Source of the DNA: a virus | Taxonomy: Duplodnaviria; Heunggongvirae; Uroviricota; Caudoviricetes | Reading direction: 5' to 3' (one strand) | IMG/VR virus record: IMGVR_UViG_2778261267_000001 | Length of the DNA: 40,147 nucleotides | In this document: positions 1 to 40,147 of the stretch, piece after piece | How the letters are laid out: every line of letters starts with the position of its first letter | How positions within the stretch are numbered: position 1 is the stretch's first letter | Translations under genes and position numbers: made by a program | Notes under the pieces: model-generated | What the model was told of the DNA's origin: nothing | The model's database searches: none | Seen by the model: the letters and a program-made list of their open reading frames with translations, nothing else

Positions 1-1251
1 GTGCTTACCGATACAAAATTAAAAAACCTCAAGCCGCAGGATAAACTGTACAAGGTCTCCGATCGTGACGGGCTGTATGTAGCTGTGCTTACGTCAGGTA
101 CGGTCTCGTTTCGCTACGACTACCGTATCAACGGTCGCCGCGAAACACTGGTAATTGGGCAGTATGGGCGTGACGGTATCAGCCTGGCAGAAGCGCGAGA
201 AGAACTGATTGTTGCAAAGAAGCTGCTTAAAGCAGGCCAGTCACCGGCTGCGGCTAAACGTGACGGTATCAAAAAGATCCGTGGTGCCGAGACGTTTGCG
301 GTACATACCGACAGTTATATGAAACACGTCATCTTGGCTGACAGTACCCGCGCAATGAAGCAGGCGGTGATCGACCGTGACATACTTCCGGTTCTTGGCA
401 ACAAAATGATGGCTGAAATTACCACATCGATGGTTCGTGATTTGTGTGACCGGATTGTCGAACGCGGTGGCCGTGCAACAGCAGTACAGGCCAGGGAGAT
501 CATCAGCAGCGTATACCGTCACGCCAATGACCGTGGTCATGGTTTGTTTAATCCTGCGGCTGACATTAAACCTTCGTCTATCGCCATATTTAAACCACGA
601 GAGCGAACACTGACACCAGAAGAAATTGGCCTGTTCTTCCGCACGCTGGATGCCATTGGTGCTATGGGCACTATGAAAATGGCTTTAAAGCTGGTGCTTA
701 TCACTATGGCTCGTAAAGGCGAATTCACCAATGCAACGTGGGATGAAATAGATTTTAAAAAATGGACATGGACAATTCCTTCAGACCGCATGAAGGGAAG
801 CCGGGCGCACGTTATTTACCTGCCTAAACAGGCACAGGATATATTGGTCTGGTTGCAGATGTGCGCTGGTGGAAGTGAATATCTGGTTCCTGGTCGTTAC
901 AATTTCCGTAAGCCATTATCTAATGCCGCTCTGAACTCTCTGATCGACAGAACGGTGAAAATAATAAATGAAGATGGTGAGCATATTCAGGACTTCACTG
1001 TACATGATATGCGCCGTACAGCCAGTACGTTGTTGCATGAGGCTGGTTATCCTTCAGACTGGATTGAAAAGGCTCTGGCACATGAGCAGAAAGGTGTGCG
1101 CGCCGTATATAACAAAGCGGAATACGCCAGACAGCGCGCCTACATGTTGCAGCAGTGGGCCGATATGATTGATTCCTGGATTAACGGGGAGCATACGGAT
1201 CTGATTCCGTTCTCCCCGTCGAAGTTTGAGAAGTGGATGGCGGGGGAATAA
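1..1251 (+). CDS. int: Phage integrase, tyrosine recombinase (P4/CP4-57-like with N-terminal arm-binding domain)
   Basis: 416-aa ORF with GTG start at position 1. N-terminal region resembles the arm-type DNA-binding domain of tRNA-targeting integrases; C-terminal region has an HxxR-like catalytic segment (HDMRRTASTLL). Confidence 0.88.
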   Translation: MLTDTKLKNLKPQDKLYKVSDRDGLYVAVLTSGTVSFRYDYRINGRRETLVIGQYGRDGISLAEAREELIVAKKLLKAGQSPAAAKRDGIKKIRGAETFAVHTDSYMKHVILADSTRAMKQAVIDRDILPVLGNKMMAEITTSMVRDLCDRIVERGGRATAVQAREIISSVYRHANDRGHGLFNPAADIKPSSIAIFKPRERTLTPEEIGLFFRTLDAIGAMGTMKMALKLVLITMARKGEFTNATWDEIDFKKWTWTIPSDRMKGSRAHVIYLPKQAQDILVWLQMCAGGSEYLVPGRYNFRKPLSNAALNSLIDRTVKIINEDGEHIQDFTVHDMRRTASTLLHEAGYPSDWIEKALAHEQKGVRAVYNKAEYARQRAYMLQQWADMIDSWINGEHTDLIPFSPSKFEKWMAGE

Positions 1252-1254
1252 CGT

Positions 1255-1449
1255 TTAATTATTCTGCTGATTTTCTTCCATCTCGGCTTCTGCTTCCAGT
1301 GATTCAATTTTGTTTTCGAATATTGCTGACAGCATTGCAAATTCAGCATCAGTGACAGCGGGAATTGGAACAAACCTGATCCCGCTGTGTGCAAGCATGT
1401 TTGCAGTTTCAAGGCATTTCCTTAAATCTGCTGGTGATGTCCTGTTCAT
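1255..1449 (-). CDS. Hypothetical small acidic protein (64 aa), convergent with int
   Basis: ORF only; distal gene of the leftward operon, overlaps the methylase gene end by 4 nt. No recognisable motif. Confidence 0.4.
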   Translation of the reverse strand: MNRTSPADLRKCLETANMLAHSGIRFVPIPAVTDAEFAMLSAIFENKIESLEAEAEMEENQQNN

Positions 1450-2108
1450 GCTGCACGCTCCCGCCCCTGGTTGTCTGTTGGTGACAGCGGAGAATTGCTG
1501 AATGCATTTGTTAATCCGCCAATATCCAACGCGTATCCGGGGTGTAGTTGCACTGCCGGGTCTTCACACTGATTACCCCAAACATCGAAACCATGAGACG
1601 TCTGGCGGGCGAACAGTTCAATGCGAGAAACATCGCCTAACAATTGCACAAGTTTTTCACGAACGATATCTGGTTTTCTTGAGTGCTCAAGCCGCGGTGC
1701 GGTAAATGACTGAACGATCCCTGCATTAATGCGCGTAGGTAGTTTTCCCTTTACTGCAAACAGGCAATCTTCACTATTGGCGCGAGTCATGTGTCCCATA
1801 CCCATAACCAGTTTATCTGGTTGTCGACTACCACATTTTATCCACGTGAAGCCCTTCATGGTCATCAGACGGAATCCCCAGGCTTCAACAACTTTTAGTG
1901 CTTCGAGTGGTTGTGTTGGCACCCACCACATGGCCAACAGACAGTTTTCATCGGCCAAATCCCACACAGGAAGGCGGCAGATATCCAGCACACTCATAAC
2001 CGGATATTTAAAACCGGCACCGCGATTACCATCTGCGGCTTTGTCCCGGTATACCCAGGGTGGATCTGCATAGATTAGTGTGTATTTCTTAGTCATAAAC
2101 CACCCCAC
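1446..2108 (-). CDS. MT-A70 family DNA N6-adenine methyltransferase
   Basis: 220-aa ORF with the catalytic DPPW motif (YADPPWVY) near the N-terminus, typical of MT-A70/Dam-like phage methylases. Confidence 0.85.
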   Translation of the reverse strand: MGWFMTKKYTLIYADPPWVYRDKAADGNRGAGFKYPVMSVLDICRLPVWDLADENCLLAMWWVPTQPLEALKVVEAWGFRLMTMKGFTWIKCGSRQPDKLVMGMGHMTRANSEDCLFAVKGKLPTRINAGIVQSFTAPRLEHSRKPDIVREKLVQLLGDVSRIELFARQTSHGFDVWGNQCEDPAVQLHPGYALDIGGLTNAFSNSPLSPTDNQGRERAA

Positions 2109-2388
2109 AACATCCTATGCCGCTATAGTCGCCACGGCGAAGGCCGTTACCTTTTGTGATACATTGGTCCCTTCGAACCGCGATCCTTGCACGCTCAACA
2201 TCACCAGAAGCAACATCCATACGCTGAAGCCAAAGGTGGGCGGCAATGCGGAACTGCCCTTTTTTCTCTCTTTCAATCGCGCGTTTTTCGATCTCTATCG
2301 CCGCAGGAGTAACGGCGACAATCTTTGACGGACTGCGCATTGAAACCTTATTCATGTGATATTTTTCAAGTCGGCTTAACTTTCTCAC
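2089..2388 (-). CDS. Hypothetical phage protein (99 aa)
   Basis: ORF in operon context, 20-nt overlap with the methylase start. No recognised motif. Confidence 0.45.
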   Translation of the reverse strand: MRKLSRLEKYHMNKVSMRSPSKIVAVTPAAIEIEKRAIEREKKGQFRIAAHLWLQRMDVASGDVERARIAVRRDQCITKGNGLRRGDYSGIGCCGVVYD

Positions 2389-2497
2389 TTAATCCAACCC
2401 TCTCTGAAAATTAATGCCAGCAGATAAAGCCATGCTGAAACAGAGGCCAGGAATAAGTACCATCCTGACCATTTGCTCCAGTGCCTTAGCAGCACAC

Positions 2498-2746
2498 TCA
2501 TGCAGCGTTGCTCACAGGACGATATACACGTTGCTGAACAGGAGGCTTTTTACCCTGGAACTCTGCCGGGCTTGCTGCCTGACGTTCATCAAGCCAACGC
2601 TCAACTTCGTCACGGTTCCATGCGCAGCGTTTGTCAGTGATATACCAGCGTTTAGGAAATTCACCTGCGCGCTCCATACGGTCGATAGTGCTCCATGACA
2701 GTGGCACCACCGCCAGGAGTTCCTTCTTACCTAATGCACCTTTCAT
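2498..2746 (-). CDS. AlpA-family HTH regulator / excisionase-like protein
   Basis: 82-aa ORF; the segment LLAVVPLSWSTIDRMERAGEFPKRWYITDKRCAWNRDEVERWL matches the AlpA/phage-excisionase winged-HTH pattern. Confidence 0.7.
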   Translation of the reverse strand: MKGALGKKELLAVVPLSWSTIDRMERAGEFPKRWYITDKRCAWNRDEVERWLDERQAASPAEFQGKKPPVQQRVYRPVSNAA

Positions 2747-2795
2747 AAATACCTCTCTTGGTTGCAGTGCGGCGCGCGTGGCGCCGCGGTGGTGG

Positions 2796-3677
2796 TTACA
2801 TAGATGTTTCGTTTAATTCTTCCCGACGAACGCTGTAAACGTCGGTGGCTTTTGCCAGCAGTTCGTCATCATCTGAAAGTTTTTGTGCAATATATTTGTA
2901 AGCCTTATCCAGTTCGGAGATAGTGCTGTAATTCATCGCTGCGCTGGTAAAGGCCATCAGCATTTCTTCTGGATCACGGCTATCCGCTTTACGCGTTTGC
3001 TCATCAGGCTTTTTCACTGGTTTAGCGTTGATCAGACTGTTCATTCCCGCAGCAGTAGTTGTTTGCGGAGTAATGTCTCGCTCAACGCGCGGTGCCGTTT
3101 CCTGTAATTCGTCTGGGGTGTAAACACCGAGAAGTACATCAGGAGCGTGCAGGCGAGCCCATCGTTTCGTGCAAAGATAGGCAAGCTGCTGGCGCGGATC
3201 CTGTTCCCATAATGGAGAATTACGCACTCCGGCTTGCGCCATACTGATGGTAAGCTCACGGGGTTCTGCTTCTCCTTTAAGAATTGCTGACACAGTTACC
3301 GTCAGATTCGGTGATTTATCTGTTTTGCCGTTAACATTCGACCAGTCACCGCTCCAGCGATAATTCAGGCGTGTCGCCAGCAGGCTGGAAGAGGATACGA
3401 CCGCGTTTACCAACTGTGCTTCGTAGCCTAACGTTCCGTTTACCACATGCGTTTTCTGCGCCACGGCGAAAGGGTTCATTCCCCACTGTGCCGCCTGCAT
3501 GGTCACCGCCAGGCAATCGGCAGGTTTGCCTTCAAGATGTCTCGGTACAGTCGCTTTGCTTTGTGACATCAACTCAGCGAAACGCACCAGTTGATTCATG
3601 CCCTCGGGGCTGAAGATTGCCGCAGCAGTGCCTACAGTTGCGCCTGGTTGTGATGTGATTGCGATATCATTGCTCAT
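2796..3677 (-). CDS. RecT-like single-strand annealing protein
   Basis: 293-aa ORF directly downstream of and overlapping the exonuclease gene (classic RecE/RecT pairing). Family call is from sequence character and size, not from a search. Confidence 0.7.
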   Translation of the reverse strand: MSNDIAITSQPGATVGTAAAIFSPEGMNQLVRFAELMSQSKATVPRHLEGKPADCLAVTMQAAQWGMNPFAVAQKTHVVNGTLGYEAQLVNAVVSSSSLLATRLNYRWSGDWSNVNGKTDKSPNLTVTVSAILKGEAEPRELTISMAQAGVRNSPLWEQDPRQQLAYLCTKRWARLHAPDVLLGVYTPDELQETAPRVERDITPQTTTAAGMNSLINAKPVKKPDEQTRKADSRDPEEMLMAFTSAAMNYSTISELDKAYKYIAQKLSDDDELLAKATDVYSVRREELNETSM

Positions 3678-4495
3678 ACGTACATATCCTGTTTACGTGC
3701 CCAGTCAGGGCGTTTAATAATTTCCACTCCGCCCCACTCATCGTTGATGCGGCATTCGTGATAGGTATTCAGATCCCGGCGGAACAGAGCGTGCCCGGCA
3801 TCGACATCCGGCGCATCCAGCTCGAACACGCGTACCGGATAACGACCACAATCAATGCTTTCGCTCACGGCAAGAAAGAAAAAACCATGCGGCTGACCAG
3901 TAATCCTCATTGCGCCTTCGCGGTACATTGCGTCCTGCACGTGGTAGCGGAATTCCTCTATGTGGCGTGCAAAACGGTCCATATCTGCAACCTTTTTCAC
4001 GTCGACGATCACGTTGTGCTCGTTCAGCCATTTGTCTGGACGAATGCGGCACAACTCACCAGTCTCTTCATCGTTCCAGTACATTGATGCTTCGCAGTAA
4101 CCAGGTGCTTCCAGCATCCAGCGTGCCGCCGGGTGAGCCATTGCGCTATCACGCATCAGCTCCAGTTTCCGCCACTGCTCGGCATCAAGTACCGTAATCC
4201 CCATATCCGCCACATCACGAAGAAATGCCTCTTCGTCAGCTTTACCTTGTTTCGTCCGACGATCGAATTTCGGTGAAACAATGAAGCGTTTGTCGAACTC
4301 TCCAGGCTCCAGAAGCAGACAGTGCAATGCGGTTCCCATATCCAGTGCCGACTTTTTCTCTTCGTCTTCTGGTGCTGCCTGAACCCATTTAAGAAGCGCC
4401 GGATTCTTGGCAACCATGTCCAGTTGCGACTTACTCACGCCGTCACCGGCGTGGTAGTCTTTGTTGCTGATGTTGAAATAAATTCCCGGTTTCAT
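3674..4495 (-). CDS. RecE-C-terminal-like PD-(D/E)XK exonuclease (exodeoxyribonuclease VIII-like)
   Basis: 273-aa ORF with N-terminal YFNISNKDYHAG segment and a central D...E.K-type motif (IVDVKK), as in DUF3799/RecE-like phage exonucleases; paired with the RecT-like gene. Confidence 0.7.
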   Translation of the reverse strand: MKPGIYFNISNKDYHAGDGVSKSQLDMVAKNPALLKWVQAAPEDEEKKSALDMGTALHCLLLEPGEFDKRFIVSPKFDRRTKQGKADEEAFLRDVADMGITVLDAEQWRKLELMRDSAMAHPAARWMLEAPGYCEASMYWNDEETGELCRIRPDKWLNEHNVIVDVKKVADMDRFARHIEEFRYHVQDAMYREGAMRITGQPHGFFFLAVSESIDCGRYPVRVFELDAPDVDAGHALFRRDLNTYHECRINDEWGGVEIIKRPDWARKQDMYV

Positions 4496-4791
4496 GCCGC
4501 ATCCCTCTGCCCATCAAGCTGATCAGCCAGATCCCAGCGGGCGATAATTGCCATTGCCTCTCGCCGATAGGCATCCATCAGTTCTTCGAACTCAGGGCTG
4601 TCTTTAGCAGCCTCCAGCACTTCCTGACGAACGCCTTTGCCTGTTACAACGTCGAAAGTTGAGGACAGTTGATGAAGTCGGATGCTCTCAATCAGTTCAA
4701 CTTGTCGGTCATATAGCTGTTCTGACAGGCGGTAGTCCTTGTCGAATGCCAGCATGATTTTTTGAAGATTTTTCTGCTGATTAACGTTCAT
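4492..4791 (-). CDS. Hypothetical early protein (99 aa from the MNVNQQ start)
   Basis: ORF with a GGGAGGG Shine-Dalgarno 6 nt upstream of the ATG at 4791; the track's longer start at 4806 lacks an RBS. Start is translationally coupled to the stop of the upstream 50-aa ORF. Confidence 0.5.
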   Translation of the reverse strand: MNVNQQKNLQKIMLAFDKDYRLSEQLYDRQVELIESIRLHQLSSTFDVVTGKGVRQEVLEAAKDSPEFEELMDAYRREAMAIIARWDLADQLDGQRDAA

Positions 4792-4793
4792 TA

Positions 4794-4946
4794 TCAGCCC
4801 TCCCATATCTCGTTATCGTTGGCCACATCGCGAGCTTCTTTGCTGACGAAAGCCCACTTAATGCCTTCCTGTAAGGTGCGGAACTTCCAGCTCATGAATC
4901 CGCATGCAGTAACGCAGTACCAACCGTTGATGATTTTCCACTGCAT
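4794..4946 (-). CDS. Hypothetical 50-aa protein, first gene of the leftward early operon
   Basis: ORF below the track's size cut-off, read by hand (MQWKIINGWYCVTACGFMSWKF...). GAGG RBS about 10 nt upstream; immediately downstream of two operator-like palindromes. Confidence 0.4.
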   Translation of the reverse strand: MQWKIINGWYCVTACGFMSWKFRTLQEGIKWAFVSKEARDVANDNEIWEG

Positions 4947-4965
4947 AATTTGTTACCTCGGTCTG

Positions 4966-5042
4966 TTACCGTTGAGGTAATGATTATGCGTATCTGGTTT
5001 GATGTCAATAGATATGAGTTAAAAAAATTACCCATAAGGTAA
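4966..5042. promoter_or_regulatory. Leftward early promoter/operator region (OL-like) with two perfect TTACC-N5-GGTAA palindromes
   Basis: Perfect palindromes at 4966-4980 (TTACCGTTGAGGTAA) and 5028-5042 (TTACCCATAAGGTAA), plus a TTACC half-site at 4953-4957. Located between the repressor terminator and the first leftward gene. Confidence 0.6.
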
Positions 5043-5052
5043 TCTTGCTGAC

Positions 5053-5078
5053 AATAAAAAAGCCGCCATGAGGCGGCT
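5053..5078 (-). terminator. Intrinsic terminator downstream of the repressor gene
   Basis: Stem AGCCGCC / GGCGGCT (5061-5078) with a 4-nt loop, followed on the minus strand by a T-run (plus-strand AAAAA at 5056-5060). Confidence 0.7.
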
Positions 5079-5099
5079 TACTTACTGAAAAATATGATT

Positions 5100-5684
5100 T
5101 TATTGTTTGTTTTTTTCGTTCTGGCTGATGACAAATTCAATGTAACTTTCGATCTTTGCCTTCTCTGTTTCGGGTAACAATGCGTAGCGCGAGCGGTCAT
5201 AGTTGATAGTCGCAGGGTCGTGCGGGTGAATCAGTAATTCATAGCCGTGACGCCCGAATGCGGATGCAACATTCTCCAGGGTGGAAATGGAAACGCTGAC
5301 CTCATTGTTTAACAGGCGGCTGATTGTCACCTGGGCGACGCCGGATGCGCGGTGAAGTTTTCCCTGAGTTGAAAGGTCGCGGCTTTCGCTCATCCAGCGT
5401 TCCAGGTTGTGAGCCGCCAGCTGACCAATGTCGCTTGGGCCGACAGGCTGAAAACCTTCCTGAGAAAGCGAGCGATCGATATCAAGCCAGTTACGGGGTT
5501 TATTGGCGGCAGCTTCAATTTTTCGCGCAACCTGGTCGCCGATAACCTTCTTGCCAAGAGCCCAGCGGTTTACCAGATTTGCCTGAGTTCCAAGTTTTTC
5601 TGCCATCCGCGTCTGAACACCATTGAATTCACGGTCGATCAAGTCGTTGAGATTTTGCCTGCGGACGTCCTGGATACTTTTCAT
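5100..5684 (-). CDS. CI-like phage repressor (HTH DNA-binding protein, no obvious peptidase domain)
   Basis: 194-aa ORF divergent from a cro-like gene; HTH-like segments (MAEKLGTQANLVNRW, VAQVTISRLLNNE). Operator-like palindromes lie on both sides of the gene. Confidence 0.7.
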   Translation of the reverse strand: MKSIQDVRRQNLNDLIDREFNGVQTRMAEKLGTQANLVNRWALGKKVIGDQVARKIEAAANKPRNWLDIDRSLSQEGFQPVGPSDIGQLAAHNLERWMSESRDLSTQGKLHRASGVAQVTISRLLNNEVSVSISTLENVASAFGRHGYELLIHPHDPATINYDRSRYALLPETEKAKIESYIEFVISQNEKNKQ

Positions 5685-5739
5685 TTTCTGGAAAATCGCC
5701 TCATATATGAATCAGTAGATGATTCAATTTAAAGCAATA

Positions 5740-5802
5740 TTACCCAACAGGTAAATGCACCCCATAGGTAACTATCCTTGATTTTTGTTACCTTATGGGT
5801 GA
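5740..5802. promoter_or_regulatory. Divergent immunity promoter/operator region (OR-like) with three tandem operator-like sites
   Basis: Perfect TTACCCAACAGGTAA at 5740-5754, imperfect GCACCCCATAGGTAA at 5756-5770 and TTACCTTATGGGTGA at 5788-5802. A candidate rightward promoter (-35 TTGTTA 5786-5791, -10 TATTAT 5808-5813) overlaps the third site. Confidence 0.65.
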
Positions 5803-5838
5803 ATATTTATTATCTGAAATAAATATCAGGCAATAGCT

Positions 5839-6069
5839 ATGAGCGATAACGGACATTTCGATTTCAAAAAGCACTGGCTTGCACTTACTCCGGATGAGCG
5901 TGAAGCCTTCGCACAGGAAGCCGGAACGACGAGTCACTATATCCAGACTCACTTAACAGGTAAGCGCAAAATGCCAGGTAAGGTATTGATGAATGGGCTT
6001 TTTAAAGCCTGTAAATCAAGACAATGGTTGCGCTCAAAAGCAGAACTGGCATACTTCTTCTACTCATGA
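5839..6069 (+). CDS. Cro-like small regulator (76 aa)
   Basis: Small ORF divergent from the repressor, immediately downstream of the operator cluster and followed by a terminator; call is by position and size. Confidence 0.55.
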   Translation: MSDNGHFDFKKHWLALTPDEREAFAQEAGTTSHYIQTHLTGKRKMPGKVLMNGLFKACKSRQWLRSKAELAYFFYS

Positions 6070-6090
6070 TATCCAGCCACAACCCTCTGT

Positions 6091-6116
6091 AGACCGCCAT
6101 CCGGCGGTCTTTTTAT
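6091..6116 (+). terminator. Intrinsic terminator after the cro-like gene (tR1-like position)
   Basis: Stem AGACCGCC / GGCGGTCT with loop ATCC (6091-6110) followed by TTTTT. Confidence 0.7.
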
Positions 6117-6219
6117 ATCTATTCGCACCTCAAAGGTAATAAAAAACCAAATTTGGTTGATCTTTTTTTTGTGTCAGCACAAAATAACCGTAATCCCAAT
6201 ACTAATAACAGGGCTTACC

Positions 6220-6420
6220 ATGGAAATCATTACACGTATTGATGCCGCAAAGCGCGGACTTAAACGCTACTACACCGGAAAAACATGTAAGCACGGACAT
6301 GACAGTGAACGCTGGGTTTACAACGGACACTGTGTTGAGTGCACCATGGAATCAAACCGTCGCATCAGGGCAGAGATTAAGCAGATCATGATTAATTCCT
6401 CCCCACAACACTCAAGCTGA
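6220..6420 (+). CDS. Hypothetical small Cys/His-rich protein (cII position)
   Basis: 66 aa from the ATG at 6220; the track's upstream extension from 6157 is hydrophobic junk. Contains CKHGH...HCVEC spacing suggestive of a zinc ribbon. Confidence 0.45.
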   Translation: MEIITRIDAAKRGLKRYYTGKTCKHGHDSERWVYNGHCVECTMESNRRIRAEIKQIMINSSPQHSS

Positions 6421-6435
6421 TAGCGGAGATTAATC

Positions 6436-7251
6436 ATGAGCAGACATGCAACAGATTGGGCCTGGGAGACAGATCCAGGCAGCTCATCATTAAAGCTCAT
6501 ACTGCTCTCGATGGCTGACAGAGCCGATGAATATAACCTCTGCTACCCCAGCATAGAACGCCTAGTTAAAGACACTTGCCTGAATAAAAAAACCGTGCAG
6601 GCCGGACTTATATCGCTCATGAAAATGGGGCTTATTTCAGATACCGGAGAGAGAAAGGGAGCGACGAAAAGAGTGCGGGTTTTCTCTCTTAATATAACCA
6701 AAAACGGGAACATTAAAGGCAGCCGGGAAGGGGGTAATGAACCCAAAAACGGTAATGTTACCGAAAACGGGAATATACCCAAAAACGGGATGCTGAATGA
6801 TCCCAAAAACGGGATGTTGAATGATCCCAAAAACGGGATCCAGAACCAGTCATATAACCAGTCATTTAATCAAGAGAGGGAGAGCAGGACAAAAAACGGG
6901 GATTCTGTGCATCATGACCCAGGCGCAAACAACGCCGTGATGAATAACTTTGTTCCTCCTGGTGGGCCAGGGCAATTAGGCAAATTTGTCATGCATGAAC
7001 AATGGCAGCCATCAGATGACTTTCTTCGGAAAAGCTCATTGCAGGGAATCTACCTGGATAGTCTGCCAACGGCACAGGAACTTGCAGAGTTCAGAATTTA
7101 CTGGATGGCTGAGGGTAAGGCATACCATCAGGCACAGTGGGAGCAGAAGCTGGCAAGGCGGCTGCAGATTAGCAGACAGAAGCAATCAACATTAACTGAT
7201 AACAACGTTCCGCACTGGAACAGCCCTGAAGCATGGGAGGATTTCTTGTGA
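6436..7251 (+). CDS. Replication initiator (lambda O-like role) with an internal repeat-encoding segment
   Basis: 271-aa ORF directly upstream of and overlapping the P-like gene. Middle of the gene carries tandem DNA repeats (iteron-like) encoding PKNGMLND repeats. Confidence 0.75.
   Translation: MSRHATDWAWETDPGSSSLKLILLSMADRADEYNLCYPSIERLVKDTCLNKKTVQAGLISLMKMGLISDTGERKGATKRVRVFSLNITKNGNIKGSREGGNEPKNGNVTENGNIPKNGMLNDPKNGMLNDPKNGIQNQSYNQSFNQERESRTKNGDSVHHDPGANNAVMNNFVPPGGPGQLGKFVMHEQWQPSDDFLRKSSLQGIYLDSLPTAQELAEFRIYWMAEGKAYHQAQWEQKLARRLQISRQKQSTLTDNNVPHWNSPEAWEDFL
6696..6845. repeat. Iteron-like tandem repeats inside the O-like gene (candidate origin of replication)
   Basis: Five to six copies of CCAAAAACGG(G/T)A, including two adjacent 24-bp units (TCCCAAAAACGGGATG[C/T]TGAATGA at 6778-6801 and 6802-6825). 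Confidence 0.7.
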
Positions 7252-8033
7252 ACAACGTTTTTACCGCAATACAAAACCGTGACGGAGAAGCCCTTTCTCG
7301 CATGTCAGGTTATGAGCATCAGTACACCAACAATGACAACGTAGTGAACATGTCAGCAGAGAGGCTTGTTGATGCCCTTTTCAAACAGTTGAAACAACTG
7401 TTTCCGGCGGCAGTGGTAACCAACCTGAAGACGCCAGAGCAGGAAGTTGCTGCAAAACAGCAGTGGATTGCTGCGTTTGCTGAAGGAGGGATCCGAACCC
7501 GTGAACAGGTTTCTGCTGGTATGCGCCACGCCCGCGCCAGTGAATCTCCGTTCTGGCCGTCGCCAGGGCAATTTATCAAGTGGTGCAAAGACAGCAAGAT
7601 GGTTCTTGGCGTCACCATTGACGATGTGATGGCGGAGTTTCACCGGTACAGCAAGGAAAAAAGTTTATATCCTGGCGGTCCCGAAAGATTCCCGTGGCGA
7701 CATCCGGTTATGTACTGGGTCGTATGTGATACACGCCGTGCAATGTATCAGCGCCAGCTTAGCGAGATTGAGGTTGAGAAACACGCGCGCAGGCTGCTCG
7801 ATGATTGGGCGAAAAAGGTGGCTTCCGGACAGCAGATACCCGATCCGGTGATCAGCATACAGGCAAAGCCAGAACCCATGAGTACGCCTCCGGACACAGG
7901 GAGAGACGTTTACCACCCGCCAGGGCGAAGTTTCGGGTGCATGCCTAACGCCGCCACCCTGGGGGGAATAACACCGGCGCAGTGGCTGATGGAGGAATAC
8001 AGGCGGGGAAAGGCGGCAGGATTTATCAAGTAA
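7233..8033 (+). CDS. Replication protein P-like helicase loader
   Basis: Clear resemblance to lambda P as I recall it (e.g. AGMRHARASESPFWPSPGQFIKWC versus lambda GMRVARRQNRPFLPSPGQFVAWC). Start may instead be the GTG at 7248 overlapping the O-like stop. Confidence 0.85.
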   Translation: MGGFLVNNVFTAIQNRDGEALSRMSGYEHQYTNNDNVVNMSAERLVDALFKQLKQLFPAAVVTNLKTPEQEVAAKQQWIAAFAEGGIRTREQVSAGMRHARASESPFWPSPGQFIKWCKDSKMVLGVTIDDVMAEFHRYSKEKSLYPGGPERFPWRHPVMYWVVCDTRRAMYQRQLSEIEVEKHARRLLDDWAKKVASGQQIPDPVISIQAKPEPMSTPPDTGRDVYHPPGRSFGCMPNAATLGGITPAQWLMEEYRRGKAAGFIK

Positions 8034-8038
8034 TACCA

Positions 8039-8058
8039 GCGCGATAGCGCATTTTTTT
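8039..8058 (+). terminator. Weak terminator-like hairpin after the P-like gene
   Basis: GCGC-GATA-GCGC stem-loop followed by seven T residues; the stem is only 4 bp, so strength is uncertain. Confidence 0.35.
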
Positions 8059-8070
8059 ACGCCTACATGA

Positions 8071-8147
8071 TTACCTTGCGGGTAATAAAATGTTCTAATT
8101 TCTATTGATTTCATGTCTTATGTGGTTTTTAATTACCTCAGAGGTAA
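8071..8147 (+). promoter_or_regulatory. Regulated internal promoter region: two perfect TTACC-N5-GGTAA palindromes flanking a TATGTGGTT element
   Basis: TTACCTTGCGGGTAA at 8071-8085, TATGTGGTT at 8119-8127, and TTACCTCAGAGGTAA at 8133-8147 (a perfect 15-bp palindrome overlapping the RBS of the 8151 gene). Confidence 0.6.
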
Positions 8148-8150
8148 ATC

Positions 8151-8495
8151 ATGAGAAAACAGATACAGGCTCTTGGTCGACTCAAAACAGGCCAGATGAA
8201 CAAAACAGAATCTGCGTATTGCCAGCACCTTGAGCTGCGTAAACGTGCAGGAGAAATCGTCTGGTATCGATTTGAGGGTATCAAGCTTCGGTTAGCTGAC
8301 AACACGTTCTATACGCCCGATTTTGCTGTGATGCTCGCCACCGGCGAGATGGAACTGCACGAAGTGAAAGGTTTCTGGACCGACGACGCCAGGGTGAAAA
8401 CCAAAGTCGCCGCAGATCAGTATCCGTTCCGAATCATTGGGGTAACGGTTAAACCAAAGAAAGCAGGTGGTGGCTGGAACATCGAAGAGTTCTGA
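8151..8495 (+). CDS. DUF1064-like phage protein (putative PD-(D/E)XK-type nuclease / resolvase-like)
   Basis: 114-aa ORF with a D...ELHEVKG segment (D-x(n)-E-x-K) typical of small phage nuclease-fold proteins. Confidence 0.5.
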   Translation: MRKQIQALGRLKTGQMNKTESAYCQHLELRKRAGEIVWYRFEGIKLRLADNTFYTPDFAVMLATGEMELHEVKGFWTDDARVKTKVAADQYPFRIIGVTVKPKKAGGGWNIEEF

Positions 8496-8556
8496 ATCGA
8501 CGATCTTTTTAGTTATCAATGTAATCAATAAGTTATGTGGATAAGCGAGGGTAAAG

Positions 8557-9201
8557 ATGGAAATTAATATCAAAGGATTAGTTGCCGCCGGGCATGAGAT
8601 GGCTTCGGAACTGAAAGCTGAATGTGGTGCCGTTGATATGCGTAGTGTGGCAAAGCTGCTCAGCGATTTGGCAACGCAACTGGAAGTGCAACTGGCGCGT
8701 GCTAATGCGCTGGCCGAAGACCAGCAGAAAGCGATTGAGTCAATTAAGCAGGCTGATTCGGCCGTTAAGTTGGCGCACGAGAAGTTTTCAGCGCTGGCGG
8801 CGGAGAATGAGGCGTTGAAGTCGAACCTGATTTACTGGGGCGGCGAAGATTCAGGGCCTGTCAGAAGCCCGCTTGATTACGCCCATGAAGCCGGGCTGGA
8901 ATCTGGAGAGGAGTTTGAGATGCAAGTGGCAGCCAGAATGCCGAACCTGACTTATCGCGTTGTGTCCAGTTCCCGGTTCAAAACAGAAATAGAACTGATT
9001 GGCGGATTATTGCCGGAAACCCCAGCCACCGATGCTTTCCTGGCTGAAGTGCGGGCGCAGGCGTTTAATGACCTTTGCTCGGCGTTCGTTAAACACGCGA
9101 ATTTCGCGGGAATGGATGATGGTGAGCTAGTGAGGCTTAAATATGCGACGGACGCCCTGCTGCATTGTGCGGAACAGCTTCGCAAAGGAGGCAACCAGTG
9201 A
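8557..9201 (+). CDS. Hypothetical coiled-coil phage protein (214 aa)
   Basis: ORF with RBS (GAGGG) and a heptad-rich, alanine/glutamate-rich N-terminal half. Confidence 0.55.
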   Translation: MEINIKGLVAAGHEMASELKAECGAVDMRSVAKLLSDLATQLEVQLARANALAEDQQKAIESIKQADSAVKLAHEKFSALAAENEALKSNLIYWGGEDSGPVRSPLDYAHEAGLESGEEFEMQVAARMPNLTYRVVSSSRFKTEIELIGGLLPETPATDAFLAEVRAQAFNDLCSAFVKHANFAGMDDGELVRLKYATDALLHCAEQLRKGGNQ

Positions 9202-9743
9202 GTGTAACGGTTGAAAAGATTGATGTGTTGTCATTCGTTATAACCGGTGCAGAGAGACTAGATCCGATTCGAGTGATGATTGAAAACTACGAACCTGGTA
9301 AGGGAAGAATCACCATCACCTGCTACGGAAAAGCGTGGACTGCGGCTTGGTTTGCTATGGGCGGTGATGATGTGCAGACGTTCATTAAGCGAGTCAGCAA
9401 CGACTATCTAATCGACAATTTCGACCCTCAACTGCTAAGCACGGTCGACGATGACAACGATGCAAATCTGCTTTTCGTGAAGTCAGAAATCATAAAGTTA
9501 CGAAGAGAGAGAGAAATCGACGCCGTACTGGCTCGCGAAATGTGGGACGAGGCGGAAAACGCCGATGACGTAAAAGAAAGCTGCTGCTGTTTCGGCGTCG
9601 GTAACAAACTACTGAATCTCTTTGGTGATGATCCGTGGTGTGCCAACTGGCCAACGATACCAAACCCGAAATACCAGTATCTGGAACGCGTACTTAATGC
9701 AGTGAGAGACGGCCTTAAGCAAATAGAGAAGGTGGAACCATGA
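9198..9743 (+). CDS. Hypothetical phage protein (181 aa from the GTG start)
   Basis: AAAGGAGG RBS at 9185-9192 precedes the GTG at 9198, which overlaps the upstream stop; the track's longer start at 9165 is rejected. Confidence 0.55.
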   Translation: MSVTVEKIDVLSFVITGAERLDPIRVMIENYEPGKGRITITCYGKAWTAAWFAMGGDDVQTFIKRVSNDYLIDNFDPQLLSTVDDDNDANLLFVKSEIIKLRREREIDAVLAREMWDEAENADDVKESCCCFGVGNKLLNLFGDDPWCANWPTIPNPKYQYLERVLNAVRDGLKQIEKVEP

Positions 9744-10039
9744 CTGTATGTCTTATTGATAAACGTCGACGTGGGCAACAAATACCATCTGTTGAAATTC
9801 CGAATCACACATGGTTTTGCGTACTTGATATCGATGGTATGGATACGTTGATCGACACTCGTCATTACTGCGATACCGCAACAGCTACTCCTGCAAAAGC
9901 AAAGAAAATGGCTGCTCTGATAGAAAACTGGACTCCACCTGATGGTTGGTGCAATGGGAATGATCGAGATTGGCACGAAAAAATGAAGGGCTACATCTGC
10001 GATTTCTTACGTAAATGCAACGGATTCAGGGTGATGTGA
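9740..10039 (+). CDS. Hypothetical phage protein (99 aa)
   Basis: ORF with 4-nt start/stop overlap with the upstream gene; no motif recognised. Confidence 0.5.
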   Translation: MTVCLIDKRRRGQQIPSVEIPNHTWFCVLDIDGMDTLIDTRHYCDTATATPAKAKKMAALIENWTPPDGWCNGNDRDWHEKMKGYICDFLRKCNGFRVM

Positions 10040-10040
10040 C

Positions 10041-10757
10041 ATGAGCAAGATTGACTATCAGGCACTGCGTGAGGTGGCAGAGCGTGCAATTCCGGCAATG
10101 GAACGCCTGTTAATGTTGCCAGTTGATGATGATTTGTTAACTGAACAGGAACTTAAGGATTACGGTGTGGATATTGATGCGCTCAATGCCTTCAAATTTC
10201 TGACCGGACCAGAAACCGTGCTGGCGCTGCTGGATGAACGGGAAAGAAACCAGCAATACATCAAACGCCGTGACCAGGAGAACGAGGAAATTGCGCTAAC
10301 GGTAGGGAAGCTGCGTGTTGAGCTGGAAGCCGCAGAGAACAACCTTATTGATAGTGAGTGCCATGTTGCTGAACTGGAAGAAGCGCTACGCGATAAGCAG
10401 GCGTTACCTGAAGCATCAGAGAAGCACATAGCAGAACTGGAAACAAAAGCGAACCAGCAAACCAGAATAAGCGATAAGGGGCTGACAAAGCTGATTGCCG
10501 ATGCTGACAAAATGCTGGGTATGCGTTCGCCGGTTATAGGCAGCGAGTGGTGGACGCTTTTACGGCAGTTCCTGATTGAACTTCAGGATCGCCGCAGAAA
10601 CAGCATTTCTGAATCTGGAATCCGTGCTGAAACCCTGAATGATTTAATCCGACATATTGACAGAAACCTGGATATTGACGCGATGAAATCGCCGTTTGAA
10701 CTGTCATCTGAAATTGTGGATTACGTTAATAGGCAACTGCACAAGGATAATTCGTAA
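10041..10757 (+). CDS. Hypothetical coiled-coil protein (Ea22-like character)
   Basis: 238-aa ORF with a long central coiled-coil-like segment (LRVELEAAENNLIDSECHVAELEEALRDKQ). Confidence 0.55.
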   Translation: MSKIDYQALREVAERAIPAMERLLMLPVDDDLLTEQELKDYGVDIDALNAFKFLTGPETVLALLDERERNQQYIKRRDQENEEIALTVGKLRVELEAAENNLIDSECHVAELEEALRDKQALPEASEKHIAELETKANQQTRISDKGLTKLIADADKMLGMRSPVIGSEWWTLLRQFLIELQDRRRNSISESGIRAETLNDLIRHIDRNLDIDAMKSPFELSSEIVDYVNRQLHKDNS

Positions 10758-11119
10758 TGCAGGTGGCATTTGTTGGCCTGTTACCGCATCCGATCCGCCT
10801 TTGGGCGGATATGTCACTCATAAAAACGCATTTTTTTACTACTGATGGCGGCATTCCGGCACCAAAGCGCCGTCATACCGGTATTGCAGCGGCACGACGA
10901 GCAGCAAAGAGACGCAGGAGAGCAAAGCGATGAAAAACCGTAAAGCAAAGATTCTGTTAGTTCGTAGAAACGCTCCTGGCGTCTGGTAGTGGGTGAGACT
11001 CAGCAACCGACGGATGGGGTTGATGAAATATTACGGGATGATGGATTGTGGTTTTTGCAAAAAGCCCAGCGCGGCGCAAAACCGCTGGAAAAACCACTTG
11101 CGCACTAAAGGAGAGTGAT

Positions 11120-11635
11120 ATGGCGTTAACACACCGCGAACTCTGTCAGATTGCGTATAAGTTCCTTAAGCGCAACGGGTTCAAGGTTTGTTTTCATGAC
11201 CGCTTTATAGCTGTAACCAGTACCGGAGAACAGCCAGATGCTATTGGATTCAGAAATTCAGCATCATGCCTGATAGAGGCGAAGTGTTCTCGTGCTGACT
11301 TGTTGGCAGATAGAAAAAAGCGTTTTCGTAAAAATCCATCTCTTGGAATGGGCGACTGGCGATTCTTTATTAGTGAGCCGGGAATTATTTCAGTTGAGGA
11401 TTTACCACCTGGCTGGGGATTACTTCACGTTGTTAACGGAAGAGTACGGAAAGTACATGGGTGGCCCAAGGGTAATTGCTGTTGGGGTAATCCTGACGAT
11501 AAGCCATTTACTGGAAATAAGCAGGTTGAATGCGATTACATGTTATCTGCATTAAGGCGCATGGAGTTGAGAGGGCACCTTAATGAAATATATGACGGTG
11601 TAATTGTTAATAAGAAAGAAGGAAACGCGGCATGA
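11120..11635 (+). CDS. MmcB-like PD-(D/E)XK nuclease-fold protein
   Basis: 171 aa from the ATG at 11120 with AAGGAGAG RBS. Contains a PD...E.K arrangement (QPDAIGF ... LIEAKCSRADLLAD) followed by WRFFISEP, as in MmcB/DUF1052-type proteins. Local AT enrichment. Confidence 0.55.
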   Translation: MALTHRELCQIAYKFLKRNGFKVCFHDRFIAVTSTGEQPDAIGFRNSASCLIEAKCSRADLLADRKKRFRKNPSLGMGDWRFFISEPGIISVEDLPPGWGLLHVVNGRVRKVHGWPKGNCCWGNPDDKPFTGNKQVECDYMLSALRRMELRGHLNEIYDGVIVNKKEGNAA

Positions 11636-12450
11636 TCACTATTACCAATAAGAAACAGTATCCCAGCGAGCAATATCTTAATGAGCTGATCACCAACATA
11701 GAGTTTGCTGCAAGGGCACCAGTTGAAGTCGTGAGAGCAATGGCAGCAGAGCTACAGAAGCGGCGCGAAGCTGATAGCGCAGAACCAGTTGCTTATATTT
11801 TCAAACATCCGGCCGGGAAATTATTCTGGGCTTTAACGGATGAAAGTAATAAAGAGCAAGCGGACGTTATTCCTGTTTATGCCGCCCCTCCAGTGCCAGT
11901 AGTACCTGAAGAAAAACCAATGCCTAACCCTCTTAAAATGTACGCGGTCGATGCTGTTGCCGCTATTGCAGAGGTGAGAGGCTGGAATGCCTGCCGCGCC
12001 GCCATGCTTCAGGGTAGCCAACCTGTAAGCCAAACTTACAACTTGCCAGAATTAATCGAAGGCATGGAAGTTTCCATTGATGTAAGCACTTGTGATGCTG
12101 ATTTAGGTAATCGCTATTTCGGCACCGTCACCGAGGCGTTAGAACTTGATACAGCCAAGAATGGCTACATCCTCCTGATTCAGGACGCAGAGCCAAACTT
12201 CGATGTAAATGGCAACTCTCCGGTAACTCCGGATGGTTGGATAAGCTGTAGTGAGCGAATGCCGGAAGACACCAAAATGTTACTGGCATTTAGTCAAGGT
12301 GAAATCGTGGCCGCATATTGGAACTGGGTTGTAAATCCAATTGATTACAAAAAATATAGAGCTTTCACGTATTTATCAGGACATATCTTGGATGACGTAA
12401 CTCACTGGATGCCGCTACCGGAACCGCCGCAGGAGGTTAACCGTGGCTAA
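11632..12450 (+). CDS. DUF551-domain phage protein
   Basis: 272-aa ORF; C-terminal segment WISCSERMPE...THWMPLPEPP matches the DUF551 pattern common in enterobacterial prophages. Confidence 0.6.
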   Translation: MITITNKKQYPSEQYLNELITNIEFAARAPVEVVRAMAAELQKRREADSAEPVAYIFKHPAGKLFWALTDESNKEQADVIPVYAAPPVPVVPEEKPMPNPLKMYAVDAVAAIAEVRGWNACRAAMLQGSQPVSQTYNLPELIEGMEVSIDVSTCDADLGNRYFGTVTEALELDTAKNGYILLIQDAEPNFDVNGNSPVTPDGWISCSERMPEDTKMLLAFSQGEIVAAYWNWVVNPIDYKKYRAFTYLSGHILDDVTHWMPLPEPPQEVNRG

Positions 12451-12724
12451 CCTGCAACTTGCCGTCAAAGGTGAATACTTCGATGCCATGATTCGCAGAG
12501 AGAAAACGGAAGAGTATCGCCTGTGTAATGACTACTGGAATAAGCGAATTATGTTCCGGGAGTATGACCGCCTGATTATCACAAAGGGATATCCGAAGCG
12601 CGACGATTCCAGCCGCAGAATTGATGTTCCGTATGACGGATATGAAATCAAGACAATCACACATCCCCACTTCGGCGATAAACCGGTAAAGGTGTTCGCG
12701 ATAAAGGTGAATATTGATGGCTAA
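12443..12724 (+). CDS. ASCH-domain-like small protein
   Basis: 93-aa ORF with GTG start overlapping the upstream stop; N-terminal LQLAVKGEYFDAMIRREKTEEYR resembles ASCH-domain openings. Confidence 0.5.
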   Translation: MANLQLAVKGEYFDAMIRREKTEEYRLCNDYWNKRIMFREYDRLIITKGYPKRDDSSRRIDVPYDGYEIKTITHPHFGDKPVKVFAIKVNIDG

Positions 12725-13055
12725 ATCAGCAGCAGAGCGCAAAGCCGCTCAGAGAGCCAGACAAGCTGAATCCGGTGTGCGTAAGCTGGAAATTGTGCTT
12801 GATGCTCAGGAAATTGAAATGCTGGAGCGTAACTGTGCCACGCGTCGCCCCGGGCGCGCGCCTTACGAATTTGGTGAGTATATAGCGTTACTGATCCGCC
12901 AGGATGATGCACGCGTGCGCGGGCGTATAAAATCGATCAGCAGAAAACGTTGCGGTAAGTGCGGCGAGAGAGTTCCTGTGAATTCATGCCCGTGTAATGG
13001 TGACTCGCAATGCTGGGTGACCAAAGGCTGGCATGAAACGAAATTAATAGTGTGA
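12717..13055 (+). CDS. Hypothetical protein with Cys-rich C-terminus (candidate zinc-binding regulator)
   Basis: 112 aa from ATG 12717; C-terminal CGKCGERVPVNSCPCNGDSQCW cysteine cluster. Confidence 0.5.
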   Translation: MAKSAAERKAAQRARQAESGVRKLEIVLDAQEIEMLERNCATRRPGRAPYEFGEYIALLIRQDDARVRGRIKSISRKRCGKCGERVPVNSCPCNGDSQCWVTKGWHETKLIV

Positions 13056-13072
13056 CATGTCACGAAGGTGTT

Positions 13073-13285
13073 ATGCCAAAAATACGCTACGACCTTGAAG
13101 ATATGAGAGATAACTCAGCAAATTTTCCGAAAGAGGTTAAATTTCTCATGCATAAGTATGGTTGCGCCAGGAGGGATATAGTTATCGACAGTCAGCACCC
13201 TTGCGGCGAGGATGTAATTTTCATTCGCGGTAAATGGGAAGGGTATCTTGACGAGAGTTTTTACGATGAATTTGATGGACTTTGA
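13073..13285 (+). CDS. Hypothetical small protein (70 aa)
   Basis: ORF with GAAGGTG RBS before the ATG at 13073; last gene before a strong terminator. Confidence 0.45.
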   Translation: MPKIRYDLEDMRDNSANFPKEVKFLMHKYGCARRDIVIDSQHPCGEDVIFIRGKWEGYLDESFYDEFDGL

Positions 13286-13290
13286 ATACT

Positions 13291-13317
13291 GCCGCCAACT
13301 ATGGCGGCTTTATTTTG
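13291..13317 (+). terminator. Intrinsic terminator immediately upstream of the small terminase gene
   Basis: GCCGCC-AACTAT-GGCGGC hairpin followed by TTTATTTT; lies inside the track's N-terminal extension of the terS ORF. Confidence 0.7.
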
Positions 13318-13359
13318 CATGGTACTATTACCACAACGGTAACTATTACCACGGTGGTT

Positions 13360-13956
13360 ATGATGCCTGCTGAACCTAAAACCTATAAACGCAAATCAAC
13401 GCAATTTAAGCCACTAACAGCAATGCAGGAGGCTTATTGCCAGTCATACATCAAAACGCCTGAAAACCAGACTCAGGCAGCGATTAACGCAGGATTCTCC
13501 CCAAATACAGCGGCAGTTAAAGCCAGTGTCATGATGCGCGATGAACGCATTCAAAAACGGATTGCCGAGTTGATGGAGGAGCGCAACAAACGAATGCGCG
13601 TCAGTGCTGATTACGTTCTCATGCGCCTGGTGGAGATCGACCAGATGGACGTGATCGACATCCTCAACGACGATGGGAGCCTTAAACCAATCCGTGAGTG
13701 GCCGAAAATCTGGCGCACTACGCTTAGCGGCTTTGATCTGTCATCGACCATCATGAACATGAACGAGGATTCGATAGAGACAATCCTCAAAAAAATTAAA
13801 TGGCCTGACAAGGTGAAGAACCTTGAGCTGATTGGTAAGCATGTTGATGTCAACGCGTTCAAAGAACGCCTGGATGTTAATGTGAATGTGACAATTGCTG
13901 ATCGCATAGCGGCAGCCAGGAAGAGACTGAAAGAACGTCAGGATGGCAATCAGTGA
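13360..13956 (+). CDS. Terminase small subunit
   Basis: 198 aa from the MMPAEPK start (RBS GGTGG); helix-rich small protein immediately upstream of and overlapping the large terminase. Confidence 0.7.
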   Translation: MMPAEPKTYKRKSTQFKPLTAMQEAYCQSYIKTPENQTQAAINAGFSPNTAAVKASVMMRDERIQKRIAELMEERNKRMRVSADYVLMRLVEIDQMDVIDILNDDGSLKPIREWPKIWRTTLSGFDLSSTIMNMNEDSIETILKKIKWPDKVKNLELIGKHVDVNAFKERLDVNVNVTIADRIAAARKRLKERQDGNQ

Positions 13957-15428
13957 CAGATACAGCGTTATCTCCTGAAGAGCAGTTGATCGAGGATATT
14001 GCAGGGTTCACTCACGATCCGCTTGGCTATGCCCTCTATGCGTTCCCGTGGGGGGAAGAGGGGACTGAACTGGCACATGCTACCGGCCCACGTCAGTGGC
14101 AGGCCGATGCGTTCCGAGAGATACGTGATCACCTGCAGAATCCAGAGACGCGCTATCAGCCGCTTATGCTGGCACGCGCTTCTGGTCACGGTATTGGTAA
14201 ATCCGCATTCATCTCAATGCTGATCAACTGGGGCATGTCCACTTGTGAGGATTGTAAGGTCGTGGTGACCGCCAACACCGACAACCAGCTACGAACGAAG
14301 ACTTGGCCGGAAATTATCAAGTGGTCGAACCTTGCTATCACGAAAGACTGGTTTACCTGTACCGCTACCGCGATGTACAGCAATGATCCTGGACACGACA
14401 AGCGGTGGCGAGCTGACGCAATCCCCTGGTCTGAGCACAACACTGAGGCATTCGCCGGACTACACAACGAGCGCAAACGCATCATCGTGGTATTCGATGA
14501 AGCGTCGAACATTGCGGATCTGGTGTGGGAGGTAGCAGAGGGTGCGCTGACGGACGAAGACACCGAAATCATCTGGGTGGCGTTCGGGAACCCGACGCGT
14601 AATACCGGACGTTTCCGCGAATGTTTCCGCAAATATAAACACCGCTGGAAAACTGCGCAGATTGACAGCCGGACGGTGGAAGGCACTAACAAACAGCAGT
14701 TGCAGAAATGGGTTGATGACTACGGGGAAGACAGCGACTTCGTTAAAATCCGTGTGCGTGGCATATTCCCTGATGCATCTGAATTGCAGTTTATCCCTAC
14801 CGGTCTTACTGACGAGGCAATGAAACGGGTGGTAACCGCTGCGCAGGTTGCACATGCTCCGGTGATAATCGGCGTTGACCCGGCATACTCCGGCGTTGAT
14901 GACGCTGTGATATACCTGCGGCAGGGGCTGCACAGTAAGGTGCTATGGACTGGTAACAAGACCACCGACGATCTGATTATGGCGAAGCGTATCGCTGACT
15001 TTGAAGACCAGTATCAGGCTGACGCAGTGTTCATCGACTTTGGTTACGGTACCGGTCTGAAGTCAATCGGTGACGGCTGGGGTCGTACATGGCAACTTGT
15101 TCCGTTCGGCGGTGCGTCTACTGACCCGCAGATGCTCAATAAGCGCGGGGAGATGTTCAATGCATGCAAGACATGGCTGAGGCTGGGCGGCATGCTGGAT
15201 GACCAGGAAACAGCGGACGACCTGTCGGCGGCAGAGTACAAAGTTCGAGTGGACGGTAAAATCGTTATCGAACCGAAGGAAGATATCAAGGAGCGGCTTG
15301 GGCGTTCGCCGGGTAAAGGCGATGCGCTACTGCTGACGTTTGCGTTCCCTGTGTCTAAGCGTCTGCGAATTCCCGGGCAGCAGAACCAGCAAGGCAAGGC
15401 CATCACAGATTACGATCCCTATGCTTAA
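13953..15428 (+). CDS. Terminase large subunit
   Basis: 491-aa ORF with a Walker A-like ATPase motif (ARASGHGIGKS) and a C-terminal nuclease-type region; position after terS. Confidence 0.88.
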   Translation: MTDTALSPEEQLIEDIAGFTHDPLGYALYAFPWGEEGTELAHATGPRQWQADAFREIRDHLQNPETRYQPLMLARASGHGIGKSAFISMLINWGMSTCEDCKVVVTANTDNQLRTKTWPEIIKWSNLAITKDWFTCTATAMYSNDPGHDKRWRADAIPWSEHNTEAFAGLHNERKRIIVVFDEASNIADLVWEVAEGALTDEDTEIIWVAFGNPTRNTGRFRECFRKYKHRWKTAQIDSRTVEGTNKQQLQKWVDDYGEDSDFVKIRVRGIFPDASELQFIPTGLTDEAMKRVVTAAQVAHAPVIIGVDPAYSGVDDAVIYLRQGLHSKVLWTGNKTTDDLIMAKRIADFEDQYQADAVFIDFGYGTGLKSIGDGWGRTWQLVPFGGASTDPQMLNKRGEMFNACKTWLRLGGMLDDQETADDLSAAEYKVRVDGKIVIEPKEDIKERLGRSPGKGDALLLTFAFPVSKRLRIPGQQNQQGKAITDYDPYA

Positions 15429-15475
15429 TCCGCTTTAGGGGATAATGTCGTTGATATCCTCTGATGAGGATAAAA

Positions 15476-15505
15476 CAAAGCCAGCTCATAGGCTGGCTGT
15501 TTGTG
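15476..15505. terminator. Bidirectional terminator between the terminase operon and the convergent moron gene
   Basis: AGCCAGC-TCATAG-GCTGGCT hairpin flanked by A-rich sequence on one side and T-rich on the other. Confidence 0.65.
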
Positions 15506-15518
15506 ATATGTCACGGTG

Positions 15519-15890
15519 TTATTGCTCGCTTAACTTCTGCTTCAGCAAGTAACCTTCAAGCATCCAGATTTTGTTTACGGCATTCTGTCTGGCAATCTTC
15601 CGACCAATTTCTGCATCAAAGTTTTCCGGGCTTGCACAGGCGCTATATCCGGTGACGGTGAAGCCGTTGCGCAGCACCAGGACGCAGAACGTCAGCAGAG
15701 AAAGTGATTCGTGCGGCTGGTAGTTTACCTCTCCGCCAGTATGTTTCGCTTTTATGGCTACGCCAAAGGCACCATCTTCTGCTGTGAAATATGCCTCCTG
15801 AGCAATAATGCTCTCGATATGGTCTGGCGTAACGCGCGGCGCGGCTAAACCTTTAGCCTGAATTTCAGATTCAATGTCTTTGTCACTCAT
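15519..15890 (-). CDS. Reverse-oriented moron protein (possibly Phage_gp49_66-family; uncharacterised)
   Basis: 123-aa ORF on the opposite strand to the late genes, with AAGGTGAG RBS and terminators on both sides. Family name is from memory of similar prophage proteins and is unverified. Confidence 0.55.
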   Translation of the reverse strand: MSDKDIESEIQAKGLAAPRVTPDHIESIIAQEAYFTAEDGAFGVAIKAKHTGGEVNYQPHESLSLLTFCVLVLRNGFTVTGYSACASPENFDAEIGRKIARQNAVNKIWMLEGYLLKQKLSEQ

Positions 15891-15905
15891 AGTCTAATCT
15901 CACCT

Positions 15906-15930
15906 TAAAAAAATGCCCGGCGAACCGGGC
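15906..15930 (-). terminator. Intrinsic terminator downstream of the tRNA gene (minus strand)
   Basis: GCCCGG-CGAA-CCGGGC hairpin followed on the minus strand by a run of seven T (plus-strand A-run at 15907-15913). Confidence 0.6.
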
Positions 15931-16093
15931 GAACTGGAAGCAATGAGTTATGCCTTCCGTGGTTGTACTGGTTTACAGCATGAAGTCATCGCAATGGCGT
16001 CCTGCTGTAAAAAGGGCGGTGATGGTTTACCTTGAAGGACTATCACCGCCAAGCCCCTGGAACTTCTGGCATCACGGTCCTTAGGCGTGATTC

Positions 16094-16170
16094 TGGCGTG
16101 GCATGCAGGATTCGAACCTGCGACCAACCGCTTAGAAGGCGGTTGCTCTGTCCAACTGAGCTAATGCCAC
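16094..16170 (-). tRNA. tRNA-Arg (anticodon UCU, decodes AGA)
   Basis: 77-nt cloverleaf folded by hand: acceptor GTGGCAT/ATGCCAC, D-stem GCTC/GAGC, anticodon stem ACCGC/GCGGT with loop CTTCTAA (anticodon TCT), T-arm GCAGG-TTCGAAT-CCTGC, discriminator G, encoded CCA. Confidence 0.85.
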
Positions 16171-16491
16171 AACGCTGAGAGCACTTAGCCTGTTAAGGCG
16201 CCACACTTTGTCGCGGCTCCATAAATGCTCTCATCGTTGTACCCTCGTCTCTTCCGAGGCGTCACACCGAATCGCCGGGATGGTGAATCCCCGTACGCGG
16301 AATAAAACCGCTCGACTTGCACATTCCGGCTACCTGGTTCGTTGCCCGAGCAAGGGAGGGTGCCCCTTAAACGTATCCAGACCGCTATCGGCGCATGTGC
16401 CATACGCCGTACTGCTCAAAATAAAAGCTCACTCCACCTGTTCAATTTAACGACAAGCCAGTCAGGTTAGTAACCGGAATGAACTCTTTGG

Positions 16492-16569
16492 TTACCCAAA
16501 AGGTAATAATTCGTGCGTTAAATGTCAACTACCTACGATAAATAAATCATATGTGGTTAAATTGGTAAT
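16492..16569 (+). promoter_or_regulatory. Candidate late promoter region: TTACC-N5-GGTAA palindrome plus TATGTGGTT-N5-GGTAAT element
   Basis: TTACCCAAAAGGTAA at 16492-16506; TATGTGGTT at 16550-16558 followed by GGTAAT at 16564-16569; about 30 bp upstream of the first virion-block gene. Confidence 0.55.
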
Positions 16570-16596
16570 AATTTAATTGCGTACGGAGTCATTGAT

Positions 16597-16803
16597 ATGT
16601 GCATGGGTAGCTCACCATCAGTGCCTGCAACACCAGAAGTTCAGGCAGCACCACAGGAGCAGGATGCCGCCGTTGTTGATGCCCGCGACGAAGAAACTCG
16701 TCGCCGTCGCGCTGCTGCTGGTCGTAGTTCTACGCTGCTTACCGGTTCTCAGGGCGACACATCAACCGCTAATACCAGCGGTAAAACGCTGCTTGGTCAG
16801 TAA
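16597..16803 (+). CDS. Hypothetical small Ser/Ala-rich protein (68 aa), first gene of the structural block
   Basis: ORF whose translation initiation region (CGGAGTCATTGA-N-ATG) is duplicated exactly in front of the portal gene. Confidence 0.5.
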   Translation: MCMGSSPSVPATPEVQAAPQEQDAAVVDARDEETRRRRAAAGRSSTLLTGSQGDTSTANTSGKTLLGQ

Positions 16804-16817
16804 CCGGAGTCATTGAA

Positions 16818-18497
16818 ATGGCGGAAACAACTAAAGAGCGATTGAACAAACAGTTCGCACAACTTGAAAGCGAGCGTCAGTCGTTCGAGCCGCACTGGCG
16901 CGAGTTGAGTGATTACATCAACCCGCGTGGTTCCCGCTTTCTGACTTCTGAGGTCAACCGTAACGATCGACGCAATACGCGCATTATTGATTCGACCGGG
17001 ACTATGGCGGCGCGTACTCTCGCCAGCGGCATGATGTCTGGTATCACAAGCCCCGCCCGTCCGTGGTTTCGCCTGGCTACGCCAGATCCTGAAATGATGG
17101 ATTATGGCCCTGTTAAGTTGTGGCTTGAGGCGGTGCAGAACCGCATGAACGATATGTTCAATAAGTCGAATCTCTACCAGTCTCTTCCGCAGTTATACGG
17201 AAGCCTCGGCACATACAGCACTGGTGCAATGGCGGTGCTGGAGGATGACGAGGACATCATTCGCACAATGCCATTCCCGATAGGCAGTTACTACCTGGCT
17301 AACTCACCTCGTGGCAGTGTGGACACCTGTTTTCGCAAGTTCTCTATGACTGTTCGTCAGCTTGTTCAGGAATTCGGACTAAATAACGTCAGCGAATCCG
17401 TAAAAAGCATGTGGGAAAGCGGCACCTACGAGAAGTGGATTGAAGTGATGCATTCGGTTTACCCGAACATTGACCGCGATACATCGAAGCTGGATAGCAA
17501 GAACAAGCCATTCAAATCGGTTTATTACGAGGTTGGTGGCGATAACGACAAGTTGTTGCGTGAGTCCGGATTCGATGAGTTTCCAATTATGGCTCCGCGC
17601 TGGGAAGTTAATGGCGAAGATGTTTATGGATCATCATGCCCGGGTATGCTGGCGCTTGGACCTGTTAAGGCATTGCAGCTTCTTCAGAAGCGCAAGTCGC
17701 AGTTGATTGATAAAGCCACCAATCCGCCGATGGTTGCTCCGACTTCCCTCAAGAATCAGCGCGCCTCCCTTCTTCCTGGCGACATCACGTATATCGATCA
17801 GATTACTGGTCAGGATGGTTTCAGGCCTGCTTATCTGGTTAACCCCAGTACAGCAGATTTGGTGGCAGACATTCAGGACACTCGTCAAATCATTAACAGC
17901 GCCTACTTTGTCGATCTGTTCATGATGTTGCAGAACATCAATACCCGCTCGATGCCTGTTGAAGCGGTGATCGAAATGAAAGAAGAAAAACTTCTGATGT
18001 TGGGGCCGGTTCTGGAGCGTCTGAACGACGAATGTCTTAATCCTCTCATTGACCGCGCTTTCTCGATGATGGTGCGTAAAAACATGCTGCCGCCACCGCC
18101 TGACGCGATGGAAGGTATGCCCCTGAAGGTCGAATACATTTCCGTCATGGCTCAGGCGCAGAAGTCTATCGGCCTGTCCAGTCTGGCATCCACGGTCAAC
18201 TTCATTGGTCAACTTGCGCAAGCGAAACCAGAAGCTCTCGACAAACTCAACGTTGATCAGGCGATCGATGCATTCGCTGATATGTCCGGAGTGTCTCCAA
18301 CCGTCATTGTTCCGCAGGAACAGGTTGAGCAGGCTCGCCAGCAACGGGCACAGCAACAACAGCAGCAACAAATGATGGCGATGGGGATGGCGGCGGCACA
18401 GGGTGCCAAGACGCTAAGCGAAGCTAAAACTTCGGATCCGAGTGTTTTGTCAGCTATGGCGAATGCAGTTAGTGGTCAGGGTGGGCAATCACAATGA
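16818..18497 (+). CDS. Portal / head-to-tail connector protein (podovirus T7 gp8-like)
   Basis: 559-aa ORF; size and the Q/M/A-rich C-terminal tail (QQRAQQQQQQQMMAMGMAAAQGA) recall the T7 gp8 C-terminus; position after the terminases. Confidence 0.8.
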   Translation: MAETTKERLNKQFAQLESERQSFEPHWRELSDYINPRGSRFLTSEVNRNDRRNTRIIDSTGTMAARTLASGMMSGITSPARPWFRLATPDPEMMDYGPVKLWLEAVQNRMNDMFNKSNLYQSLPQLYGSLGTYSTGAMAVLEDDEDIIRTMPFPIGSYYLANSPRGSVDTCFRKFSMTVRQLVQEFGLNNVSESVKSMWESGTYEKWIEVMHSVYPNIDRDTSKLDSKNKPFKSVYYEVGGDNDKLLRESGFDEFPIMAPRWEVNGEDVYGSSCPGMLALGPVKALQLLQKRKSQLIDKATNPPMVAPTSLKNQRASLLPGDITYIDQITGQDGFRPAYLVNPSTADLVADIQDTRQIINSAYFVDLFMMLQNINTRSMPVEAVIEMKEEKLLMLGPVLERLNDECLNPLIDRAFSMMVRKNMLPPPPDAMEGMPLKVEYISVMAQAQKSIGLSSLASTVNFIGQLAQAKPEALDKLNVDQAIDAFADMSGVSPTVIVPQEQVEQARQQRAQQQQQQQMMAMGMAAAQGAKTLSEAKTSDPSVLSAMANAVSGQGGQSQ

Positions 18498-18790
18498 CAG
18501 ATTACGAAGACGATCAACTGAAAGAAGAAAACGCCCGTAAGCAACGTGACATGGCACAGCGTGAAATTGATGACATTTGCTTTGTCATGAGCAGTGAACA
18601 AGGGCGTCGCGTTGTCTGGTCTGTGCTGGAGAAAGGCCGGGTGTTTTCCGCTATCTCTCCGATGGATGCTATGGCAATGGCATTTAATGAGGGGCAACGC
18701 AATCTGGCGCTGGAACTGTTTCAGCGCGTTATGGCGCATTGCCCTGAACAGTATTTGAAGATGGCCAAAGAGGCCAGTGAACAGGAGTGA
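18494..18790 (+). CDS. Hypothetical protein (98 aa) between portal and scaffold
   Basis: ORF with start/stop overlaps on both sides; acidic N-terminus. Confidence 0.5.
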   Translation: MTDYEDDQLKEENARKQRDMAQREIDDICFVMSSEQGRRVVWSVLEKGRVFSAISPMDAMAMAFNEGQRNLALELFQRVMAHCPEQYLKMAKEASEQE

Positions 18791-19488
18791 TCATGAATTT
18801 ATTTGAGCGTTTGCTGTATCGCCGTCTTTGTAATGAGCAACCAGTCGATGGTGGAGCAGCTCCGGCTGCGTCAGAACCGTCAGCGCCTGCAGGTGATAAC
18901 CCTGCTCCAGTTGGTGATCCATCACAACCGGAAGGTGATAAGCCACAACCTGTTGCTGATGGCGATAAACCTGCTGATGACAAAAAGCCTGAAAACGATA
19001 AGCAGGATGAAAAAAAGGGCGGCGATAAACCAGAGGGTGCGCCTGAGAAGTACGAGTTTCAGGCTGCCGAAGGCGTAGATCTGGATACAGAAGCGTTGAA
19101 GGAATTCGAGCCGGTGGCGCGAGAACTTAACCTGACCAACGAGCAAGCGCAAAAGCTGGTTGATGCTTATCCGAAGATTCTGGCAGGTGTTCAGCAGCGC
19201 CAGGCAGAAGCCTGGCAGAAAACAACCGAGCAGTGGGCTGCGGATGTAAAAGCTGACAAAGAAATCGGTGGCGACAAGTTGATTTCTAACCTTAGCGCCG
19301 CACAGCGTGCGCTTGACCAGTTCGGGACACCTGAACTCAAAGAATATCTGAACACCACCGGGCTGGGTAATCACCCTGATCTGGTCAAAACGTTCGTGAA
19401 AATCGGAAAGGCGATGTCTGAAGATGGCATGGTCACCGGTGGTAATGAAGGCCAGCGTAGTGCGGCCGAAGTGCTCTATGGCAAATAA
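18787..19488 (+). CDS. Scaffolding protein (putative)
   Basis: 233-aa acidic, Pro/Asp/Lys-rich low-complexity protein encoded by GGTGATAA-type nucleotide repeats, immediately upstream of the capsid gene. Confidence 0.6.
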   Translation: MIMNLFERLLYRRLCNEQPVDGGAAPAASEPSAPAGDNPAPVGDPSQPEGDKPQPVADGDKPADDKKPENDKQDEKKGGDKPEGAPEKYEFQAAEGVDLDTEALKEFEPVARELNLTNEQAQKLVDAYPKILAGVQQRQAEAWQKTTEQWAADVKADKEIGGDKLISNLSAAQRALDQFGTPELKEYLNTTGLGNHPDLVKTFVKIGKAMSEDGMVTGGNEGQRSAAEVLYGK

Positions 19489-19496
19489 GAGAGGAA

Positions 19497-20489
19497 ATGA
19501 CAATGGCTGTTAAAGGCTTAACTGCGCTAACGCTGGCTGACTGGGGTAAGCGCGTCGATCCAAACGGGAAAGTCGATAAGATTATCGAGCTTCTCGGTCA
19601 AACTAACCCGATCCTTCAGGATATGCCTTTTGTCGAAGGGAACCTTCCTACCGGACACCGAACCACCATTCGTTCTGGTTTACCTTCAGCTACCTGGCGT
19701 TTGCTGAACTATGGCGTACAGCCAAGCAAATCAACCACAGTGCAGGTAACCGATTCCGTTGGCATGCTGGAAACCTATGCTGAAGTCGATAAATCACTGG
19801 CTGATCTGAACGGCAATACCGCTGAATTCCGCCTGTCTGAAGACCGCGCATTTATTGAAGCGATGAATCAGCAGATGGCGCAGACGCTGTTTTATGGTGA
19901 TTCCAGCGTTAACCCTCAGCAGTTTATGGGACTGTCCTCCCGCTATTCCAGCCTGTCTGCGGGTAATGCTCAGAACATCATTGATGCTGGTGGCACGGGT
20001 ACAGATAACACCTCAATCTGGTTAGTGGTGTGGGGCGAAAACACCGTGCATGGCATCTTCCCGAAAGGGCAGAAGGCTGGCATCCAGATGGAAGATAAAG
20101 GCCAGGTGACACTGGAAGATGCTAATGGCGGCAAGTACGAAGGCTATCGCACCCATTACAAATGGGACAACGGACTTGCTCTGCGTGACTGGCGTTATGT
20201 TGTTCGCATTGCAAACATCGATGTCAGCAATCTTTCAGAACCTTCCTCTGCCGCAAATATTGCGAAGTTGATGGTTAAAGCACTGCATCGCATTCCAAAC
20301 CGTGGAATGGGTCGCCCGGTGTTCTACATGAACCGCACTGTAGGCCAGGCTCTTGATCTGCAATCTCTGGAGAAAACATCTCTGGCGATCAGCGTAAAAG
20401 AGACAGAAGGCGAGTGGTGGACTTCATTCCGTGGTGTACCAATCCGTGAAACTGATGCGCTTCTGGAAACAGAAGCCCGTGTGGTGTAA
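19497..20489 (+). CDS. Major capsid protein
   Basis: 330-aa ORF after the scaffold gene with a strong RBS (AGAGGAAATGA); assignment by position and size in the portal-scaffold-capsid order. Confidence 0.75.
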   Translation: MTMAVKGLTALTLADWGKRVDPNGKVDKIIELLGQTNPILQDMPFVEGNLPTGHRTTIRSGLPSATWRLLNYGVQPSKSTTVQVTDSVGMLETYAEVDKSLADLNGNTAEFRLSEDRAFIEAMNQQMAQTLFYGDSSVNPQQFMGLSSRYSSLSAGNAQNIIDAGGTGTDNTSIWLVVWGENTVHGIFPKGQKAGIQMEDKGQVTLEDANGGKYEGYRTHYKWDNGLALRDWRYVVRIANIDVSNLSEPSSAANIAKLMVKALHRIPNRGMGRPVFYMNRTVGQALDLQSLEKTSLAISVKETEGEWWTSFRGVPIRETDALLETEARVV

Positions 20490-20540
20490 CGCCTGTTATT
20501 AACCAGTGGGTCGTAACAGACCCACTAATGGAGAAAGAAG

Positions 20541-20978
20541 ATGATCACCGACAAACTGTTGATGTTCTCCGAAGCACAGGCGGTAACTGATACCGCGGCT
20601 TCTACTGACGTAATCGATCTAGGTCCAATTGATGGAAATCGTCGCGATATCGGCGTGGGTTACCCGCTTGAGTTTTGGGCGCTGGTTAACGAAGCCGCCA
20701 CGGCAAGTGGTGAGGCAACTGTAAACATCCAGTTGCAGACGAGTGAGAATAACAGCTCATGGTCCACTATTTATGATAGTGGCGCACTGGCAAAGGCTAC
20801 CCTGACAGCAGGTAAACGAGTTGTTTCTGCAAAGGTGCCTGCCGGTGTTCAGCGATATCTGCGTGTTAACTACTCCGTCGCAACTGGCCCACTAACGGCC
20901 GGCAAATTCACTGCGGGTATTAGTCTGGATGTTGATGCCAATACACCGTACCCGATCCGCTCAAAAGTAACTGGTTAA
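20541..20978 (+). CDS. Virion protein, possible capsid decoration/stapling protein
   Basis: 145-aa Thr/Ala/Val-rich beta-type protein directly after the capsid gene (GGAGAAAGAAGATG RBS); function by position only. Confidence 0.45.
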   Translation: MITDKLLMFSEAQAVTDTAASTDVIDLGPIDGNRRDIGVGYPLEFWALVNEAATASGEATVNIQLQTSENNSSWSTIYDSGALAKATLTAGKRVVSAKVPAGVQRYLRVNYSVATGPLTAGKFTAGISLDVDANTPYPIRSKVTG

Positions 20979-20988
20979 GGTGATTTCG

Positions 20989-21324
20989 ATGTCAGGTGAG
21001 AAACCAAGATACCGCGTTCTGCGCCTCTCTCATATCCATAACACACTGTGGCCGGAGGGGGCAGAAATCGAATACGAAGGTGAGCCTGGTAGCGCACTGG
21101 AACCTGTTAACGATGCAGCCAGACAGGCAAAAGCAAAGGTAGCAGGAAAGGTGACTATGGCAGCAACCAGCACCAAAATCATCAACGATGTGTCAGATGA
21201 TGGTGAACTGGATAAGCTCCGTGAAGAGTACGAATTGCTCTTTAACGAGAAGCCACACCATAACGCCAAAGCCGAAACGCTCCGCGAGAAGATCGCAGAT
21301 AAGCGTAAAGAACTGGGCGTGTAA
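20989..21324 (+). CDS. Hypothetical virion-block protein (111 aa)
   Basis: ORF with AAGGTG RBS before the ATG at 20989; followed by a terminator. Confidence 0.5.
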   Translation: MSGEKPRYRVLRLSHIHNTLWPEGAEIEYEGEPGSALEPVNDAARQAKAKVAGKVTMAATSTKIINDVSDDGELDKLREEYELLFNEKPHHNAKAETLREKIADKRKELGV

Positions 21325-21340
21325 GCCTCGCGAATCAGAC

Positions 21341-21362
21341 AAGGGGCTTCGGCCCCTTTATT
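21341..21362 (+). terminator. Intrinsic terminator/attenuator after the capsid gene group
   Basis: GGGGC-TTCG-GCCCC hairpin (21343-21356) followed by TTTATT. Confidence 0.7.
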
Positions 21363-21374
21363 GCAGGAGTGTAT

Positions 21375-21698
21375 ATGGAACTCGTAAACCTCAAAACCGG
21401 CACTGACAGCTACCAGGATGAGAGCGGAGAAACCAGAACTCGCGATGAATACCCGTGGGGGCTGTGCATCACTCTTAATAACGACACATTGAATAAGCTG
21501 AAGGCGCAACCTCAGGGCGTCGGAACAGAAGTGATGATAACTGCAAAGGCTGTTATTCGAGGCCTGTCTGCCAGAGAAACTGACGATGGTGTTAATCGCA
21601 GCGCCGATCTGCAGATCACTGATATGGCGATCGCTCCTGTTTCCGGGGATGTAGAAAAATCAGCGGCTGAAACTCTGTACGGTAACGGAGGTGAGTGA
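21375..21698 (+). CDS. Hypothetical virion-block protein (107 aa)
   Basis: ORF with AGGAG RBS 5 nt before the ATG at 21375. Confidence 0.5.
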   Translation: MELVNLKTGTDSYQDESGETRTRDEYPWGLCITLNNDTLNKLKAQPQGVGTEVMITAKAVIRGLSARETDDGVNRSADLQITDMAIAPVSGDVEKSAAETLYGNGGE

Positions 21699-22303
21699 TG
21701 GCCTCTGTAGTAGAGATCTGTAATCGTGCGCTGTCCAATATTGGCAATAGCCGCAGCATTAACAGCCTGACGGAAGCCAGCAAGGAAGCGGGGGAATGTT
21801 CGCTGCACTTTGAGGCCTGCCGTGATGCTGTGCTTTCTGATTTTGACTGGAACTTTGCTACCAAACGCGTGGCGCTTGCAGATACGAGCAATCCACCGCC
21901 TGACTGGGAATATGCGTACCAGTACCCGTCAGATTGTCTGCGCATTACTGAAATTATGCTTCCTGGTGTACGCAATCCAACAGCAGCAATGCGCGTTCAG
22001 TACGAAGTTGGTGCAGACACCGACGGAACAGGAAAGTTGATCTACACAGACCAGCCGCAGGCATGGCTCAAGTATGTCTCTCGCGTTTCAGATGTGAACA
22101 TGTTTGATGCCATTTTTATGGAGGCGTTGGCCTGGCGTCTTGCGGCAGCTATTAACATGGCGCTGACTGGGAATGCAGACCTCGGTACGTTTGCCCTCAA
22201 TATGTACAATCGCGTGATTCTTAGTGCTGGCTCGCATAGCCAGAATGAATCACAGGAACCACAGCCACCGGTTGATGAGTTTACCATTGCGAGGTTGTCC
22301 TGA
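21698..22303 (+). CDS. Tail tubular protein A-like (T7 gp11 position) - putative
   Basis: 201 aa with GGAGGTGAG RBS; call rests on size and on the gene order portal-scaffold-capsid-gp11-gp12 matching T7. Confidence 0.45.
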   Translation: MASVVEICNRALSNIGNSRSINSLTEASKEAGECSLHFEACRDAVLSDFDWNFATKRVALADTSNPPPDWEYAYQYPSDCLRITEIMLPGVRNPTAAMRVQYEVGADTDGTGKLIYTDQPQAWLKYVSRVSDVNMFDAIFMEALAWRLAAAINMALTGNADLGTFALNMYNRVILSAGSHSQNESQEPQPPVDEFTIARLS

Positions 22304-24774
22304 TGGCTATCAGTTGGATCCAGCCCAGCTTTGCCGGTGGTGAGATTGGACCGTCGTTGTACGGACGTATCGACATGGCGAAGTACCAGGTGGCATTGCG
22401 CAAGTGCGATAACTTTATCGTGCGGCAGTATGGCGGCGTTGAGAATCGACCTGGTACGCGTTTTGTCGGTGCCGCCAAATACCCAAATCGGAAATGCCGC
22501 CTGATCCCGTTCCAGTTCTCGACGGTTCAGACTTATGCTCTGGAGTTCGGACACCAGTACATGCGTGTTATCAAAGATGGTGCGTTGGTGCTGAACAGCA
22601 GTAATGTTATTTATGAAATTGCCACGCCATATACTGAAGCCGATCTGTTCCTAATTAAATTCACGCAAAGCGCAGACGTGCTTACGCTGGTTCATCCGGC
22701 ATACCCGCCGAAAGAGTTGCGACGTTATGCGCATGACAACTGGCAACTGGTTGATGTGGTAACGAAGAACGGGCCATTTGAAGATATCAATATTGACGAG
22801 TCAGTGACGGTTTATGCCAGCGCCAGCACCGGGACAATTACGTTAACGGCAAGCGCCTCTATTTTTGGCGCGGAGCAGGTAGGCAAATTGTTCTATCTGG
22901 AACAGCCAGCAGTGGATTCAGTACCGGTATGGGAAACCAGTAAGAGTACGTCGATTGGCGATATTCGCCGTGCAGACAGTAACTACTATCGCGCCGTTAC
23001 AGCAGGCAAAACAGGTACTTTGCGCCCTTCGCATACAGAAGGCACATCATGGGATGGCTGGGGCGGATCCGGTGATGATGATACTGGCATTGAGTGGGAA
23101 TATCTGCACAGTGGTTTTGGCATTGCCCGTATCACTGCTGCAAATGGCACTACTGCAACTGCTGAGGTGATTTCCTATATCCCTTCGCAGGTCGTTGGCG
23201 AGGATAATGCCAGCTATAAATGGGCTAAATATGCCTGGAACAGTGTTAATGGTTATCCTGGCACTGTTGTTTATTATCAACAACGTCTTTACTTCGCCGC
23301 ATCGACTGCGTTCCCTCAGACTATCTGGGCCAGCCGTACTGGGGATTATAAGGATTTTGGCAAAAGCAATCCTACGCAGGATGACGACAGAATTATCTAC
23401 ACCTATGCCGGACGTCAGGTTAATGAGATCCGCCACCTGATTGATGTTGGTTCGCTGGTGGCGCTGACTTCCGGAGGTGAGTACGTCATTACCGGCGACC
23501 AGAACAAAGTATTAACCCCATCATCATTTGCATTCAGTTCTCAGGGATCAAATGGCTCAAGCAACGTCCCACCAATTGCCGTGGCGAATATTGCTCTGTT
23601 CGTCCAGGAGAAAGGCAGTGTTGTCCGTGATCTGGCCTACTCATTCGATGTTGACGGCTATCAGGGGAACGACCTGACCATCCTTGCCAATCATCTTTTT
23701 CAGAAGCACAGCATTGTTGACTGGTGCTTCTCTATTGTCCCTTACTCCAGCGCCTTCTGCATTCGTGATGACGGTAAATTACTGGTGATGACCTATTTGC
23801 GTGATCAGCAGGTTTTTGCATGGGCACCACAATCCAGTACCGGAAAATATGAAAGCACATGCAGTATCAGCGAAGGCAATGAAGATGCGGTGTATTTCGT
23901 CGTTAACCGAACCGTTAACGGGCAAACAGTGAGATACATCGAGCGGCTGTCCAGCCGTTTATTTACCAGCGATGAAGACGCTTTCTTTGTTGATTCTGGC
24001 CTTAGCTATGATGGAAGAAATACGTCTGACAGAACGATGACAATCACTGGTGGTTCTGGCGAATGGGATTACCGCGCGGAATATACAATCAGTATTTCTG
24101 GCGGTGCGTACTTCACCAGTAGTGATGTCGGTGCGCAACTACAGTTCCCTTATACCGGAACTGATCCTGATACTGGCGATGAAGTGTCAAAAGAATTACG
24201 TTGCGACATTATTTCTGTAACCAGCAACACCGCTGTAGTGGTTCGTGCTAACAGGAACGTCCCGCCATCCCTCAGGAATGTGGCCACCACGAACTGGCAG
24301 ATGGCGCGCCGGGCATTTGGCGGCTTGTCTCATCTTGAAGGTCAGACCGTAAACATCCTCTCTGATGCGAACGTGGAACCACAGAAAGTAGTTTCCGGAG
24401 GTGCCGTCACGCTGGAATCACCGGGGGCTGTAGTGCACATCGGCCTGCCAATAACTGCTGAATTCGAAACACTGGATATCAACATTAACGGACAGGAAAC
24501 GCTGCTGGACAAAAAACAGGTGATCCCATCCGTTACTCTGGTTGTGAATGCCAGCCGCGGCATCTGGGCGACTACGCCCGGCGGTAAATGGTACGAATAT
24601 CCACAGCGTGAATTCGAGTTCTACGATGATCCTGTTGATGACGCTACCGGAAAAGTAGAAGTGAAACTGGACAGTAACTGGGGCAAAAACGGACGTGTAA
24701 GAATCCGTCAGCTTGACCCGTTGCCGCTGTCTGTTCTTGCCGTTATTCCTCGCCTTACTGTTGGGGGATTCTGA
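22303..24774 (+). CDS. Tail tubular protein B-like / nozzle (T7 gp12 position) - putative
   Basis: 823-aa ORF (T7 gp12 is about 800 aa) following the gp11-like gene with an overlapping start. Confidence 0.45.
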   Translation: MAISWIQPSFAGGEIGPSLYGRIDMAKYQVALRKCDNFIVRQYGGVENRPGTRFVGAAKYPNRKCRLIPFQFSTVQTYALEFGHQYMRVIKDGALVLNSSNVIYEIATPYTEADLFLIKFTQSADVLTLVHPAYPPKELRRYAHDNWQLVDVVTKNGPFEDINIDESVTVYASASTGTITLTASASIFGAEQVGKLFYLEQPAVDSVPVWETSKSTSIGDIRRADSNYYRAVTAGKTGTLRPSHTEGTSWDGWGGSGDDDTGIEWEYLHSGFGIARITAANGTTATAEVISYIPSQVVGEDNASYKWAKYAWNSVNGYPGTVVYYQQRLYFAASTAFPQTIWASRTGDYKDFGKSNPTQDDDRIIYTYAGRQVNEIRHLIDVGSLVALTSGGEYVITGDQNKVLTPSSFAFSSQGSNGSSNVPPIAVANIALFVQEKGSVVRDLAYSFDVDGYQGNDLTILANHLFQKHSIVDWCFSIVPYSSAFCIRDDGKLLVMTYLRDQQVFAWAPQSSTGKYESTCSISEGNEDAVYFVVNRTVNGQTVRYIERLSSRLFTSDEDAFFVDSGLSYDGRNTSDRTMTITGGSGEWDYRAEYTISISGGAYFTSSDVGAQLQFPYTGTDPDTGDEVSKELRCDIISVTSNTAVVVRANRNVPPSLRNVATTNWQMARRAFGGLSHLEGQTVNILSDANVEPQKVVSGGAVTLESPGAVVHIGLPITAEFETLDININGQETLLDKKQVIPSVTLVVNASRGIWATTPGGKWYEYPQREFEFYDDPVDDATGKVEVKLDSNWGKNGRVRIRQLDPLPLSVLAVIPRLTVGGF

Positions 24775-25238
24775 TGATCGATGTTCGAATTGTTCCCGCT
24801 ACCGAAGAGCATCTTCAGATGATTTTGCCGGATGTTCGTCAGGCTGATATTGACGAACTGTATGCGGTATCGCTGATGACTACCGAAGATGCGCTGCGTG
24901 TTGGTCTTCGCACTGCGACTATGGCCTGGTCAGGATTTGCGAACGGAGAACTGGTAACCATGTTTGGCGTATCTCCGGCGTCAATGATCGGTGGCAATGG
25001 TACGCCCTGGCTGGTAGGAACCAGCCGTATTGAAAAATATCAGAAGACATTTCTTCGCCACTGCCGCCCTGTATTGCAGCAGATGCTGGCAGTTTATCCA
25101 CGCCTGGAAAACTACGTCGACGAGCGAAACCATGTTGCCAAAGCATGGCTGCACTGGCTTGGATTCAGGCTTGAAGAAGCCGCGCCTTATGGTGCTCTTG
25201 GTCTTAATTTCCACAGATTTCACATGGAGAGAAAATAA
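24774..25238 (+). CDS. Hypothetical virion-assembly protein (T7 gp13 position)
   Basis: 154-aa ORF with overlapping start; function by position only. Confidence 0.4.
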   Translation: MIDVRIVPATEEHLQMILPDVRQADIDELYAVSLMTTEDALRVGLRTATMAWSGFANGELVTMFGVSPASMIGGNGTPWLVGTSRIEKYQKTFLRHCRPVLQQMLAVYPRLENYVDERNHVAKAWLHWLGFRLEEAAPYGALGLNFHRFHMERK

Positions 25239-25783
25239 TGTGCGATCCGGTTATTGCTGGTGGCGCAATGCTCGCCATGAGTGGCATTCAGGCATACACC
25301 CAGTACCAACAGGGAAAGTATGCCTCGAAGGTTGCAGAAGCGAACGCAGATATAGCCACAGCTCAGGCAAATGATGCAATAAACAGAGGTAACGCTGAAG
25401 CTGAGCAACGGCGCAGAGAGACCCGACAGCGGCTTGGTACACAGGCGGCGACAATGGGGGCGACCGGCGCCGATTTATCTACCGGTAACGCGCTGGATAT
25501 ATTTGGCGACACTGCCCAGTTTGGCGCTCTTGATTCGCTGACGACGGTGAATAACGCGCAACGCGAGGCTTACGGTTATCAGGTTCAGGCTGCCAACTAT
25601 AAAGCAGAAGCCAGTTCAGCCCGTAAACAGGGGAATGTGGGAGCAGCAACAACATTGCTCACTGCGCCTCTGAAGGCATACGGTGCGTACCAGATGTTTG
25701 GTGGGACGTGGAGTCCGTTTACTCAAAGCACCCCTGCGCCAATCGGGGCAGCAGCAGGAACCAGATTACCCGGAGGATTATAA
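25238..25783 (+). CDS. Internal virion protein (T7 gp14 position) - putative
   Basis: 181-aa Ala/Gln-rich protein with a hydrophobic N-terminus; position. Confidence 0.45.
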   Translation: MCDPVIAGGAMLAMSGIQAYTQYQQGKYASKVAEANADIATAQANDAINRGNAEAEQRRRETRQRLGTQAATMGATGADLSTGNALDIFGDTAQFGALDSLTTVNNAQREAYGYQVQAANYKAEASSARKQGNVGAATTLLTAPLKAYGAYQMFGGTWSPFTQSTPAPIGAAAGTRLPGGL

Positions 25784-28296
25784 TGCCAGTCGTACCAACA
25801 GTATCCGGACGTCAGGTTGAGAGTCGTGGAGTTCAGTCAGCAGGCTTGCAGACGTTTTCTCAGCCAGGTATTAGTGATGCTTTTGTTCGGGCAGGGACAG
25901 AGGCAATTGATGTTTTGGGGCAGGCAAAACAGCGTGCCAATATCGCTCTGGCTCAGGAGGCATCTCTTAACCTCAGTCAGATAAGCAGTGATCTGCTGAA
26001 TAACCCTGAAACAGGTTTGCTTAACCTGAAAGGGAAAAATGCTATTGGAAAAGGTCAGGAGTATACGCAGCAGTTTGATGCTCAGGTCGAACAACTGGCT
26101 ATGTCGCTGCCGGATGAACAGGCCCGTAATGCTTTCATGCAGCAGGCGCAGCAGCAGCGCATTCAGTTCACTACGCAGGCCGGGCGGCACGAGATAGGGC
26201 AAATAAATGCCTACGAAGAAGGCCAGTTTCAGGCTACGCTGCTGAACAATGGTAAAAATGCCGCAGCATTGTATGGCGACAACGCCGCATACGTATTGGC
26301 TAATAAGCAAACTTTCCAGCAAATTGAGGATTACGGCATTGCGCATGGCTGGAGCGACGAGCAAATCCAGGCCAAGAAAATCGAGTTTAAAGAGAAGGTT
26401 GCTGATGCAGCATTGTCCCAGTGGTCGGCAAACAATGCGACCGCATTCATCCAAAGTAATGGCGAGTTAAGTGATACTGCTGCTGGAGCTCGCCGTGCTG
26501 TAGCAGATAGTGACTCTTCCGAGCGTGCCCGTGGCATACGCAACAATAACCCAGGAAATCTCGAATACAGCAAAACCAATCCGTGGGTAGGCCAGACCGG
26601 TGATGATGGTCGATTTGCTAAATTCGAAACACCTGAACACGGGATTCGTGCATTAGGGCGGAACCTGATGTCGTATCAGAGGCAGGGTATTGATACCGTC
26701 AGCGAGATAATTAATCGCTGGGCACCGCCTACTGATAAAAATGACACTATGTCGTATATCAAAGCAGTGTGCGAACAACTTGGCGTTTCTGCTGATGAGC
26801 CTCTCGATGCATCTAATCCTGATACCCTGAAGGCGCTTTGTGCAGCCATTATCCATCATGAGAACGGTAGCCAGCCATACAGTGATCAGCAGTTAACTGC
26901 TGGTGTCAGTGCAGCACTTGGTTTATCAACAATTCCAACCAACACCAAACGCTATACCGGTAATGCAGCATTCGATGCGGCATCTCCTGAGGCGCAGGCA
27001 AGTTTTATGCGACAGGCGGATCAACTGCGTCGGCAGCAGCAGGCTGAATATAAAACGATGATTGACAGCCAGGTTCGCGATGCGACAGCTGCGTATATGC
27101 GTGGCGTTGAATTTCCTAACCCACCTGGTGAGGCTGATTTTATTGCAGCTTATGGAGTCAGAGAAGGAAACCTGCGATATACCGAGTTCAGAAATACGCA
27201 AATCGCCGGACAGTATATAGGCTCTTTCCGCAACATGCCGACAAGCAGCATTACAGCATATGTTGAGCAATTACGCCCGGATACTGGTGAGACAGGGGAG
27301 GGTTATGCGGCACGAGCCGCTCTTTATGACAACGTTGTGTCGACTGCAAGTCAGGTGATAAAGCAGCGACAGGCTGATCCTGTACAGTTCTCTCTTGCCG
27401 CCGGACAGGCAAAGCCTATCGACATGAGCAATAAGGATAACTTTGGACAGAGCGTTGCCTTGCGTGCTGCTCAGGTCAGTGACCTTGCTAAGTCATATGG
27501 CACTCCACTGACGTTCTTTTCCAAAGACGAGGCCAATCAGATCGGTGTTTTCTTTCGTGATGCGCCCGTTTCCCAACAGGCAGCATATCTCGATACCATC
27601 AGGCAGAGCACTGGTGGTGGGCAGGTGTATATGTCAGCACTACAGCAGATCAGTGCCAACGCTCCATCTGCTGCCGTTGCCGGGATACTGATGGATAAGC
27701 CAGGTGGTATTTTGGCAGAAAAAAACTGGTTTAATCCGGATGTTTCCGTGTCTCCTGAAACCGCTGCGCAGACAATTCTTGCTGGCGCGGCGGCTCGTAA
27801 AGGTACTGATGACGCGAAAGGTATTCCGATGCCTAAAGATGCTGATCTTCGCCTTGAGTTTTCTGACATGGTGAAGGATGCATTTGCTGGTGATGCTCAG
27901 GGGGCATCAATGGCATACGAGATCGCAAAGGACTATTACGCTGGTGTGATGGCGAAAAAAGGCGTGGTATCAGGCGAAATTGACAATGATATCTGGAAAC
28001 AGGCTGTTAACGTAGCTACAGGTGGCGTGCATGACTATAACGGAATGGGGAATGTTCTTTTGCCGTGGGGAATGTCTGCAGAGCAATTCGATAAGCAGGT
28101 TAATCAGGCTTGGAATGAACAAGTTGTTGGCACAGGGATAAAAACACCGCCTGGTCAGTATGGTTTGCAAAGTTACGGCGATAGTCAGTACCTGGTGAAA
28201 CTTGGTACTGGTTATCTGCTAAAAGATGATGGTTCTCCCGTTGTTCTTGATCTGACACAGAAGCGTCAGAGATTCTCCGGAGATATTCCGCAATGA
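25783..28296 (+). CDS. Internal virion/ejection protein (T7 gp15 position) with an embedded globular domain
   Basis: 837 aa from the ATG at 25783, which overlaps the upstream stop; the track's start at 25708 is an extension. Contains a conserved-looking block around RGIRNNNPGNLEYSKTNPWVGQ...IINRWAPP. Confidence 0.55.
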   Translation: MPVVPTVSGRQVESRGVQSAGLQTFSQPGISDAFVRAGTEAIDVLGQAKQRANIALAQEASLNLSQISSDLLNNPETGLLNLKGKNAIGKGQEYTQQFDAQVEQLAMSLPDEQARNAFMQQAQQQRIQFTTQAGRHEIGQINAYEEGQFQATLLNNGKNAAALYGDNAAYVLANKQTFQQIEDYGIAHGWSDEQIQAKKIEFKEKVADAALSQWSANNATAFIQSNGELSDTAAGARRAVADSDSSERARGIRNNNPGNLEYSKTNPWVGQTGDDGRFAKFETPEHGIRALGRNLMSYQRQGIDTVSEIINRWAPPTDKNDTMSYIKAVCEQLGVSADEPLDASNPDTLKALCAAIIHHENGSQPYSDQQLTAGVSAALGLSTIPTNTKRYTGNAAFDAASPEAQASFMRQADQLRRQQQAEYKTMIDSQVRDATAAYMRGVEFPNPPGEADFIAAYGVREGNLRYTEFRNTQIAGQYIGSFRNMPTSSITAYVEQLRPDTGETGEGYAARAALYDNVVSTASQVIKQRQADPVQFSLAAGQAKPIDMSNKDNFGQSVALRAAQVSDLAKSYGTPLTFFSKDEANQIGVFFRDAPVSQQAAYLDTIRQSTGGGQVYMSALQQISANAPSAAVAGILMDKPGGILAEKNWFNPDVSVSPETAAQTILAGAAARKGTDDAKGIPMPKDADLRLEFSDMVKDAFAGDAQGASMAYEIAKDYYAGVMAKKGVVSGEIDNDIWKQAVNVATGGVHDYNGMGNVLLPWGMSAEQFDKQVNQAWNEQVVGTGIKTPPGQYGLQSYGDSQYLVKLGTGYLLKDDGSPVVLDLTQKRQRFSGDIPQ

Positions 28297-30095
28297 GTTA
28301 CTTTGGCCTTAATCCAGTAAACCAGAATCAGCAGCTTGACGAAGCAGCATCAAATCCAGCTGGCTTTAACAGCGATGTTGGTTTTTTCGACAATGCTGTA
28401 GGAGCGGCATTGTCTGGTTTGTACTCCGGGCTGGTGGCAAAGCCAGATCAGTTGCTCTGGGCAGGGATGGATAAAATCGTATCCCCGATTGCTCAGTTTG
28501 TTAACGAAAACACCTCGCTCAATGACACTTCAATTTCATACATTGCCGAGCAGAGAAAACTAGCAGAGCAGCAGGTTAAGCGGCTGACGCCTGATGCCGC
28601 GACAACCGGAACCGCCGGGCAGGTTCTTTATGGGTTGTTCGATATGGGCGGGCAGGCTGTTGTCGGTACAACGCTCGGTGGTCCTGTCGGAGGTGCAGCG
28701 GCGGTAACTTCGCTACAGGGTTTTTCTGAGTTTGAACGGCTGACAGCACAGGGTGTTGATTTCAGGACGGCGCAGGAAGCGGGATTAGTGCAGGGCATTA
28801 CTGCTGGTGCCGGAACACTGATCCCTATGAGCCTCGGGTTACGTGCTGGTGGTGCGCTGGCGGAAGGTGTGGCGGCTCAGCTTGCGCGGACGGGTGAGAG
28901 TTCAGTGCGACGCGCCGCAGCAACAGCAGTACGTGCAACGCCAGATATTGCCTATGCCGCAGGTACAAATATTGCGTTCGGTATGGCACAGCGTGGGCTT
29001 ACTGCAAAAACGCTTCGTGATGGTGGCTATAGCGAAATGGCTAACCAGTATGATGTGTTGGATCGACAGGCAATTGCTATTGATGCTGTTCTTGGGGTGG
29101 CGTTTGGTGGTGTCGGCAGATTTATTAACTCTCGCGGCGAGTCTACAAACGCACCAAATTTTTCACCAGTTGATATCGATGCTGCACTGGCGGCGAATGC
29201 CGCTCATCATGCTGAAATTGATATTGCGCCCGGCGTGCCGATCAACGTGCTTTCGCGCAATTCTCACATTCAGGCTCTGCGAAAAGCTATGTCTGATGTT
29301 AGCCAGGGGAGACCTGTAGACGTTGCCAGCATTGTTGAGTCTGCATCTTTCAGTGAAATTCCTGGGCGCAAGAGTCTGCTGTCTCAGGCAGTTAATGAGG
29401 CTCTGTCATCTGTAGATGATGGAGTAACGGCGCGCGCTATAGAAAATCGGTTGCTTGAAGAACAGGCCGCGCAGCTTTTGCCGCGTGGCGATAGACAGGT
29501 TTACCAGTCTGAAATCGCTAATAGCCAACGAATTATTGAAAATCTCACTGAACAGCGGGCACAAATTCTTGCAGAAGAGCCAACCGGTAGCGGTAAAGCT
29601 TTGTCTCGTGCTAGATCAGATAAACAGGCCAGACTTCGCGATATTGATCAACGAATCCGGCAGGCACAAGAACGCCTGGAATTTTCCCGTAACGCGTTGG
29701 CACCGCACGAGCCTGGCGGTCAGTTTTTTGAAGCTCGAGCAGAACTGGCTCGGAGACAGCAGGCAGAAAGTGAACTTAATGCTCAGGCTGTTTCATTCTA
29801 TAAAACAGCAGAGGTCAGGACGCCAGACGAAGTAGCTCCTTTTGAGCCTGGTAAAATATTGCAACAGGCAGAACAAAAAATGATGGCGGATCAGGCGGGA
29901 GGTATTGATCTTCGCATAGCTGAAGACTCGCTGCTTGAATCACCTGACATGATAATCACCGTGCTGGATGATGATGGTAATCCACAATCGCGCAGCGCGC
30001 GCGAAGTACTGGATGAAGCGAACAGGGAAAGTGAGCAGGCAATACAGGATTCCAGCCTGTTTGATGTTGCTGTGGCGTGTTTCTTGAGAGGTTAA
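28293..30095 (+). CDS. Internal virion/ejection protein (600 aa)
   Basis: Large Ala/Gly-rich ORF with overlapping start, located in the ejection-protein block. Confidence 0.55.
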   Translation: MSYFGLNPVNQNQQLDEAASNPAGFNSDVGFFDNAVGAALSGLYSGLVAKPDQLLWAGMDKIVSPIAQFVNENTSLNDTSISYIAEQRKLAEQQVKRLTPDAATTGTAGQVLYGLFDMGGQAVVGTTLGGPVGGAAAVTSLQGFSEFERLTAQGVDFRTAQEAGLVQGITAGAGTLIPMSLGLRAGGALAEGVAAQLARTGESSVRRAAATAVRATPDIAYAAGTNIAFGMAQRGLTAKTLRDGGYSEMANQYDVLDRQAIAIDAVLGVAFGGVGRFINSRGESTNAPNFSPVDIDAALAANAAHHAEIDIAPGVPINVLSRNSHIQALRKAMSDVSQGRPVDVASIVESASFSEIPGRKSLLSQAVNEALSSVDDGVTARAIENRLLEEQAAQLLPRGDRQVYQSEIANSQRIIENLTEQRAQILAEEPTGSGKALSRARSDKQARLRDIDQRIRQAQERLEFSRNALAPHEPGGQFFEARAELARRQQAESELNAQAVSFYKTAEVRTPDEVAPFEPGKILQQAEQKMMADQAGGIDLRIAEDSLLESPDMIITVLDDDGNPQSRSAREVLDEANRESEQAIQDSSLFDVAVACFLRG

Positions 30096-30100
30096 ATTAA

Positions 30101-32575
30101 ATGAGACAGGAATGTATACAAGCGGTCCAGCAGGCGGCGCAGCGCACGTTAACGGCGCGAGAAATACAGAACATTGAAGACCGCATTTATCGAAATATGC
30201 GCTCCATTGCTCGTGATGACCCGATGTCGTGGCGACAACTTTCCGAATCAGAACGGTTGTATCGTGCAGCACAATTGGCATCTGAAGAATTACAGCGAGA
30301 AGCGGCATTAAAGAAACGTCGTGTGGCTCTCACTATAGCCGCACGTCAGAGATTGGATAAATTTATCAATAGCTATCAAGGGGCTGATGGGAAACTTGGC
30401 GCTCTTAACCGTACTATTGCTTTTAATGCAGACGGTAAATCGAATTTCCTCTCTGTTGAATCCAGAACAAAAGCCACTCGTGATTATGCATTGAGTCAAT
30501 TGCAGGAGGCATTTGAAGCAGTTGATCCTCGCTTTTTTGGCCTGTTTGAAGATGAAGCGGGCGTACGTGACCTGGTATATGAAATGCGGGGGCAAAATAC
30601 TGGCAATGCTAAAGCAAGAAAAGGTGCTAAAGCGTGGAGAGAAGTTACAGAGCTGCTGCGCCGCCGGTTTAATGATGCTGGTGGGGACATTGGCTATCTC
30701 GAAAACTGGGGGATCCCTCAACATCATTCTATGGAAAAGGTTGGTGCGGTATCAAAGGATAAGTGGGTTAGCGATGTTATAGGTAAGCTGGATCGCAAAT
30801 ATTATACCCGAGCCGATGGACAACTGATGAACGATGCCGAGTTGTCTGCATTTCTTGGAGAGGCTTATAACACGATCGCTACTGGTGGGCTGAATAAGCT
30901 TACTGATACCGGAATGCGAATTTCCGGCGCACGTGCTAACCGTGGTAATGCATCACGACAGATACATTTCAAAGATGCAGATTCCTATCTCCAATATCAA
31001 CAACTTTATGGCGATCGCTCTCTATGGGAAATCATGGTCGGTCACCTGGAAGGTATCAGTAAAGATATTGCTCTGGTGGAAACATATGGTCCAAACCCCG
31101 ATCATGTTTTCCGCTCCCTTCTTGATCAGGTTAAGGCAGAAACGGCAACAGCTAACCCGAGTAAAACCGGTAAAGTCGAGCGGCTGGCGAACAACACAGA
31201 GAATCTGTACAACTTTATTTCCGGAAAGACACAGCCTGTAGCGAATCCGCACATCGCGCGATGGTCTGACAATATCCGCAACTGGCTGGTTGCCAGCAGG
31301 CTCGGATCCGCGTTGCTGTCATCGTTCTCTGATCTTGGAACCATGTATCTGTCTGCGAAGGTTACCAACCTTCCAATGAACCAGTTATTCCGCAACCAGC
31401 TTGAAGCTATGGACCCAACGAACCGTACAGAACTTGCGCGGGCGCGCCGCGCTGGTCTGGCGATGGAATCTCTACTTGGCAGCGTTAACCGCTGGGCGAT
31501 GGATAATATGGGGCCGTCAGTGTCTCGTTGGGCGGCAACGGCGGTAATGCGTGCCAGTGGGCTTACAGCATGGTCAGATGCGCACAAGCGCGCCTATGGC
31601 GTAACCATGATGGGAAGCCTGGGAGAAGTAGTGTCACGGACACCAGACCTTCGTAGCCTTGATGACTCTGATTTTCGTATCCTGAAAAGCAAAGGGATTA
31701 CTGACACAGACTGGAGCGTATGGAAGTTGGCGCAACAGGAGGACTGGGGGAACGGTAATAATACGATGCTGACGCCGGAAAGCATTATGCGTATCCCTGA
31801 TTCAGCAGTTAAACATCTTGGTGAGCCTGAACGCGTGAAATTTGAGGCAATGCGTAAACTGCTCGGTGCCGTAACTGAAGAAGTTGATATGGCTGTTATT
31901 ACACCGGGAGCACGTGAGCAACTGATAACCGGTTCTGGTATTCAGCGTGGAACATGGAAAGGTGAATTAACGAGAAGTGTTTTCCTGTTTAAATCGTTCC
32001 CTATCTCGGTTGTTATGCGTCACTGGTCACGCGCTATGGGTATGCCGTCTGCTGGTGGGCGTGCGGCATATATTGCGACGTTTATTGCCAGTACGACCAT
32101 TCTTGGCGCTTTGTCGCAGCAACTTAACGACCTTGCGTCTGGTCGTAATCCTCGAGAGATGACAGGAGAAGATGCCGCAAAGTTCTGGCTTGGTGCTCTA
32201 CTGAAAGGTGGTGGTCTTGGCCTGTACGGTGACTTTTTATTGTCAGATCACACTAGGTACGGAAGCGGCGCGCTGGCGTCGATGCTTGGCCCGGTAGCTG
32301 GTCTGGTTGATGACGTAGTGAAGATTGCTCAGGGCATACCGTTAAATGCTGTGGAAGGGAAGAGTGAGCAGATTGGTGGTGATCTGGTGAAGCTGGGGAA
32401 AGGTTTGATGCCTGGTGCGAATCTCTGGTACTTGAAGGCGGCTCTCGATCACATGATCTTTAACCAGATGCAGGAGTATTTTTCACCAGGCTATTTGCGT
32501 AAAATGGAGCAACGTTCGAAGAAAGAGTTTAACCAGACATACTGGTGGCGACCTCAGGATGTCACTCCGCAATAA
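30101..32575 (+). CDS. Internal virion/ejection protein (T7 gp16-like position, 824 aa)
   Basis: Large ORF immediately upstream of the tailspike region; role by position only. Confidence 0.55.
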   Translation: MRQECIQAVQQAAQRTLTAREIQNIEDRIYRNMRSIARDDPMSWRQLSESERLYRAAQLASEELQREAALKKRRVALTIAARQRLDKFINSYQGADGKLGALNRTIAFNADGKSNFLSVESRTKATRDYALSQLQEAFEAVDPRFFGLFEDEAGVRDLVYEMRGQNTGNAKARKGAKAWREVTELLRRRFNDAGGDIGYLENWGIPQHHSMEKVGAVSKDKWVSDVIGKLDRKYYTRADGQLMNDAELSAFLGEAYNTIATGGLNKLTDTGMRISGARANRGNASRQIHFKDADSYLQYQQLYGDRSLWEIMVGHLEGISKDIALVETYGPNPDHVFRSLLDQVKAETATANPSKTGKVERLANNTENLYNFISGKTQPVANPHIARWSDNIRNWLVASRLGSALLSSFSDLGTMYLSAKVTNLPMNQLFRNQLEAMDPTNRTELARARRAGLAMESLLGSVNRWAMDNMGPSVSRWAATAVMRASGLTAWSDAHKRAYGVTMMGSLGEVVSRTPDLRSLDDSDFRILKSKGITDTDWSVWKLAQQEDWGNGNNTMLTPESIMRIPDSAVKHLGEPERVKFEAMRKLLGAVTEEVDMAVITPGAREQLITGSGIQRGTWKGELTRSVFLFKSFPISVVMRHWSRAMGMPSAGGRAAYIATFIASTTILGALSQQLNDLASGRNPREMTGEDAAKFWLGALLKGGGLGLYGDFLLSDHTRYGSGALASMLGPVAGLVDDVVKIAQGIPLNAVEGKSEQIGGDLVKLGKGLMPGANLWYLKAALDHMIFNQMQEYFSPGYLRKMEQRSKKEFNQTYWWRPQDVTPQ

Positions 32576-32584
32576 GGAAGTGTT

Positions 32585-32758
32585 GTGTTTTTAATTATTT
32601 TGAGTGTGATAATTTCTGGTGGATTGTTATTTATTGACCGCTACAAATATTTTCTTAACCCTCAGACTCAAGCTATTTGCTGGTTCATCTTTGTTGTGCA
32701 GGGAGTAGTTCTTGTTGCAAGCCTTATTGAGGGGAGGCCTCTTATTTTTACTGGGTAA
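32585..32758 (+). CDS. Small hydrophobic membrane protein (57 aa, GTG start)
   Basis: ORF below the track cut-off, translated by hand (VFLIILSVIISGGLLFIDRYKYFLNPQTQAICWFIFVVQGVVLVASLIEGRPLIFTG). Two predicted TM helices; AGGAAG 4 nt upstream of the GTG; AT-rich. Confidence 0.35.
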   Translation: MFLIILSVIISGGLLFIDRYKYFLNPQTQAICWFIFVVQGVVLVASLIEGRPLIFTG

Positions 32759-32770
32759 ATAGGTGACTAC

Positions 32771-33067
32771 ATGCAAGCTATAGGATTCATTGTTTATATC
32801 GTCGTTGGTCTTTTTCAGTTGGCAGCAATTATGGCTGGGCTTGAATCATGGTGGGGATTGCACTGGATAATTGCAGCCCCCATCGCTTTCATCGTGAGCT
32901 ATATTCCATTTGTTGGAGCGATTGTTGGTATGGTTGGCGCTGTGGATGTATGGCGGTGGGAGTGGTGGCAGGCTGGCCTTCTCTTCTTTGGTGGGATCAT
33001 CTTTGCTATTGTCTGCGGTGGAATGTCATCATTTTTCGAATGGCTATCATTCAGAAAAGGAACGTGA
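32771..33067 (+). CDS. Small integral membrane protein (98 aa)
   Basis: ORF with AGGTG RBS; almost entirely hydrophobic with Trp-rich loops (three or more TM helices); followed by a terminator. Confidence 0.55.
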   Translation: MQAIGFIVYIVVGLFQLAAIMAGLESWWGLHWIIAAPIAFIVSYIPFVGAIVGMVGAVDVWRWEWWQAGLLFFGGIIFAIVCGGMSSFFEWLSFRKGT

Positions 33068-33075
33068 CATGTCAC

Positions 33076-33100
33076 AGGCCGCTTTCGCGGCCTTTTCTTT
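33076..33100 (+). terminator. Intrinsic terminator after the membrane-protein genes
   Basis: AGGCCGC-TTTC-GCGGCCT hairpin followed by TTTCTTT; preceded by a 12-bp palindrome GTGACATGTCAC (33064-33075). Confidence 0.65.
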
Positions 33101-33374
33101 ATGTAGTTTGTTTTCGTAATTGTTCGGCACAATAGTCGAGATGTGTTTGCAGATCCTGCATAGACATCTGTGAGCTGGTGACGTAGTTAATCAGTGCAGT
33201 CAGTTCGGCAAGTGGGCCATCGACATTAAATCCATCCTTATCGAGATCCCGGAGTAATTTCATCAAGTGCGATCCATCCACCAGTGACCTGACGCCTCCC
33301 GGCGTGTGAATCCTTTCGGTAAATCCGTCTTCCAGTGGATAGTGATACTGCTGCATCTTATCTTCTCCATGCAA
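33099..33374 (-). CDS. Hypothetical protein (91 aa), divergent from the tailspike gene
   Basis: ORF convergent with the membrane-protein genes and sharing a 177-bp divergent control region with the tailspike gene; no motif recognised. Confidence 0.45.
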   Translation of the reverse strand: MHGEDKMQQYHYPLEDGFTERIHTPGGVRSLVDGSHLMKLLRDLDKDGFNVDGPLAELTALINYVTSSQMSMQDLQTHLDYCAEQLRKQTT

Positions 33375-33432
33375 TAACTGTATATTTATACAGTATCAAA
33401 TAATTTGTTTGCTATCCAGCACGTTTTGCGAA

Positions 33433-33498
33433 TTACCTGAAAGGTAATATCTATTCGTGTTTATGGGTTATCTATCCATATGTGGTTTTTAAGGTAAT
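33433..33498. promoter_or_regulatory. Tailspike / divergent-gene control region: TTACC-N5-GGTAA palindrome plus TATGTGGTT-N5-GGTAAT element
   Basis: TTACCTGAAAGGTAA at 33433-33447; TATGTGGTT at 33479-33487; GGTAAT at 33493-33498. Confidence 0.55.
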
Positions 33499-33551
33499 AG
33501 AATAACCGGATATGCGGCGCAACGGGTGCTGCGACTATCTGGAGATTTAAC

Positions 33552-35750
33552 ATGACGGTCTCAACCGAAGTTGACCACAACGAATACACAGGTAACGGCG
33601 TTACGACATCGTTTCCGTATACCTTCCGCATTTTCAAAAAATCCGACCTGGTTGTTCAGGTGGTTGACCTTGACGAAAATATCGCTGTGCTGGCTCTTGA
33701 TACTGATTATACAGTTACCGGGGCGGGAGGATATAACGGTGGTAATGTAATTCTGTCGAAGGCGCTGGCTAACGGTTATAAGATTTCTATATCACGAGAG
33801 CTACCGGTTACTCAGGAAACTGATCTGCGCAATCAGGGCAAGTTCTTTGCAGAAGTGCATGAGGATGCTTTTGATAAACTGACTATGCTGATTCAGCAGG
33901 CTATTAGTTTGTTGCGTCTTTCTCTGCGTAAACCGTCTTTTGTCGCAAATTACTATGATGCTCTGAACAATTACATTCGCAATCTTCGTGACCCGTCACG
34001 TCCACAGGATGCAGCAACAAAGAATTATGTTGATAGTCTTGCTGAAGAAAATTTAAGACGAACTTTGCGAACCCCTGAACGGATACCAGAACTCCCTGGA
34101 GTTGAACAGCGTAAGAATAAGATTATTGCAATGGATGATTCTGGAAATCCGATAATGGTTTTGCCTGAATCTGGTTCAGCATCAGATGTTCTGATTGAAC
34201 TAGCTAAGCCAAGCGGCCTTGGTATGATAGGGGCATCTTCTGGAAATAGTGCGCAGGCTGATATTGATTTATTGTCTTATGCTTACGGTATAAGATTAAG
34301 CACTTACCTTGATCGCGAAGACCCTTTGAGTGATGCTCTGATTGATTCACGATCAAAAAATCTACCATTAGTCATTGACTGCGATGCGACGTACAAAACA
34401 TTTCTGGTTTACAGTAACGACAGGATAATCGGTTGCGGAGATCATACTTTAACAAAAGCAGGGAATGACAAGTCATCAATACCATCAGCACAGCAACCTG
34501 AACGCCCACCTGGAACGATGACAGATTTCAGCGCGATTGATGCCGGTATTATTATCGTTCACCCTGAAAATGGAGCAGCAACTAATATCGAAATCACAGG
34601 GTTTAACATAAAAAGCAACTCTCACTCCGAATATGGAATATATCATCCTGTTTTATCATTTTCACGTATATCTAATATCAAAATTACTGGCTTTAAAAAG
34701 GGGATGAGAGCAAAAGACTCTTATGGAAACCAGTTTAGTAAAATATTCTCATTGTATTATTACTCTCCCCAAGATGTTTATAGCGACAACTATTGTTATG
34801 ATTTTTCTGATGGAGATTACGCCTCAGGAACAAGTAACACATTCAGTAATGTTACCTGTACTAACTATAAGAGACCATTCTTCTTTCAGAACCATAATTA
34901 CTTCACGATGACAAACTGTGGTGGTGAAGGGGTTAATACGCATGAGGCAGTAACAAACACAAACTATCCTCTTGTTTTTGAGTTTGTAAATGTTGTAAGT
35001 GCTGTATTGAACACTCCTTATACTGAAAATCTTTATGGAGGATTTTTAAGAGCAACATCAACGCCTGAAGGAACTGCGCAAGGTCCATCAACTATAGTTA
35101 TAAATGGACCGCAGGCAATTACAGGCATATACGGAACAGACACTGAAGTTGGAGCAAAGTTATTTGATGTAAGCGGCTCAGTAAACGTAGCTGTTAATGG
35201 TGGGGTGTTGACAGGTGCATCATTTGGCAAGTTCCTTAAGTTTGGCGGGGCTTCAGACGAAGCATGTCTGCTGATAACGGGCATGGATATGAAGTATGTG
35301 CTGTCTCAAATACGTAGTGATTTTGGATATAACGGAATTAATTCAGTTAAAGGACTTAGGCCAATTCAAATTTTGAGGAATGGAATTGGCTCTGCAACTG
35401 GTAGCGGGATTGTTAACTGGAAAAGTGCATCTATAGATGATTATTTTATGAATGGCGGTAATTATACAAAAACAGCGCTTGGTGGTTTTTATAAGATAGA
35501 AATTACGCTGCCAATAGGATCATCTGCATCAGGTGGAGAAGTTCAACTCTTGCTGTCAGATACGGATACAGACAATGGAGTTATAATTTCACAATGCTAT
35601 GTTCCTCCAGTGTCAAGCGGTAAGTTTACTGCCTCCATAAGCTACGAAGGTAGATTGCCTGGAGGAAAGTACCTTTATGTAAAGGCTAATAATGCCAGCT
35701 GGTCATCTGCATACGACATTGATTCAGTGTTTAATGTAATCCTGAAGTAA
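33552..35750 (+). CDS. Tailspike / receptor-binding protein with a low-GC C-terminal (likely O-antigen-directed) domain
   Basis: 732-aa ORF with strong RBS. N-terminal ~170 aa at normal GC, remainder markedly AT-rich; C-terminal region rich in N/G/S/T, consistent with a beta-helix receptor-binding fold. Confidence 0.8.
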   Translation: MTVSTEVDHNEYTGNGVTTSFPYTFRIFKKSDLVVQVVDLDENIAVLALDTDYTVTGAGGYNGGNVILSKALANGYKISISRELPVTQETDLRNQGKFFAEVHEDAFDKLTMLIQQAISLLRLSLRKPSFVANYYDALNNYIRNLRDPSRPQDAATKNYVDSLAEENLRRTLRTPERIPELPGVEQRKNKIIAMDDSGNPIMVLPESGSASDVLIELAKPSGLGMIGASSGNSAQADIDLLSYAYGIRLSTYLDREDPLSDALIDSRSKNLPLVIDCDATYKTFLVYSNDRIIGCGDHTLTKAGNDKSSIPSAQQPERPPGTMTDFSAIDAGIIIVHPENGAATNIEITGFNIKSNSHSEYGIYHPVLSFSRISNIKITGFKKGMRAKDSYGNQFSKIFSLYYYSPQDVYSDNYCYDFSDGDYASGTSNTFSNVTCTNYKRPFFFQNHNYFTMTNCGGEGVNTHEAVTNTNYPLVFEFVNVVSAVLNTPYTENLYGGFLRATSTPEGTAQGPSTIVINGPQAITGIYGTDTEVGAKLFDVSGSVNVAVNGGVLTGASFGKFLKFGGASDEACLLITGMDMKYVLSQIRSDFGYNGINSVKGLRPIQILRNGIGSATGSGIVNWKSASIDDYFMNGGNYTKTALGGFYKIEITLPIGSSASGGEVQLLLSDTDTDNGVIISQCYVPPVSSGKFTASISYEGRLPGGKYLYVKANNASWSSAYDIDSVFNVILK

Positions 35751-35777
35751 ACTAAGGCCCAGAACATGGGCCTTTCG

Positions 35778-36836
35778 TTACTTTATAAAGCGGCGACCTA
35801 TTGAAATAAAATGCTTTTCAATTAGTTCGTGCACTGCCACTGATATTATTAAGGTGATTGATAAAACTATAAACAACCTAGAAAACCCTGATGTGTTTGT
35901 GAAAATAAATGTATCGTACTTATAAATGCACTCAAGTATAATTACATGCACTATATATAATGAATAAGATATATCCCCGAGGTACTCAAGAGTGTTGCAT
36001 TTTTTTATTCCATTATTTTTTTCATACATAACTAAAATAAATACTATTAGAGCGCTTAGCCCCCCCCACTTTAATGGGCCGTGACCATAGAATAAATTAA
36101 TCTGGGATGCAATTAACGAAAATAACAGAAGCAATAGCCAAGGTGTAATTTTATTAAACAATATGGACTTGAAATCTACATGTTTGTATATTGCATATAT
36201 AATAATCCCATATACAAAATCAAGAAACATTGGTGAATAGAAAAGAGCGAATGCATTGCTTGGCGTTACGTTAACTTGTTTTGTATAAGCATCTGTAGAA
36301 ATCGAATCATTGAAATAGTAAGAGGCCACAATGAATATTACAACGATAGATAGCAAGCTAATGCATGTTCTGTATTTTTGATTGAAGGCAATAGCCAACC
36401 CAAAAATAGCATAGAATGCGATTTCATAAGTTATCGTCCATGCAGTATCAAGTAAATTGAACCCATAAAAAGGACTTCCTGCAGAATAATCGCTATGTAT
36501 TGGTATTAATGATTTTATGTATAATGAGTAACTGGATTCTGATTTAATGGTTAAGAAATAAACTGTCACGCATATTATCAGTAAAGGATAAATCCTGAAA
36601 AAACGACGAATAAAAAAATTAAATACGGCGTGCTTTTCAAGCCTTTCAGTTGAAAGGCATATTATAAATCCGCTAATTATAAAAAAAAGGTCAACACCGA
36701 AAGCCCCGTAATTGAAAAGCAAAGAACCTAGATCCTTCTGTGAGTAAACTTCATTCAAATACCACTTCGTATGATAAAGAACCACAAAAATAGAAGCAAA
36801 TCCCCTCATGTATTGTATTGAATGAACTTTGTTCAA
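35778..36836 (-). CDS. Acyltransferase family 3 membrane protein (probable O-antigen acetyltransferase, lysogenic conversion)
   Basis: 352-aa very AT-rich ORF with about ten hydrophobic segments and an N-terminal MRGFASIFVVLYH segment typical of acyltransferase_3 enzymes. Confidence 0.8.
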   Translation of the reverse strand: MNKVHSIQYMRGFASIFVVLYHTKWYLNEVYSQKDLGSLLFNYGAFGVDLFFIISGFIICLSTERLEKHAVFNFFIRRFFRIYPLLIICVTVYFLTIKSESSYSLYIKSLIPIHSDYSAGSPFYGFNLLDTAWTITYEIAFYAIFGLAIAFNQKYRTCISLLSIVVIFIVASYYFNDSISTDAYTKQVNVTPSNAFALFYSPMFLDFVYGIIIYAIYKHVDFKSILFNKITPWLLLLLFSLIASQINLFYGHGPLKWGGLSALIVFILVMYEKNNGIKKCNTLEYLGDISYSLYIVHVIILECIYKYDTFIFTNTSGFSRLFIVLSITLIISVAVHELIEKHFISIGRRFIK

Positions 36837-37046
36837 TTAAATAACCCTCTGCTTAATAATATTTTTACATAACTGTAAGTTATTTTGATTCTCATAAGAA
36901 CCAATGGTTTTTAGAAAACCACCACAAGCAAATCGAAGTTTATCACCTTTGGGGTAATTGCGGTAGAATTGGTATGACGTTTTTTGAACCGCATATGGTT
37001 TATTGTGTATGATGAACTCATCAATAAGTTGGTTCTTCATGCACAT
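36837..37046 (-). CDS. Hypothetical small protein (69 aa) upstream of the acyltransferase - doubtful
   Basis: AT-rich ORF abutting the acyltransferase start; a near-operator palindrome (36943-36957) lies inside it, so this may be promoter DNA rather than a gene. Confidence 0.3.
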   Translation of the reverse strand: MCMKNQLIDEFIIHNKPYAVQKTSYQFYRNYPKGDKLRFACGGFLKTIGSYENQNNLQLCKNIIKQRVI

Positions 37047-37061
37047 TAAACGGTGGTTTTT

Positions 37062-37466
37062 ATGTCAGTTCAGCTAACCAGTGAGTCTTTAAATCAGTGG
37101 CTTAGTGCTGGTTCTCTTGCTGCGGTGATAGCAGGGGTTCCTCCAGAGGTGGCTTTGGGGGCTTTGGCTGGGGCGGTAATTTTTGTTACCTCGGCCATCG
37201 AGTATCCCATTCATCGCCGGGTTCTCCTGTCTATGCTCAGCTTCCTCTGCGGCCTTCTCTTTTACAAACCTACAGCGTCCATCCTTATCGGTGTAGCCAG
37301 CCTGATCCCTACCATCACGCAGGACTCTTTCGAGAAAGGGATTGTTTTCTCTGCTGGTGCATTCGTGTCAGCAATCGTTGCAGTTCGAATTGGCATCTGG
37401 CTCTATCACCGTTCCGATAATCCACGCGAGTTAATTCCGGGGAGAAAAGACGATGGTAACGCATGA
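37062..37466 (+). CDS. Holin-like membrane protein
   Basis: 134 aa from the ATG at 37062; three or more hydrophobic helices; first gene of the lysis cassette, upstream of the endolysin. Confidence 0.5.
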   Translation: MSVQLTSESLNQWLSAGSLAAVIAGVPPEVALGALAGAVIFVTSAIEYPIHRRVLLSMLSFLCGLLFYKPTASILIGVASLIPTITQDSFEKGIVFSAGAFVSAIVAVRIGIWLYHRSDNPRELIPGRKDDGNA

Positions 37467-37761
37467 GCTTTTTTTGCTTATCACCAATGCAGTTATTTGT
37501 ACTGGCATAGCAATTCGTGTTGTCACATTCCGGCGTAACGGATCTCAACACCGAAGATGGGGAGGCTGGCTTGCTTATTTTCTGATTGTTGCTGCGGCCA
37601 GTATTCCAGTTCGTGCTGTCTATGCAATCTGGCTACGCACGCCAATGGCTGTGGATTTATCTGAGGTCATTATCAACGCTGTCATGTTTGCTGCGGTTGT
37701 TAAAACGCGCGGTAACGTCGTTCAGTTTTTCAAAATAACGAGGTCTAAACATGGAGATTAA
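37453..37761 (+). CDS. Second small membrane protein of the lysis cassette (holin/antiholin candidate)
   Basis: 102-aa ORF with three hydrophobic segments, overlapping both neighbours. Confidence 0.5.
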
Positions 37762-38380
37762 ACAATTCCAGCGAGCTGCTGGTATTAGCGAGGCGCTGGC
37801 CGCACGCTGGTTCTCGCATATAACTTCTGCGATGAAAGAGTTTGGTATCAGCAAACCAGAAGATCAGGCAATGTTTATTGCTCAGGTCGGGCATGAGTCT
37901 GGAGGCTTCACCCGGCTGCAGGAGAACTTCAACTACAGCGTGACCGGGCTGGCGGGATTCGTCCGTTCCGGGCGCCTCACTCAGGGCCAGGCCAACGCGC
38001 TGGGCCGTCGTGCTGGTGAGCCATCGTTACCGCTGGAGCGCCAGCGTGCGATCGCCAATCTGGTGTATAGCAAGCGCATGGGGAACAACGGGCCGACTGA
38101 CGGCTGGTTTTACCGTGGGCGCGGGCTTATCCAGATTACCGGTTTGAATAACTATCGTGACTGCGGAAACGGTCTAAAAGTGGACCTGCTGGAGAATCCT
38201 GAGCTGTTGACGCAGGACGAATACGCGGCTCGTAGCGCGGCGTGGTTCTTCTCCAGCAAAGGCTGCATGAAGTATCCCGGAGATATTGCACGTGTAACTC
38301 TGATTATCAATGGTGGCCGGAACGGCATCGACGACCGGCGCGCGCGGTACGTTACTGCCAGTAAGGTGCTGGCCGTATGA
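37751..38380 (+). CDS. Endolysin, glycoside hydrolase family 19 (chitinase-like lysozyme)
   Basis: 209-aa ORF; the segment [12 protein letters not shown]...[11 protein letters not shown] matches the GH19 catalytic core as used by phage endolysins. Confidence 0.8.
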
Positions 38381-38859
38381 TCTGGGCATTCGTAAAAGCA
38401 TACCGTAATCAGTTGATTATCATGGCGGTGCTTGCTGTTCTGGTCATATCAGGAGTTGTTGCCTGGAATGTGCACGGCAGTCGTCAGTACGACGCTGGGT
38501 ATGCACAGGCGAAAGAAGACCGCAAAACCGAAGATGAGAGAGTTCGTCAGCACTACGAACAGGAGAAATCGATCAATGAACGTGAAGCGCAGCAGAGGAT
38601 CGACCAGGCGCACAATGATGCTCTTGATGCTGCCGCTCGCGCTGGCCGGTTGCAGCAACAGCTCGTTGCCATCCGTGAGCAGCTCAGGCACTATAACGCC
38701 ATTGTCGGCGCTGGGTCGTCAGCCGCAGACACCGGAGTTTTGCTTGCCGACGTGTTCAGCAAATCTCTCGAGAGAAATAGACAACTGGCAGAGTATGCTG
38801 ACCGGGCATCCGAAGCCGGAAGAGTCTGCGAAAAACAGTATGACACCCTGACCAGATAG
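38377..38859 (+). CDS. Rz-like i-spanin
   Basis: 160-aa ORF with an N-terminal TM helix and a coiled-coil periplasmic domain; overlaps the endolysin stop; contains an embedded +1-frame lipoprotein ORF. Confidence 0.7.
38576..38851 (+). CDS. Rz1-like o-spanin (lipoprotein) embedded within the Rz gene
   Basis: Alternative-frame ORF wholly inside Rz, with AGGAG RBS 10 nt upstream of the ATG at 38576, a lipobox (LALAGCS) and a Pro/Ser-rich mature part. Confidence 0.6.
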   Translation: MNVKRSRGSTRRTMMLLMLPLALAGCSNSSLPSVSSSGTITPLSALGRQPQTPEFCLPTCSANLSREIDNWQSMLTGHPKPEESAKNSMTP

Positions 38860-39004
38860 CATGGCATTTTTCATGGTACTGATTTCCTGTGACGGTATAT
38901 AAAACGGTACGAGGAAAATTTAGCTTTAGAAAAGTGTTATCACTCAATTGGTTATGGCGTCCGTAAATAATTGAGTGGGAATGATTTGATCCTGCACTAT
39001 GAAT

Positions 39005-39038
39005 GAACAAAACCCTCTGTTACTACAGAGGGTTTTTT
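39005..39038. terminator. Bidirectional intrinsic terminator at the putative prophage right boundary
   Basis: ACCCTCTGT-TACT-ACAGAGGGT hairpin flanked by AACAAAA on one side and TTTTTT on the other. Confidence 0.7.
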
Positions 39039-39076
39039 ATCTTCAAGAATCATAGGCTTGAAGTTAGTAACATCGA

Positions 39077-39616
39077 TTAATTAAACCAGCTGTCCGATTT
39101 GTTCTCTTCTGCTTTGCCCACGCTTTTCATCAGATCGCGACCGCCTTCAGTCATATTTCTGTTGGCGTCAGCTTCAGATTGCACCACATCGGTTTGCGCA
39201 GCTTTGTGCTTCAGTTCCTGATCGATAAATTCGTTTTCGCGCTTAACGCGGGCTTCTTCTTTTGCCAGCGCCAGTTTTTGTTTCTGAATCTCTAAGCTGC
39301 GTAGCTCATCTTCATAACTTTGATCGCGTTTTTTGTCCGCAGTGGCTTCGGCGTCCAGTTTATCCTGACGAGCTTTCTTATTTGCCGCTGCCGTTGCCGC
39401 TCTTTTGTTAGCGGCGGCCTGGGCATTTGCGCGACGTTGCTTCTCTTGCTGGATTTCCCTGTTGCGCTCCGCGACCCATTCGTCATGCTGCCTTTGCTCT
39501 TCATTTTTACCTTGCTGTTCCGCTTCTGCGACAGCAGAGAGTTGATCCTGCAATGATGAGGCGATAGCCGGATAGCTTAAGGAGGCTAAGATGGCGCAAA
39601 GAAAAACTTTCTTCAT
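39077..39616 (-). CDS. Exported coiled-coil protein (signal peptide; Gln/Lys/Ala-rich)
   Basis: 179-aa ORF with a signal peptide (MKKVFLCAILASLSYPAIA) and a highly charged helical body; may be host flank or prophage cargo. Confidence 0.55.
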   Translation of the reverse strand: MKKVFLCAILASLSYPAIASSLQDQLSAVAEAEQQGKNEEQRQHDEWVAERNREIQQEKQRRANAQAAANKRAATAAANKKARQDKLDAEATADKKRDQSYEDELRSLEIQKQKLALAKEEARVKRENEFIDQELKHKAAQTDVVQSEADANRNMTEGGRDLMKSVGKAEENKSDSWFN

Positions 39617-39631
39617 GACTCCTCCTGATTA

Positions 39632-40147
39632 TTAGCTCTTTTCAGGACATTTGGTATTTGGCTGAATACGCGTTTCGTTATACGTCGTGGTAATAACAAC
39701 GGCTAAACCTGTCGTAAACTGGCACTCTTTACCCACCTGGGTAGAGGTATACACTTTGGTGCCTTCCTTATAGGTTAAAGAAACACCTTCCACTAAGGTT
39801 TTATCATTCACCATAGAACCCGCTGCCGCGCCTACAGCTCCGCCGCCAACTGCACCTGCCGTCGTTCCGGAATTGCTGCCAGACCCGACGTTGTGGCCGA
39901 TAACACCGCCAGCGACTGCGCCAATAAGCGCGCCGAAGGCTTGTGCGTTCCGTTTATTTTGGGAGTTGTCTACGGCAACTTTTGCGGGAAGAATGGAAAT
40001 AATATTAACGGTTTTAGTTTCTTGTTTGGTATTCAGTTGATCGGTTTGATAAACATCGGCAGCATGATCGTCAGCATTTGACTGGCATCCTGCCAGAGTG
40101 AATGACGCTAACATTGCCACAGGCAGAAGACATTTTTTAAATTTCAT
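39632..40147 (-). CDS. Glycine-zipper outer-membrane lipoprotein (YcfJ-like family)
   Basis: 171-aa ORF starting at the last base of the window; lipobox (LAGCQ) and a GxxxG glycine-zipper block (GALIGAVAGGVIGHNVGSG) resembling E. coli YcfJ-type lipoproteins. Confidence 0.6.
   Translation of the reverse strand: MKFKKCLLPVAMLASFTLAGCQSNADDHAADVYQTDQLNTKQETKTVNIISILPAKVAVDNSQNKRNAQAFGALIGAVAGGVIGHNVGSGSNSGTTAGAVGGGAVGAAAGSMVNDKTLVEGVSLTYKEGTKVYTSTQVGKECQFTTGLAVVITTTYNETRIQPNTKCPEKS

Follow-up and report, generated by a model that had tools for sequence, protein, structure and literature searches.

Two promoter-proximal genes in the leftward early operon of a phiV10/epsilon15-like prophage: a recombination-module-associated protein and a Uetakevirus-specific protein

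Our analysis has shown that the first two genes of the leftward early operon, encoding proteins of 50 and 99 amino acids, are real coding sequences and belong to the immediate-early set of a temperate podophage of the phiV10/epsilon15 type, and that they form two independent, separable modules rather than one unit, since the 99-aa family tracks recombinase genes and not the promoter-proximal position. The window, that is, the whole analyzed stretch of 40,147 nucleotides, is a phiV10/epsilon15-like (Uetakevirus) prophage adjoining guaA. The 99-aa family is a recombination-module protein in the position of lambda gam, since, in all the contexts recovered, a recombinase gene follows immediately on its 3' side. 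The best explanation, with a probability of about 0.4, is that the 99-aa protein modulates host end-processing and the 50-aa protein is a Kil- or CIII-like peptide, the two being independent modules of a repressor-controlled operon. The result is a refined annotation, namely a Rec-module-associated protein and a PL-proximal Uetakevirus-specific protein, and not the discovery of a function.

The 50-aa ORF (positions 4794-4946, minus strand, ATG start) is the first gene after the leftward promoter. It is homologous to phiV10 gp39 and epsilon15 gp37, and is matched over its full length by the PHROG 898 profile (E=1.9e-38, residues 1-50 on profile positions 1-50 of 50). The 99-aa ORF (4492-4791, minus strand, ATG start), a homologue of phiV10 gp38 and epsilon15 gp36, belongs to PHROG 856. 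Its longer, 104-aa reading from position 4806 was rejected, being backed neither by the homologues nor by the phrog_856 profile, whose full-length match (E=1.9e-55) aligns residues 6-104 of this reading with profile positions 1-99 of 99. Both PHROGs are labelled "unknown function", and both genes are blank in every annotation. The phiV10 and epsilon15 proteins are direct orthologues, with the same gene order and coupling as in the window; every record calls them 'hypothetical protein', and the searched literature contained neither a published function for them nor functional data on either gene.

The original prediction held the two genes to be translationally coupled and to lie upstream of a RecE-like/RecT pair, and the gene junctions agree with this. 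The Shine-Dalgarno sequence of the 50-aa ORF (GAGGT, 4955-4959, minus strand; read directly) is situated 8 nt before its ATG and is kept in relatives. The TGA stop codon of this ORF (4794-4796) is 2 nt from the ATG of the 99-aa ORF, whose own Shine-Dalgarno sequence (GGAGGG, 4798-4803, minus strand) lies inside the 3' end of the 50-aa ORF; in relatives, this junction is either a GTGA overlap or a 4-nt gap. The stop codon of the 99-aa ORF, in turn, overlaps the start of the exonuclease gene (ATGA at 4492-4495, read directly). The latter (3674-4495, minus strand) encodes a RecE-like PD-(D/E)XK exonuclease (DUF3799; phrog_412 'exonuclease VIII'), and is followed by the gene of a RecT-family single-strand annealing protein (PF03837; 2796-3677, minus strand).

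The predicted location of the two genes directly after a leftward promoter has also been confirmed. A promoter scan found a PL-like sigma-70 promoter at 4980-5008 (minus strand; -35 hexamer TTGACA at 5003-5008, 17-nt spacer, -10 hexamer AATCAT at 4980-4985), which is kept in Tyrion, BUCT554 and phiv142-3. It is bracketed by two perfect TTACC-N5-GGTAA palindromes resembling operators: OL1 (TTACCGTTGAGGTAA, 4966-4980), which adjoins the -10 hexamer and spans the expected start of transcription, and OL2 (TTACCCATAAGGTAA, 5028-5042), upstream of the -35 hexamer. The window contains 11 of these palindromes versus 0.68 expected, with none of the shuffles reaching 11. The motif is also present between the repressor gene and the cro-like gene, and the epsilon15 record annotates repressor sites at the position equivalent to OL2. 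The gene of the two-HTH prophage repressor (5100-5684, minus strand) is followed by an intrinsic terminator (5060-5079, minus strand), which separates it from PL. When the repressor leaves both operators flanking the promoter, both genes would be switched on, their translation being linked serially to that of the exonuclease and RecT.

The leader of the 50-aa gene is approximately 27 nt long, the approximately 33 nt between the -10 hexamer and the ATG are operator-occupied, and an Rfam scan of positions 4300-6300 for known RNA families gave sub-threshold matches alone, driven by the terminator hairpin. It is unlikely that either protein is an N-like antiterminator, because the pI values are 6.1 (50 aa) and 4.7 (99 aa), neither has an arginine-rich motif, and the leader is short; lambda N, in contrast to the 50-aa protein, is basic and arginine-rich.

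Both genes are kept throughout the genus, in accordance with the expected conservation in related prophages: by tblastn, both are found in all 36 phage records carrying either of them. The two proteins are 100% identical in amino acid sequence to their phiV10 counterparts (tblastn against the phiV10 record), and their identity to those of epsilon15 is 50% (99-aa protein) and 79% (50-aa protein). The start-to-start spacing of 155 nt is kept in 76 of 80 IMG/VR relatives, which have near-identical loci. When phages of different host genera are compared, most dS values are 0.3-2.5 or saturated, and dN/dS is 0.04-0.48 with a single exception (0.94 for the 50-aa ORF of epsilon15 vs BUCT554). In comparisons of the window with its relatives, dN is 0.016-0.09 for the first 26 codons of the 50-aa ORF versus 0.41-0.49 for the 99-aa gene. 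Judging by these substitution patterns, both ORFs are under purifying selection.

These data bear on the possibility that the 50-aa ORF is a cis-acting leader ORF feeding ribosomes to the coupled genes, the peptide itself being functionless. The tight coupling to the next gene, maintained in all types of the junction described above, would fit this, but the amino acid constraint is strong while synonymous sites are free (9 synonymous vs 1 non-synonymous difference between the window and Tyrion in the first 26 codons). Moreover, the conserved part is N-terminal and the stop-proximal residues are variable, a pattern opposite to that of arrest peptides, and the gene persists where a 1-kb gene is inserted behind it; hence a pure leader role is highly improbable.

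The searches support the claim of the original prediction that neither protein resembles N, Kil or Gam-like proteins, as no similarity was detectable by Pfam, BLASTP or hhalign. Scans of Pfam and NCBIfam gave no meaningful match for either protein (no Pfam match at E<=1), PADLOC gave 0 families at E<=1 for both, and sequence and profile searches of PDB gave no meaningful match for either. Comparison of both profiles by hhalign with 50 early-left-operon or neighbouring proteins (lambda, P22, Rac, phi80, Sf6, EhrS_49, GZ7, D3) was negative in all cases; neither protein is similar to N, Kil, CIII, Ral, Gam, GamL, Abc1/2, Arf, RacC, YdaE or KilR. The hhalign probabilities were at most 0.4% for lambda N and P22 gp24, and at most 1.1% for Kil of lambda, P22 and phi80, KilR of Rac, CIII of lambda and P22, as well as for Abc2, Abc1 and Arf of P22. 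A similarity of the C-terminal helices of the 99-aa protein to Gam, noticed by eye, was rejected as a helical and compositional resemblance: BLASTP aligned a different segment (33 aa, pairwise E=0.002), and the hhalign probability was 5-12%. For the pair of the 99-aa protein and phi80 GamL, the BLASTP E-value was 5.6 and the hhalign probability 0.2%. Origin as a fragment of the RecE N-terminal region was rejected as well, with no match to Rac RecE nor, among the PHROG matches, to RecE profiles.

The 99-aa family is tiny, with 34 proteins recovered by an exhaustive HMMER search of 1.84 billion representatives. The gene downstream encodes a DUF3799 exonuclease followed by RecT (the window, L007, L016, L106, L109), a YqaJ exonuclease followed by RecT (L003-L006, epsilon15, L107), RecT directly (L015, hhalign 98.6%), or a Sak4-like AAA_24 ATPase, in the latter case after a CIII-like gene (L014, hhalign 95.8%). 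In a lambdoid prophage (L108) the gene order is S24 repressor, KilR, 100-aa homologue, exonuclease and RecT, and there is no 50-aa gene. The same slot, directly upstream of recE and after kilR and ydaE, is occupied in Rac by RacC (91 aa), but RacC has no sequence similarity to the 99-aa protein and, by eye from its sequence, does not look all-helical and acidic.

The 99-aa type does not co-vary with the exonuclease type. Epsilon15 and Tyrion have one 99-aa type in common, yet their exonucleases are YqaJ and DUF3799, respectively, and a Klebsiella prophage (L003) and BUCT554, also with a common 99-aa type, have differing exonuclease types. Such independence suggests a target in the host and not a partner encoded by the phage. 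It also bears on a role as a direct recombinase cofactor with no inhibition of host enzymes, for instance, as a loader bridging host SSB-coated ssDNA to the annealase. Strict adjacency to, and translational coupling with, four kinds of recombinase genes is consistent with such a cofactor, and a precedent exists in P22 Arf and Abc1, small Rec-module proteins helping recombination through an unknown mechanism (PMC12315714). However, a specific fit to a recombinase is hard to reconcile with independent assortment of the 99-aa type relative to the exonuclease and RecT types and with its association with the unrelated Sak4-like ATPase; besides, Arf and Abc1 show no similarity to the 99-aa protein. 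A cofactor role is considered improbable.

According to the preferred reading, end-processing modulation, the 99-aa protein would not partner a particular exonuclease or annealase, but would act on a conserved host DNA-end-processing component, either a nuclease or the SSB/repair machinery. Phage DNA ends and 3' tails may thereby be channelled into phage-directed recombination, and the role of the protein would be that of a Gam/GamL/Abc-like 'guardian or modulator' in the broad sense. More generally, gene position and composition suggest that the 99-aa protein probably assists or protects phage recombination.

The family is uniformly acidic (pI 4.55-4.86, net charge from -5 to -8; -6 in the window), with a conserved GVR loop, an EFEE motif and the C-terminal pattern W-D-L-A-D-Q-[IL]-D-x-x-R-x-A-A. 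The AF2 monomer model of the 99-aa protein, built from the family alignment, is an all-helical helix-loop-helix hairpin of low confidence (pLDDT 67); the protein is probably a dimeric helical hairpin. Foldseek comparison of this model with PDB and BFVD gave 0 matches, which is uninformative, the query being a low-confidence all-helix one.

These features are also relevant for the possibility that the 99-aa protein is a true Gam/GamL analogue, that is, an acidic helical dimer plugging the DNA-binding channel of RecBCD (perhaps, SbcCD), so that linear phage DNA is protected and RecE/RecT take over. Lambda Gam, phi80 GamL and P22 Abc2 are small and, like the 99-aa protein, are encoded in the early-left recombination module beside annealase and exonuclease genes. 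As gam in lambda, the 99-aa gene directly adjoins these genes on their 5' side, and in lambdoid contexts it follows a CIII-like gene or KilR. Both Gam and GamL are acidic and helical, as is the 99-aa protein by prediction. Its size is close to that of GamL (93 aa) and of GamS, the short form of lambda Gam (98 aa), and neither phiV10 nor epsilon15 has a known anti-RecBCD gene annotated, nor was one seen in the examined operons. The 99-aa protein has no sequence or profile similarity to Gam, GamL or Abc2, but this is not disqualifying, since no two of the four known anti-RecBCD families are related in sequence (PMC12315714).

One more argument for a Gam analogue is the position of Mog (agt, annotated as 'modifier of Gam'), which precedes GamL in phi80 (mog-gamL-recT-exo); this order is mirrored in some relatives of the window. 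In phiv142-3, the 99-aa gene is immediately preceded by an inserted gene for a homologue of phi80 Mog (55% identity, E=2e-97), and in L016, L106 and L109 the same place is taken by proteins of 319-337 aa, the one from L016 matching phrog_1376, the PHROG of Mog. Neither the window nor 76 of 80 close relatives have a Mog homologue. Since Mog homologues also precede Erf modules without a Gam analogue (D3, Sf6, EhrS_49), adjacency to Mog marks a Rec module rather than Gam.

The distribution of Chi sites argues against a Gam analogue. There are 8/0 sites in the window, 8/0 in phiV10 and 6/0 in epsilon15, all on the late-gene strand, with approximately one expected; P22, a phage that encodes Abc2, has 0. 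Thus the genome is Chi-rich, unlike P22 and most phages with an anti-RecBCD gene, and in lambdoid phages such strictly co-oriented richness is about seven times more likely without such a gene. Other points against a Gam analogue are the low hhalign probabilities given above, the absence of Gam structures from the Foldseek results (with the reservation about the query model) and the net charge, which is below that of classical DNA mimics. Thus, a Gam-type role fits the position but is disfavoured by the Chi-rich genome, and a true analogue of Gam or GamL has a small chance of being correct. For the same reason, a complete Gam-style block of RecBCD is less likely than partial modulation or another target (SbcCD, ExoI).

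A Chi-compatible variant, which is doubtful in its full form, is that the 99-aa family is a new sequence-orphan class of recombination-module proteins confined to enterobacterial temperate phages, with a host end-processing target compatible with Chi, and the 50-aa protein is a new host-takeover peptide whose invariant Trp/Cys-rich motif is directed at a conserved essential host protein. In that case the 99-aa protein might act as an inhibitor of SbcCD or ExoI, or adjust RecBCD without blocking it, and the family would work with four unrelated recombinase set-ups. If true, phage 'recombination guardians', of which Gam, GamL, Abc2 and MuGam are four kinds, would gain a fifth.

The original prediction considered the two genes a promoter-proximal pair with host-takeover or anti-defence functions. 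The promoter-proximal location and the gam position stand, but the genes are not one unit, as the 99-aa gene follows recombinase genes. Anti-defence or takeover factors unrelated to recombination (acting, for instance, against restriction, an abortive-infection sensor or cell division) could be represented by one or both proteins. This would agree with the immediate-early position behind PL, the small size and the lack of a known fold, as well as with the equivalent operon of lambda and P22 holding ral, kil and cIII. The flanking junctions take accessory insertions (a 57-aa phrog_6396 protein, a 45-aa zinc-ribbon-like ORF and Mog), and a conserved host target would accord with the invariance of the N-terminal half of the 50-aa protein. 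However, anti-defence genes are usually variable and patchy, while both of these are present throughout the genus without exception, and no link is provided by PADLOC or the literature. For the 99-aa protein, a recombination role accounts better for the linkage to recombinases in phages with unrelated backbones, and 'recombination-module protein' is a more fitting description of it than 'generic host-takeover gene'. Factors of this type are therefore unlikely, and an anti-defence function of the two genes is purely inferential.

The 50-aa protein has a different distribution. Its gene is confined to Uetakevirus-type contexts, where it is always the first ORF after the operators, and it holds this place in immunity regions with two different operator types. 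The N-terminal part of about 33 residues is nearly invariant (MQWKIINGWYCVTACGLMSWKFRTL..) and rich in Trp and Cys, while the C-terminal part of about 15 residues is variable; the AF2 model from the family alignment, a single helix with pLDDT 58, was judged unreliable. The size class and the early-left location are common with lambda Kil, Rac KilR, lambda CIII and lambda N, but the amphipathic motif of CIII is absent, and the N-terminal half is far more conserved than usual for Kil-type proteins. This half may bind a highly conserved target, and the protein would act not as an antiterminator but as a regulatory or host-takeover peptide like Kil or CIII.

Three other similarities of the 50-aa protein were considered. 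VTAC at residues 12-15 resembles a lipobox, which would suggest a lipoprotein or membrane peptide, but the preceding segment is weakly hydrophobic (the highest 15-residue Kyte-Doolittle mean is 1.1) and invariant, unlike signal peptides, and this reading was rejected. Likeness at the level of patterns to the NUMOD4 motif 'WK.I.G.Y.VS..G' and to the YC..AC half-site of zinc-binding YdaE was not supported by hmmscan or hhalign.

If the 99-aa protein is indeed a modulator of host end-processing, this would explain how Gam-less RecE/RecT-type modules operate in recBCD+ cells, and the protein could improve dsDNA recombineering; the 50-aa peptide, if it binds a conserved host target, would be a compact new inhibitor. 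The locus is widespread, being found in 561 of 5426 complete E. coli genomes (approximately one in ten), and is carried by such well-used phages as the phiV10 reporter phages, epsilon15, SPN1S and SPC32H.

By its sequence, the window is a prophage of the phiV10/epsilon15 type, genus Uetakevirus, as follows from megablast matches and the gene order next to guaA. Positions 4400-5100 are 95-97% identical to Escherichia phage phiV10, O157 typing phages 9 and 10, TL-2011b, ZX5 and others, and also hit 561 of 5426 complete E. coli genomes. One annotated E. coli chromosome has the element beside guaA; the genes there run int, DUF1382, MT-A70, PerC, AlpA, RecT, PD-(D/E)XK nuclease, two hypothetical proteins, then the HTH repressor and, divergently oriented, a cro-like gene. 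The 99-aa and 50-aa ORFs correspond to gp38 and gp39 of phiV10 and to gp36 and gp37 of epsilon15, called "hypothetical protein" in all annotations. They were already catalogued as such (PHROG 856 and 898, respectively), while new here are the verified operon signals, the proven selection, the distinctness of the two genes as modules, the link of the 99-aa family to recombination, the Mog synteny and the Chi-richness of the genus.

The original prediction described two translationally coupled ORFs behind an OL-like promoter and upstream of a RecE/RecT-like pair, and all elements of this description were borne out. The 50-aa ORF (4794-4946, minus strand) is preceded by GAGGT, 8 nt ahead of the ATG, and only 2 nt separate its stop from the start codon of the 99-aa ORF (4492-4791, minus strand), whose GGAGGG is located inside the upstream ORF. 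A longer, 104-aa reading of the latter is possible; the homologues and the PHROG profile both start at MNV. Its stop overlaps the start (ATGA) of the DUF3799 PD-(D/E)XK "exonuclease VIII" gene, followed by RecT. In the window (2796-4495), as in the RefSeq E. coli annotation, exonuclease and RecT are encoded by two distinct, overlapping ORFs, whereas the phiV10 reference record has a single 1761-nt RecE-RecT fusion gene (PhiV10p37, 2836-4596 of the phiV10 locus), a discrepancy due either to sequencing or to a true fusion or frameshift.

The leftward early promoter PL (5008-4980, minus strand, TTGACA-17-AATCAT) is bracketed by two perfect operator-like palindromes TTACC-N5-GGTAA (4966-4980 and 5028-5042). 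The window contains 11 such sites against 0.68 expected (starting at 4966, 5028, 5740, 5788, 8071, 8133, 13328, 13346, 16492, 33433 and 36943), and they also occur between the repressor and cro-like genes (PR region). Repressor sites are annotated at equivalent positions in the epsilon15 record. Since the repressor gene ends at its own intrinsic terminator (5060-5079), PL stands apart as a repressible promoter of its own. The signals encoded here demonstrate an arrangement for coupled, repressor-controlled immediate-early expression of the pair. Of the other palindromes, those at 8071 and 8133 lie upstream of a DUF1064 gene, and further ones within the late region, which suggests that several promoters are under repressor control, as annotated for epsilon15. 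A strong intrinsic terminator (6091-6110, plus strand) directly follows the 76-aa cro-like gene, and past it, before the replication genes, there is an operator-like half-match (about 6127-6141); the rightward early region may consist of separately repressed units instead of relying on antitermination. None of the Rfam families was found in the region.

Both ORFs are genuine genes by their substitution patterns. Aligned by codon with those of epsilon15, Tyrion, BUCT554, a Klebsiella prophage, a metagenomic relative and phiv142-3, the ORFs show large or saturated synonymous divergence between the more distant pairs. In these distant comparisons dN/dS is 0.04-0.48 for both ORFs, the sole exception being epsilon15 versus BUCT554 in the 50-aa ORF (0.94); the near-identical window/phiv142-3 pair gives no information. 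Over codons 1-26 of the 50-aa ORF, the window and Tyrion differ by nine synonymous changes and one non-synonymous change. Lack of conservation in related prophages, named with the original prediction as evidence against it, was not observed: by tblastn, the 36 phage records with one protein also have the other (36/36; Escherichia 16, Salmonella 12, Klebsiella 4, Enterobacter 3, other 1). The start-to-start distance is exactly 155 nt in 76 of 80 IMG/VR relatives, and coupling is kept in relatives, by a gap of 2 or 4 nt or by a GTGA overlap. These comparisons establish purifying selection and genus-wide conservation of the pair. The Tyrion record carries an opposite-strand 70-aa ORF in place of the 50-aa gene (gp39, L010 2251-2463), which looks mis-annotated, the substitution pattern favouring the 50-aa frame.

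Neither protein matches Pfam, NCBIfam, PADLOC or, in sequence and profile searches, the PDB. The predicted lack of likeness to N, Kil and Gam was upheld, as profile comparisons were negative for lambda N, Kil, CIII, Ral, Ea10 and Gam; P22 gp24, Kil, C3, Ral, gp17, Arf, Abc1 and Abc2; Rac RacC, YdaE, KilR and RecE; and phi80 GamL, Kil and Mog. No functional study of either gene was found in the literature searched. The pair is at present an ordinary "conserved unknown" finding, with both genes being reasonable candidates for experiments.

The 99-aa family is narrow, since exhaustive HMMER searching of 1.84 billion representatives with a diverse profile found only 34 proteins. Its members are acidic throughout (pI 4.55-4.86, net charge -5 to -8). 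The AF2 model, of modest confidence (pLDDT 67), has helices at 3-51, 56-63 (short) and 66-98; on visual inspection both long helices look amphipathic, suggestive of a dimerising hairpin. Conserved positions cluster in a GVR loop, in an EFEE motif that opens the last helix and in the C-terminus W-D-L-A-D-Q-[IL]-D-x-x-R-x-A-A. The terminal Ala-Ala (window 4492-4500) is invariant in the core family alignment, and similar ends occur in unrelated early-left proteins (lambda Ral ..KAA and Ea10 ..KAA; P22 Kil ..HAA and gp17 ..TAA); we take it to be a candidate ssrA-like ClpXP degron, which could shorten the life of early proteins.

Divergent members link the family to recombinases over unrelated backbones. 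P0190 (hhalign 98.6%) has RecT directly downstream and an unrelated 43-aa ORF upstream; P0196 (95.8%) is flanked by a CIII-like gene and the gene of a Sak4-like AAA_24 ATPase; and P0175, a 100-aa homologue, belongs to a lambdoid prophage whose genes run S24 repressor, 126-aa ORF, KilR, the homologue, DUF3799 exonuclease and RecT. In Uetakeviruses the exonuclease is DUF3799 or YqaJ with the 99-aa gene unmoved, and 99-aa sequence types assort independently of exonuclease/RecT types (epsilon15/Tyrion, Klebsiella prophage/BUCT554). From these contexts and the independent assortment, the family counts as part of the recombination module, and its members are probably not fitted to any single recombinase. 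A direct recombinase cofactor, which the linkage itself might bring to mind, seems unlikely; a function apart from recombination is somewhat less so, but still doubtful. Our preferred reading, tentative at a probability of about 0.4, is that the 99-aa protein would act as an acidic helical dimer on a conserved host DNA-end-processing factor, favouring phage recombination.

A strict Gam-like block of RecBCD is suggested by gene position. In phi80, Mog (annotated as "anti-toxin for Gam; modifier of Gam") is encoded directly upstream of gamL-recT-exo; in phiv142-3, a homologue of phi80 Agt/Mog (55% identity, E=2e-97) is followed by the 99-aa gene in the slot of GamL. Mog homologues, however, are common (154 phage records) and also precede Erf modules without a Gam analogue (D3 orf53, Sf6 gene 33, EhrS_49), so this adjacency supports a recombination module and not specifically a Gam analogue. 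Since many phages have a Mog homologue ahead of an Erf or RecT module, the protein looks like a general component of recombination modules.

The window contains eight Chi octamers (GCTGGTGG; 865, 19986, 23454, 25256, 28430, 28845, 30677 and 32051), all on the plus, late-gene strand and none on the other, against 1.1 expected and at most 4 in shuffled windows. This density equals the E. coli chromosomal average of about one per 4.6 kb, and selection in the prophage state could contribute. Chi counts by strand are 8/0 in phiV10 and 6/0 in epsilon15, unlike P22, which encodes Abc2 (0/0). Lambdoid phages without an anti-RecBCD gene are reported typically to have Chi-rich genomes with co-oriented sites, among them the group with nuclease and annealase (prototype Gifsy-1) (Zheng et al. 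2025, PMC12315714). Uetakeviruses, left out of that survey, look like this "Chi-rich, no anti-RecBCD" class, and by that yardstick would exploit RecBCD, not silence it. The Chi-richness makes a Gam-type block roughly sevenfold less probable than gene position would imply, leaving it improbable.

The two genes are separable, distinct modules. The 50-aa gene is absent from the P0175 prophage and, among the loci found, is confined to immunity regions of the Uetakevirus type, where it is always the first ORF past the operator, over two different operator and promoter types. Its products are neutral to basic, with 10-19% aromatic residues, a nearly invariant N-terminal half (M1-G16 fully so, including C11 and C15) and a variable tail; the AF2 model is unreliable. 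The invariant half may bind a highly conserved target, and a host-takeover or regulatory role is plausible.

Accessory genes can sit between or after the pair. The Mog-like protein of phiv142-3 (Orf45, L012 1959-2993, 344 aa) is encoded between the two genes, and inserts of 319-337 aa occupy the same place in three relatives (L016 264-1244, L106 3980-4993, L109 4034-4993); the phiv142-3 and L016 inserts both match phrog_1376. These proteins of about 320-345 aa are coiled-coil. A 45-aa zinc-ribbon-like ORF is found between or after the pair. In a metagenomic relative, a 57-aa phrog_6396 ORF (L007 5147-5320) lies between the two genes; it is another small mobile early-operon gene, resembling by eye phi80 gp44 (PHI80_44, L017 7970-8170; NGK.Y...KL....W.L..VSNPR).

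Follow-up and report, generated by a model that had tools for sequence, protein, structure and literature searches.

The window, a stretch of 40,147 nucleotides, is a phiV10-like (Uetakevirus) prophage. Its immunity region holds the divergent genes of a repressor (Rep) and a Cro-like protein together with the promoters PL and PR. Further units are the middle genes behind the promoter Pmid, the small terminase gene terS, the gp3/portal structural operon, a region in which the gene of an antirepressor homologue (Ant) diverges from the tailspike gene, and the divergent acyltransferase/lysis region (Table 1). An exact scan of the window returned eight perfect copies of the palindrome TTACC-N5-GGTAA, starting at positions 4966, 5028, 5740, 8071, 8133, 13328, 16492 and 33433, against a mean of 0.01 and a maximum of 1 in 100 dinucleotide-preserving shuffles and an analytical expectation of about 0.04. 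Three copies with one mismatch (5788-5802, 13346-13360 and 36943-36957) and two conserved copies with two mismatches (5757-5771 and 6125-6139) were also recovered. The coding/non-coding split was taken from a gene model built on the phiV10 and epsilon15 annotations, in which 5.8% of the window is non-coding; this fraction contains 8/8 perfect, 3/3 one-mismatch and both conserved two-mismatch sites. The remaining two-mismatch matches all lie within coding sequence (27 of 27) and look like background. No operator copy was found by the window scan inside the structural operon (16.8-32.6 kb) or in other operon interiors. The site at 13328 falls inside a mechanically called ORF (13282-13956, TTG start) and inside the annotated terS of phiV10; the homology of TerS to epsilon15 starts at the ATG at 13363, and this site is therefore intergenic as well. 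The full operator, as read from the sequence, is the 17-bp palindrome A-TTACC-N5-GGTAA-T, a form that was found in the window and that matches the 16-17 bp covered by the 'repressor' features of epsilon15.

A preliminary description of this DNA had listed seven perfect copies, far above chance expectation and all intergenic. All seven coordinates are correct, and both the excess and the intergenic location held in the comparison with coding sequence and shuffles; the copy at 13328-13342 had been overlooked. From its list of one-mismatch copies, 5788-5802 and 36943-36957 stand, the entry 5756-5770 was shifted by one base and has two mismatches, and 13346-13360 was missing.

Table 1 Regulatory genes, operators, predicted promoter elements and terminators in the window
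Feature	Position	Strand	Description
OL proximal operator	4966-4980		Perfect; covers last base of PL -10 and predicted start site; conserved in alignment A5
PL, leftward early promoter	4980-5008	-	TTGACA-17-AATCAT; scanner call, 10/12 matches
OL distal operator	5028-5042		Perfect; 62 bp from proximal operator; centre at about -62 from PL start
Rho-independent terminator	5060-5079	-	After repressor gene, directly upstream of OL; annotated in phiV10
Rep repressor	5100-5684	-	194 aa; N-terminal HTH, middle HTH_3, C-terminal tetramerisation/Ant-binding region
OR site a	5740-5754		Perfect
OR site b	5757-5771		GCACCCCATAGGTAA; GCACC-N5-GGTAA, two mismatches; 17 bp from site a
PR region	5778-5813	+	TTGATT at 5778-5783; scanner call TTGTTA-17-TATTAT at 5785-5813
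OR site c	5788-5802		TTACC-N5-GGTGA, one mismatch; within PR -35/spacer
Cro-like protein	5839-6069	+	76 aa; phrog_35 'transcriptional repressor', 8.7e-13
Degenerate operator	6125-6139		GCACC-N5-GGTAA; between terminator 6091-6110 (after cro-like gene) and a second hairpin with T-run
Pmid distal operator	8071-8085		Perfect; right after terminator following replication gene (terminator annotated in phiV10)
Pmid, middle promoter	8105-8133	+	TTGATT-17-TTTAAT, read from sequence; TTATGTGGTT box at 8118-8127
Pmid proximal operator	8133-8147		Perfect; 62 bp from distal operator; covers predicted start and Shine-Dalgarno of gene at 8151
Terminator of middle operon	13291-13316	+	Immediately before terS operators
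terS promoter, extended -10-like element	13320-13328	+	TGgTACTAT; conserved in alignment A6
terS operator 1	13328-13342		Perfect; upstream of small terminase gene; epsilon15 equivalent 12-27 annotated 'repressor'
terS operator 2	13346-13360		TTACC-N5-GGTTA, one mismatch; 18 bp from operator 1; overlaps terS ribosome-binding site
Portal-block operator	16492-16506		Perfect, single; upstream of gp3/portal structural operon; epsilon15 2931-2947 annotated 'repressor'
Portal-block promoter box	16549-16558	+	ATATGTGGTT
Ant antirepressor homologue	33099-33356	-	85 aa; phrog_450 and weak anti-repressor match
LexA box	33378-33393		CTGTATATTTATACAG; perfect CTGT-N8-ACAG, ant promoter region
ant/tailspike operator	33433-33447		Perfect, single, in divergent region; epsilon15 19895-19911 annotated 'repressor'
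Tailspike promoter box	33478-33487	+	ATATGTGGTT
Lysis-region operator	36943-36957		TCACC-N5-GGTAA, one mismatch; divergent acyltransferase/lysis region
Lysis promoter, extended -10 element	37004-37013	+	TGTGTATGAT

Rep matches the repressor of phage SPC32H over its full length (PDB: 5D50; E 4e-42, residues 1-190), and by this match shares its layout of an N-terminal DNA-binding, a middle dimerisation and a C-terminal tetramerisation/Ant-binding part. A Pfam search with Rep returned HTH families alone, and the peptidase domain of RecA-dependent autocleavage (S24) was absent. Its motif N-L-V-N/S-R-W is conserved, with N36, R40 and W41 invariant and L37 nearly so (alignments A2 and A4), and the stretch from N36 to W41 is read as the recognition helix. 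The Cro-like protein is 78% identical to gp39 of epsilon15; AGTTSHYIQ is invariant within its stretch 29-40 (alignment A3), which is read as an HTH. Rep is most likely the binder of the motif, and the Cro-like protein probably uses the same sites. Both proteins are conserved wherever the motif occurs, and the comparison therefore cannot tell which of them binds. Ant is 87% identical to its SPC32H counterpart, and the only zero-mismatch match in a LexA-box search of the window is the one at 33378-33393, an arrangement likewise present in SPC32H. The SPC32H Rep is reported to act as a tetramer on palindromic sites (PMC9638917) and is described as being removed by Ant (PMC9638917, PMC9986798); a paper from 2023 states that its repression mechanism 'has not been extensively characterized'. 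Overexpression of the repressor of phage ZX5, which is reported as identical to that of phiV10 and is 99.5% identical to Rep of the window, lowered the transcript levels of endolysin and holin by over 99.9% (PMC9782041). The preliminary description had assigned the sites to one dimeric protein, most simply a CI-like repressor. Rep is not a lambda-type CI, as it comes without the autocleavage domain, and the dimeric state is probably wrong in view of the reported tetramer of its homologue.

Within the immunity region, the divergent repressor and cro-like genes enclose a tripartite OR, and OL lies at the leftward promoter. OR site a is present at -70 from rep in all 79 placeable IMG/VR loci; site b is conserved (alignment A7), its homologous copy being perfect in epsilon15, SPC32H and BUCT711; the TTGAT of PR is kept in six of the seven sequences of the same alignment, the Serratia sequence having TTGCT. 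The -35 core of PL, CTATTGA, is invariant in alignment A5, where Pmid aligns column for column as a paralogue of the PL cassette in six phages. At the position of the degenerate operator 6125-6139, phiV10 and Tyrion carry GTACC versions. From the first base of the portal-block operator to the ATG at 16597 the offset is 105 nt, and it is equal in phiV10, epsilon15, SPC32H and Tyrion (alignment A1). The first base of the lysis-region operator lies 119 nt before the ATG of the lysis cassette at 37062; the offset is 120 nt in the same four phages, and the epsilon15 copy is perfect. The operator at 33433 precedes both the putative ant promoter and the putative tailspike promoter by about 60-65 bp. 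All promoter starts are predictions; the consensus scanner, run on the PL/PR, Pmid, terS and portal-block regions, called PL and a PR element but neither Pmid nor the promoters of terS and the portal block.

Homologous positions carry the same motif in phiV10, epsilon15, SPC32H, Tyrion, the Klebsiella phage BUCT711 and a Serratia prophage with a Rep of 54% identity, namely at OL, OR, after the replication genes and before terS, the portal block, the tailspike gene and the lysis genes (alignments A1, A5, A6 and A7). The SPC32H genome holds ten perfect copies at positions as in the window, and in an unrelated Pseudomonas phage the motif was absent. In these four alignments the half-sites are invariant and the spacers and flanks variable. 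The conservation score is 0.92 for half-sites versus 0.55-0.63 for spacers and flanks. Eighty IMG/VR loci contain 495 perfect sites versus 1.1 expected; adjacent sites in them are spaced by 18, 48, 61 (once) or 62 bp only, the last being seen 151 times. The immunity region was found in 539 of 5,426 complete E. coli genomes. The positions conserved across the genus bear out the earlier proposal of a genome-wide operator set linked to the immunity system, including the OR triple between the divergent genes, the two OL sites at PL and the further sites before the middle genes, the virion block, the tailspike gene and in the lysis/acyltransferase divergent region. The site at 33433, previously regarded as a host-range operator, does precede the tailspike gene; it also adjoins the LexA-controlled ant and, judged by its place between both promoters, need not serve as a host-range operator alone.

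The palindromes are almost certainly binding sites of the prophage's own repressor before every transcription unit. Very probably the palindrome is the immunity operator, with Rep, as a non-cleavable tetramer of the SPC32H type, as its likeliest binder and with early, middle and late units silenced directly. In all transcription units the operator sits where repression would be feasible. PL and Pmid are each flanked by two operators 62 bp (about six helical turns) apart, predicted to lie at about -62 and at the -10 end/start site; the paired operators of terS, 18 bp apart, would cover the start site and the ribosome-binding site. At PR one operator falls into the -35/spacer, and the rep promoter is probably under the control of the two adjacent upstream sites. 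A single operator accompanies each of the portal-block, ant/tailspike and lysis promoters, about 60-70 bp upstream of the predicted portal and tailspike starts. The four DNA-binding domains of a Rep tetramer would be sufficient for two palindromes. Rep tetramers in a lysogen would hold the paired sites in a clamp, possibly bridge the single ones and in this way silence early, middle and late units directly. Upon DNA damage LexA would be inactivated and Ant (33099-33356) made, Rep would be stripped from the DNA and all units would be released. The sites, their arrangement and conservation, and the homologies of Rep, Ant and the LexA box are directly observed, whereas we infer that Rep would bind at every site, that the DNA would loop and that the late promoters would be repressed through this binding.

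The single operators are open to a different reading, in which the sites outside the immunity region mainly recruit RNA polymerase, in a class-I-like manner, to middle and late promoters lacking a -35, late repression being indirect. The Cro-like protein could act in this way, as could Rep itself at genes of lysogenic conversion, for instance that of the acyltransferase. The position of the portal and tailspike operators, about 60-70 bp upstream of the predicted starts, is not that of classical occlusion and would suit class-I activation equally well; the operators are centred about 60 bp (tailspike) and about 71 bp (portal block) upstream, one helical turn apart. As far as the sequence can be read, the portal, tailspike and lysis promoters are without an evident consensus -35 and share a CATATGTGGTT box combined with GGTAAT or TGTGTATGAT -10 elements, and the sites at 33433 and 36943 lie in divergent regions whose neighbouring genes are expected to be regulated differently in a lysogen. 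A conserved CATATGTGGTT-type box is present in the portal and tailspike promoters and in Pmid; it suggests a separate activator, and late-gene repression could therefore be mostly indirect. Such a separate box, however, already provides a candidate activator site, and the palindromes of PL, Pmid, terS and PR cover the start site or spacer, which is a repressing position. Overexpression of the repressor also abolishes lysis-gene transcripts, an effect in which direct and indirect action are not separated (PMC9782041). We consider activation from these sites unlikely. A role as roadblock, in which bound repressor halts read-through polymerases and initiation is not controlled, is quite unlikely. 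Four clusters are located directly after rho-independent terminators and directly before the next gene (5028 after 5060-5079, 6125 after 6091-6110, 8071 after the P-gene terminator and 13328 after 13291-13316), yet symmetric sites cannot depend on orientation, only about 13 exist, with none within long multigene operons such as 16.8-32.6 kb, and the clusters stand in fixed register with a conserved -35 or -10, the final T of the -10 doubling as the first T of the operator.

That the palindromes work at the RNA level, as hairpins serving for example as translational operators or processing sites, and not as sites in double-stranded DNA, is very improbable. Two sites overlap ribosome-binding sites (8133-8147, with GAGG 4 nt before the ATG, and 13346-13360, with GGTGG) and the 17-mers can be folded into hairpins of 5-7 bp, but these are weak (-3.3 to -4.9 kcal/mol), stem covariation was never seen in seven genomes and 80 further loci, and the departures TCACC, GGTGA, GGTTA and GCACC disrupt pairing without compensation. 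Several sites, moreover, lie upstream of the predicted starts and would stay untranscribed. It is scarcely credible that the palindromes are unlinked to the immunity repressor and merely stem from the duplication of promoter cassettes, or that they are targets of a methylase, a restriction system or a host factor. The phage does encode an adenine methylase, PL and Pmid are paralogous cassettes, and so are the portal, tailspike and lysis promoters; copy number alone therefore overstates the independence of the sites. Within these cassettes, however, flanks and spacers have diverged and the half-sites are invariant across genera. Methylase or restriction targets would not be expected to occur only in promoters and in a fixed register, the sites are densest between rep and the cro-like gene, and the unrelated phage lacks the motif.

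A more specific version of direct repression by Rep, a 'flat' design, is put forward tentatively and is possible, if rather doubtful, in its entirety. A Rep tetramer would clamp the -62/+1 operators and bridge lone operators to weak GGTAA half-sites at late promoters, so that removal by Ant would unlock about eight units together; late promoters would in addition need the activator of the CATATGTGGTT box (an AND gate), and the -60/-70 operators might be class-I sites for the Cro-like protein. In this design the two DNA-binding pairs of the tetramer face opposite ways, about 100 Å apart, and 62 bp are in helical phase. In the literature accessible to us no description of such a Rep-clamp/AND-gate design was found. 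If the repressor indeed sits at every promoter, tight silencing would be explained without an antitermination cascade of the lambda type, as would the simultaneous derepression by an antirepressor. The conserved spacings of 62 and 18 bp set concrete constraints on how the tetrameric Rep binds DNA. O-antigen-converting phages of E. coli O157, Salmonella, Klebsiella and Enterobacter belong to this family, of which phiV10 has been employed in phage-based bacterial detection (PMC7472331).

As in lambda, divergent repressor and cro genes surround a tripartite OR, and OL, past the repressor-gene terminator, is located at the leftward promoter. Unlike in lambda, Rep is without the domain for RecA-dependent autocleavage, and operators are not confined to the immunity region: they occur also at middle, late, lysis and int-proximal regions, with sites at terS, the portal block, the tailspike gene and the lysis genes. 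A Q-type antiterminator is annotated neither in phiV10 nor in epsilon15. The stoperators of mycobacteriophage L5, bound by gp71, are about 30 asymmetric 13-mers that block elongation in an orientation-dependent manner. L5 and the window have in common repressor sites beyond the immunity region, in short intergenic gaps. The L5 likeness drawn in the preliminary description nevertheless fails: instead of asymmetric sites in one orientation, numbering 20-30 and reaching into operons, the window has symmetric sites built on a perfect palindrome, about 13 in number, none in operon interiors and all embedded in promoters at fixed positions, and 'stoperator-like' is not an apt label for them. In the Streptomyces phage phiC31, 17-bp inverted repeats, known near early promoters only, are bound by the c repressor. 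These resemble the sites of the window as dispersed, intergenic 17-bp inverted repeats near many promoters that are bound by an immunity repressor, and differ in the unrelated repressor, the Gram-positive host and the restriction to early promoters. The C1 repressor of coliphage P1, a monomer, has more than a dozen operators across the genome, which are asymmetric 17-mers. P1 thus shares with the window one immunity repressor with many dispersed operators, an enterobacterial temperate lifestyle and antirepressor-based induction; in contrast to the window, its sites are asymmetric, its repressor belongs to another protein family and a -62/+1 sandwich geometry is not known for it.

The epsilon15 genome was reportedly described by Kropinski et al. 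in 2007. In its record (AY150271.2 / NC_004775.2) seven such sites are marked 'protein_bind: repressor, lysogeny' by the depositors, among them the ones that precede terS, the gp3/portal block, the tailspike gene and the post-replication genes; these features may be purely computational. The finding of dispersed operators is thus sound but already known, contrary to the earlier impression that the network was undescribed for this type of phage. Epsilon15 belongs to the same genus and has the 17-bp palindrome at matching positions (terS, gp3/portal, tailspike, OL and after the replication genes); its Rep is about 42% identical overall, with a conserved DNA-binding region. It differs in a third OL site and a perfect site at the lysis promoter, and its record gives no feature for the OR sites, for the second site of Pmid and of terS or for the lysis site. 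The Rep-Ant-LexA switch of SPC32H is said to have been described by Kim and Ryu in 2013 and by Kim et al. in 2016. With this switch (PDB: 5D50, 5D4Z) the window shares a homologous Rep, Ant and the LexA box at the ant promoter.

The palindrome TTACC-N5-GGTAA forms a real and strongly non-random set of sites in the window. An exact scan of the whole window returned eight perfect copies, against a mean of 0.01 in dinucleotide-preserving shuffles, together with three one-mismatch copies. The preliminary description had counted seven perfect copies, all of them among these eight, and had overlooked 13328-13342; its one-mismatch copy at 5756-5770 is in fact a two-mismatch copy located one base further. 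Under a gene model derived from the phiV10 and epsilon15 annotations, non-coding DNA makes up 5.8% of the window and contains all 13 sites (eight perfect, three with one mismatch, 5757 and 6125). The remaining 27 two-mismatch matches, all of them within coding sequence, resemble background. Both comparisons proposed earlier, with shuffled and with coding sequence, thus came out in favor of the motif. Site 13328 falls within a mechanical ORF opening with TTG; since the homology of TerS to epsilon15 starts at the ATG at 13363, this site is intergenic too.

Operators and associated features in the window and in epsilon15 (single numbers are first bases)
Feature	Genome	Position	Description
Perfect operators	window	4966, 5028, 5740, 8071, 8133, 13328, 16492, 33433	
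One-mismatch copies	window	5788, 13346, 36943	
Two-mismatch copy	window	5757-5771	GCACCCCATAGGTAA
Two-mismatch copy	window	6125-6139	
PL promoter	window	minus strand	TTGACA-17-AATCAT; called by consensus promoter scanner
Second OL operator	window	5028-5042	62 bp from 4966-4980, centre near -62; directly 3' of rep terminator
OR	window		site a perfect; site b 17 bp further; site c 31 bp past b, within PR -35/spacer
Pmid region	window	after replication genes	terminator, operator 8071, 19 nt, TTGATT, 17 nt, TTTAAT, operator 8133
PL and Pmid cassettes	window	4941-5047 (-), 8066-8156 (+)	operator, 19-20 nt, CTATTGA (-35), 17 nt, -10 hexamer with last T opening second operator
terS promoter	window	terminator 13291-13316	then extended -10-like TGgTACTAT, last T = start of operator 13328
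ATATGTGGTT box	window	8118-8127, 16549-16558, 33478-33487; near 36991-37000	last one weaker
ATATGTGGTT box	epsilon15	2989, 24752, 35954	
LexA box	window	33378-33393	CTGTATATTTATACAG, perfect; 22 nt upstream of ant (33099-33356, -)
'Repressor' feature	epsilon15	12-27	before terS
'Repressor' feature	epsilon15	2931-2947	before gp3/portal
'Repressor' feature	epsilon15	19895-19911	before tailspike gene
'Repressor' features	epsilon15	32479-32494, 32554-32570, 32616-32632	OL
'Repressor' feature	epsilon15	35906-35922	after replication genes

In its immunity region the window shows 97% identity to Escherichia phage phiV10 and related Uetakevirus phages; its gene order agrees with the phiV10 and epsilon15 records. 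The left part comprises integrase, the leftward early operon (PerC-like, AlpA-like, RecET), the repressor gene rep, the cro-like gene and the replication genes; the right part continues with a mosaic middle block, terS and terL, the portal/structural operon, ant, the tailspike gene, the acyltransferase gene and the lysis cassette. At a threshold of at least 95% identity, the immunity region (4940-5850) occurs in 539 of 5,426 complete E. coli genomes, nearly always as a single chromosomal copy. The window starts at the int start codon, the region upstream of int lying outside it. In four related phages (L002, phiV10, 26870; L003, epsilon15, 26882; L004, SPC32H, 26960; L005, 28568) a conserved near-operator, TTACCyTAAAGGTAT, precedes the integrase gene by about 57 nt, which suggests that int is likewise controlled through an operator.

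Perfect copies number 8 in phiV10, 11 in epsilon15, 10 in SPC32H, 9 each in Enterobacter phage Tyrion and Klebsiella phage BUCT711, and 7 in the 20 kb of sequence of a Serratia prophage with a repressor (Rep) 54% identical. The counts in these six genomes are far over chance and the positions are homologous; an unrelated Pseudomonas siphovirus had no copy of the motif. Across 80 IMG/VR loci with the same Rep (1.16 Mb; 99-100% identical only, and hence serving population counts, not divergence), 495 perfect sites were found versus 1.1 expected, and adjacent sites were spaced only by 18, 48, 61 (once) or 62 bp. Conservation was measured by anchoring on one perfect site and scoring its partner. 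The major-allele frequency was 0.92 in half-site columns versus 0.55 in the spacer and 0.57-0.63 in the flanks, and the half-sites are therefore under selection, although the copies derive in part from duplicated promoter cassettes.

At the leftward early promoter PL, operator 4966-4980 opens with the final T of the -10 hexamer and therefore covers the predicted start. At the middle promoter Pmid, the gene at 8151 has its Shine-Dalgarno sequence within operator 8133. Aligned across six phages, PL and Pmid match column for column, both operators, the -35 TATTGA core and the ATG being invariant; the two are paralogous 'sandwich' promoter cassettes. Beside the first leftward gene, epsilon15 carries a third OL operator (32479-32494), with homologues in SPC32H and BUCT711. 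An inserted hairpin, GAAACCACCACTTCGTGGATTTC, stands before this operator and is absent from PL of the phiV10 type, including that of the window. In the OR region, TTGAT is kept in six of seven aligned sequences and replaced by TTGCT in Serratia. The consensus scanner called only PL and PR, the promoter of the cro-like gene, and Pmid, the terS promoter and the late promoters were assigned by sequence reading and alignment. A second terS operator lies 18 bp beyond the first and overlaps the terS ribosome-binding site. The phiV10 annotation of terS starts at TTG (41-121 in phiV10; window 13282-13363) and encloses two operators in the CDS; as homology to epsilon15 TerS begins with MPAEPK, at the ATG at window position 13363, this start has probably been placed too far upstream. 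On the 3' side of the cro-like gene (6091-6175), a terminator (6091-6110) is followed by the degenerate operator 6125-6139, the hairpin AACCAAATTTGGTT and a T-run, and no N-like antiterminator for PR transcription into the replication genes was evident.

The portal-block, tailspike and lysis regions have one operator each. In five phages, the distance from the first base of the operator to the start codon is 105 nt (portal), 119-121 nt (tailspike) and 119-120 nt (lysis). Downstream of the late operator lies a conserved box, CATATGTGGTT in the portal-block regions and the window's tailspike region and a looser CATATrnGGTT elsewhere, followed by a -10-like element, GGTAAT or TGTGTATGAT. The conserved ATATGTGGTT box follows the upstream operator at a distance of 35-47 nt in six phages, at their middle, portal-block, tailspike and lysis promoters, and is a candidate target of a phage activator, possible activators being the PerC-like protein (2089-2388, minus strand) and a gp49-like regulator (12714-13055). 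An ORF of 69 aa (36837-37046, minus strand) spans the lysis-promoter region. As it matches nothing in Pfam or PHROG and overlaps conserved elements of the promoter, it is probably not a gene. Operator 33433 is located in the divergent gap between the tailspike gene and ant. The antirepressor homologue Ant (85 aa) shares 87% identity with SPC32H Ant, and the LexA box is likewise conserved; together, box and homologue indicate SOS induction via the antirepressor, not via repressor cleavage.

Rep (194 aa) aligns along its whole length with SPC32H Rep (PDB 5D50; E 4e-42). Pfam detected HTH domains only, and no S24 peptidase. An N-terminal segment with N-L-V-N/S-R-W is kept in all homologues down to 52% identity, and this conserved DNA-binding region explains why a single operator sequence suffices for the entire genus. 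Homologues with a divergent recognition helix were sought by tblastn against phages, in a search of 5.8 billion proteins and in the Serratia prophage; none was found, all keeping N-L-V/I-N/S-R-W and TTACC-N5-GGTAA. The Cro-like protein is conserved to the same degree, and covariation thus fits Rep and Cro alike as the binder. The Cro-like protein matches phrog_35 'transcriptional repressor', is 78% identical between window and epsilon15, and may use the same sites.

Secondary sources describe SPC32H Rep as a tetramer on palindromic sites that is taken off by tetrameric Ant, the two DNA-binding domains on each palindrome coming from different dimers (PMC9638917); a further source places its two middle-domain pairs ~100 A apart and likens the C-terminal domain to loop-forming tetramerisation domains (PMC9986798). 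According to a 2023 paper, the mechanism by which SPC32H Rep represses 'has not been extensively characterized'. Overexpression of the phage ZX5 repressor, reported to be identical to that of phiV10, lowered endolysin and holin transcripts by >99.9% (PMC9782041); it is 99.5% identical to the window's Rep. From the observed sites, geometry, conservation and homologies we infer that each site is bound by Rep, that loops form and that the late genes are repressed directly. In the most likely mechanism, Rep tetramers would sit on the paired operators flanking or covering each early and middle promoter and would probably occupy the single late-promoter operators too, directly silencing every transcription unit; inactivation of LexA would induce Ant and release Rep everywhere.

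At the late promoters, the sites precede the predicted starts by ~60-71 bp, beside a separate conserved box, and may serve activation from class-I-like positions, which is compatible with silencing by Rep and not opposed to it. Four site clusters come after terminators, as would suit a stoperator-like roadblock by bound repressor, but such a roadblock is improbable, since the sites are few and symmetric, keep register with promoter elements and do not occur inside operons. Membership among L5-type stoperators was likewise rejected on symmetry, copy number and promoter register; the preliminary description was correct in outline, except for this likeness, whose defining features fail. An RNA-hairpin reading was rejected, as the stems would be weak (-3.3 to -4.9 kcal/mol) and show no covariation. 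A methylase, restriction or host-factor target does not match where the sites lie and was rejected too, and a lambda-type CI failed on its defining features.

In the depositors' epsilon15 record (AY150271.2), as in the RefSeq copy, seven positions are marked as 'protein_bind, repressor, lysogeny' features, and all seven are TTACC-N5-GGTAA sites. The idea of one repressor acting through dispersed operators on early, late and host-range genes was therefore already public for the type phage of the genus, and the finding is already known for this genus; the preliminary description was not aware of any account for such enterobacterial podovirus prophages. The phiV10 record annotates terminators only, the ZX5 paper defines no operators (PMC9782041), and literal forms of the motif were not found in a full-text literature search. 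The -62/+1 paralogous sandwich cassettes, the quantised 18/48/62-bp spacings and the shared late-promoter box may be new details. Every sequence-level defining feature tested was found, and on these features the window belongs to the epsilon15/SPC32H Rep-Ant-LexA system. The sites would function as a dispersed-operator immunity network, and a comparable logic of dispersed operators is known from the P1 C1 operators, the conserved inverted repeats of phiC31 and, more loosely, the L5 stoperators.

Follow-up and report, generated by a model that had tools for sequence, protein, structure and literature searches.

Among the closest described systems is the Rep-Ant switch of Salmonella phage SPC32H, in which the repressor Rep reportedly remains uncleaved in the SOS response and the antirepressor gene ant is said to be repressed by LexA (work ascribed to Kim & Ryu, J Virol, 2013, and to Kim et al., PNAS, 2016). 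According to two secondary sources, SPC32H Rep binds palindromic DNA as a tetramer in which each DNA-binding pair comes from different dimers, and Ant, itself a tetramer, binds the C-terminal domain of Rep and breaks the assembly (PMC9638917; PMC9986798); the dimeric form of Rep is described in the former as binding DNA weakly (PMC9638917). The RefSeq record of the related Salmonella phage epsilon15 (NC_004775; Kropinski et al., 2007) lists seven "protein_bind: repressor" features, possibly predictions, all of which have the motif TTACC-N5-GGTAA. In phage ZX5, free phage disappeared when the repressor was overexpressed, and the endolysin and holin transcripts fell by over 99.9%; the authors call the mechanism a mystery, and the protein they tested was a Bro-N protein, not the Ant homologue (PMC9782041). 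For the operators of the phiV10 lineage we found no description in the searchable literature.

The DNA analysed here, a stretch of 40,147 bp that we call the window, carries from left to right an integrase, leftward recombination genes, a repressor, rightward replication genes, terminase, virion genes, a tailspike, an O-antigen acetylase, and lysis genes. This is the gene order of phiV10 and epsilon15 (genus Uetakevirus), from which it follows that the window represents a single complete prophage of the phiV10/epsilon15 type. Over the 2.1 kb around the switch, identity to Escherichia phage phiV10 and related phages is 98%, and of 5,426 complete E. coli genomes 563 contain the immunity region, pathogenic strains such as O157 among them. 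Prophages of the phiV10 type are common, and members of the group change the O-antigen. We consider it highly probable that the 154 bp between the divergent repressor gene and a small rightward gene serve as rightward operator region (OR) in a prophage of the phiV10 type with an SPC32H/epsilon15-type Rep-Ant switch. The result refines an already described system and does not define a new one. The features at the switch are as follows.

5060-5079, minus strand: intrinsic terminator after rep, also annotated in phiV10
5100-5684, minus strand: rep, 194-aa immunity repressor (phiV10 p40 / epsilon15 gp38 / SPC32H Rep family)
5685-5838: divergent region, 154 bp, between the 194-aa and 76-aa open reading frames
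5740-5754: operator O1, TTACCCAACAGGTAA, TTACC-N5-GGTAA with both 5-bp arms perfect, found by pattern search
5757-5771: operator O2, GCACCCCATAGGTAA, two mismatches, found by pattern search
5778-5783, plus strand: TTGATT, unchanged in five lineages, candidate -35 element for rightward transcription
5785-5813, plus strand: rightward promoter candidate of the original prediction, TTGTTA (5785-5790), 17 bp, TATTAT (5808-5813), 9 of 12 consensus matches
5788-5802: operator O3, TTACCTTATGGGTGA, one mismatch, inside the core of the rightward promoter
5839-6069, plus strand: first gene of the rightward transcript, 76 aa (phiV10 p41 / epsilon15 gp39), candidate Cro analogue
6091-6110, plus strand: intrinsic terminator after the 76-aa gene, also annotated in phiV10

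Homology identifies the 194-aa protein as the immunity repressor, the role in which it had first been cast. It shares 99.5% identity with the phiV10/ZX5 protein, the repressor with the overexpression phenotype mentioned above, and it is a full-length homologue of the crystallised SPC32H Rep (PDB 5D50_A; E=4.1e-42 over aa 1-190), with which it shares 41.8% identity by tblastn. Because this identity is only about 42%, the oligomeric state and the Ant sensitivity of the window's Rep are extrapolated from SPC32H. The protein consists of an N-terminal Cro/YdaS-type helix-turn-helix domain (a weak YdaS-type Pfam match at aa 21-61), a C-terminal HTH_3-like domain (Pfam HTH_3, aa 106-147), and a conserved C-terminal tail. 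NLVNRW, the presumed recognition helix, does not vary between lineages whose repressors are 43-78% identical overall, and in the tail (aa 160-189) 14 residues are invariant across lineages; the C-terminal domain would, in this type of switch, carry both the tetramer contacts and the surface for Ant. No LexA-like peptidase domain had been visible in the protein originally, and a search for a hidden S24 domain in Pfam, NCBIfam, PHROGs, and PDB sequences gave the same result, with helix-turn-helix signatures as the only matches in the first three.

Three operator-like sites had been proposed for the divergent region, and pattern search, conservation, and polymorphism all uphold this proposal, with two corrections. 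The second site, placed at 5756-5770, lies one base further to the right, and the description of the first site as a perfect palindrome holds for its 5-bp arms and fails for its 5-bp centre, which is not symmetric. O1 and O2 are 17 bp apart, start to start, and O2 and O3 are separated by 30-31 bp; the 17-bp spacing is kept in epsilon15, SPC32H, and Klebsiella phage BUCT711. In shuffled sequences matches with at most two mismatches average 11.85 per 40,147 bp, which corresponds to about 0.045 per 154 bp, as compared with the three found (Poisson P ~1.5e-5). Relatives retrieved from IMG/VR with the repressor protein are all 99-100% identical and are thus unfit as a between-lineage footprint; we used them for polymorphism within the lineage and obtained diversity between lineages by tblastn of a phage collection. 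Among 80 such near-identical relatives, 6 of the 15 spacer positions within O1-O3 vary, as against none of the 30 half-site positions (P ~6e-4). The alignment of the divergent region from five repressor lineages (the window, Enterobacter phage Tyrion, epsilon15, SPC32H, and BUCT711) gives the same picture, in that the half-sites and TTGATT are invariant and the 5-bp centres and the flanks vary. O1 is perfect in all five lineages and O3 is imperfect in all five; O2 matches perfectly in three lineages but is degenerate in those of phiV10 and Tyrion. The idea of graded sites thus stands as regards the match to the consensus, and the pattern itself is conserved. Taken together, the comparisons indicate that selection acts on the three sites and that they resemble operators.

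The third site had also been predicted to overlap the rightward promoter, and O3 does overlap the core of this promoter with either of two candidate -35 elements. The spacer between TTGTTA and TATTAT measures 17 bp and not 16 bp as first given. TTGTTA-17-TATTAT is the better consensus match in the window's lineage; TTGATT, which begins 6 bp after the end of O2, is at least as good a candidate for the -35 element and is better conserved. On the rep strand we found no convincing sigma-70 match that could represent a lambda-like repressor-maintenance promoter. The sole conserved candidate is weak, with TTACCT in the rep-proximal arm of O1 as -35 element, followed by 17 bp and TAAATT (5731-5726), and we assign it as rep's own promoter with low confidence. 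If it were real, this promoter would imply negative autoregulation of rep. A leftward promoter-like match at 6093-6066 was considered as an analogue of PRE and rejected, because three such hits were found and 3.0 are expected.

The same motif recurs throughout the prophage. TTACC-N5-GGTAA occurs in eight perfect copies in the window, compared with about 0.04 expected by chance, and all eight TTACC/GGTAA pairs have a spacing of exactly 5, with none at spacings of 0-4 or 6-14. Matches with at most two mismatches number 40, as against the 11.85 from shuffles. Five imperfect copies (starting at 5757, 5788, 6125, 13346, and 36943) together with the perfect ones form a set of 13 sites at operon starts, and O1-O3 belong to this set, which also covers leftward, replication-region, packaging, virion, tailspike/antirepressor, and lysis promoters. 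The members outside the divergent region are the following.

4966-5042, minus strand: leftward early promoter region, with the distal operator at 5028-5042, 19 bp, -35 TTGACA (5008-5003), 17 bp, and -10 AATCAT (4985-4980)
4966-4980: leftward proximal operator, its first base being the last base of the -10 AATCAT, 62 bp from the distal operator, start to start
6125-6139: degenerate operator, GCACCTCAAAGGTAA, between the terminator of the 76-aa gene and the next gene
8071-8147, plus strand: second promoter, with an operator at 8071-8085, 19 bp, TTGATT (8105-8110), 17 bp, TTTAAT (8128-8133), and an operator at 8133-8147
13328-13360: operator pair, 13328-13342 perfect and 13346-13360 with one mismatch, 18 bp apart
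16492-16506: single perfect operator upstream of the gp3-like/portal operon, a repressor site in the epsilon15 annotation
33433-33447: single perfect operator in the interval from which ant and the tailspike gene diverge, a repressor site in the epsilon15 annotation
36943-36957: operator variant, TCACCTTTGGGGTAA, within the spacer of a promoter-like element, TTATCA-18-TAGAAT, that precedes the holin/lysis operon

The leftward promoter and the promoter at 8071-8147, which directly precedes a DUF1064/resolvase-like gene, have an identical layout, with operators 62 bp apart and the last T of the -10 element opening the proximal operator. This arrangement of operator, 19 bp, -35, 17 bp, and -10 with its 62-bp operator spacing is kept in all five lineages. 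The degenerate operator at 6125 has counterparts in the same place in Tyrion (35365) and in the Klebsiella phage (6032). The pair at 13328 and 13346 lies between a terminator and the start codon of the small terminase gene (terS), directly before the latter; epsilon15 has the same pair, one site of which is annotated there as a repressor site. No promoter is recognisable at the terS pair. Genomes of epsilon15, SPC32H, Tyrion, and BUCT711 each contain 13-18 motif matches with at most one mismatch, as compared with 0.5-0.7 expected, in the same syntenic places. Operators overlap core promoter elements at the leftward, rightward, 8071-8147, and lysis promoters. At the sites 13328/13346, 16492, and 33433 we found no overlapping sigma-70 core promoter, and the single sites 16492 and 33433 are located ~50-65 bp upstream of the nearest -10-like element. 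Given these distances and the terS pair with no recognisable promoter, simple promoter occlusion does not explain all sites. A further repeat, TATGTGGTT, was tried as a second regulatory motif and set aside: it has three perfect copies, but with at most one mismatch it occurs 15 times as against 8.9 expected, and it is not conserved at the tailspike promoter of epsilon15.

We propose that Rep binds the 15-bp operators TTACC-N5-GGTAA through its N-terminal helix-turn-helix domain. With O3 inside the rightward promoter and O2 stopping 6 bp short of the conserved -35 candidate, Rep bound to these two sites would keep RNA polymerase off, and the 76-aa gene and the replication genes downstream of it would be silent. 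The leftward early promoter and the second early promoter would each be shut between their two operators 62 bp apart. Operators also mark the starts of the packaging, virion, tailspike/antirepressor, and lysis operons, so that a single protein may silence the whole prophage. Because Rep of this family reportedly forms a tetramer that has two DNA-binding pairs, each recurring pair of operators, whether 17-18 bp or 62 bp apart, is probably occupied by one Rep tetramer. The imperfection of O3 in every lineage suggests that this site needs help, and it would probably be filled cooperatively from the strong O1/O2 pair. We judge the chance to be about even that a tetramer holds operators two by two and reaches O3 in this cooperative manner.

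An alternative explanation is that the sites are Rep operators each of which acts alone by occlusion, without bridging or looping by a tetramer, and that the spacings of 17-18 and 62 bp simply follow from promoter geometry. The single sites at 16492, 33433, and 36943 fit this explanation, as does the tailspike region, where the half-site spacing is 50 bp and not 62, and at a distance of 17 bp O1 and O2 would face nearly opposite sides of the helix. However, the 62-bp spacing recurs with identical layout at two unrelated promoters and in five lineages, the consistently imperfect O3 suggests a site that depends on others, and a secondary source on SPC32H reports weak DNA binding by dimeric Rep (PMC9638917). 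We regard independent action of the operators as rather unlikely and retain the tetramer bound to operator pairs as the working model.

The palindromes might also be bound mainly by another regulator, such as the 76-aa protein, the gp49-like regulator before terS, or the PerC- or AlpA-like proteins, with Rep recognising another sequence. The 76-aa protein matches phrog_35 "transcriptional repressor" (E=8.7e-13) and has no Pfam match; a single-sequence AlphaFold (AF2) model (pLDDT 81.7) predicts a five-helix bundle, whose best PDB hits are the N-terminal domain of YdaS (TM 0.62), NGO0477, and the DNA-binding domain of the 434 repressor, at a Foldseek E of ~1. A sequence-profile search of the PDB gave a marginal match to an immunity repressor helix-turn-helix (E=0.44). 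From its position, the PHROG match, and the modelled helix-turn-helix fold, the protein is a plausible Cro analogue. Its segment AGTTSHYIQxHLT is invariant in all lineages, like the half-sites, and it might occupy the sites in place of Rep or in addition to it; the presence of the motif upstream of late operons would likewise fit activator sites. Yet the recognition helix of Rep is equally invariant, the sites cover the -10/+1 region or the spacer of early promoters, which is the geometry of repression, and the epsilon15 record assigns the sites to the repressor. Furthermore, neither the switch-region search nor the cross-lineage alignments of operator regions revealed a second repeated palindrome of comparable weight. 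We therefore judge another principal binder to be very unlikely, and continue with Rep as the protein that would occupy these operators.

The original prediction framed the region as a bistable CI/Cro switch and left the mechanism of induction open. The features that bear on induction are located far to the right of the switch.

33099-33356, minus strand: ant, 85-aa antirepressor (phiV10 p24 / epsilon15 gp19 / SPC32H Ant)
33376-33395: predicted LexA box, AACTGTATATTTATACAGTA, two mismatches from the 20-bp consensus, with its end 20 bp upstream of where ant begins

Ant is nearly identical over 84 residues to PDB 5D50_E, "Anti-repressor protein" (E=3.3e-47), and belongs to phrog_450. Its gene immediately precedes the tailspike gene and is encoded on the other strand, the position that ant also has in SPC32H; switches of this type have a repressor of about 195 aa and an Ant of about 86 aa. 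Within the box, CTGTATATTTATACAG (33378-33393) is the only CTGT-N8-ACAG in the window, and a LexA box at ant is kept in four other lineages. With a repressor that has no S24 domain and an Ant homologue encoded in the same window behind a near-consensus LexA box, the question of induction finds an answer, and the idea of an unknown induction route is corrected: DNA damage would most likely lead to cleavage of LexA and synthesis of Ant, which would bind the C-terminal part of Rep so that the uncleaved tetramer leaves the operators.

If the region were instead a lambda-type switch, a dimeric repressor and Cro would compete for the three operators with opposite orders of affinity, and induction would act directly on the repressor. 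The layout does agree with this, as divergent genes for a repressor and a small helix-turn-helix protein flank three graded sites, and the 76-aa protein not only has the 434-Cro/YdaS-like fold and the PHROG match, it is also weakly similar to the N-terminal domain of Rep (27% over 41 aa). This part of the earlier framing survives. What does not survive is the mechanism: Rep lacks the S24 domain; Ant and the LexA box are present; the Rep family is reported, in a secondary source, as a tetramer that is removed by Ant (PMC9638917); of the three sites the perfect one lies at the greatest distance from the rightward promoter; and the operators, 13 in all, reach late operons, unlike those of lambda. 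A CI/Cro switch of the lambda type is consequently highly improbable here, and the Rep-Ant switch remains the preferred interpretation. That the palindromes are chance or non-regulatory repeats, which the shortness of their 5-bp arms might suggest, is refuted by the motif statistics, the cross-lineage matches, and the within-lineage polymorphism, and its probability is negligible.

A broader interpretation can be offered only tentatively, and we consider it doubtful as a whole. All Uetakeviruses, from E. coli, Salmonella, Enterobacter, and Klebsiella hosts, may share one invariant half-site code in spite of repressors that are only ~42% identical, and immunity specificity, if there is any, might then be achieved through indirect readout of the 5-bp centre. 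This centre has an A+T content of 61-65% in the lineages of phiV10 and Tyrion, compared with 82-96% in the remaining ones. The tetramer would clamp early promoters between operators exactly 62 bp apart and fill the weak rightward operator only cooperatively, a logic inverted relative to lambda.

Testable predictions on how a switch with a tetrameric repressor is organised follow from the conserved pairs of operators 62 bp apart and from the consistently weak site on the rightward promoter. Applied to phiV10-type prophages, the SPC32H rule, under which the repressor is not cleaved and the SOS response works through a LexA-controlled antirepressor, would predict inducing drugs and host mutations, and the full list of operator sites could be used to engineer or to silence the prophage.

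In comparison with lambda, 434, and P22, the window has divergent genes for a repressor and a small helix-turn-helix protein, three tandem operators over the rightward promoter, and, ~700 bp away, another group of operators at the leftward promoter. The defining feature of the lambda type, an S24 autocleavage domain, is absent from its Rep, however, and the repressor of the window's family would be tetrameric and removed by an antirepressor, recognising 5-bp arms with a free 5-bp centre. The best site being the most distant from the rightward promoter is the opposite of lambda OR1, and operators are found at late operons too. The Gifsy and Fels-2 prophages, described by Lemire et al. in 2011, and coliphage 186 with its Tum protein reportedly combine a non-cleavable repressor with a small LexA-repressed antirepressor, encoded far from the immunity region, through which the SOS signal enters; operator sets that span the genome are, to our knowledge, not reported for these phages.

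The stoperators of mycobacteriophage L5 are asymmetric 13-mers, about 30 in number, that are oriented with transcription and act downstream of promoters on elongating polymerase. As in the window, gp71 of L5/L1 is one repressor with many intergenic sites throughout the genome (PMC1934351). The window differs in having 13 symmetric 15-mers, most of which overlap or flank promoters, with the terS pair behind a terminator and lacking a recognisable promoter, and this symmetry and promoter association indicate that its operators do not form a stoperator network of the L5 type.

The correspondence with epsilon15 is closer. Each of its seven annotated sites has one counterpart in the window, the places being the leftward promoter, terS, the gp3-like gene, the tailspike, and the post-replication promoter; the difference is that the three sites of the divergent region are present in epsilon15 but unannotated. 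SPC32H (PDB 5D50, 5D4Z) belongs to the same genus and has the same gene order, a full-length Rep homologue, a near-identical Ant, and a LexA box before ant. Predicted TTACC-N5-GGTAA sites occupy the same places in its genome, including three at OR with spacings of 17 and 30-31 bp. The two phages differ in that O2 is perfect in SPC32H and degenerate in the window, that the leftward promoter region has three predicted operators there and two in the window, and that the operator spacers are 88% A+T in SPC32H as compared with 65% in the window. Every defining feature of the SPC32H/epsilon15 Rep-Ant switch that can be checked in a sequence was found in the window.

The operators share the same arms, TTACC and GGTAA, in the window and in all four relatives, while the A+T content of the 5-bp centre between them varies with the repressor lineage. 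Taken over every operator site of the window and of the four related loci, the A+T fraction of the centre is low in Tyrion (0.61) and the window (0.65) and higher in epsilon15 (0.82), SPC32H (0.88) and the Klebsiella phage (0.96). Immunity specificity may be seated in the operator centre.

A conserved variant of the operator, TTACC-N5-GGTAT, precedes the integrase gene by about 50 bp in all four relatives; the matching position falls just beyond the left end of the window.

Variant sites upstream of the integrase gene
26882-26896, epsilon15 (L003)
26960-26974, SPC32H (L084)
28568-28582, Tyrion (L085)
12620-12634, Klebsiella phage (L086)

At the leftward promoter, a longer inverted repeat, TTACCTC-N15-GAGGTAA (4952-4980), encloses the proximal operator and supplies an additional TTACC half-site 14 bp to the left of that operator, an arrangement that Tyrion keeps. 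In epsilon15, SPC32H and the Klebsiella phage, a segment downstream of the proximal operator, missing from the window lineage, holds a third full operator. The leftward promoter with its flanking operators is also the top-scoring sigma-70-like match in positions 1-20000, the early half of the prophage, which is depleted in such matches (8, compared with 21.1 +/- 4.3 in shuffled sequences).

The gp3-like gene is preceded by a block of some 45 bp (CATATGTGGTTAAATTGGTAATAATTTAATTGCGTACGGAG, 16545-16590) that is nearly invariant among five phage lineages, whose hosts belong to four genera. All five agree at every position of a 30-bp core, and in this comparison the block is more conserved than the adjoining coding sequence. 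Further copies of the core element TATGTGGTT occur at 8119-8127 and 33479-33487, 48-58 bp downstream of the operators at 8071 (second early promoter) and 33433 (between the antirepressor gene ant and the tailspike gene). The block contains no sigma-70 -35 element. The block may represent an activator-dependent late promoter; alternatively, it may be an RNA leader.

In phiV10 (19646-20230 in locus L002), Tyrion and ZX5, a Bro-N "anti-repressor" gene adjoins ant, whereas the window has no such gene in the corresponding interval (32575-33099). The interval holds a small open reading frame, for which a Pfam search returned no match:

32771-33067, plus strand, 98-aa open reading frame

The ZX5 study assayed the product of the Bro-N gene rather than the homologue of the crystallized Ant (PMC9782041).

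Between the terminase and portal modules the window carries a tRNA gene, as does SPC32H:

16094-16170, minus strand, tRNA-Arg, anticodon TCT

The minus strand at 2796-4495 encodes a RecT-like protein (293 aa) and a PD-(D/E)XK exonuclease (273 aa) in two overlapping but separate open reading frames, whereas the phiV10 record annotates a single fused RecE-RecT protein; this probably reflects a frameshift or a difference in annotation. The gene for the DnaT-like replication initiator (6436-7251) contains 18-bp and 24-bp tandem repeats at 6733-6839, made up of CCCAAAAACGGGATGCTGAATGAT and related units, which encode a repeated PKNG peptide motif. By analogy with the lambda O gene, these repeats look like origin iterons.

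Follow-up and report, generated by a model that had tools for sequence, protein, structure and literature searches.

The DNA considered here is a 40,147-nucleotide stretch from a virus (IMGVR_UViG_2778261267_000001; "the window" refers to this whole stretch), and the question it raises is whether a cluster of short direct repeats inside one of its replication genes marks the phage's origin of replication. Judging from sequence comparisons, we consider it highly likely that the repeats at 6698-6838 form the iteron part of the phage origin, embedded in the DNA that encodes the linker of the initiator, and the arrangement appears to be that of a lambda-style origin whose initiator belongs to a sister family. 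This kind of origin, the lambda type, is already known, and in the records examined no origin is annotated at this locus. The prediction is very probably sound and useful for annotation, with a modest degree of scientific surprise.

A motif count allowing at most one mismatch found six copies of CCAAAAACGGGA on the + strand within 141 bp (6698-6838), starting at 6698, 6743, 6761, 6779, 6803 and 6827, and no further copy on either strand in the rest of the 40,147 bases; 100 dinucleotide-preserving shuffles gave 0.22 ± 0.44 copies, with a maximum of 2, so that the clustering greatly exceeds chance. The sequence is as first described in a preliminary description, which had placed a repeat array at 6696-6845 in the replication gene, and the copies are six and clustered. 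From left to right they are iteron 1 (CCAAAAACGGGA, 6698-6709), iteron 2 (CCAAAAACGGTA, 6743-6754, where most relatives have CCGAAAACGG), iteron 3 (CCGAAAACGGGA, 6761-6772), iteron 4 (6779-6790), which opens the 24-bp-spaced units and has the core ACCCAAAAACGGGATG with only its right half-site, GGGAT, intact, and iterons 5 (6803-6814) and 6 (6827-6838), both with the dyad core ATCCCAAAAACGGGAT, iteron 6 being the last copy before an A+T-rich segment. All six are on the + strand, with start-to-start spacings of 45, 18, 18, 24 and 24 bp by repeat finding. Tandem Repeats Finder (TRF) reported an 18-bp unit (3.1 copies, 6733-6788), a 24-bp unit (2.6 copies with 97% matches, 6778-6839) and a 12-bp unit, AACCAGTCATAT (2.2 copies, 6844-6869), to the right of the iterons. 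The two rightmost iterons read ATCCC-AAAAAC-GGGAT, a 16-bp partial palindrome with an A-tract in its center, and the array as a whole comprises six direct repeats between the domains of the initiator, with internal dyad symmetry that takes the form ATCCC-N6-GGGAT in iterons 5 and 6. The three 24-bp-spaced units are young duplicates whose identity alone is weak evidence; it is the older copies and the wider family that carry the argument. When two mismatches were allowed, a degenerate seventh copy (CAAAAAACGGGG, 6890-6901, + strand) appeared, together with three scattered minus-strand matches elsewhere. This copy is unlikely to be a functional iteron and was not counted as one because close relatives do not conserve it, reading TKSG, TKTG or TKTR at this place.

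The array lies within an 816-nt open reading frame (6436-7251, + strand) that encodes a replication initiator of 271 aa, and it occupies nt 263-403 of the gene, corresponding to aa 88-135, the linker, where its translation is TKNGN...PKNGN.TENGN.PKNGMLNDPKNGMLNDPKNGIQ. Pfam assigned HTH_36 (PF13730) to aa 18-67 (2e-10) and the DnaT domain (PF17948) to aa 184-252 (1.2e-15), and the full-length protein matched phrog_1032, "replication initiation protein", in PHROGs (1.5e-107). Together with alignments, these matches delimit an N-terminal winged-helix-type DNA-binding domain (aa 1-87; 6436-6696), the presumed reader of the iterons, and a DnaT-like C-terminal domain (aa 181-264; 6976-7227), which presumably contacts ssDNA and/or the loader-helicase. 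In a phmmer search of the PDB, aa 180-264 aligned with the C-domain of E. coli DnaT (6aep, 4ou6, 9zbt and 2ru8, E ~1e-19). The initiator is not a full-length DnaT: the alignment covers only these residues (DnaT residues 85-169), and the N-terminal 180 aa do not align. The half of DnaT that finds no match in the initiator is the N-terminal oligomerization and PriB-binding half. Both database names, "primosomal protein" as well as "DnaT-like ssDNA-binding domain-containing protein", reflect the C-terminal domain only, and it is under the second of these that RefSeq carries the gene in 424 of 5,426 complete E. coli genomes. A protein search with the initiator returned homologues that were all near-identical E. 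coli alleles, and a single-sequence AlphaFold2 model was too poor to be used (mean pLDDT 37.5).

Directly downstream of the initiator is a helicase-loader gene of the lambda P family (7248-8033, + strand, start taken from the phiV10 annotation), which matched Phage_lambda_P (PF06992, 1.5e-56) in Pfam and phrog_109, "P-like helicase loader", in PHROGs (5.6e-93), and whose GTG start at 7248 overlaps the initiator stop (GTGA). The HTH_36 plus DnaT_C architecture beside a P-like gene is thus present (phrog_1032; DopC-like). Upstream, a consensus scan alone picked out a pR-like promoter candidate (TTGTTA-17-TATTAT, 5785-5813, + strand) between a divergent two-HTH repressor gene (5100-5684, - strand) and the rightward early operon, which runs from this region through the array; by analogy with lambda, transcription from this promoter may serve to activate the origin. 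A terminator scan found an intrinsic, tR1-like terminator (6091-6110, + strand) upstream of the replication genes, at a site equivalent to that of a terminator in the phiV10 annotation, and a small ORF in the cro position and a 66-aa ORF also precede the initiator. The initiator gene is 95-98% identical in DNA to those of phiV10-like phages (Uetakevirus, epsilon15 group), with a narrower range of 96.6-98% for the genes of the phiV10 group, and phiV10 has its genes in the same order as the window and is annotated with a repressor and a terminator in the same way; the window is a phiV10/epsilon15-like (Uetakevirus) E. coli phage. No origin feature is annotated in the overlapping phiV10 RefSeq stretch that was retrieved. 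A search of the literature on HTH_36, phiV10 and epsilon15 iterons found no description of this origin, although a subscription journal may contain one, and it found no binding or firing data for phage initiators of the HTH_36 family.

We assembled a wider family from seven annotated phages and 65 loci that a profile search with a four-sequence alignment found in species-representative bacterial genomes; counts refer to 66 homologous genes of at least 200 aa. The genera include Escherichia, Edwardsiella, Vibrio, Providencia, Proteus, Pseudoalteromonas, Marinomonas, Acinetobacter, Burkholderia, Sphingobium, Superficieibacter, Wohlfahrtiimonas, Arsenophonus and Halodesulfovibrio, and Desulfovibrionaceae and others are also represented. 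An array was scored as copies of some 9-mer, with at most one mismatch, within nt 231-560 of the gene. By this measure at least four copies were present in 63 of the 66 genes and at least three in every one, and four copies occurred in none of the 66 upstream 330-nt stretches, in none of 64 downstream genes and in the last 250 nt of 3 of the 66 genes. The few homologues with weak arrays proved on inspection to carry more degenerate ones. Absence of the repeats from homologous initiators had been named as an observation that would refute an origin; the outcome was the opposite, with an array at the same place in all 66 sampled homologues. On the median the array runs from nt 302, just past the conserved N-domain, to nt 415.

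The layout can be set beside that of lambda, in whose record four iterons (ATCCCTCAAAACGAGGGA and variants) are annotated within O at 39034-39118, followed by an A+T- and purine-rich stretch. The lambda iterons are the O-binding sites and the A+T-rich tract acts in unwinding (PMC7466680). In both phages the origin, or predicted origin, sits halfway along the initiator gene, flanked by the regions for a DNA-binding N-domain and a C-domain, and is made up of direct repeats that show internal dyad symmetry around an A-tract (ATCCCTCAAAACGAGGGA in lambda, ATCCCAAAAACGGGAT in the window) on a common TCCC...A-tract...GGGA plan, the window iteron being 2-3 bp shorter. In both, too, a P-family loader gene follows immediately and overlaps the initiator stop. 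The promoter-distal A+T-rich stretch of lambda has a candidate counterpart in the window. The predictions of the origin reading that could be computed held, among them repeats in mid-gene, a P-family loader gene directly downstream of the initiator and lambda-like partial dyad anatomy. The two phages differ in that the window has six iterons, spaced by 18 and 24 bp and with cores of 16 bp, and lambda has four of 18-19 bp at 20-24 bp, that the A+T-rich tract of the window is much weaker, and that the N-domain is HTH_36 rather than Phage_rep_O and the C-domain is DnaT-like rather than that of lambda O. The label "O-like", given earlier to the gene, accordingly suits its function and layout but not its family, which is HTH_36 plus DnaT_C: Pfam Phage_rep_O (PF04492) scored 7.4e-37 with lambda O and 6.7e-38 with P22 gp18, and did not match the window initiator at E ≤ 10. 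When 31 family N-domains were compared with lambda O and P22 gp18 by hhalign, the HTH regions aligned with a probability of 28% and an E value of 6e-4; this profile test against the lambda family is weak because a viral-contig search with the lambda O and P22 gp18 N-domains gave only sequences identical to lambda O. HHpred is reported to place the N-terminus of lambda O in HTH_36 (Brezellec et al. 2017, PMC5509034), and the origin predicted in the window may be distantly related to ori-lambda.

Two further groups of phages offer a similar comparison. In P22 a rep_origin is annotated within gene 18 at the same relative position, with iterons followed by an A+T-rich stretch that contains short tandem repeats; gp18, however, belongs to Phage_rep_O (6.7e-38), the P22 iterons (TCGGTAAAAC) are unrelated, the next gene (gene 12) encodes a DnaB-type helicase instead of a P-type loader, and BLASTP detected no pairwise similarity between gp18 and the window initiator. 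The origins of the Stx phages 933W and P27 have six iterons where lambda has four, and the extra iterons matter for replication (PMC7466680). Iteron number thus differs among related phages there as it does in the family of the window, although the Stx phages carry true lambda O/P alleles, the window initiator belongs to another family, and copy variation is much wider among the window's relatives, from 1 to 8 24-bp units.

The candidate unwinding segment is a 30-nt stretch of 70% A+T immediately to the right of the iterons (6844-6873, + strand), delimited by TRF and by composition and containing the 12-mers AACCAGTCATAT and AACCAGTCATTT; phiV10 has a third 12-mer in the matching segment. Over 50 nt the A+T content of this region is only 56-60%, and 50-nt windows of equal A+T content lie to the left of the array and inside it. 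Averaged over the 66 homologues, A+T reaches 67% at 20-70 nt past the last iteron against a baseline of about 55%, a peak of 10.5 percentage points that is positive at 58 of 66 loci (Wilcoxon p 1e-10). The lambda-like layout proposed for this locus is borne out for the mid-gene iterons, the P-like neighbor and, on the family average, the A+T peak, but the A+T segment is weak in this phage. Since its signal in the window is weak, the unwinding site is uncertain, and we regard it as the least secure part of the model.

We infer binding, unwinding, helicase recruitment and firing along the following lines. Rightward early transcription would lead to expression of the initiator and the P-like loader, and dimers of the HTH_36 winged-helix N-domain would then bind the six iterons, the site in each being the partial dyad (A)TCCC-A5C-GGGA(T) around the A-tract. 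The resulting nucleoprotein complex would destabilize the adjoining A+T-rich 12-mer segment at about 6844-6873, and the DnaT-like C-domain would contact ssDNA, the P-DnaB complex or both, which would allow host DnaB to be loaded and replication to begin.

The repeats could also be true initiator sites that serve copy control, autoregulation or incompatibility, by titration or handcuffing, with initiation taking place elsewhere. Iterons take on such roles in plasmids, the A+T-rich segment beside the window array is weak, and a titrating array would more easily tolerate a range of 1 to 8 24-bp units among relatives. Against this, the motif does not cluster a second time in the 40 kb, there is no DnaA-box cluster near the replication genes (the nearest DnaA-box-like site is at 8536), the family-wide A+T peak falls directly past the array, and the same layout is an origin in lambda and the Stx phages, where the iteron number also varies, 4 versus 6 (PMC7466680). 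We consider this explanation improbable. The other indicators examined were uninformative or negative: the cumulative GC-skew minimum at about 5-6 kb is the point where transcription switches direction and tells little in a 40-kb phage, Rfam had no match at the array locus (its sole match in the window is a tRNA), and single-strand folding of 6690-6880 was not significantly more stable than that of shuffled sequences (z = -1.6). In iteron plasmids of the RepA/RepE/pi type, a winged-helix initiator reads tandem direct repeats beside an A+T-rich region, and the iterons lie outside the rep gene, usually with DnaA boxes. The window shares with them the winged-helix-type initiator and the tandem direct repeats, next to a candidate A+T-rich region, but its iterons are part of a coding sequence and have no DnaA box nearby. 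An origin of the iteron-plasmid (oriV) type was rejected on these grounds, the iterons being coding and the total of 14 DnaA-box-like sites in the window not being above the chance expectation of 9.4.

The key comparison is whether DNA or peptide is conserved, for a second alternative holds that the repeats only encode a low-complexity, slippage-prone PKNG peptide linker between two domains and have no cis-acting role. The segment is indeed repetitive and rich in Asn, Gly and Pro, and its indels are always in frame, although in-frame indels are expected in any case because frameshifts would destroy an essential protein. The family comparison points the other way. In 50 of the 66 arrays the copies occur in more than one reading frame, the predominant spacings across the family are 17, 18, 22 and 24 bp, of which 17 and 22 shift the frame, and the peptides encoded by the repeats differ accordingly; in single genes such as those of GF-2, EPP-1, PPompW and L112, the DNA word CCCAAAAACGG gives PKNG, TQKR or PQKR on translation. 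The nucleotide repeat is kept while the peptide changes, which marks it as a DNA element and supports a constraint that acts on the DNA rather than the peptide, as for a cis-acting sequence. Synonymous sites within the iteron cores of the window are likewise fixed: Pro is encoded by CCC at 4 of 4 positions in the cores versus 1 of 10 elsewhere in the gene, Gly by GGG at 5 of 6 versus 5 of 16, and Asn by AAC at 6 of 6 versus 11 of 20. We therefore regard a purely peptide-level explanation as very unlikely, and the family offers a clean case of a coding stretch dictated by a DNA-binding site and not by the peptide it encodes.

Less credible still is the proposal that the dyads between iterons (GGGAT...ATCCC with a minus-strand T5) are antisense terminators shielding the early operon: a terminator scan did report three minus-strand hairpin and T-run sites (6829-6810, 6805-6786 and 6763-6750), but their stems are short (5-6 pairs, 3 of them G-C) with loops of 4-8 nt, they arise automatically from tandem half-palindromic sites with an A-tract, the region does not fold significantly beyond shuffles, and members from Acinetobacter and Desulfovibrionaceae with other iteron sequences lack the T-run.

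Returning to the origin reading, we asked which part of the initiator the repeats accompany. All 66 family members have HTH_36, but only 3 have the DnaT domain and 1 has Phg_2220_C. The number of window-type iterons in the 66 members correlates with N-domain identity (Spearman 0.36, p 0.003) and not with C-domain identity (Spearman 0.08, p 0.52). In a tblastn search of phage genomes, the protein split into two halves with different relatives. The N-terminal half, together with the repeat segment, is common to Edwardsiella GF-2, Vibrio Her, Acinetobacter AP22, Burkholderia Bcep176 and others. SPN1S, Tyrion and ZX5 share the DnaT-like C-terminal half, have unrelated N-termini and contain no copy of the iteron motif. 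In phage GF-2 a window-type N-domain and ATCCCAAAATTGGGAT iterons are joined to a lambda-O-type C-terminus, and more distant N-domains occur with other repeats, GTCCCAACAATGG in Acinetobacter, CCCCCGAAC in Desulfovibrionaceae and CCAGTCGGAAAAATCCGACC in Sphingobium. The gene downstream of the initiator varies across the family, being a P-family loader in 9 cases, a DnaB-type helicase in 3, an IstB/DnaC-like protein in 3 and otherwise diverse. Repeat type thus appears to follow the N-domain and not the freely exchanged C-domain or the downstream partner gene. As iteron type tracks the N-domain and not the C-domain, N-domain and array behave as one module, just as an origin-recognition domain and the sites it reads should do. 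Part of this correlation of iteron type with the N-domain could stem from physical linkage, and not from recognition.

The window gene can also be compared with DopC and DopE of Cellvibrionales and Oceanospirillales, a domesticated O/P pair; the chromosomal DopC reportedly has neither iterons nor origin activity (PMC5509034). DopC likewise has an HTH_36 N-domain and a DnaT_C domain and is encoded directly upstream of a P-family gene (dopE), whereas the window gene is phage-borne and has kept its iterons; it is the phage-type counterpart of this pair. The reported absence of iterons from DopC would fit their retention only where origin function is retained. A broader reading, evenly balanced in our view, is that HTH_36 initiators form a wide class with the origin in the linker DNA, in any frame, and a portable module of N-domain and iterons, and that DopC, and perhaps the C-terminal half of DnaT, are domesticated remnants of it. 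Such a class would span Gamma-, Beta- and Alphaproteobacteria and Desulfovibrionaceae; within it the module would have been recombined with interchangeable C-domains (DnaT-like, lambda-O-like and others) and loaders (P, DnaB, DnaC-like), and DopC, perhaps also the C-terminal half of E. coli DnaT, would have lost the iterons. If this reading is true, origins become predictable from sequence in thousands of prophages that carry a "primosomal protein".

For phiV10/epsilon15-like (Uetakevirus) prophages, which are present in about 8% of complete E. coli genomes, the array provides a concrete candidate origin. A defined origin would be useful for phage-derived replicons and for reporter phages, phiV10 being already in use for O157 detection, and knowledge of its position would aid the reading of read-depth profiles taken after induction.

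The array had also been flagged as a hotspot prone to recombination, and comparison with close relatives agrees with this: copy number differs in about a quarter of them, in units that preserve the frame. Among 78 independent viral contigs with an N-domain essentially identical to that of the window, the 45, 18, 18, 24, 24 arrangement is the commonest (56 of 78), about a quarter have non-modal arrays, and the proteins range from 263 to 295 aa through gain or loss of 18- and 24-bp units. The window array is the modal allele and therefore gives no sign of a collapsed assembly; an assembly artefact is ruled out by the recurrence of the same arrangement in so many contigs. Array length truly varies between strains, and such differences should not be "corrected" as assembly errors. 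Across relatives the arrays differ by units of 12, 18 or 24 bp, all in frame, and among the four phage records BP9 has one 24-bp unit fewer and phiV10 one 12-mer more. The E. coli chromosomal copies range from 770 to 864 bp, the full-length ones mostly stepped by 18 or 24 bp, and protein clusters of 279, 287, 291, 292 and 311 aa were found, the last with eight PKNG units at 24-bp spacing (seven PKNGMLND and a terminal PKNGIQ).

The initiator is a 271-aa protein with an HTH_36 N-domain and a repeat-encoded linker. Its C-terminal domain, residues 181-264 (window 6976-7227), shares ~50% identity with the domain at the C-terminus of E. coli DnaT that binds ssDNA (PDB 6aep, 4ou6, 9zbt), and the remainder of DnaT, beyond this domain, has no counterpart in the initiator. 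Because of this likeness, and because the bacterial chromosomal protein DopC likewise joins HTH_36 to DnaT_C (PMC5509034), the DnaT C-domain would seem to be a module that phage initiators cooperating with helicase loaders also possess, or from which it descends.

We found that the viral contigs sharing an identical initiator N-domain and iteron array (L014-L093) carry two alternative C-terminal tails. The first, ending VPHWNSPEAWEDFL, is present in the window (7200-7251) and in Tyrion; the second, ending LDWHNTDWIDEVWDEINSRTS, is present in ZX5 and resembles the ending of lambda O, LTNTDWIYGVDL. The tail type probably pairs with the allele of the downstream loader gene.

Immediately to the right of the iterons, at 6844-6869, lies a 12-bp tandem, AACCAGTCAT(A/T)T, which may mark the start of the predicted unwinding region. 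Its copy number differs, with two in the window and three in phiV10, and the QNQS that it encodes is kept at the array ends of distant homologues (GTQNQSLEP in phages GF-2 and Vibrio Her); P22 gp18 also has NQS. A degenerate seventh copy of the iteron motif, CAAAAAACGGGG, is located at 6890-6901, 63 bp past iteron 6, and encodes TKNG. Since close relatives have TKSG, TKTG or TKTR at this position, we read this copy as probably a decayed iteron. On the minus strand, three hairpins within the array (6763-6750, 6805-6786 and 6829-6810) score as intrinsic-terminator-like. In each, GGGAT ... ATCCC comes from adjacent halves of iterons, and the complement of an A-tract stands next to it; these hairpins probably arise as a side effect of the dyad symmetry of the iterons.

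A phiV10-type module of repressor, initiator and loader was also observed in two other phage records. In PP488543.1 (Escherichia phage BP9, 138 kb long and assigned to Vequintavirus, rV5-like) it sits at the end, at 133.4-137.2 kb, with 95% identity to the window, and in PP350014.1 (phage PH444) it occurs at 114.9 kb. In both records the module has the appearance of assembly chimerism or of contamination with a prophage contig, not of a genuine part of the genome.

A plus-strand 66-aa ORF (6220-6420) separates the terminator from the initiator gene and is conserved as phiV10 p42 and epsilon15 gp40. It had zero Pfam matches and contains a C-x-H-x-H ... C-x2-C motif (YTGKTCKHGH...NGHCVEC); it possibly encodes a small early protein that binds zinc. 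The sole tRNA gene of the window, a minus-strand tRNA-Arg (anticodon TCT) at 16094-16170, lies between the early and structural regions and reads AGA, a codon that is rare in E. coli.

Follow-up and report, generated by a model that had tools for sequence, protein, structure and literature searches.

A conserved dyad in the late promoters of an epsilon15-like prophage, probably separate from the Rep operator

The prophage and its Rep operators

The window, by which we mean the whole 40,147-nt stretch of DNA analyzed here, is an epsilon15/phiV10-like (Uetakevirus) prophage. Judging by protein similarity, its repressor is an SPC32H-type Rep and its antirepressor is Ant, which, under SOS control, would inactivate Rep. 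These genes and the sites related to the palindrome TTACC-N5-GGTAA are as follows:

5100..5684, minus strand: rep, repressor with two HTH motifs and no peptidase domain (Pfam HTH_3; PDB 5D50_A 'Repressor', E 2e-41, full length)
33099..33374, minus strand: ant, small antirepressor (PDB 5D50_E 'Anti-repressor protein', E 4e-47)
33378-33393: LexA box CTGTATATTTATACAG near ant
4966..5042, minus strand: PL control region; operators 4966-4980 and 5028-5042, 62 bp apart, flank TTGACA-17-AATCAT
5740..5802, no strand: OR region separating rep from the cro-like gene; operators 5740-5754 and 5788-5802
8071..8085, no strand: distal operator of P_middle, center near -62; orthologous to epsilon15 'repressor' 35906-35922
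8133..8147, no strand: proximal operator of P_middle, fused to the -10 and covering +1; 62 bp from the distal operator, center to center
13328..13360, no strand: two adjacent operators directly before terS, with no dyad there (epsilon15 site 12-27 annotated 'repressor')
16492..16506, no strand: operator upstream of P_virion, center near -82 (epsilon15 orthologue annotated 'repressor' 2931-2947)
16564..16568, plus strand: half-operator GGTAA of P_virion, between dyad and -10, about -17 to -13
33433..33447, no strand: operator upstream of P_tailspike, center near -70 (epsilon15 orthologue annotated 'repressor' 19895-19911); it lies within the divergent ant-tailspike control region
33493..33497, plus strand: half-operator GGTAA of P_tailspike, between dyad and -10, about -17 to -13
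36943..36957, no strand: one-mismatch operator (TCACC...GGTAA) upstream of P_lysis, center near -70

The palindrome had originally been noticed at three transcription-unit starts, whereas the window holds eight perfect copies (0.01 expected) and three one-mismatch copies (at 5788, 13346, and 36943). Its designation as an operator was correct, given that the repressor matches SPC32H Rep and that the epsilon15 GenBank record marks the same palindromes, dispersed over equivalent positions, as repressor-binding sites; this role is thus already known. The lytic genes would be divided among several short transcription units with one promoter each, and Rep would silence each unit in the lysogen from an operator centered at -70 or -82 and, in two units, also from the GGTAA half-site at -17 to -13.

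A 14-bp dyad and its distribution

The original prediction centered on a 9-mer, TATGTGGTT, whose three copies (8119-8127, 16550-16558, and 33479-33487, all on the plus strand) were confirmed; 0.37 copies are expected in the window, and none of 100 shuffles reached three. Exactly 5 bp separate each copy from a half-site downstream (TTACC at 8133; GGTAA at 16564 and 33493), and the copies start 48, 58, or 46 bp past the start of a perfect palindrome (8071, 16492, and 33433), in agreement with the proposed spacing of 46-58 bp. Conserved blocks in aligned relatives indicate that this composite is a conserved promoter architecture rather than a product of chance. In related phages, however, the two central bases of the 9-mer vary (GT, AT, CT, AC, AA), and what is conserved is not the exact 9-mer but a dyad of 14 bp, A-W-C-C-N6-G-G-T-T, in which the AT at the center is also conserved and of which the 9-mer is the right arm. 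A weight matrix for the dyad gave scores of at least 14 bits at eight window positions (0.5 in shuffles), and its highest scores fall on the virion, tailspike, lysis, and post-cro sites, the last two of which had been overlooked, so that the element is not limited to three sites. The same four places in epsilon15 carry the core CATATNNGGTT, all on the plus strand. The dyad and dyad-like sequences are:

16545..16558, plus strand: dyad AATCATATGTGGTT, virion-operon promoter, 21.0 bits; contains the 9-mer
33474..33487, plus strand: dyad ATCCATATGTGGTT, tailspike promoter, 22.1 bits (highest score); contains the 9-mer
36987..37000, plus strand: dyad AACCGCATATGGTT, lysis-cassette promoter, 16.8 bits on one strand and 19.0 bits on the other
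6145..6158, no strand: perfect dyad AACCAAATTTGGTT past the cro-like gene with its terminator; GATC and T8 come next
8114..8127, plus strand: half-dyad TGTCTTATGTGGTT in the P_middle spacer, only right arm and center conserved; contains the 9-mer
4986..4999, plus strand: weak dyad-like sequence ATGCGTATCTGGTT in the PL spacer, 14.9 bits

The post-cro dyad (epsilon15 orthologue AACCATATACGGTT) begins 5 nt (6140-6144) past the GGTAA of a degenerate operator at 6125-6139 and has no -10 element within 7-10 nt downstream. The half-dyad falls outside the top matrix hits, and the PL sequence, which is present in E. coli-type relatives and missing from the epsilon15-type PL, may have arisen by chance. 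The degenerate copy originally proposed at 11045-11055 found no support, because it has neither an operator in the 120 nt upstream nor a -10 downstream and its 7-mer TGTGGTT turns up 8-9 times in epsilon15 and phiV10, two related phages with complete genomes.

Related contigs, numbering in the hundreds, keep both the dyad and the -10 (TAnAnT/TATnAT) constant while their surroundings drift. Blocks from operator to ribosome-binding site are invariant in phages of Escherichia, Enterobacter, Klebsiella, and Salmonella, with no alignment upstream of the operator. The virion dyad is part of a 28-nt block without variation in eight phages of four host genera, and it is also conserved in an unbiased IMG/VR sample. 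For the other two promoter types, samples were assembled without forcing the presence of the box: about 32 unique tailspike-type promoters share CATAT (32/32) and GGTT (29/32), the 29 nt upstream and the N5 spacer varying freely, and 81 unique lysis-type promoters yield the consensus AWCCRYATRTGGTT, the phiV10 site being a perfect palindrome, AACCATATATGGTT.

Two kinds of promoter

The predicted promoter elements that accompany the dyad are:

8105..8133, plus strand: P_middle core, -35 TTGATT (8105-8110), 17-bp spacer, -10 TTTAAT (8128-8133), predicted +1 near 8140
16569..16574, plus strand: putative -10 TAATTT of P_virion, in the same register as the tailspike -10 and invariant or TAAATT in relatives; predicted +1 near 16581
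33498..33503, plus strand: -10 TAGAAT of P_tailspike, predicted +1 near 33510
37008..37013, plus strand: -10 TATGAT of P_lysis, also picked up by a promoter scan; predicted +1 near 37020

The three 9-mer sites had been regarded as one class, but the first is a canonical promoter (TTGATT-17-TTTAAT) whose spacer holds only the half-dyad and whose two full operators are separated by 62 bp, which is the layout of PL. In six phages, its -35 context CTATTGA is conserved and the aligned half-dyad retains C-n-T-w-T-r-TGGTT. The regulator proposed below for the late promoters, bound to such a half or weak dyad in the spacer next to the -10, in P_middle and possibly in PL, would lower transcription there.

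The dyad of the virion, tailspike, and lysis promoters occupies the usual position of the -35 element, with its center at -29.5, -29.5, and -26.5, respectively, relative to the predicted +1. The -35 windows of these late promoters read TCCATA, ATCATA, and TGAACC; none of the three has a conserved -35 or a TGn (extended -10) motif, and in the tailspike and lysis types the 8 nt that precede the dyad are low in information content. In relatives, the tailspike -10 (TAGAAT, TACAAT, TAAACT, TAAAAT) varies only at hexamer positions 3 and 5, a pattern that reads as the conservation signature of a sigma-70 -10, and the lysis -10 (TATGAT, TATAAT, TATCAT, TATTAT) varies only at position 4; all of these are hexamer positions of weak conservation. 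The -10 of P_virion is the weakest assignment among the four rightward promoters, and all transcription starts given here are predicted positions.

Possible roles of the dyad

Taken together, the dyad is probably a second cis-element, separate from the Rep operator, which marks where a phage regulator switches the late genes on. The reading that we prefer, tentatively and at somewhat below even chance, is that these are activator-dependent late promoters, silenced in lysogens by Rep. A phage-encoded dimeric regulator on the dyad would recruit or stabilize sigma-70 RNA polymerase; if so, the dyad is the late-gene switch of these phages. Activator dependence, as originally suggested, is made plausible by the conserved -10, the lack of a conserved -35, and the lack of TGn, and we infer that host sigma-70 RNA polymerase alone would use such promoters poorly; activation itself is a further step from these features. 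Several observations count against it. The distance from dyad to -10 varies (10, 10, 7, and 0 nt), which is unusual where contact with RNA polymerase needs one fixed geometry; the post-cro dyad without a -10 falls outside the model; and genome copy number alone could give late expression from weak promoters.

No Q-like or N-like protein was found in the window, as had been reported, but candidate regulator genes, none of which had been named earlier, are present:

12714..13055, plus strand: 113-aa protein, phrog_536 'transcriptional regulator', E 1.6e-54
5839..6069, plus strand: 76-aa Cro-like HTH protein, phrog_35 'transcriptional repressor', 78% identical to epsilon15 gp39

The 113-aa protein combines a possible ribbon-helix-helix segment with an invariant Cys cluster and has no match in Pfam, NCBIfam, or PDB; its gene comes second to last among the ORFs of the middle operon, and a 77-aa ORF (13052-13285), a terminator, and two operators lie before terS. 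The Cro-like gene is the sole gene between PR and the first terminator. These two and a PerC-like protein are candidates for binding the dyad. Rep, Cro-like, phrog_536, and PerC-like proteins occur in the same phage set, and co-occurrence ties none of them to the dyad; the Cro-like, phrog_536, PerC-like, and AlpA-like proteins are 77-85% conserved between clades. The box is missing from more distant phages that have a phrog_536 homologue.

It is unlikely, but deserves consideration, that the dyad serves Rep itself as an operator of low affinity with N6 spacing: a Rep tetramer anchored on the strong upstream operator or an adjacent half-site would cover the dyad over the core promoter as well, so that regulation is pure repression and weak constitutive late promoters fire upon Rep removal and a rise in copy number. 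Rep of SPC32H does bind as a tetramer, and its DNA-binding domains are unusually arranged (PMC9638917). The dyad arms AACC/GGTT share ACC/GGT with TTACC/GGTAA, and the right half of the one-mismatch operator at 13346 is GGTTA; the middle, virion, tailspike, and post-cro sites and 28 of 87 lysis-type promoters have a consensus half-site 4-5 bp away from the dyad, which, like the similar arms, would be compatible with Rep itself binding the dyad. Moreover, 71/87 lysis-type promoters have a full operator 42-45 nt before the dyad, and phiSG1 lacks both Rep and dyad, which otherwise occur in the same phage set. However, dyad and operator differ by 1 bp in spacing and in their flanks, and the AT center of the dyad is conserved while the N5 of the operator is free. 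The dyad and -10 are also retained in the 15/87 lysis-type promoters with no operator within 150 nt, and the operator is placed by the -10 (65 nt away in tailspike and lysis types alike) and not by the dyad (41 or 44 nt away), which shifts by 3 bp between the types. These three lines of evidence (center, retention, and placement) argue that the dyad is not a mere partner of the Rep operator; pure repression also leaves the -35-less promoter of the main structural operon unexplained.

A decidedly unlikely reading is that the dyad binds a negative regulator, such as the 76-aa Cro-like protein from PR, which, by occluding core promoters, throttles or times the units for middle, late, lysis, and replication genes. 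Overlap with the core promoter at variable centers (-19.5, -26.5, and -29.5) fits occlusion better than activation, the dyad fills the spacer in P_middle and PL, and a 14-bp dyad with 4-bp arms has the same format as the operators that small HTH repressors, for instance in phage 434, recognize. The Cro-like gene stands alone in the immediate-early rightward unit with a dyad directly past its terminator, yet the OR/PR region, where Cro would be expected to act, has none. In addition, the three late promoters lack a -35 and would be weak even if unrepressed, and conservation through the dyad center is atypical for HTH operators.

That no dedicated factor exists, the pattern reflecting shared descent of duplicated promoter-operator cassettes under ordinary sigma-70 constraints with CATA as a weak -35, is very unlikely. 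The tailspike-type hexamer from -35 to -30 (T-T/C-C-A-T-A) matches TTGACA at up to 4/6 positions, and the middle and tailspike sites share 14 consecutive bases, TATGTGGTTTTTAA; but GGTT (-26 to -23) and C (-33) are conserved at positions that sigma-70 ignores, the lysis-type dyad lies 3 bp nearer the -10 so that its CATA cannot serve as a -35, and conservation spans four host genera whose flanks have diverged beyond alignment. It is extremely unlikely that the element works in RNA, as an RNase III site, leader structure, or weak terminator hairpin in read-through transcripts, for although the predicted RNase III site of the epsilon15 record (24755-24817) overlaps the lysis-site dyad and a T8 run follows the post-cro dyad, the dyads would lie upstream of transcription starts given the predicted -10 elements, their stems would be 4-5 bp and A/U-rich, no Rfam match was found at dyad positions, and no T-run follows the virion-site dyad.

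For activator-dependent late promoters, the reading we prefer, phage P1 provides a precedent: Lpa binds a 9-bp inverted repeat in 11 of its late promoters, and C1 is present as primary repressor (PMC10695390); in the P1 record, a '-22 region' is marked together with a -10, and lpa stands directly before pacA. The dyad promoters of the epsilon15 type would be analogous, and not homologous, to those of P1.

Prophage layout and the Rep/Ant circuit

The window is an epsilon15/phiV10-like (Uetakevirus-type) prophage, in which the main genes and transcription units follow one another from left to right.

Gene order in the window
Left end: integrase gene
After the integrase: leftward early operon
5100-5684, - strand: repressor (Rep) gene
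5839-6069: cro-like gene
After the cro-like gene: replication genes
8151-13285: 'middle' block
After the middle block: terminase genes, then virion genes (virion from 16597)
33099-33374, - strand: small gene, ant (antirepressor)
33552-35750: tailspike gene
Between tailspike gene and lysis cassette: O-antigen-modification gene
From 37053: lysis cassette

Phages of the epsilon15 type are used as structural-biology models, act as serotype converters of Salmonella and E. coli O157 and have provided the phiV10 reporter-phage chassis, and prophages of this type are very common. A tRNA gene (16097-16170, - strand; Rfam, 73 bits) is located in the variable stretch that separates the terminase genes from the virion genes, and a tRNA-Arg is found at the equivalent place in SPC32H.

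Rep matches the repressor of SPC32H over its full length (residues 1-189; PDB 5D50_A, E 2e-41) and contains two HTH domains (Pfam HTH_3), with no peptidase or autocleavage domain by Pfam. The product of ant matches SPC32H Ant (PDB 5D50_E, E 4e-47), and a consensus LexA box, CTGTATATTTATACAG, lies immediately upstream of its gene at 33378-33393, which together point to induction via an SOS-controlled antirepressor rather than repressor cleavage. This is an already published induction circuit, reportedly described in the SPC32H papers of 2013 and 2016, and the Rep, Ant and LexA immunity switch of epsilon15-type phages has been solved at the atomic level. The tetrameric DNA-binding mode of SPC32H Rep is summarised in a passage of PMC9638917. 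The sequence CTATCCAGCA, conserved between the LexA box and a Rep operator, is probably the -35 of the opposite-strand ant promoter.

The palindrome TTACC-N5-GGTAA was correctly read as an operator in the original prediction. The epsilon15 GenBank record (AY150271.2) annotates 'protein_bind: repressor' at seven places; three belong to the PL region, and the other four precede terS, gp3 (virion), the tailspike gene and the middle block. The sequences at these sites have the same ATTACC-N5-GGTAAT palindrome. In the window, ATTACC-N5-GGTAAT operators are located at OR, at PL and before terS and the virion, tailspike and middle units, in agreement with the epsilon15 features. The palindrome as a predicted Rep operator is therefore already known, and its genome-wide dispersal was recognised by the epsilon15 annotators. 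Two full operators, 62 bp apart from centre to centre, are present at both PL, the leftward early promoter (4966-5042), and P_middle, the promoter of the middle block (8071-8147), and at each of them the proximal operator is fused to the -10, its first base being the last base of the -10. Such pairs suggest that the promoter is looped by one Rep tetramer or a pair. The 62-bp spacing is also seen at epsilon15 PL.

A conserved dyad at the predicted late promoters

The 9-mer TATGTGGTT, around which the original prediction was built, occurs three times on the + strand, at 8119 (P_middle), 16550 (P_virion) and 33479 (P_tailspike), compared to 0.37 expected occurrences, and none of 100 shuffles reached three. 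After 5 bp each copy is followed by TTACC or GGTAA, a Rep half-site, and each starts 46-58 bp past the start of a perfect TTACC-N5-GGTAA palindrome. This description of the composite was accurate but incomplete, since the perfect palindromes in the window number 8 (0.01 expected), and a further 3 copies carry one mismatch. The 'degenerate copy' proposed at 11045-11055 was discarded.

The virion, tailspike and middle-block regions were aligned among Escherichia, Enterobacter, Klebsiella and Salmonella phages, and conservation was sharply delimited, in the form of a larger unit than the 9-mer. ATATGTGGTTAAATTGGTAATAATTTAA is invariant in the virion region, where nothing upstream of the operator can be aligned. 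In the tailspike region, the invariant part is CATAT-nn-GGTT-N5-GGTAATAGAAT (nn = GT, AT, AC or AA), and the middle block has C-n-T-w-T-r-TGGTT between a conserved -35 (CTATTGA) and the -10 that is fused to the second operator. A search with a relaxed core revealed the perfect 14-bp palindromes AACCAAATTTGGTT (window 6145) and AACCATATATGGTT (phiV10 lysis promoter), as well as AACCGCATATGGTT at window 36987, whose arms are perfect. The alignments and these further copies therefore define the unit as a 14-bp dyad, A-W-C-C-N6-G-G-T-T, of which the 9-mer is only the right arm plus the centre.

Scanning IMG/VR for CATATNNGGTT-N5-GGTAA returned at least 120 matches. In 71 of the 120 listed, a Rep operator begins upstream at a distance of exactly 44 or 56 nt, and the remaining ones are scattered in unrelated viruses; on the matches listed, the composite thus belongs to this phage group alone, in two orthologous contexts. 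Because such a scan forces the box to be present, it was repeated with anchors on flanking features only. (A sample based on the portal protein gave 80 near-identical loci among the matches listed and was uninformative for footprinting.) With the operator and GGTAATA as anchors, the tailspike type has CATAT in 32/32 and GGTT in 29/32 of approximately 32 unique promoters among the matches listed, with free variation in the 29 upstream bases and in the N5 spacer. The virion type (flank anchors) has an invariant TGGTTAAATTGGTAATAATTTAA among the matches listed, the lysis type (anchor downstream of the promoter) yielded AWCCRYATRTGGTT from 81 unique promoters among the matches listed, and the post-cro site showed the same dyad.

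A weight matrix derived from the flank-anchored samples found 8 window positions of at least 14 bits, compared to 0.5 in shuffles, the top four being 33474, 16545, 36987 and 6145. Site 1 (8114) is only a half-dyad by this matrix, and a weaker copy at 4986 fills the PL spacer. In epsilon15 and phiV10, as in the window, a dyad copy stands before each of the virion, tailspike and lysis units. The signal depends on the AT-rich centre: when the centre is left free and one mismatch is allowed, AACC-N6-GGTT shows no enrichment in epsilon15 (15 observed versus 12 expected). Neither the dyad nor the 9-mer is annotated in the epsilon15, phiV10 or SPC32H records, and for the epsilon15 copy at the lysis site the sole annotation is a predicted RNase III site of which it forms part.

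Promoters with full, half or weak dyads (positions relative to the predicted start)
PL: weak dyad filling the spacer; distal operator at 5042 (centre -62); -35 TTGACA
P_middle (site 1, 8114): dyad centre -19.5, filling the spacer; distal operator at 8071 (centre -62); -35 TTGATT; predicted +1 8140
P_virion (site 2, 16545): dyad centre -29.5; distal operator at 16492 (centre -82); no -35 (ATCATA); predicted +1 16581
P_tailspike (site 3, 33474): dyad centre -29.5; distal operator at 33433 (centre -70); no -35 (TCCATA); predicted +1 33510
P_lysis (36987): dyad centre -26.5; distal operator at 36943 (centre -70); no -35 (TGAACC); predicted +1 37020

The hexamer after GGTAA in the tailspike type is TAGAAT, TACAAT, TAAACT or TAAAAT, and that of the lysis type is TATGAT, TATAAT, TATCAT or TATTAT. 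As they vary only at the weakly conserved positions of the sigma-70 -10, these hexamers are taken as -10 elements. A canonical sigma-70 layout was observed only at site 1 (TTGATT-17-TTTAAT) and PL (TTGACA-17-AATCAT), whereas the virion, tailspike and lysis promoters have no recognisable or conserved -35 and no TG at -15/-14, and in the tailspike and lysis types information content is low over the 8 nt that precede the dyad. Two other assignments were rejected, namely a TTATCA-18-TAGAAT promoter over the lysis-site operator, which is not conserved in phiV10, epsilon15 or PAT1, and a -10 reading TAATAG/TAATAA at sites 2 and 3, a register that would put a base variable among relatives at the critical -7. 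The 14-bp dyad, apparently undescribed before, defines a class of predicted -35-less late promoters in Uetakeviruses.

Several further arrangements were observed around these elements. The distal operators step by about one helical turn and coincide with the positions of class I activators; those such as CRP act at -61.5, -71.5 and -82.5. After the cro-like gene (6091-6172), a strong terminator comes first, then a degenerate operator (6125-6139), a perfect dyad (6145-6158) and GATC plus T8, with no late-type promoter or -10 downstream in this interval. Before terS (13291-13360), a terminator precedes two adjacent operators 18 bp apart, and both a dyad and a clear promoter are absent. In the E. 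coli clade, an inverted second half of the box, AACCGGATATG, lies 16 nt past the tailspike dyad (33504-33514, - strand), so that GGTT and AACC symmetrically bracket the half-operator and the -10; this half is absent in the Salmonella, Klebsiella and Enterobacter relatives. In the virion promoter, the half-operator is additionally enclosed in the invariant inverted repeat TTAAATT-GGTAAT-AATTTAA (16557-16576), and the promoter's N5 spacer (AAATT) is invariant, whereas that of the tailspike type varies freely.

Phage EC.W1-9 (27891-27943) has a full Rep operator and, 39 nt on from start to start, the dyad AACCCTATATGGTT with perfect arms, ahead of a hypothetical cargo gene that is missing from the window; the operator-plus-dyad cassette seems to be portable. 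The box is absent from Sodalis phage phiSG1, the nearest relative without Rep-type operators. Upstream of its gp3-like gene (approximately 19770-19810), phiSG1 has a different inverted repeat, TTATCTTTC-N8-GAAAGATAA, which may serve a different repressor as its operator at this orthologous site.

Candidate regulators and competing readings

Literature searches on late promoters of the genus found nothing on how late genes of epsilon15-type phages are switched on; the paper on vB_EcoP_ZX5 offers predicted promoters and over-expression phenotypes only, and neither a late regulator nor a late promoter is annotated in the epsilon15, phiV10 and SPC32H records. The early, middle and regulatory proteins, scanned with Pfam, PHROG and NCBIfam, include none of either the Q-like or the N-like kind, in line with the reported lack of such a gene. 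By analogy with the Lpa-dependent promoters of phage P1, which share a good -10, no -35 and a conserved dyad before several late units, the best-supported reading of the dyad is that of an activator site. It would bind a phage-encoded dimeric activator of late transcription, and the Rep operators and half-sites would add direct repression in the lysogen.

Three features count against an activator: the distance from dyad to -10 varies (10, 10, 7 and 0 nt), no -10 follows the post-cro dyad, and a Rep half-site often lies 4-5 bp from the dyad. Three alternatives are therefore retained. The frequent half-site at 4-5 bp favours binding of the dyad by Rep itself, which we nevertheless regard as unlikely, considering that the dyad centre is conserved and the N5 of Rep operators is not, that 15/87 of the lysis-type promoters listed keep the dyad and -10 with no operator within 150 nt, and that tailspike and lysis promoters share a fixed operator-to--10 distance of 65 nt but differ by 3 bp in the position of the dyad. 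A negative regulator acting at the dyad is somewhat less likely still, and that no factor at all is involved there is the least probable of the three. Among host factors, IHF, Fis, a CRP half-site, the DnaA box, sigma-54, sigma-32, sigma-E and H-NS were each rejected as a poor fit when their consensus sequences were compared by eye.

If the activator reading is followed, four phage proteins come into consideration, the first three being the main candidates.

Candidate dyad-binding proteins
12714-13055: phrog_536 protein, 113 aa; phrog_536 'transcriptional regulator', E 1.6e-54; penultimate ORF of the middle operon
5839-6069: Cro-like HTH protein, 76 aa; sole gene between PR (the promoter of the cro-like gene) and its terminator
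Leftward operon, 2089-2388: PerC-like 'transcriptional activator'
2498-2746, - strand: AlpA-like protein, additionally noted

All of them co-occur with the dyad and, including the AlpA-like protein, share 77-85% identity between the window and epsilon15, compared to 42% for Rep, whose homologues were found in this phage group only. Given their similar conservation and shared co-occurrence, the candidates are not separable by these tests.

The phrog_536 protein has an N-terminal part of strand-helix-helix-like character and an invariant Cys cluster, and no match in PDB, Pfam or NCBIfam. In hhalign comparisons, its strand and helix A (residues 24-38) aligned with CopG at a non-significant E of 0.18 and nothing aligned with Arc; a ribbon-helix-helix segment is no more than possible. 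The AlphaFold2 monomer model (pLDDT 57) is too poor to be used in a fold search. The protein has homologues in N15 (gp46), phiKO2, P2-like Yersinia phages and Vibrio phages; of the more distant ones, those in a lambda-like phage (fragmentary) and a P2-like Yersinia phage came without the box.

A more ambitious proposal, doubtful as it stands, is that Uetakeviruses (epsilon15, phiV10, SPC32H, SPN1S and many prophage relatives) possess a new late activator, with the phrog_536 protein of the greatest interest, which would bind the -35-replacing dyad at at least three late promoters and dampen the early and middle promoters with half-dyads. If true, a switch in which one protein governs the early-to-late transition would overlie the Rep/Ant immunity circuit, and its activator would represent a new family of late activators. 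The architecture shared by the virion, tailspike and lysis promoters overturns nothing; with a precise cis-element, predicted starts (8140, 16581, 33510 and 37020) and three main candidate proteins, it makes late-gene control in a well-studied genus directly testable. The element would also aid the choice of late promoters in engineered reporter phages and the annotation of prophages.

Comparison with known phage systems

Among the nearest counterparts are those of the same phage group. SPC32H shares with the window clear homologues of its solved Rep and Ant proteins and a LexA box before ant, and the sites annotated in epsilon15 at terS, gp3, the tailspike gene, the middle block and PL carry the palindrome ATTACC-N5-GGTAAT seen here.

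Other systems resemble individual features. As in lambda, where the Q-binding element lies inside PR', the late promoter has a phage-specific element lodged between its core hexamers or close around them, and a candidate regulator gene ends the early/middle operon ahead of the packaging genes. Unlike lambda, the window has no Q homologue that could be found and five sites instead of one, and its late genes form separate units with their own promoters rather than one long antiterminated transcript. Small phage regulators such as Ogr of P2/186 and p4 of phi29 serve several -35-deficient late promoters through dyad sites. Ogr, a zinc-binding protein, has a TGT-N12-ACA site with its centre near -55, and p4 binds further upstream, whereas the dyad described here overlaps the -35/spacer region, a comparison at the level of architecture. 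In phi29 a single protein represses early promoters and activates the late one, and the differing dyad positions in the window would allow the same dual action.

The asymmetric C1 operators of P1 differ from the palindromic Rep operators, and in the window, unlike P1, a Rep operator accompanies almost every late promoter. P1 has 11 late promoters, each with a 9-bp inverted repeat (the Lpa site), and C1 as primary repressor alongside (PMC10695390); its record annotates a '-22 region' together with a -10, places a C1 operator on Plpa, and shows lpa as the gene immediately ahead of pacA. The P1 boxes (AAGTTACTT, ATGTGACTT) are 9 bp long, whereas the AWCC-N6-GGTT dyad is 14 bp and centred at -26.5 to -29.5. 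Lpa and the phrog_536 protein show no similarity when compared directly (BLASTP, E 21), and the other scanned proteins matched no Lpa-named family. Likenesses with P1 include several separate late units, a -10 with no -35, an inverted repeat just upstream of the -10, primary-repressor operators scattered across the genome, an immunity gene annotated as 'C1 repressor inactivator' (Coi), and a repressor-controlled activator gene immediately before the terminase genes. The late promoters of the window, neither members of the P1 Lpa family nor homologous to it, are by their architecture its analogue.

Follow-up and report, generated by a model that had tools for sequence, protein, structure and literature searches.

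The question raised by this locus is whether three consecutive genes, for a nuclease-fold protein (g1), a DUF551 protein (g2) and an ASCH-like protein (g3), belong together as defence or anti-defence cargo of the phage that carries them, as was suggested in the first-pass annotation of the sequence. The window, i.e., the whole stretch of 40,147 nucleotides that was analysed, comes from an E. coli contig (GCA_002486075.1, NNWL01000001.1) and represents an E. coli prophage of the epsilon15/TL-2011b-like type. The three genes are located in its early-right operon, between the replication genes (O-like, P-like and DUF1064) and the terminase genes. This surrounding had been described as nin-like, but the gene content (Ea22, EaA/DUF551) is of the "ea-region" type and not of the nin type. 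We consider it probable that the three are functionally independent accessory genes drawn from the ea-type pool and placed in the early-right operon, and that they do not make up one system. The features of the locus are listed in Table 1.

Table 1. Features of the locus, with positions counted from the first nucleotide of the window.
Feature	Position	Strand	Description
Small 62-codon ORF	10930..11118	+	in-frame amber codon here; seen in alignment with APEC17 and TL-2011b
Shine-Dalgarno AAGGAG of g1	11108..11113	+	6 nt before the start codon; read from the sequence
g1	11120..11635	+	171-aa stand-alone PD-(D/E)XK nuclease, phrog_9263/phrog_631
g2	11632..12450	+	272-aa mosaic protein with C-terminal DUF551 domain
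DUF551 domain of g2, residues 202-267	12235..12432	+	Pfam envelope, model 1-68 of 68
g3	12443..12724	+	93-aa minimal ASCH/PUA-like domain protein, phrog_625
Context gene	12717..13055	+	112-aa Cys-rich protein, phrog_536 "transcriptional regulator" (PHROGs label)

All three genes really exist. An independent gene caller returned from the source contig the same products of 171, 272 and 93 aa, consecutive and on the plus strand. The start of g1, on the other hand, was previously placed near 11045, which is 75 nt too early. The actual ATG is at 11120, behind an AAGGAG stretch whose run into g1 is conserved in the alignment with APEC17 and TL-2011b, and the segment 11048-11119 is a mere extension of the reading frame, running over the last part of a separate small ORF. 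The ATG of g2 overlaps the stop codon of g1 (ATGA), g3 begins with a GTG and shares its first 8 nt with the end of g2, and the last 8 nt of g3 are in turn shared with the gene of the Cys-rich protein. Because the stop and start codons overlap, g1, g2 and g3 are co-transcribed within the long early-right operon and translationally coupled, and they have no promoter of their own. A promoter/terminator scan found no promoter-like site upstream of g1; its single promoter-like match was situated inside g2 and scored below the shuffle expectation. An Rfam search of positions 10000-13500 revealed no RNA families, and a repeat search gave only short chance repeats.

A regulatory element upstream of g1, similar to TATGTGGTT, had also been proposed, namely the string ATTGTGGTTTTT at 11045-11056. 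This proposal was not supported. The string deviates from the 9-mer TATGTGGTT by two mismatches and is contained within the small ORF, where TGTGGTTTTT near 11045 makes up the codons for Cys-Gly-Phe-Cys. The 10-mer TGTGGTTTTT, common to both, was observed three times versus 0.10 expected; upstream of g1 it is missing in TL-2011b and in seven of the eight g1-carrying relatives, i.e., it accompanies the gene in only one of eight. The small ORF itself is intact in E. coli APEC17 (WP_000797279.1), while here it contains TAG at 10987-10989 in place of the CAG of the relatives, and no gene was called at this position of the source contig. Conserved intergenic TATGTGGTT sites are situated elsewhere in the window, at 8119, 16550 and 33479. 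The reported AT enrichment turned out to be marginal and carries no meaning. The GC content was 46.1% for the span of the three genes versus 48.6% for the window (44.0% for g1 alone), and 16% of all equal-sized windows were as low in GC, or 4% if the first 32.5 kb only were considered.

The occurrence of the genes was followed in a comparison set of 62 near-identical relatives, whose loci held 47 distinct gene orders. DUF551 was present in 58 of the 62, ASCH in 31 and g1 in eight, whilst the gene of the Cys-rich protein, directly upstream of the small terminase gene, was found in all. Within this phage lineage, DUF551 almost belongs to the core, although the N-terminal modules with which it is combined are shuffled. 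Co-occurrence of g1 with ASCH was exactly at chance level (odds ratio 1.0, p=1.0). The exact trio, contiguous at at least 80% coverage, was found in none of 5,426 complete E. coli genomes; taken singly, g1 was present in 910 of these genomes and g3 in 1,465. The three genes assort independently and form no conserved multi-gene cassette; the region is an ordinary hyper-mosaic "ea-type" accessory segment of already catalogued phage genes.

These figures bear directly on the idea of a split modification-dependent nuclease, in which g3 would sense a modified base, g2 would bridge and g1 would cut. Such an arrangement could account for the overlapping codons at all three junctions, for the order g1-DUF551-ASCH in four of the 62 relatives and for the fact that the DUF551 gene always follows g1 (8/8), but DUF551 occupies the same position in its 58 loci with or without g1, and g1 and ASCH meet no more often than by chance. 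Fusion proteins of g1 and DUF551 do occur, but all of them were single-contig singletons and were rejected as a functional link. The prophage also carries an MT-A70 N6-adenine methyltransferase, and a linkage of ASCH with N6A methyltransferases has been reported (PMC4738411); however, MT-A70 is near-universal among the relatives (58/62) and ASCH is found in half of them, so the data show no specific link and a tie between the two was not accepted. Outside Enterobacterales, neither DUF551 nor ASCH was ever found next to g1 in the loci analysed. Taken with this evidence, a split nuclease appears extremely improbable to us. Fusions of another kind, joining the Ea22 N-terminus to g1, are recurrent in Salmonella.

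The labels given to the three proteins in the first-pass annotation hold at the superfamily level, as HMM and structure searches returned 3DNX for g1, PF04448 for g2 and ASCH structures for g3. The first of them is a PD-(D/E)XK nuclease by fold. It gave no match at E<=0.1 to Pfam, NCBIfam or PADLOC, and was assigned by PHROGs with E 3e-123 to phrog_9263/phrog_631. In the moderately confident AF2 model (pLDDT 77, the C-terminal 20 residues being disordered) the helices 5-18 and 58-64 and the strands 23-25, 41-45, 48-54 and 80-85 are arranged as an alpha-beta-beta-beta-alpha-beta core. Core beta strands two and three carry the catalytic D...(D/E)-x-K motif of the superfamily: D40 stands at the start of strand 41-45, and E53-A-K55 belongs to strand 48-54. 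The putative active site consists of E37, D40 and E53-x-K55, succeeded by an S-R-x-D-[FL]-x-x-D motif; D40 and E53-A-K55 did not vary among 26 close relatives, and in 61 distant ones they were either invariant or at least 90% conserved. Foldseek comparison with the PDB placed PD-(D/E)XK nucleases on nearly all of ranks 1-19, in the order 3DNX, R2 endonuclease domain, Bax1, Hjc and restriction enzymes. PVL lectin, which came up in a single-protein sequence search of the PDB, was dismissed as a chance match.

The closest structure, 3DNX (SPO1766), is assigned to DUF1052 (PMC3424549), the MmcB-like family. MmcB of Caulobacter is an SOS-induced PD-(D/E)XK endonuclease for mitomycin C and cisplatin damage (PMC9578287), and its SOS-regulated part in repairing interstrand cross-links is known for this protein only. 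The Foldseek alignment of 3DNX takes in the whole of g1, with 158 aligned columns (E 6.3e-6, probability 1.00, TM 0.57/0.66, 23% identity), and hmmsearch with the g1 profile recovered 3DNX at E 2.1e-4, aligning D...ECK-SR-DF-D. Both groups have in common the extended motif D...[IL]-E-x-K-x-S-R-x-D-F-x-x-D, and the structural neighbours of g1 include several phage proteins that carry an MmcB-like annotation. Neither g1 nor its homologues from virulent phages, however, scored above the gathering threshold of PF06319 (no match at E<=0.1 in either case), and only eight of 61 relatives matched the model weakly, at best with E 2.9e-4. The g1 proteins differ, in addition, by a conserved C-terminal extension (W122, K128-P-F, E137, R146-R147) and by their carriers, which are prophages, virulent phages and conjugative elements, whereas DUF1052 is found mostly on alphaproteobacterial chromosomes (PMC3424549). 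A similar likeness was seen to Hjc (PF01870), the Holliday junction resolvase of archaea, which agrees with g1 in the minimal PD-(D/E)XK core and in the spacing of the motifs. The Hjc structures 1HH1, 4TKK and 2EO0 gave sub-threshold matches to the g1 profile, Hjc was also among the Foldseek matches, and PF01870 was matched weakly by ten of 61 relatives, while g1 itself had no significant match. A role of g1 as the sole junction resolvase was set aside, as the phage already has, among its core genes, a DUF1064 nuclease that PHROGs labels as Holliday junction resolvase.

In this prophage and its relatives g1 is situated downstream of the replication genes. In Klebsiella phage phi1_146029 (157 kb) the homologue is directly upstream of the DNA primase gene and abuts it, and in Vibrio phage MAR10 it comes after the genes for helicase loader, polymerase, primase/helicase and an SNF2-like helicase. 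Homologues in conjugative elements adjoin TraC, and others are found on P1-like plasmids. No conserved neighbour was found among 33 g1 loci from diverse taxa, in agreement with the earlier remark that the nuclease has no evident partner. These contexts, in replication modules of strictly virulent phages and on conjugative elements, point to a nuclease of DNA replication or recombination rather than to immunity cargo; for annotation, the family may be called MmcB/Hjc-related and replication-associated.

The opposite view, that one or more of the three products shield the phage against host immunity (for example a nuclease, or a binder of modified bases, acting to neutralise a host system) or the lysogen against other phages, is where the suggestion of cargo belongs. 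What stood of that suggestion is variability: g1 and ASCH come and go in otherwise near-identical phages, in a hyper-mosaic region of slightly lowered GC, and the g1 family has spread over mobile elements such as those carrying TraC and the P1-like plasmids. In type IV restriction enzymes, PUA-like domains, to which g3 is related, commonly act as sensors of modification (PMC7897488). The defence part of the suggestion was unsupported. Searches of g1, g2, g3 and three neighbouring genes against PADLOC-DB v2, which holds defence models only, gave no families at E<=0.1; neither a conserved partner nor an effector was found, and g3 has no fused effector domain. Moreover, homologues of g1 reside in the replication modules of virulent phages, where protecting a lysogen would be pointless. 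That the genes could instead be conserved core genes had been named earlier as speaking against cargo; DUF551 comes near to that state, which is also at odds with a protective role, while g1 and ASCH remain variable. Altogether we find protection from host immunity or from other phages an unlikely function for these genes, and keep to accessory genes acting independently.

A third possibility is that the genes are selfish or decaying filler, kept by recombination hitch-hiking and devoid of current function in this prophage. Decay is indeed seen nearby, in the amber mutation of the small ORF and in frameshifted or partial copies among the relatives (pseudogenes in APEC17, a split copy in another relative), and most relatives do without g1. 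Yet the reading frames of g1, g2 and g3 are all intact here, their catalytic and motif residues are conserved, and the families comprise thousands of clusters, virulent phages included (3,163 clusters at 50% identity for g1). Across genera g1 showed 90% amino-acid versus 76% nucleotide identity, and the same codon was used in 47% of conserved residues; this last measure was used in place of dN/dS, which was not computable due to saturation of synonymous sites. Strong purifying selection has thus acted on g1 in different genera, and we hold mere hitch-hiking to be very improbable.

The second protein is modular. It matched PF04448 over residues 202-267 with 76.1 bits (cut-off 22) and E 4.1e-21, covering the full model, positions 1-68 of 68, and had no match in NCBIfam or PADLOC. 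A single-protein sequence search of the PDB with g2 returned nothing. The N-terminal and middle modules are variable, and segments of the protein matched 11 different PHROGs. It has more than 8,000 relatives, and among the 90% clusters listed nearly all were single-member; one NCBI protein (P0388) is 100% identical. We know of no member of the DUF551 family with a defined biochemical function. Tblastn matches were found in P22 EaA and in Stx phages. P22 EaA, the Ea22 V2 variant of Stx phages and YfdS of E. coli CPS-53 carry, like g2, a C-terminal DUF551 on mosaic ea-region proteins (PMC10834534, PMC4776307), but the N-terminal and middle modules of g2 (phrog_6847, phrog_12449/14306) differ from theirs. 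DUF551 has been described as a portable domain (PMC10834534).

The third protein was identified by PHROGs with E 6e-50 (phrog_625), and NCBI names its family "ASCH domain-containing protein". It had no match at E<=0.1 in Pfam or NCBIfam and none in PADLOC, and the Pfam field was empty for all 120 relatives listed. The AF2 model (pLDDT 89) is a PUA-like beta-barrel in which strand 1 is followed by a single helix before strand 2. Foldseek ranks 1-13 were all of the ASCH type (3IUW, 2Z0T, 5GUS, YqfB), followed by YTH domains; the best of them, 3IUW, had probability 1.00, a weak E of 6.9e-3 and TM 0.49/0.56. BirA and a xylosidase, from the single-protein PDB sequence search, were discarded as chance matches. 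The ASCH signature, GxKxxExR, is defined for the alpha1-beta2 region (PMC6803910), and g3 has R19-x-K21-x-x-E24-x-R26 at the same alpha1-beta2 position, i.e., three of the four motif residues, with R19 replacing the glycine. The family alignment shows no variation at K21, E24 and R26 and at least 90% conservation of G19. Barrel and helix are the same as in the ASCH proteins 3IUW, PH0355 (2Z0T), ZmASCH (5GUS), the ac4C amidohydrolase YqfB and human EOLA1, but with 93 aa g3 is among the smallest, TM-scores are only about 0.5, and Arg takes the place of the motif Gly. By its model, g3 is a minimal ASCH/PUA-like barrel that has the ASCH motif in three of its four positions.

As to function, we infer the substrate of the g1 nuclease and the ligands of DUF551 and ASCH from these resemblances. 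The g1 protein would most likely be an active Mg2+-dependent DNA endonuclease with a minimal core like that of Hjc and MmcB, and it may cut intermediates that arise, branched or damaged, as the element's own DNA is replicated and recombined. The conserved C-terminal DUF551 of the modular g2 could serve as a portable adaptor. A bare ASCH (PUA-like) pocket in g3 may bind, and possibly hydrolyse, a modified nucleoside or nucleic acid, with the ac4C amidohydrolase YqfB and the YTH readers as parallels. A wider proposal, to which we attach quite a small probability, would make the g1 family a nuclease specific to mobile elements that is dedicated to their own replication forks (for example by removing host-imposed blocks, cross-links or lesions generated by defence) or acts in anti-defence. 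DUF551 would then be a portable targeting domain, bringing effector domains as varied as the Ea22 coiled coil, a MazG-like pyrophosphohydrolase and g1 itself to one target shared by them in the host or the phage.

Some observations count against our preferred reading of three independent accessory genes. The window also encodes a RecE/RecT pair, which together with DUF1064 makes an extra junction nuclease not obviously needed. The g1 gene is dispensable, being missing from 54 of the 62 relatives, and variable presence is equally a trait of anti-defence genes.

As a discovery the locus has little value, since hyper-mosaic accessory segments of this kind are ordinary; hundreds to thousands of sequenced E. 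coli prophages carry its genes at 95-100% identity. The g1, DUF551 and ASCH proteins are reasonable targets for biochemistry, and no long-standing question is opened by them. Of use for annotation are the observations that a very large family of intact PD-(D/E)XK nucleases of mobile elements (phrog_631/9263) is without a Pfam model, and that small phage "ASCH" proteins retain the ASCH signature motif.

The window is an E. coli prophage in its integrated state; it belongs to the epsilon15/TL-2011b type, and its nearest named phage is Escherichia phage TL-2011b. An integrase is found at the left end, and a repressor lies between a leftward early operon (MT-A70 methyltransferase, RecT, RecE-like exonuclease) and a long rightward operon comprising O-like and P-like replication genes, a DUF1064 nuclease, several unknown ORFs and an Ead/Ea22-like gene. 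Small and large terminase and structural genes are situated further downstream, and a low-GC acyltransferase and a lysis cassette in the right part. Between the Ead/Ea22-like gene and a Cys-rich 'regulator' gene are g1 (171-aa PD-(D/E)XK nuclease), g2 (272-aa DUF551 protein) and g3 (93-aa ASCH protein). The three adjacent genes which the first-pass annotation had reported at 11045-12724 were indeed present, on the plus strand and tightly packed, the gene after g3 overlapping it as g3 overlaps g2. NCBI lists an E. coli protein 100% identical to that of g2 from contig NNWL01000001.1 (assembly GCA_002486075.1), on which the gene calls match ours. This span is most likely an ordinary ea-type accessory segment, i.e., drawn from the Ea22 and EaA/DUF551 kind of accessory gene pool.

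Positions of the features discussed, in the window unless a contig locus is named
Feature	Position	Strand	Remarks
MT-A70 family N6-adenine DNA methyltransferase	1446-2108	-	leftward early operon
Exact TATGTGGTT	8119-8127; 16550-16558; 33479-33487	+	AT-rich intergenic sites
Related TATGTGGTT site	8534-8542		
DUF1064 nuclease	8151-8495	+	Pfam DUF1064; phrog_190, labelled 'Holliday junction resolvase'; small PD-(D/E)XK type
62-codon ORF	10930-11118	+	amber TAG in frame at 10987-10989; CxxC-like 'CGFC' motif
g1	11120-11635	+	ATG 6 nt after AAGGAG at 11108-11113
g2	11632-12450	+	ATG overlaps g1 stop codon
g3	12443-12724	+	GTG start; 8-nt overlap with g2 end
Cys-rich protein, 112 aa	12717-13055	+	phrog_536, labelled 'transcriptional regulator'; Cys-rich C-terminus
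tRNA-Arg (anticodon TCT)	16094-16170	-	between large terminase and portal genes, on opposite strand
Very low GC block	33552-36836		GC 32-40%
Acyl_transf_3 gene	35778-36836	-	after tailspike-like gene, convergent with it
Lysis cassette	37053-38859	+	two holin-family genes, GH19-type endolysin, DUF2514
Two leftward genes	39077-40147	-	after lysis cassette; DUF5384 and glycine-zipper/TraT-like lipoprotein
g1-family gene directly beside F-type TraC conjugation ATPase gene	L025 6001-9086; L031 3076-6458		Pantoea, Alteromonas

With the replication protein as anchor, 80 near-identical prophages were fetched, and the loci covering the full interval between the P-like and small terminase genes were counted, 62 in total with the window included. 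The DUF1064 gene, directly 3' of the P-like loader gene, and the Cys-rich 'regulator' gene, immediately 5' of the small terminase gene, were kept in all 62; the former likely encodes the core junction nuclease of the phage, and the product of the latter may regulate late genes or packaging. DUF551 was found in 58 loci, Ea22 in 42, ASCH in 31 and g1 in 8, in 47 distinct gene orders. Co-occurrence of g1 and ASCH was exactly at chance (4/4 vs 27/27, odds ratio 1.0). On its own, g1 was present in 910 of the 5,426 complete E. coli genomes and g3 on its own in 1,465; none carried the trio in the window arrangement at ≥80% coverage. On the chance co-occurrence, the many gene orders and the missing trio, the three genes are independent modules set side by side by recombination. 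The proposal that the trio is defence or anti-defence cargo found no positive support; both the near-core status of DUF551 and the replication-module setting of g1 (below) weaken it, leaving it the less likely reading.

The start of g1 near 11045 was merely an upstream ORF extension, the true ATG being at 11120. The stretch 10930-11118 is itself an ORF, not an intergenic control region, and probably a fresh pseudogene; E. coli APEC17 has an uninterrupted version (WP_000797279.1), with CAG in place of the amber codon. At 11045, the supposed TATGTGGTT-like element differs from the 9-mer TATGTGGTT at two positions. The window contains the 10-mer TGTGGTTTTT more often than expected (3 occurrences vs 0.10), but at the 11045 site it encodes Cys-Gly-Phe-Cys of the small ORF. 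Since TGTGGTTTTT is absent 5' of g1 in TL-2011b and in 7 of the 8 g1-carrying close relatives, the element is linked to the small ORF rather than to g1. A promoter/terminator scan found neither a sigma-70-like promoter nor a terminator bracketing the cluster. AT enrichment does exist but is small (GC 46.1% vs 48.6% for the window; g1 alone, 44.0%); 16% of windows of equal size have this GC or less. The first-pass annotation is confirmed in part: for its genes and folds, but not for its start coordinate, upstream element and compositional signal.

No Pfam, NCBIfam or PADLOC model matched g1, which matches PHROGs of unknown function (phrog_9263, phrog_631). An exhaustive profile search (E<=1e-3) placed it in a family of 3,163 clusters at 50% identity, with D40, E53 and K55, plus E37, conserved throughout, and a motif S57-R-x-D60-[FL]-x-x-D64 after K55. 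The AlphaFold model (pLDDT 77, pTM 0.74) is a minimal alpha-beta-beta-beta-alpha-beta core. Its sole strong PDB match was 3DNX (E 6.3e-6, TM 0.57/0.66), the structure of DUF1052/PF06319, now named MmcB-like (PMC3424549); lesser matches were PD-(D/E)XK nucleases, i.e., R2 retrotransposon endonuclease, Bax1, XisH, Hjc and restriction enzymes. A diverse family profile matched 3DNX across the catalytic motif (E 2.1e-4) and Hjc just below threshold, while weak PF06319 and Hjc matches occurred in 8 and 10 of 61 relatives, respectively. Predicted viral structures annotated MmcB-like were also among the structural neighbours. On the 3DNX matches, the weak PF06319 relatives and these neighbours, the label 'MmcB-like PD-(D/E)XK' is correct as a statement of fold and remote homology, but not as membership of Pfam PF06319. 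Compared with an Enterobacter homologue, g1 has 90% amino-acid and 76% nucleotide identity, with the same codon at only 47% of conserved residues; this sequence comparison shows that g1 is under strong purifying selection.

In 33 g1-containing loci from diverse genera, no neighbour gene family travelled with g1 except DUF551, a neighbour in 13 loci, all Enterobacterales. Non-enteric g1 genes adjoin TraC-type conjugation ATPase genes, a C5 DNA methylase or a nucleoid-associated protein. The F-type TraC neighbourhoods show that the family resides in conjugative elements too; the L031 copy is split by a frameshift. By tblastn, homologues were found in 643 phage records, including virulent 157-kb phages of Salmonella, Klebsiella and Dickeya, as well as Vibrio siphoviruses. 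The homologue of Klebsiella phage phi1_146029 directly abuts the DNA primase gene on its 5' side, and that of Vibrio phage MAR10 comes after genes for a helicase loader, a polymerase, a primase/helicase and an SNF2-type helicase. Mainly because of these replication modules and virulent phages, a replication, recombination or repair nuclease is favoured over immunity cargo. We propose that g1 would be an active MmcB/Hjc-like endonuclease acting on the element's own DNA intermediates. A recurrent Salmonella enterica fusion of an Ead/Ea22-like N-terminus to a g1 domain (proteins P0091, P0092 and P0101, 240-248 aa, several contigs) suggests that the domain can serve as an interchangeable C-terminal domain of Ea22-type proteins.

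Residues 202-267 of g2 match DUF551 over its full length (E 4.1e-21), and the rest is a patchwork with segments matching different PHROGs. DUF551 is a portable domain of unknown function, carried by the Ea22 V2 variant, YfdS and a MazG-like pyrophosphohydrolase (PMC10834534; PMC4776307). By tblastn, it is tied to P22 EaA and the ea regions of Stx phages. More than 8,000 relatives of g2 were found, and almost all of the 90% clusters listed are single-member, which shows extreme module shuffling; g2 may function as a DUF551 adaptor protein.

There was no Pfam match for g3, whose family is named 'ASCH domain-containing' by NCBI. Its AlphaFold model (pLDDT 89) folds as a small barrel whose strand 1 is followed by a helix. 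PDB matches 1-13 were all of ASCH type (3IUW, PH0355, PF0455, ZmASCH, PF0470, YqfB), followed by YTH domains, though weak (best E 6.9e-3, TM ~0.5). The family motif G19-x-K21-x-x-E24-x-R26 agrees exactly with the ASCH signature GxKxxExR of the alpha1-beta2 region (PMC6803910), whereas the window copy has R19 in place of G. The product is putatively a minimal ASCH ligand-binding domain. ASCH domains are predicted modified-base binders, some linked to N6-adenine methyltransferases (PMC4738411). The prophage encodes an MT-A70 enzyme, found in 58/62 relatives (a count limited by flank length); with this gene near-universal and ASCH in half, a specific link cannot be shown. Novelty is low, because all three genes belong to already catalogued families or superfamilies.

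Exact TATGTGGTT sites each lie 30-75 nt upstream of a plus-strand gene (DUF1064, ORF 16577 and the tailspike-like gene at 33552). The one at 8119, inside the spacer of a TTGATT-17-TTTAAT promoter-like arrangement, could be a genuine site for a promoter or regulator; it is kept upstream of DUF1064 in 77/77 close relatives, which are too similar to be informative. The E. coli APEC17 prophage likewise has a tRNA-Arg annotated at the corresponding place. The very low GC block includes a 732-aa tailspike-like protein with no Pfam match, and the Acyl_transf_3 product probably acetylates O-antigen (lysogenic conversion). The two leftward genes after the lysis cassette may be morons or the prophage edge.
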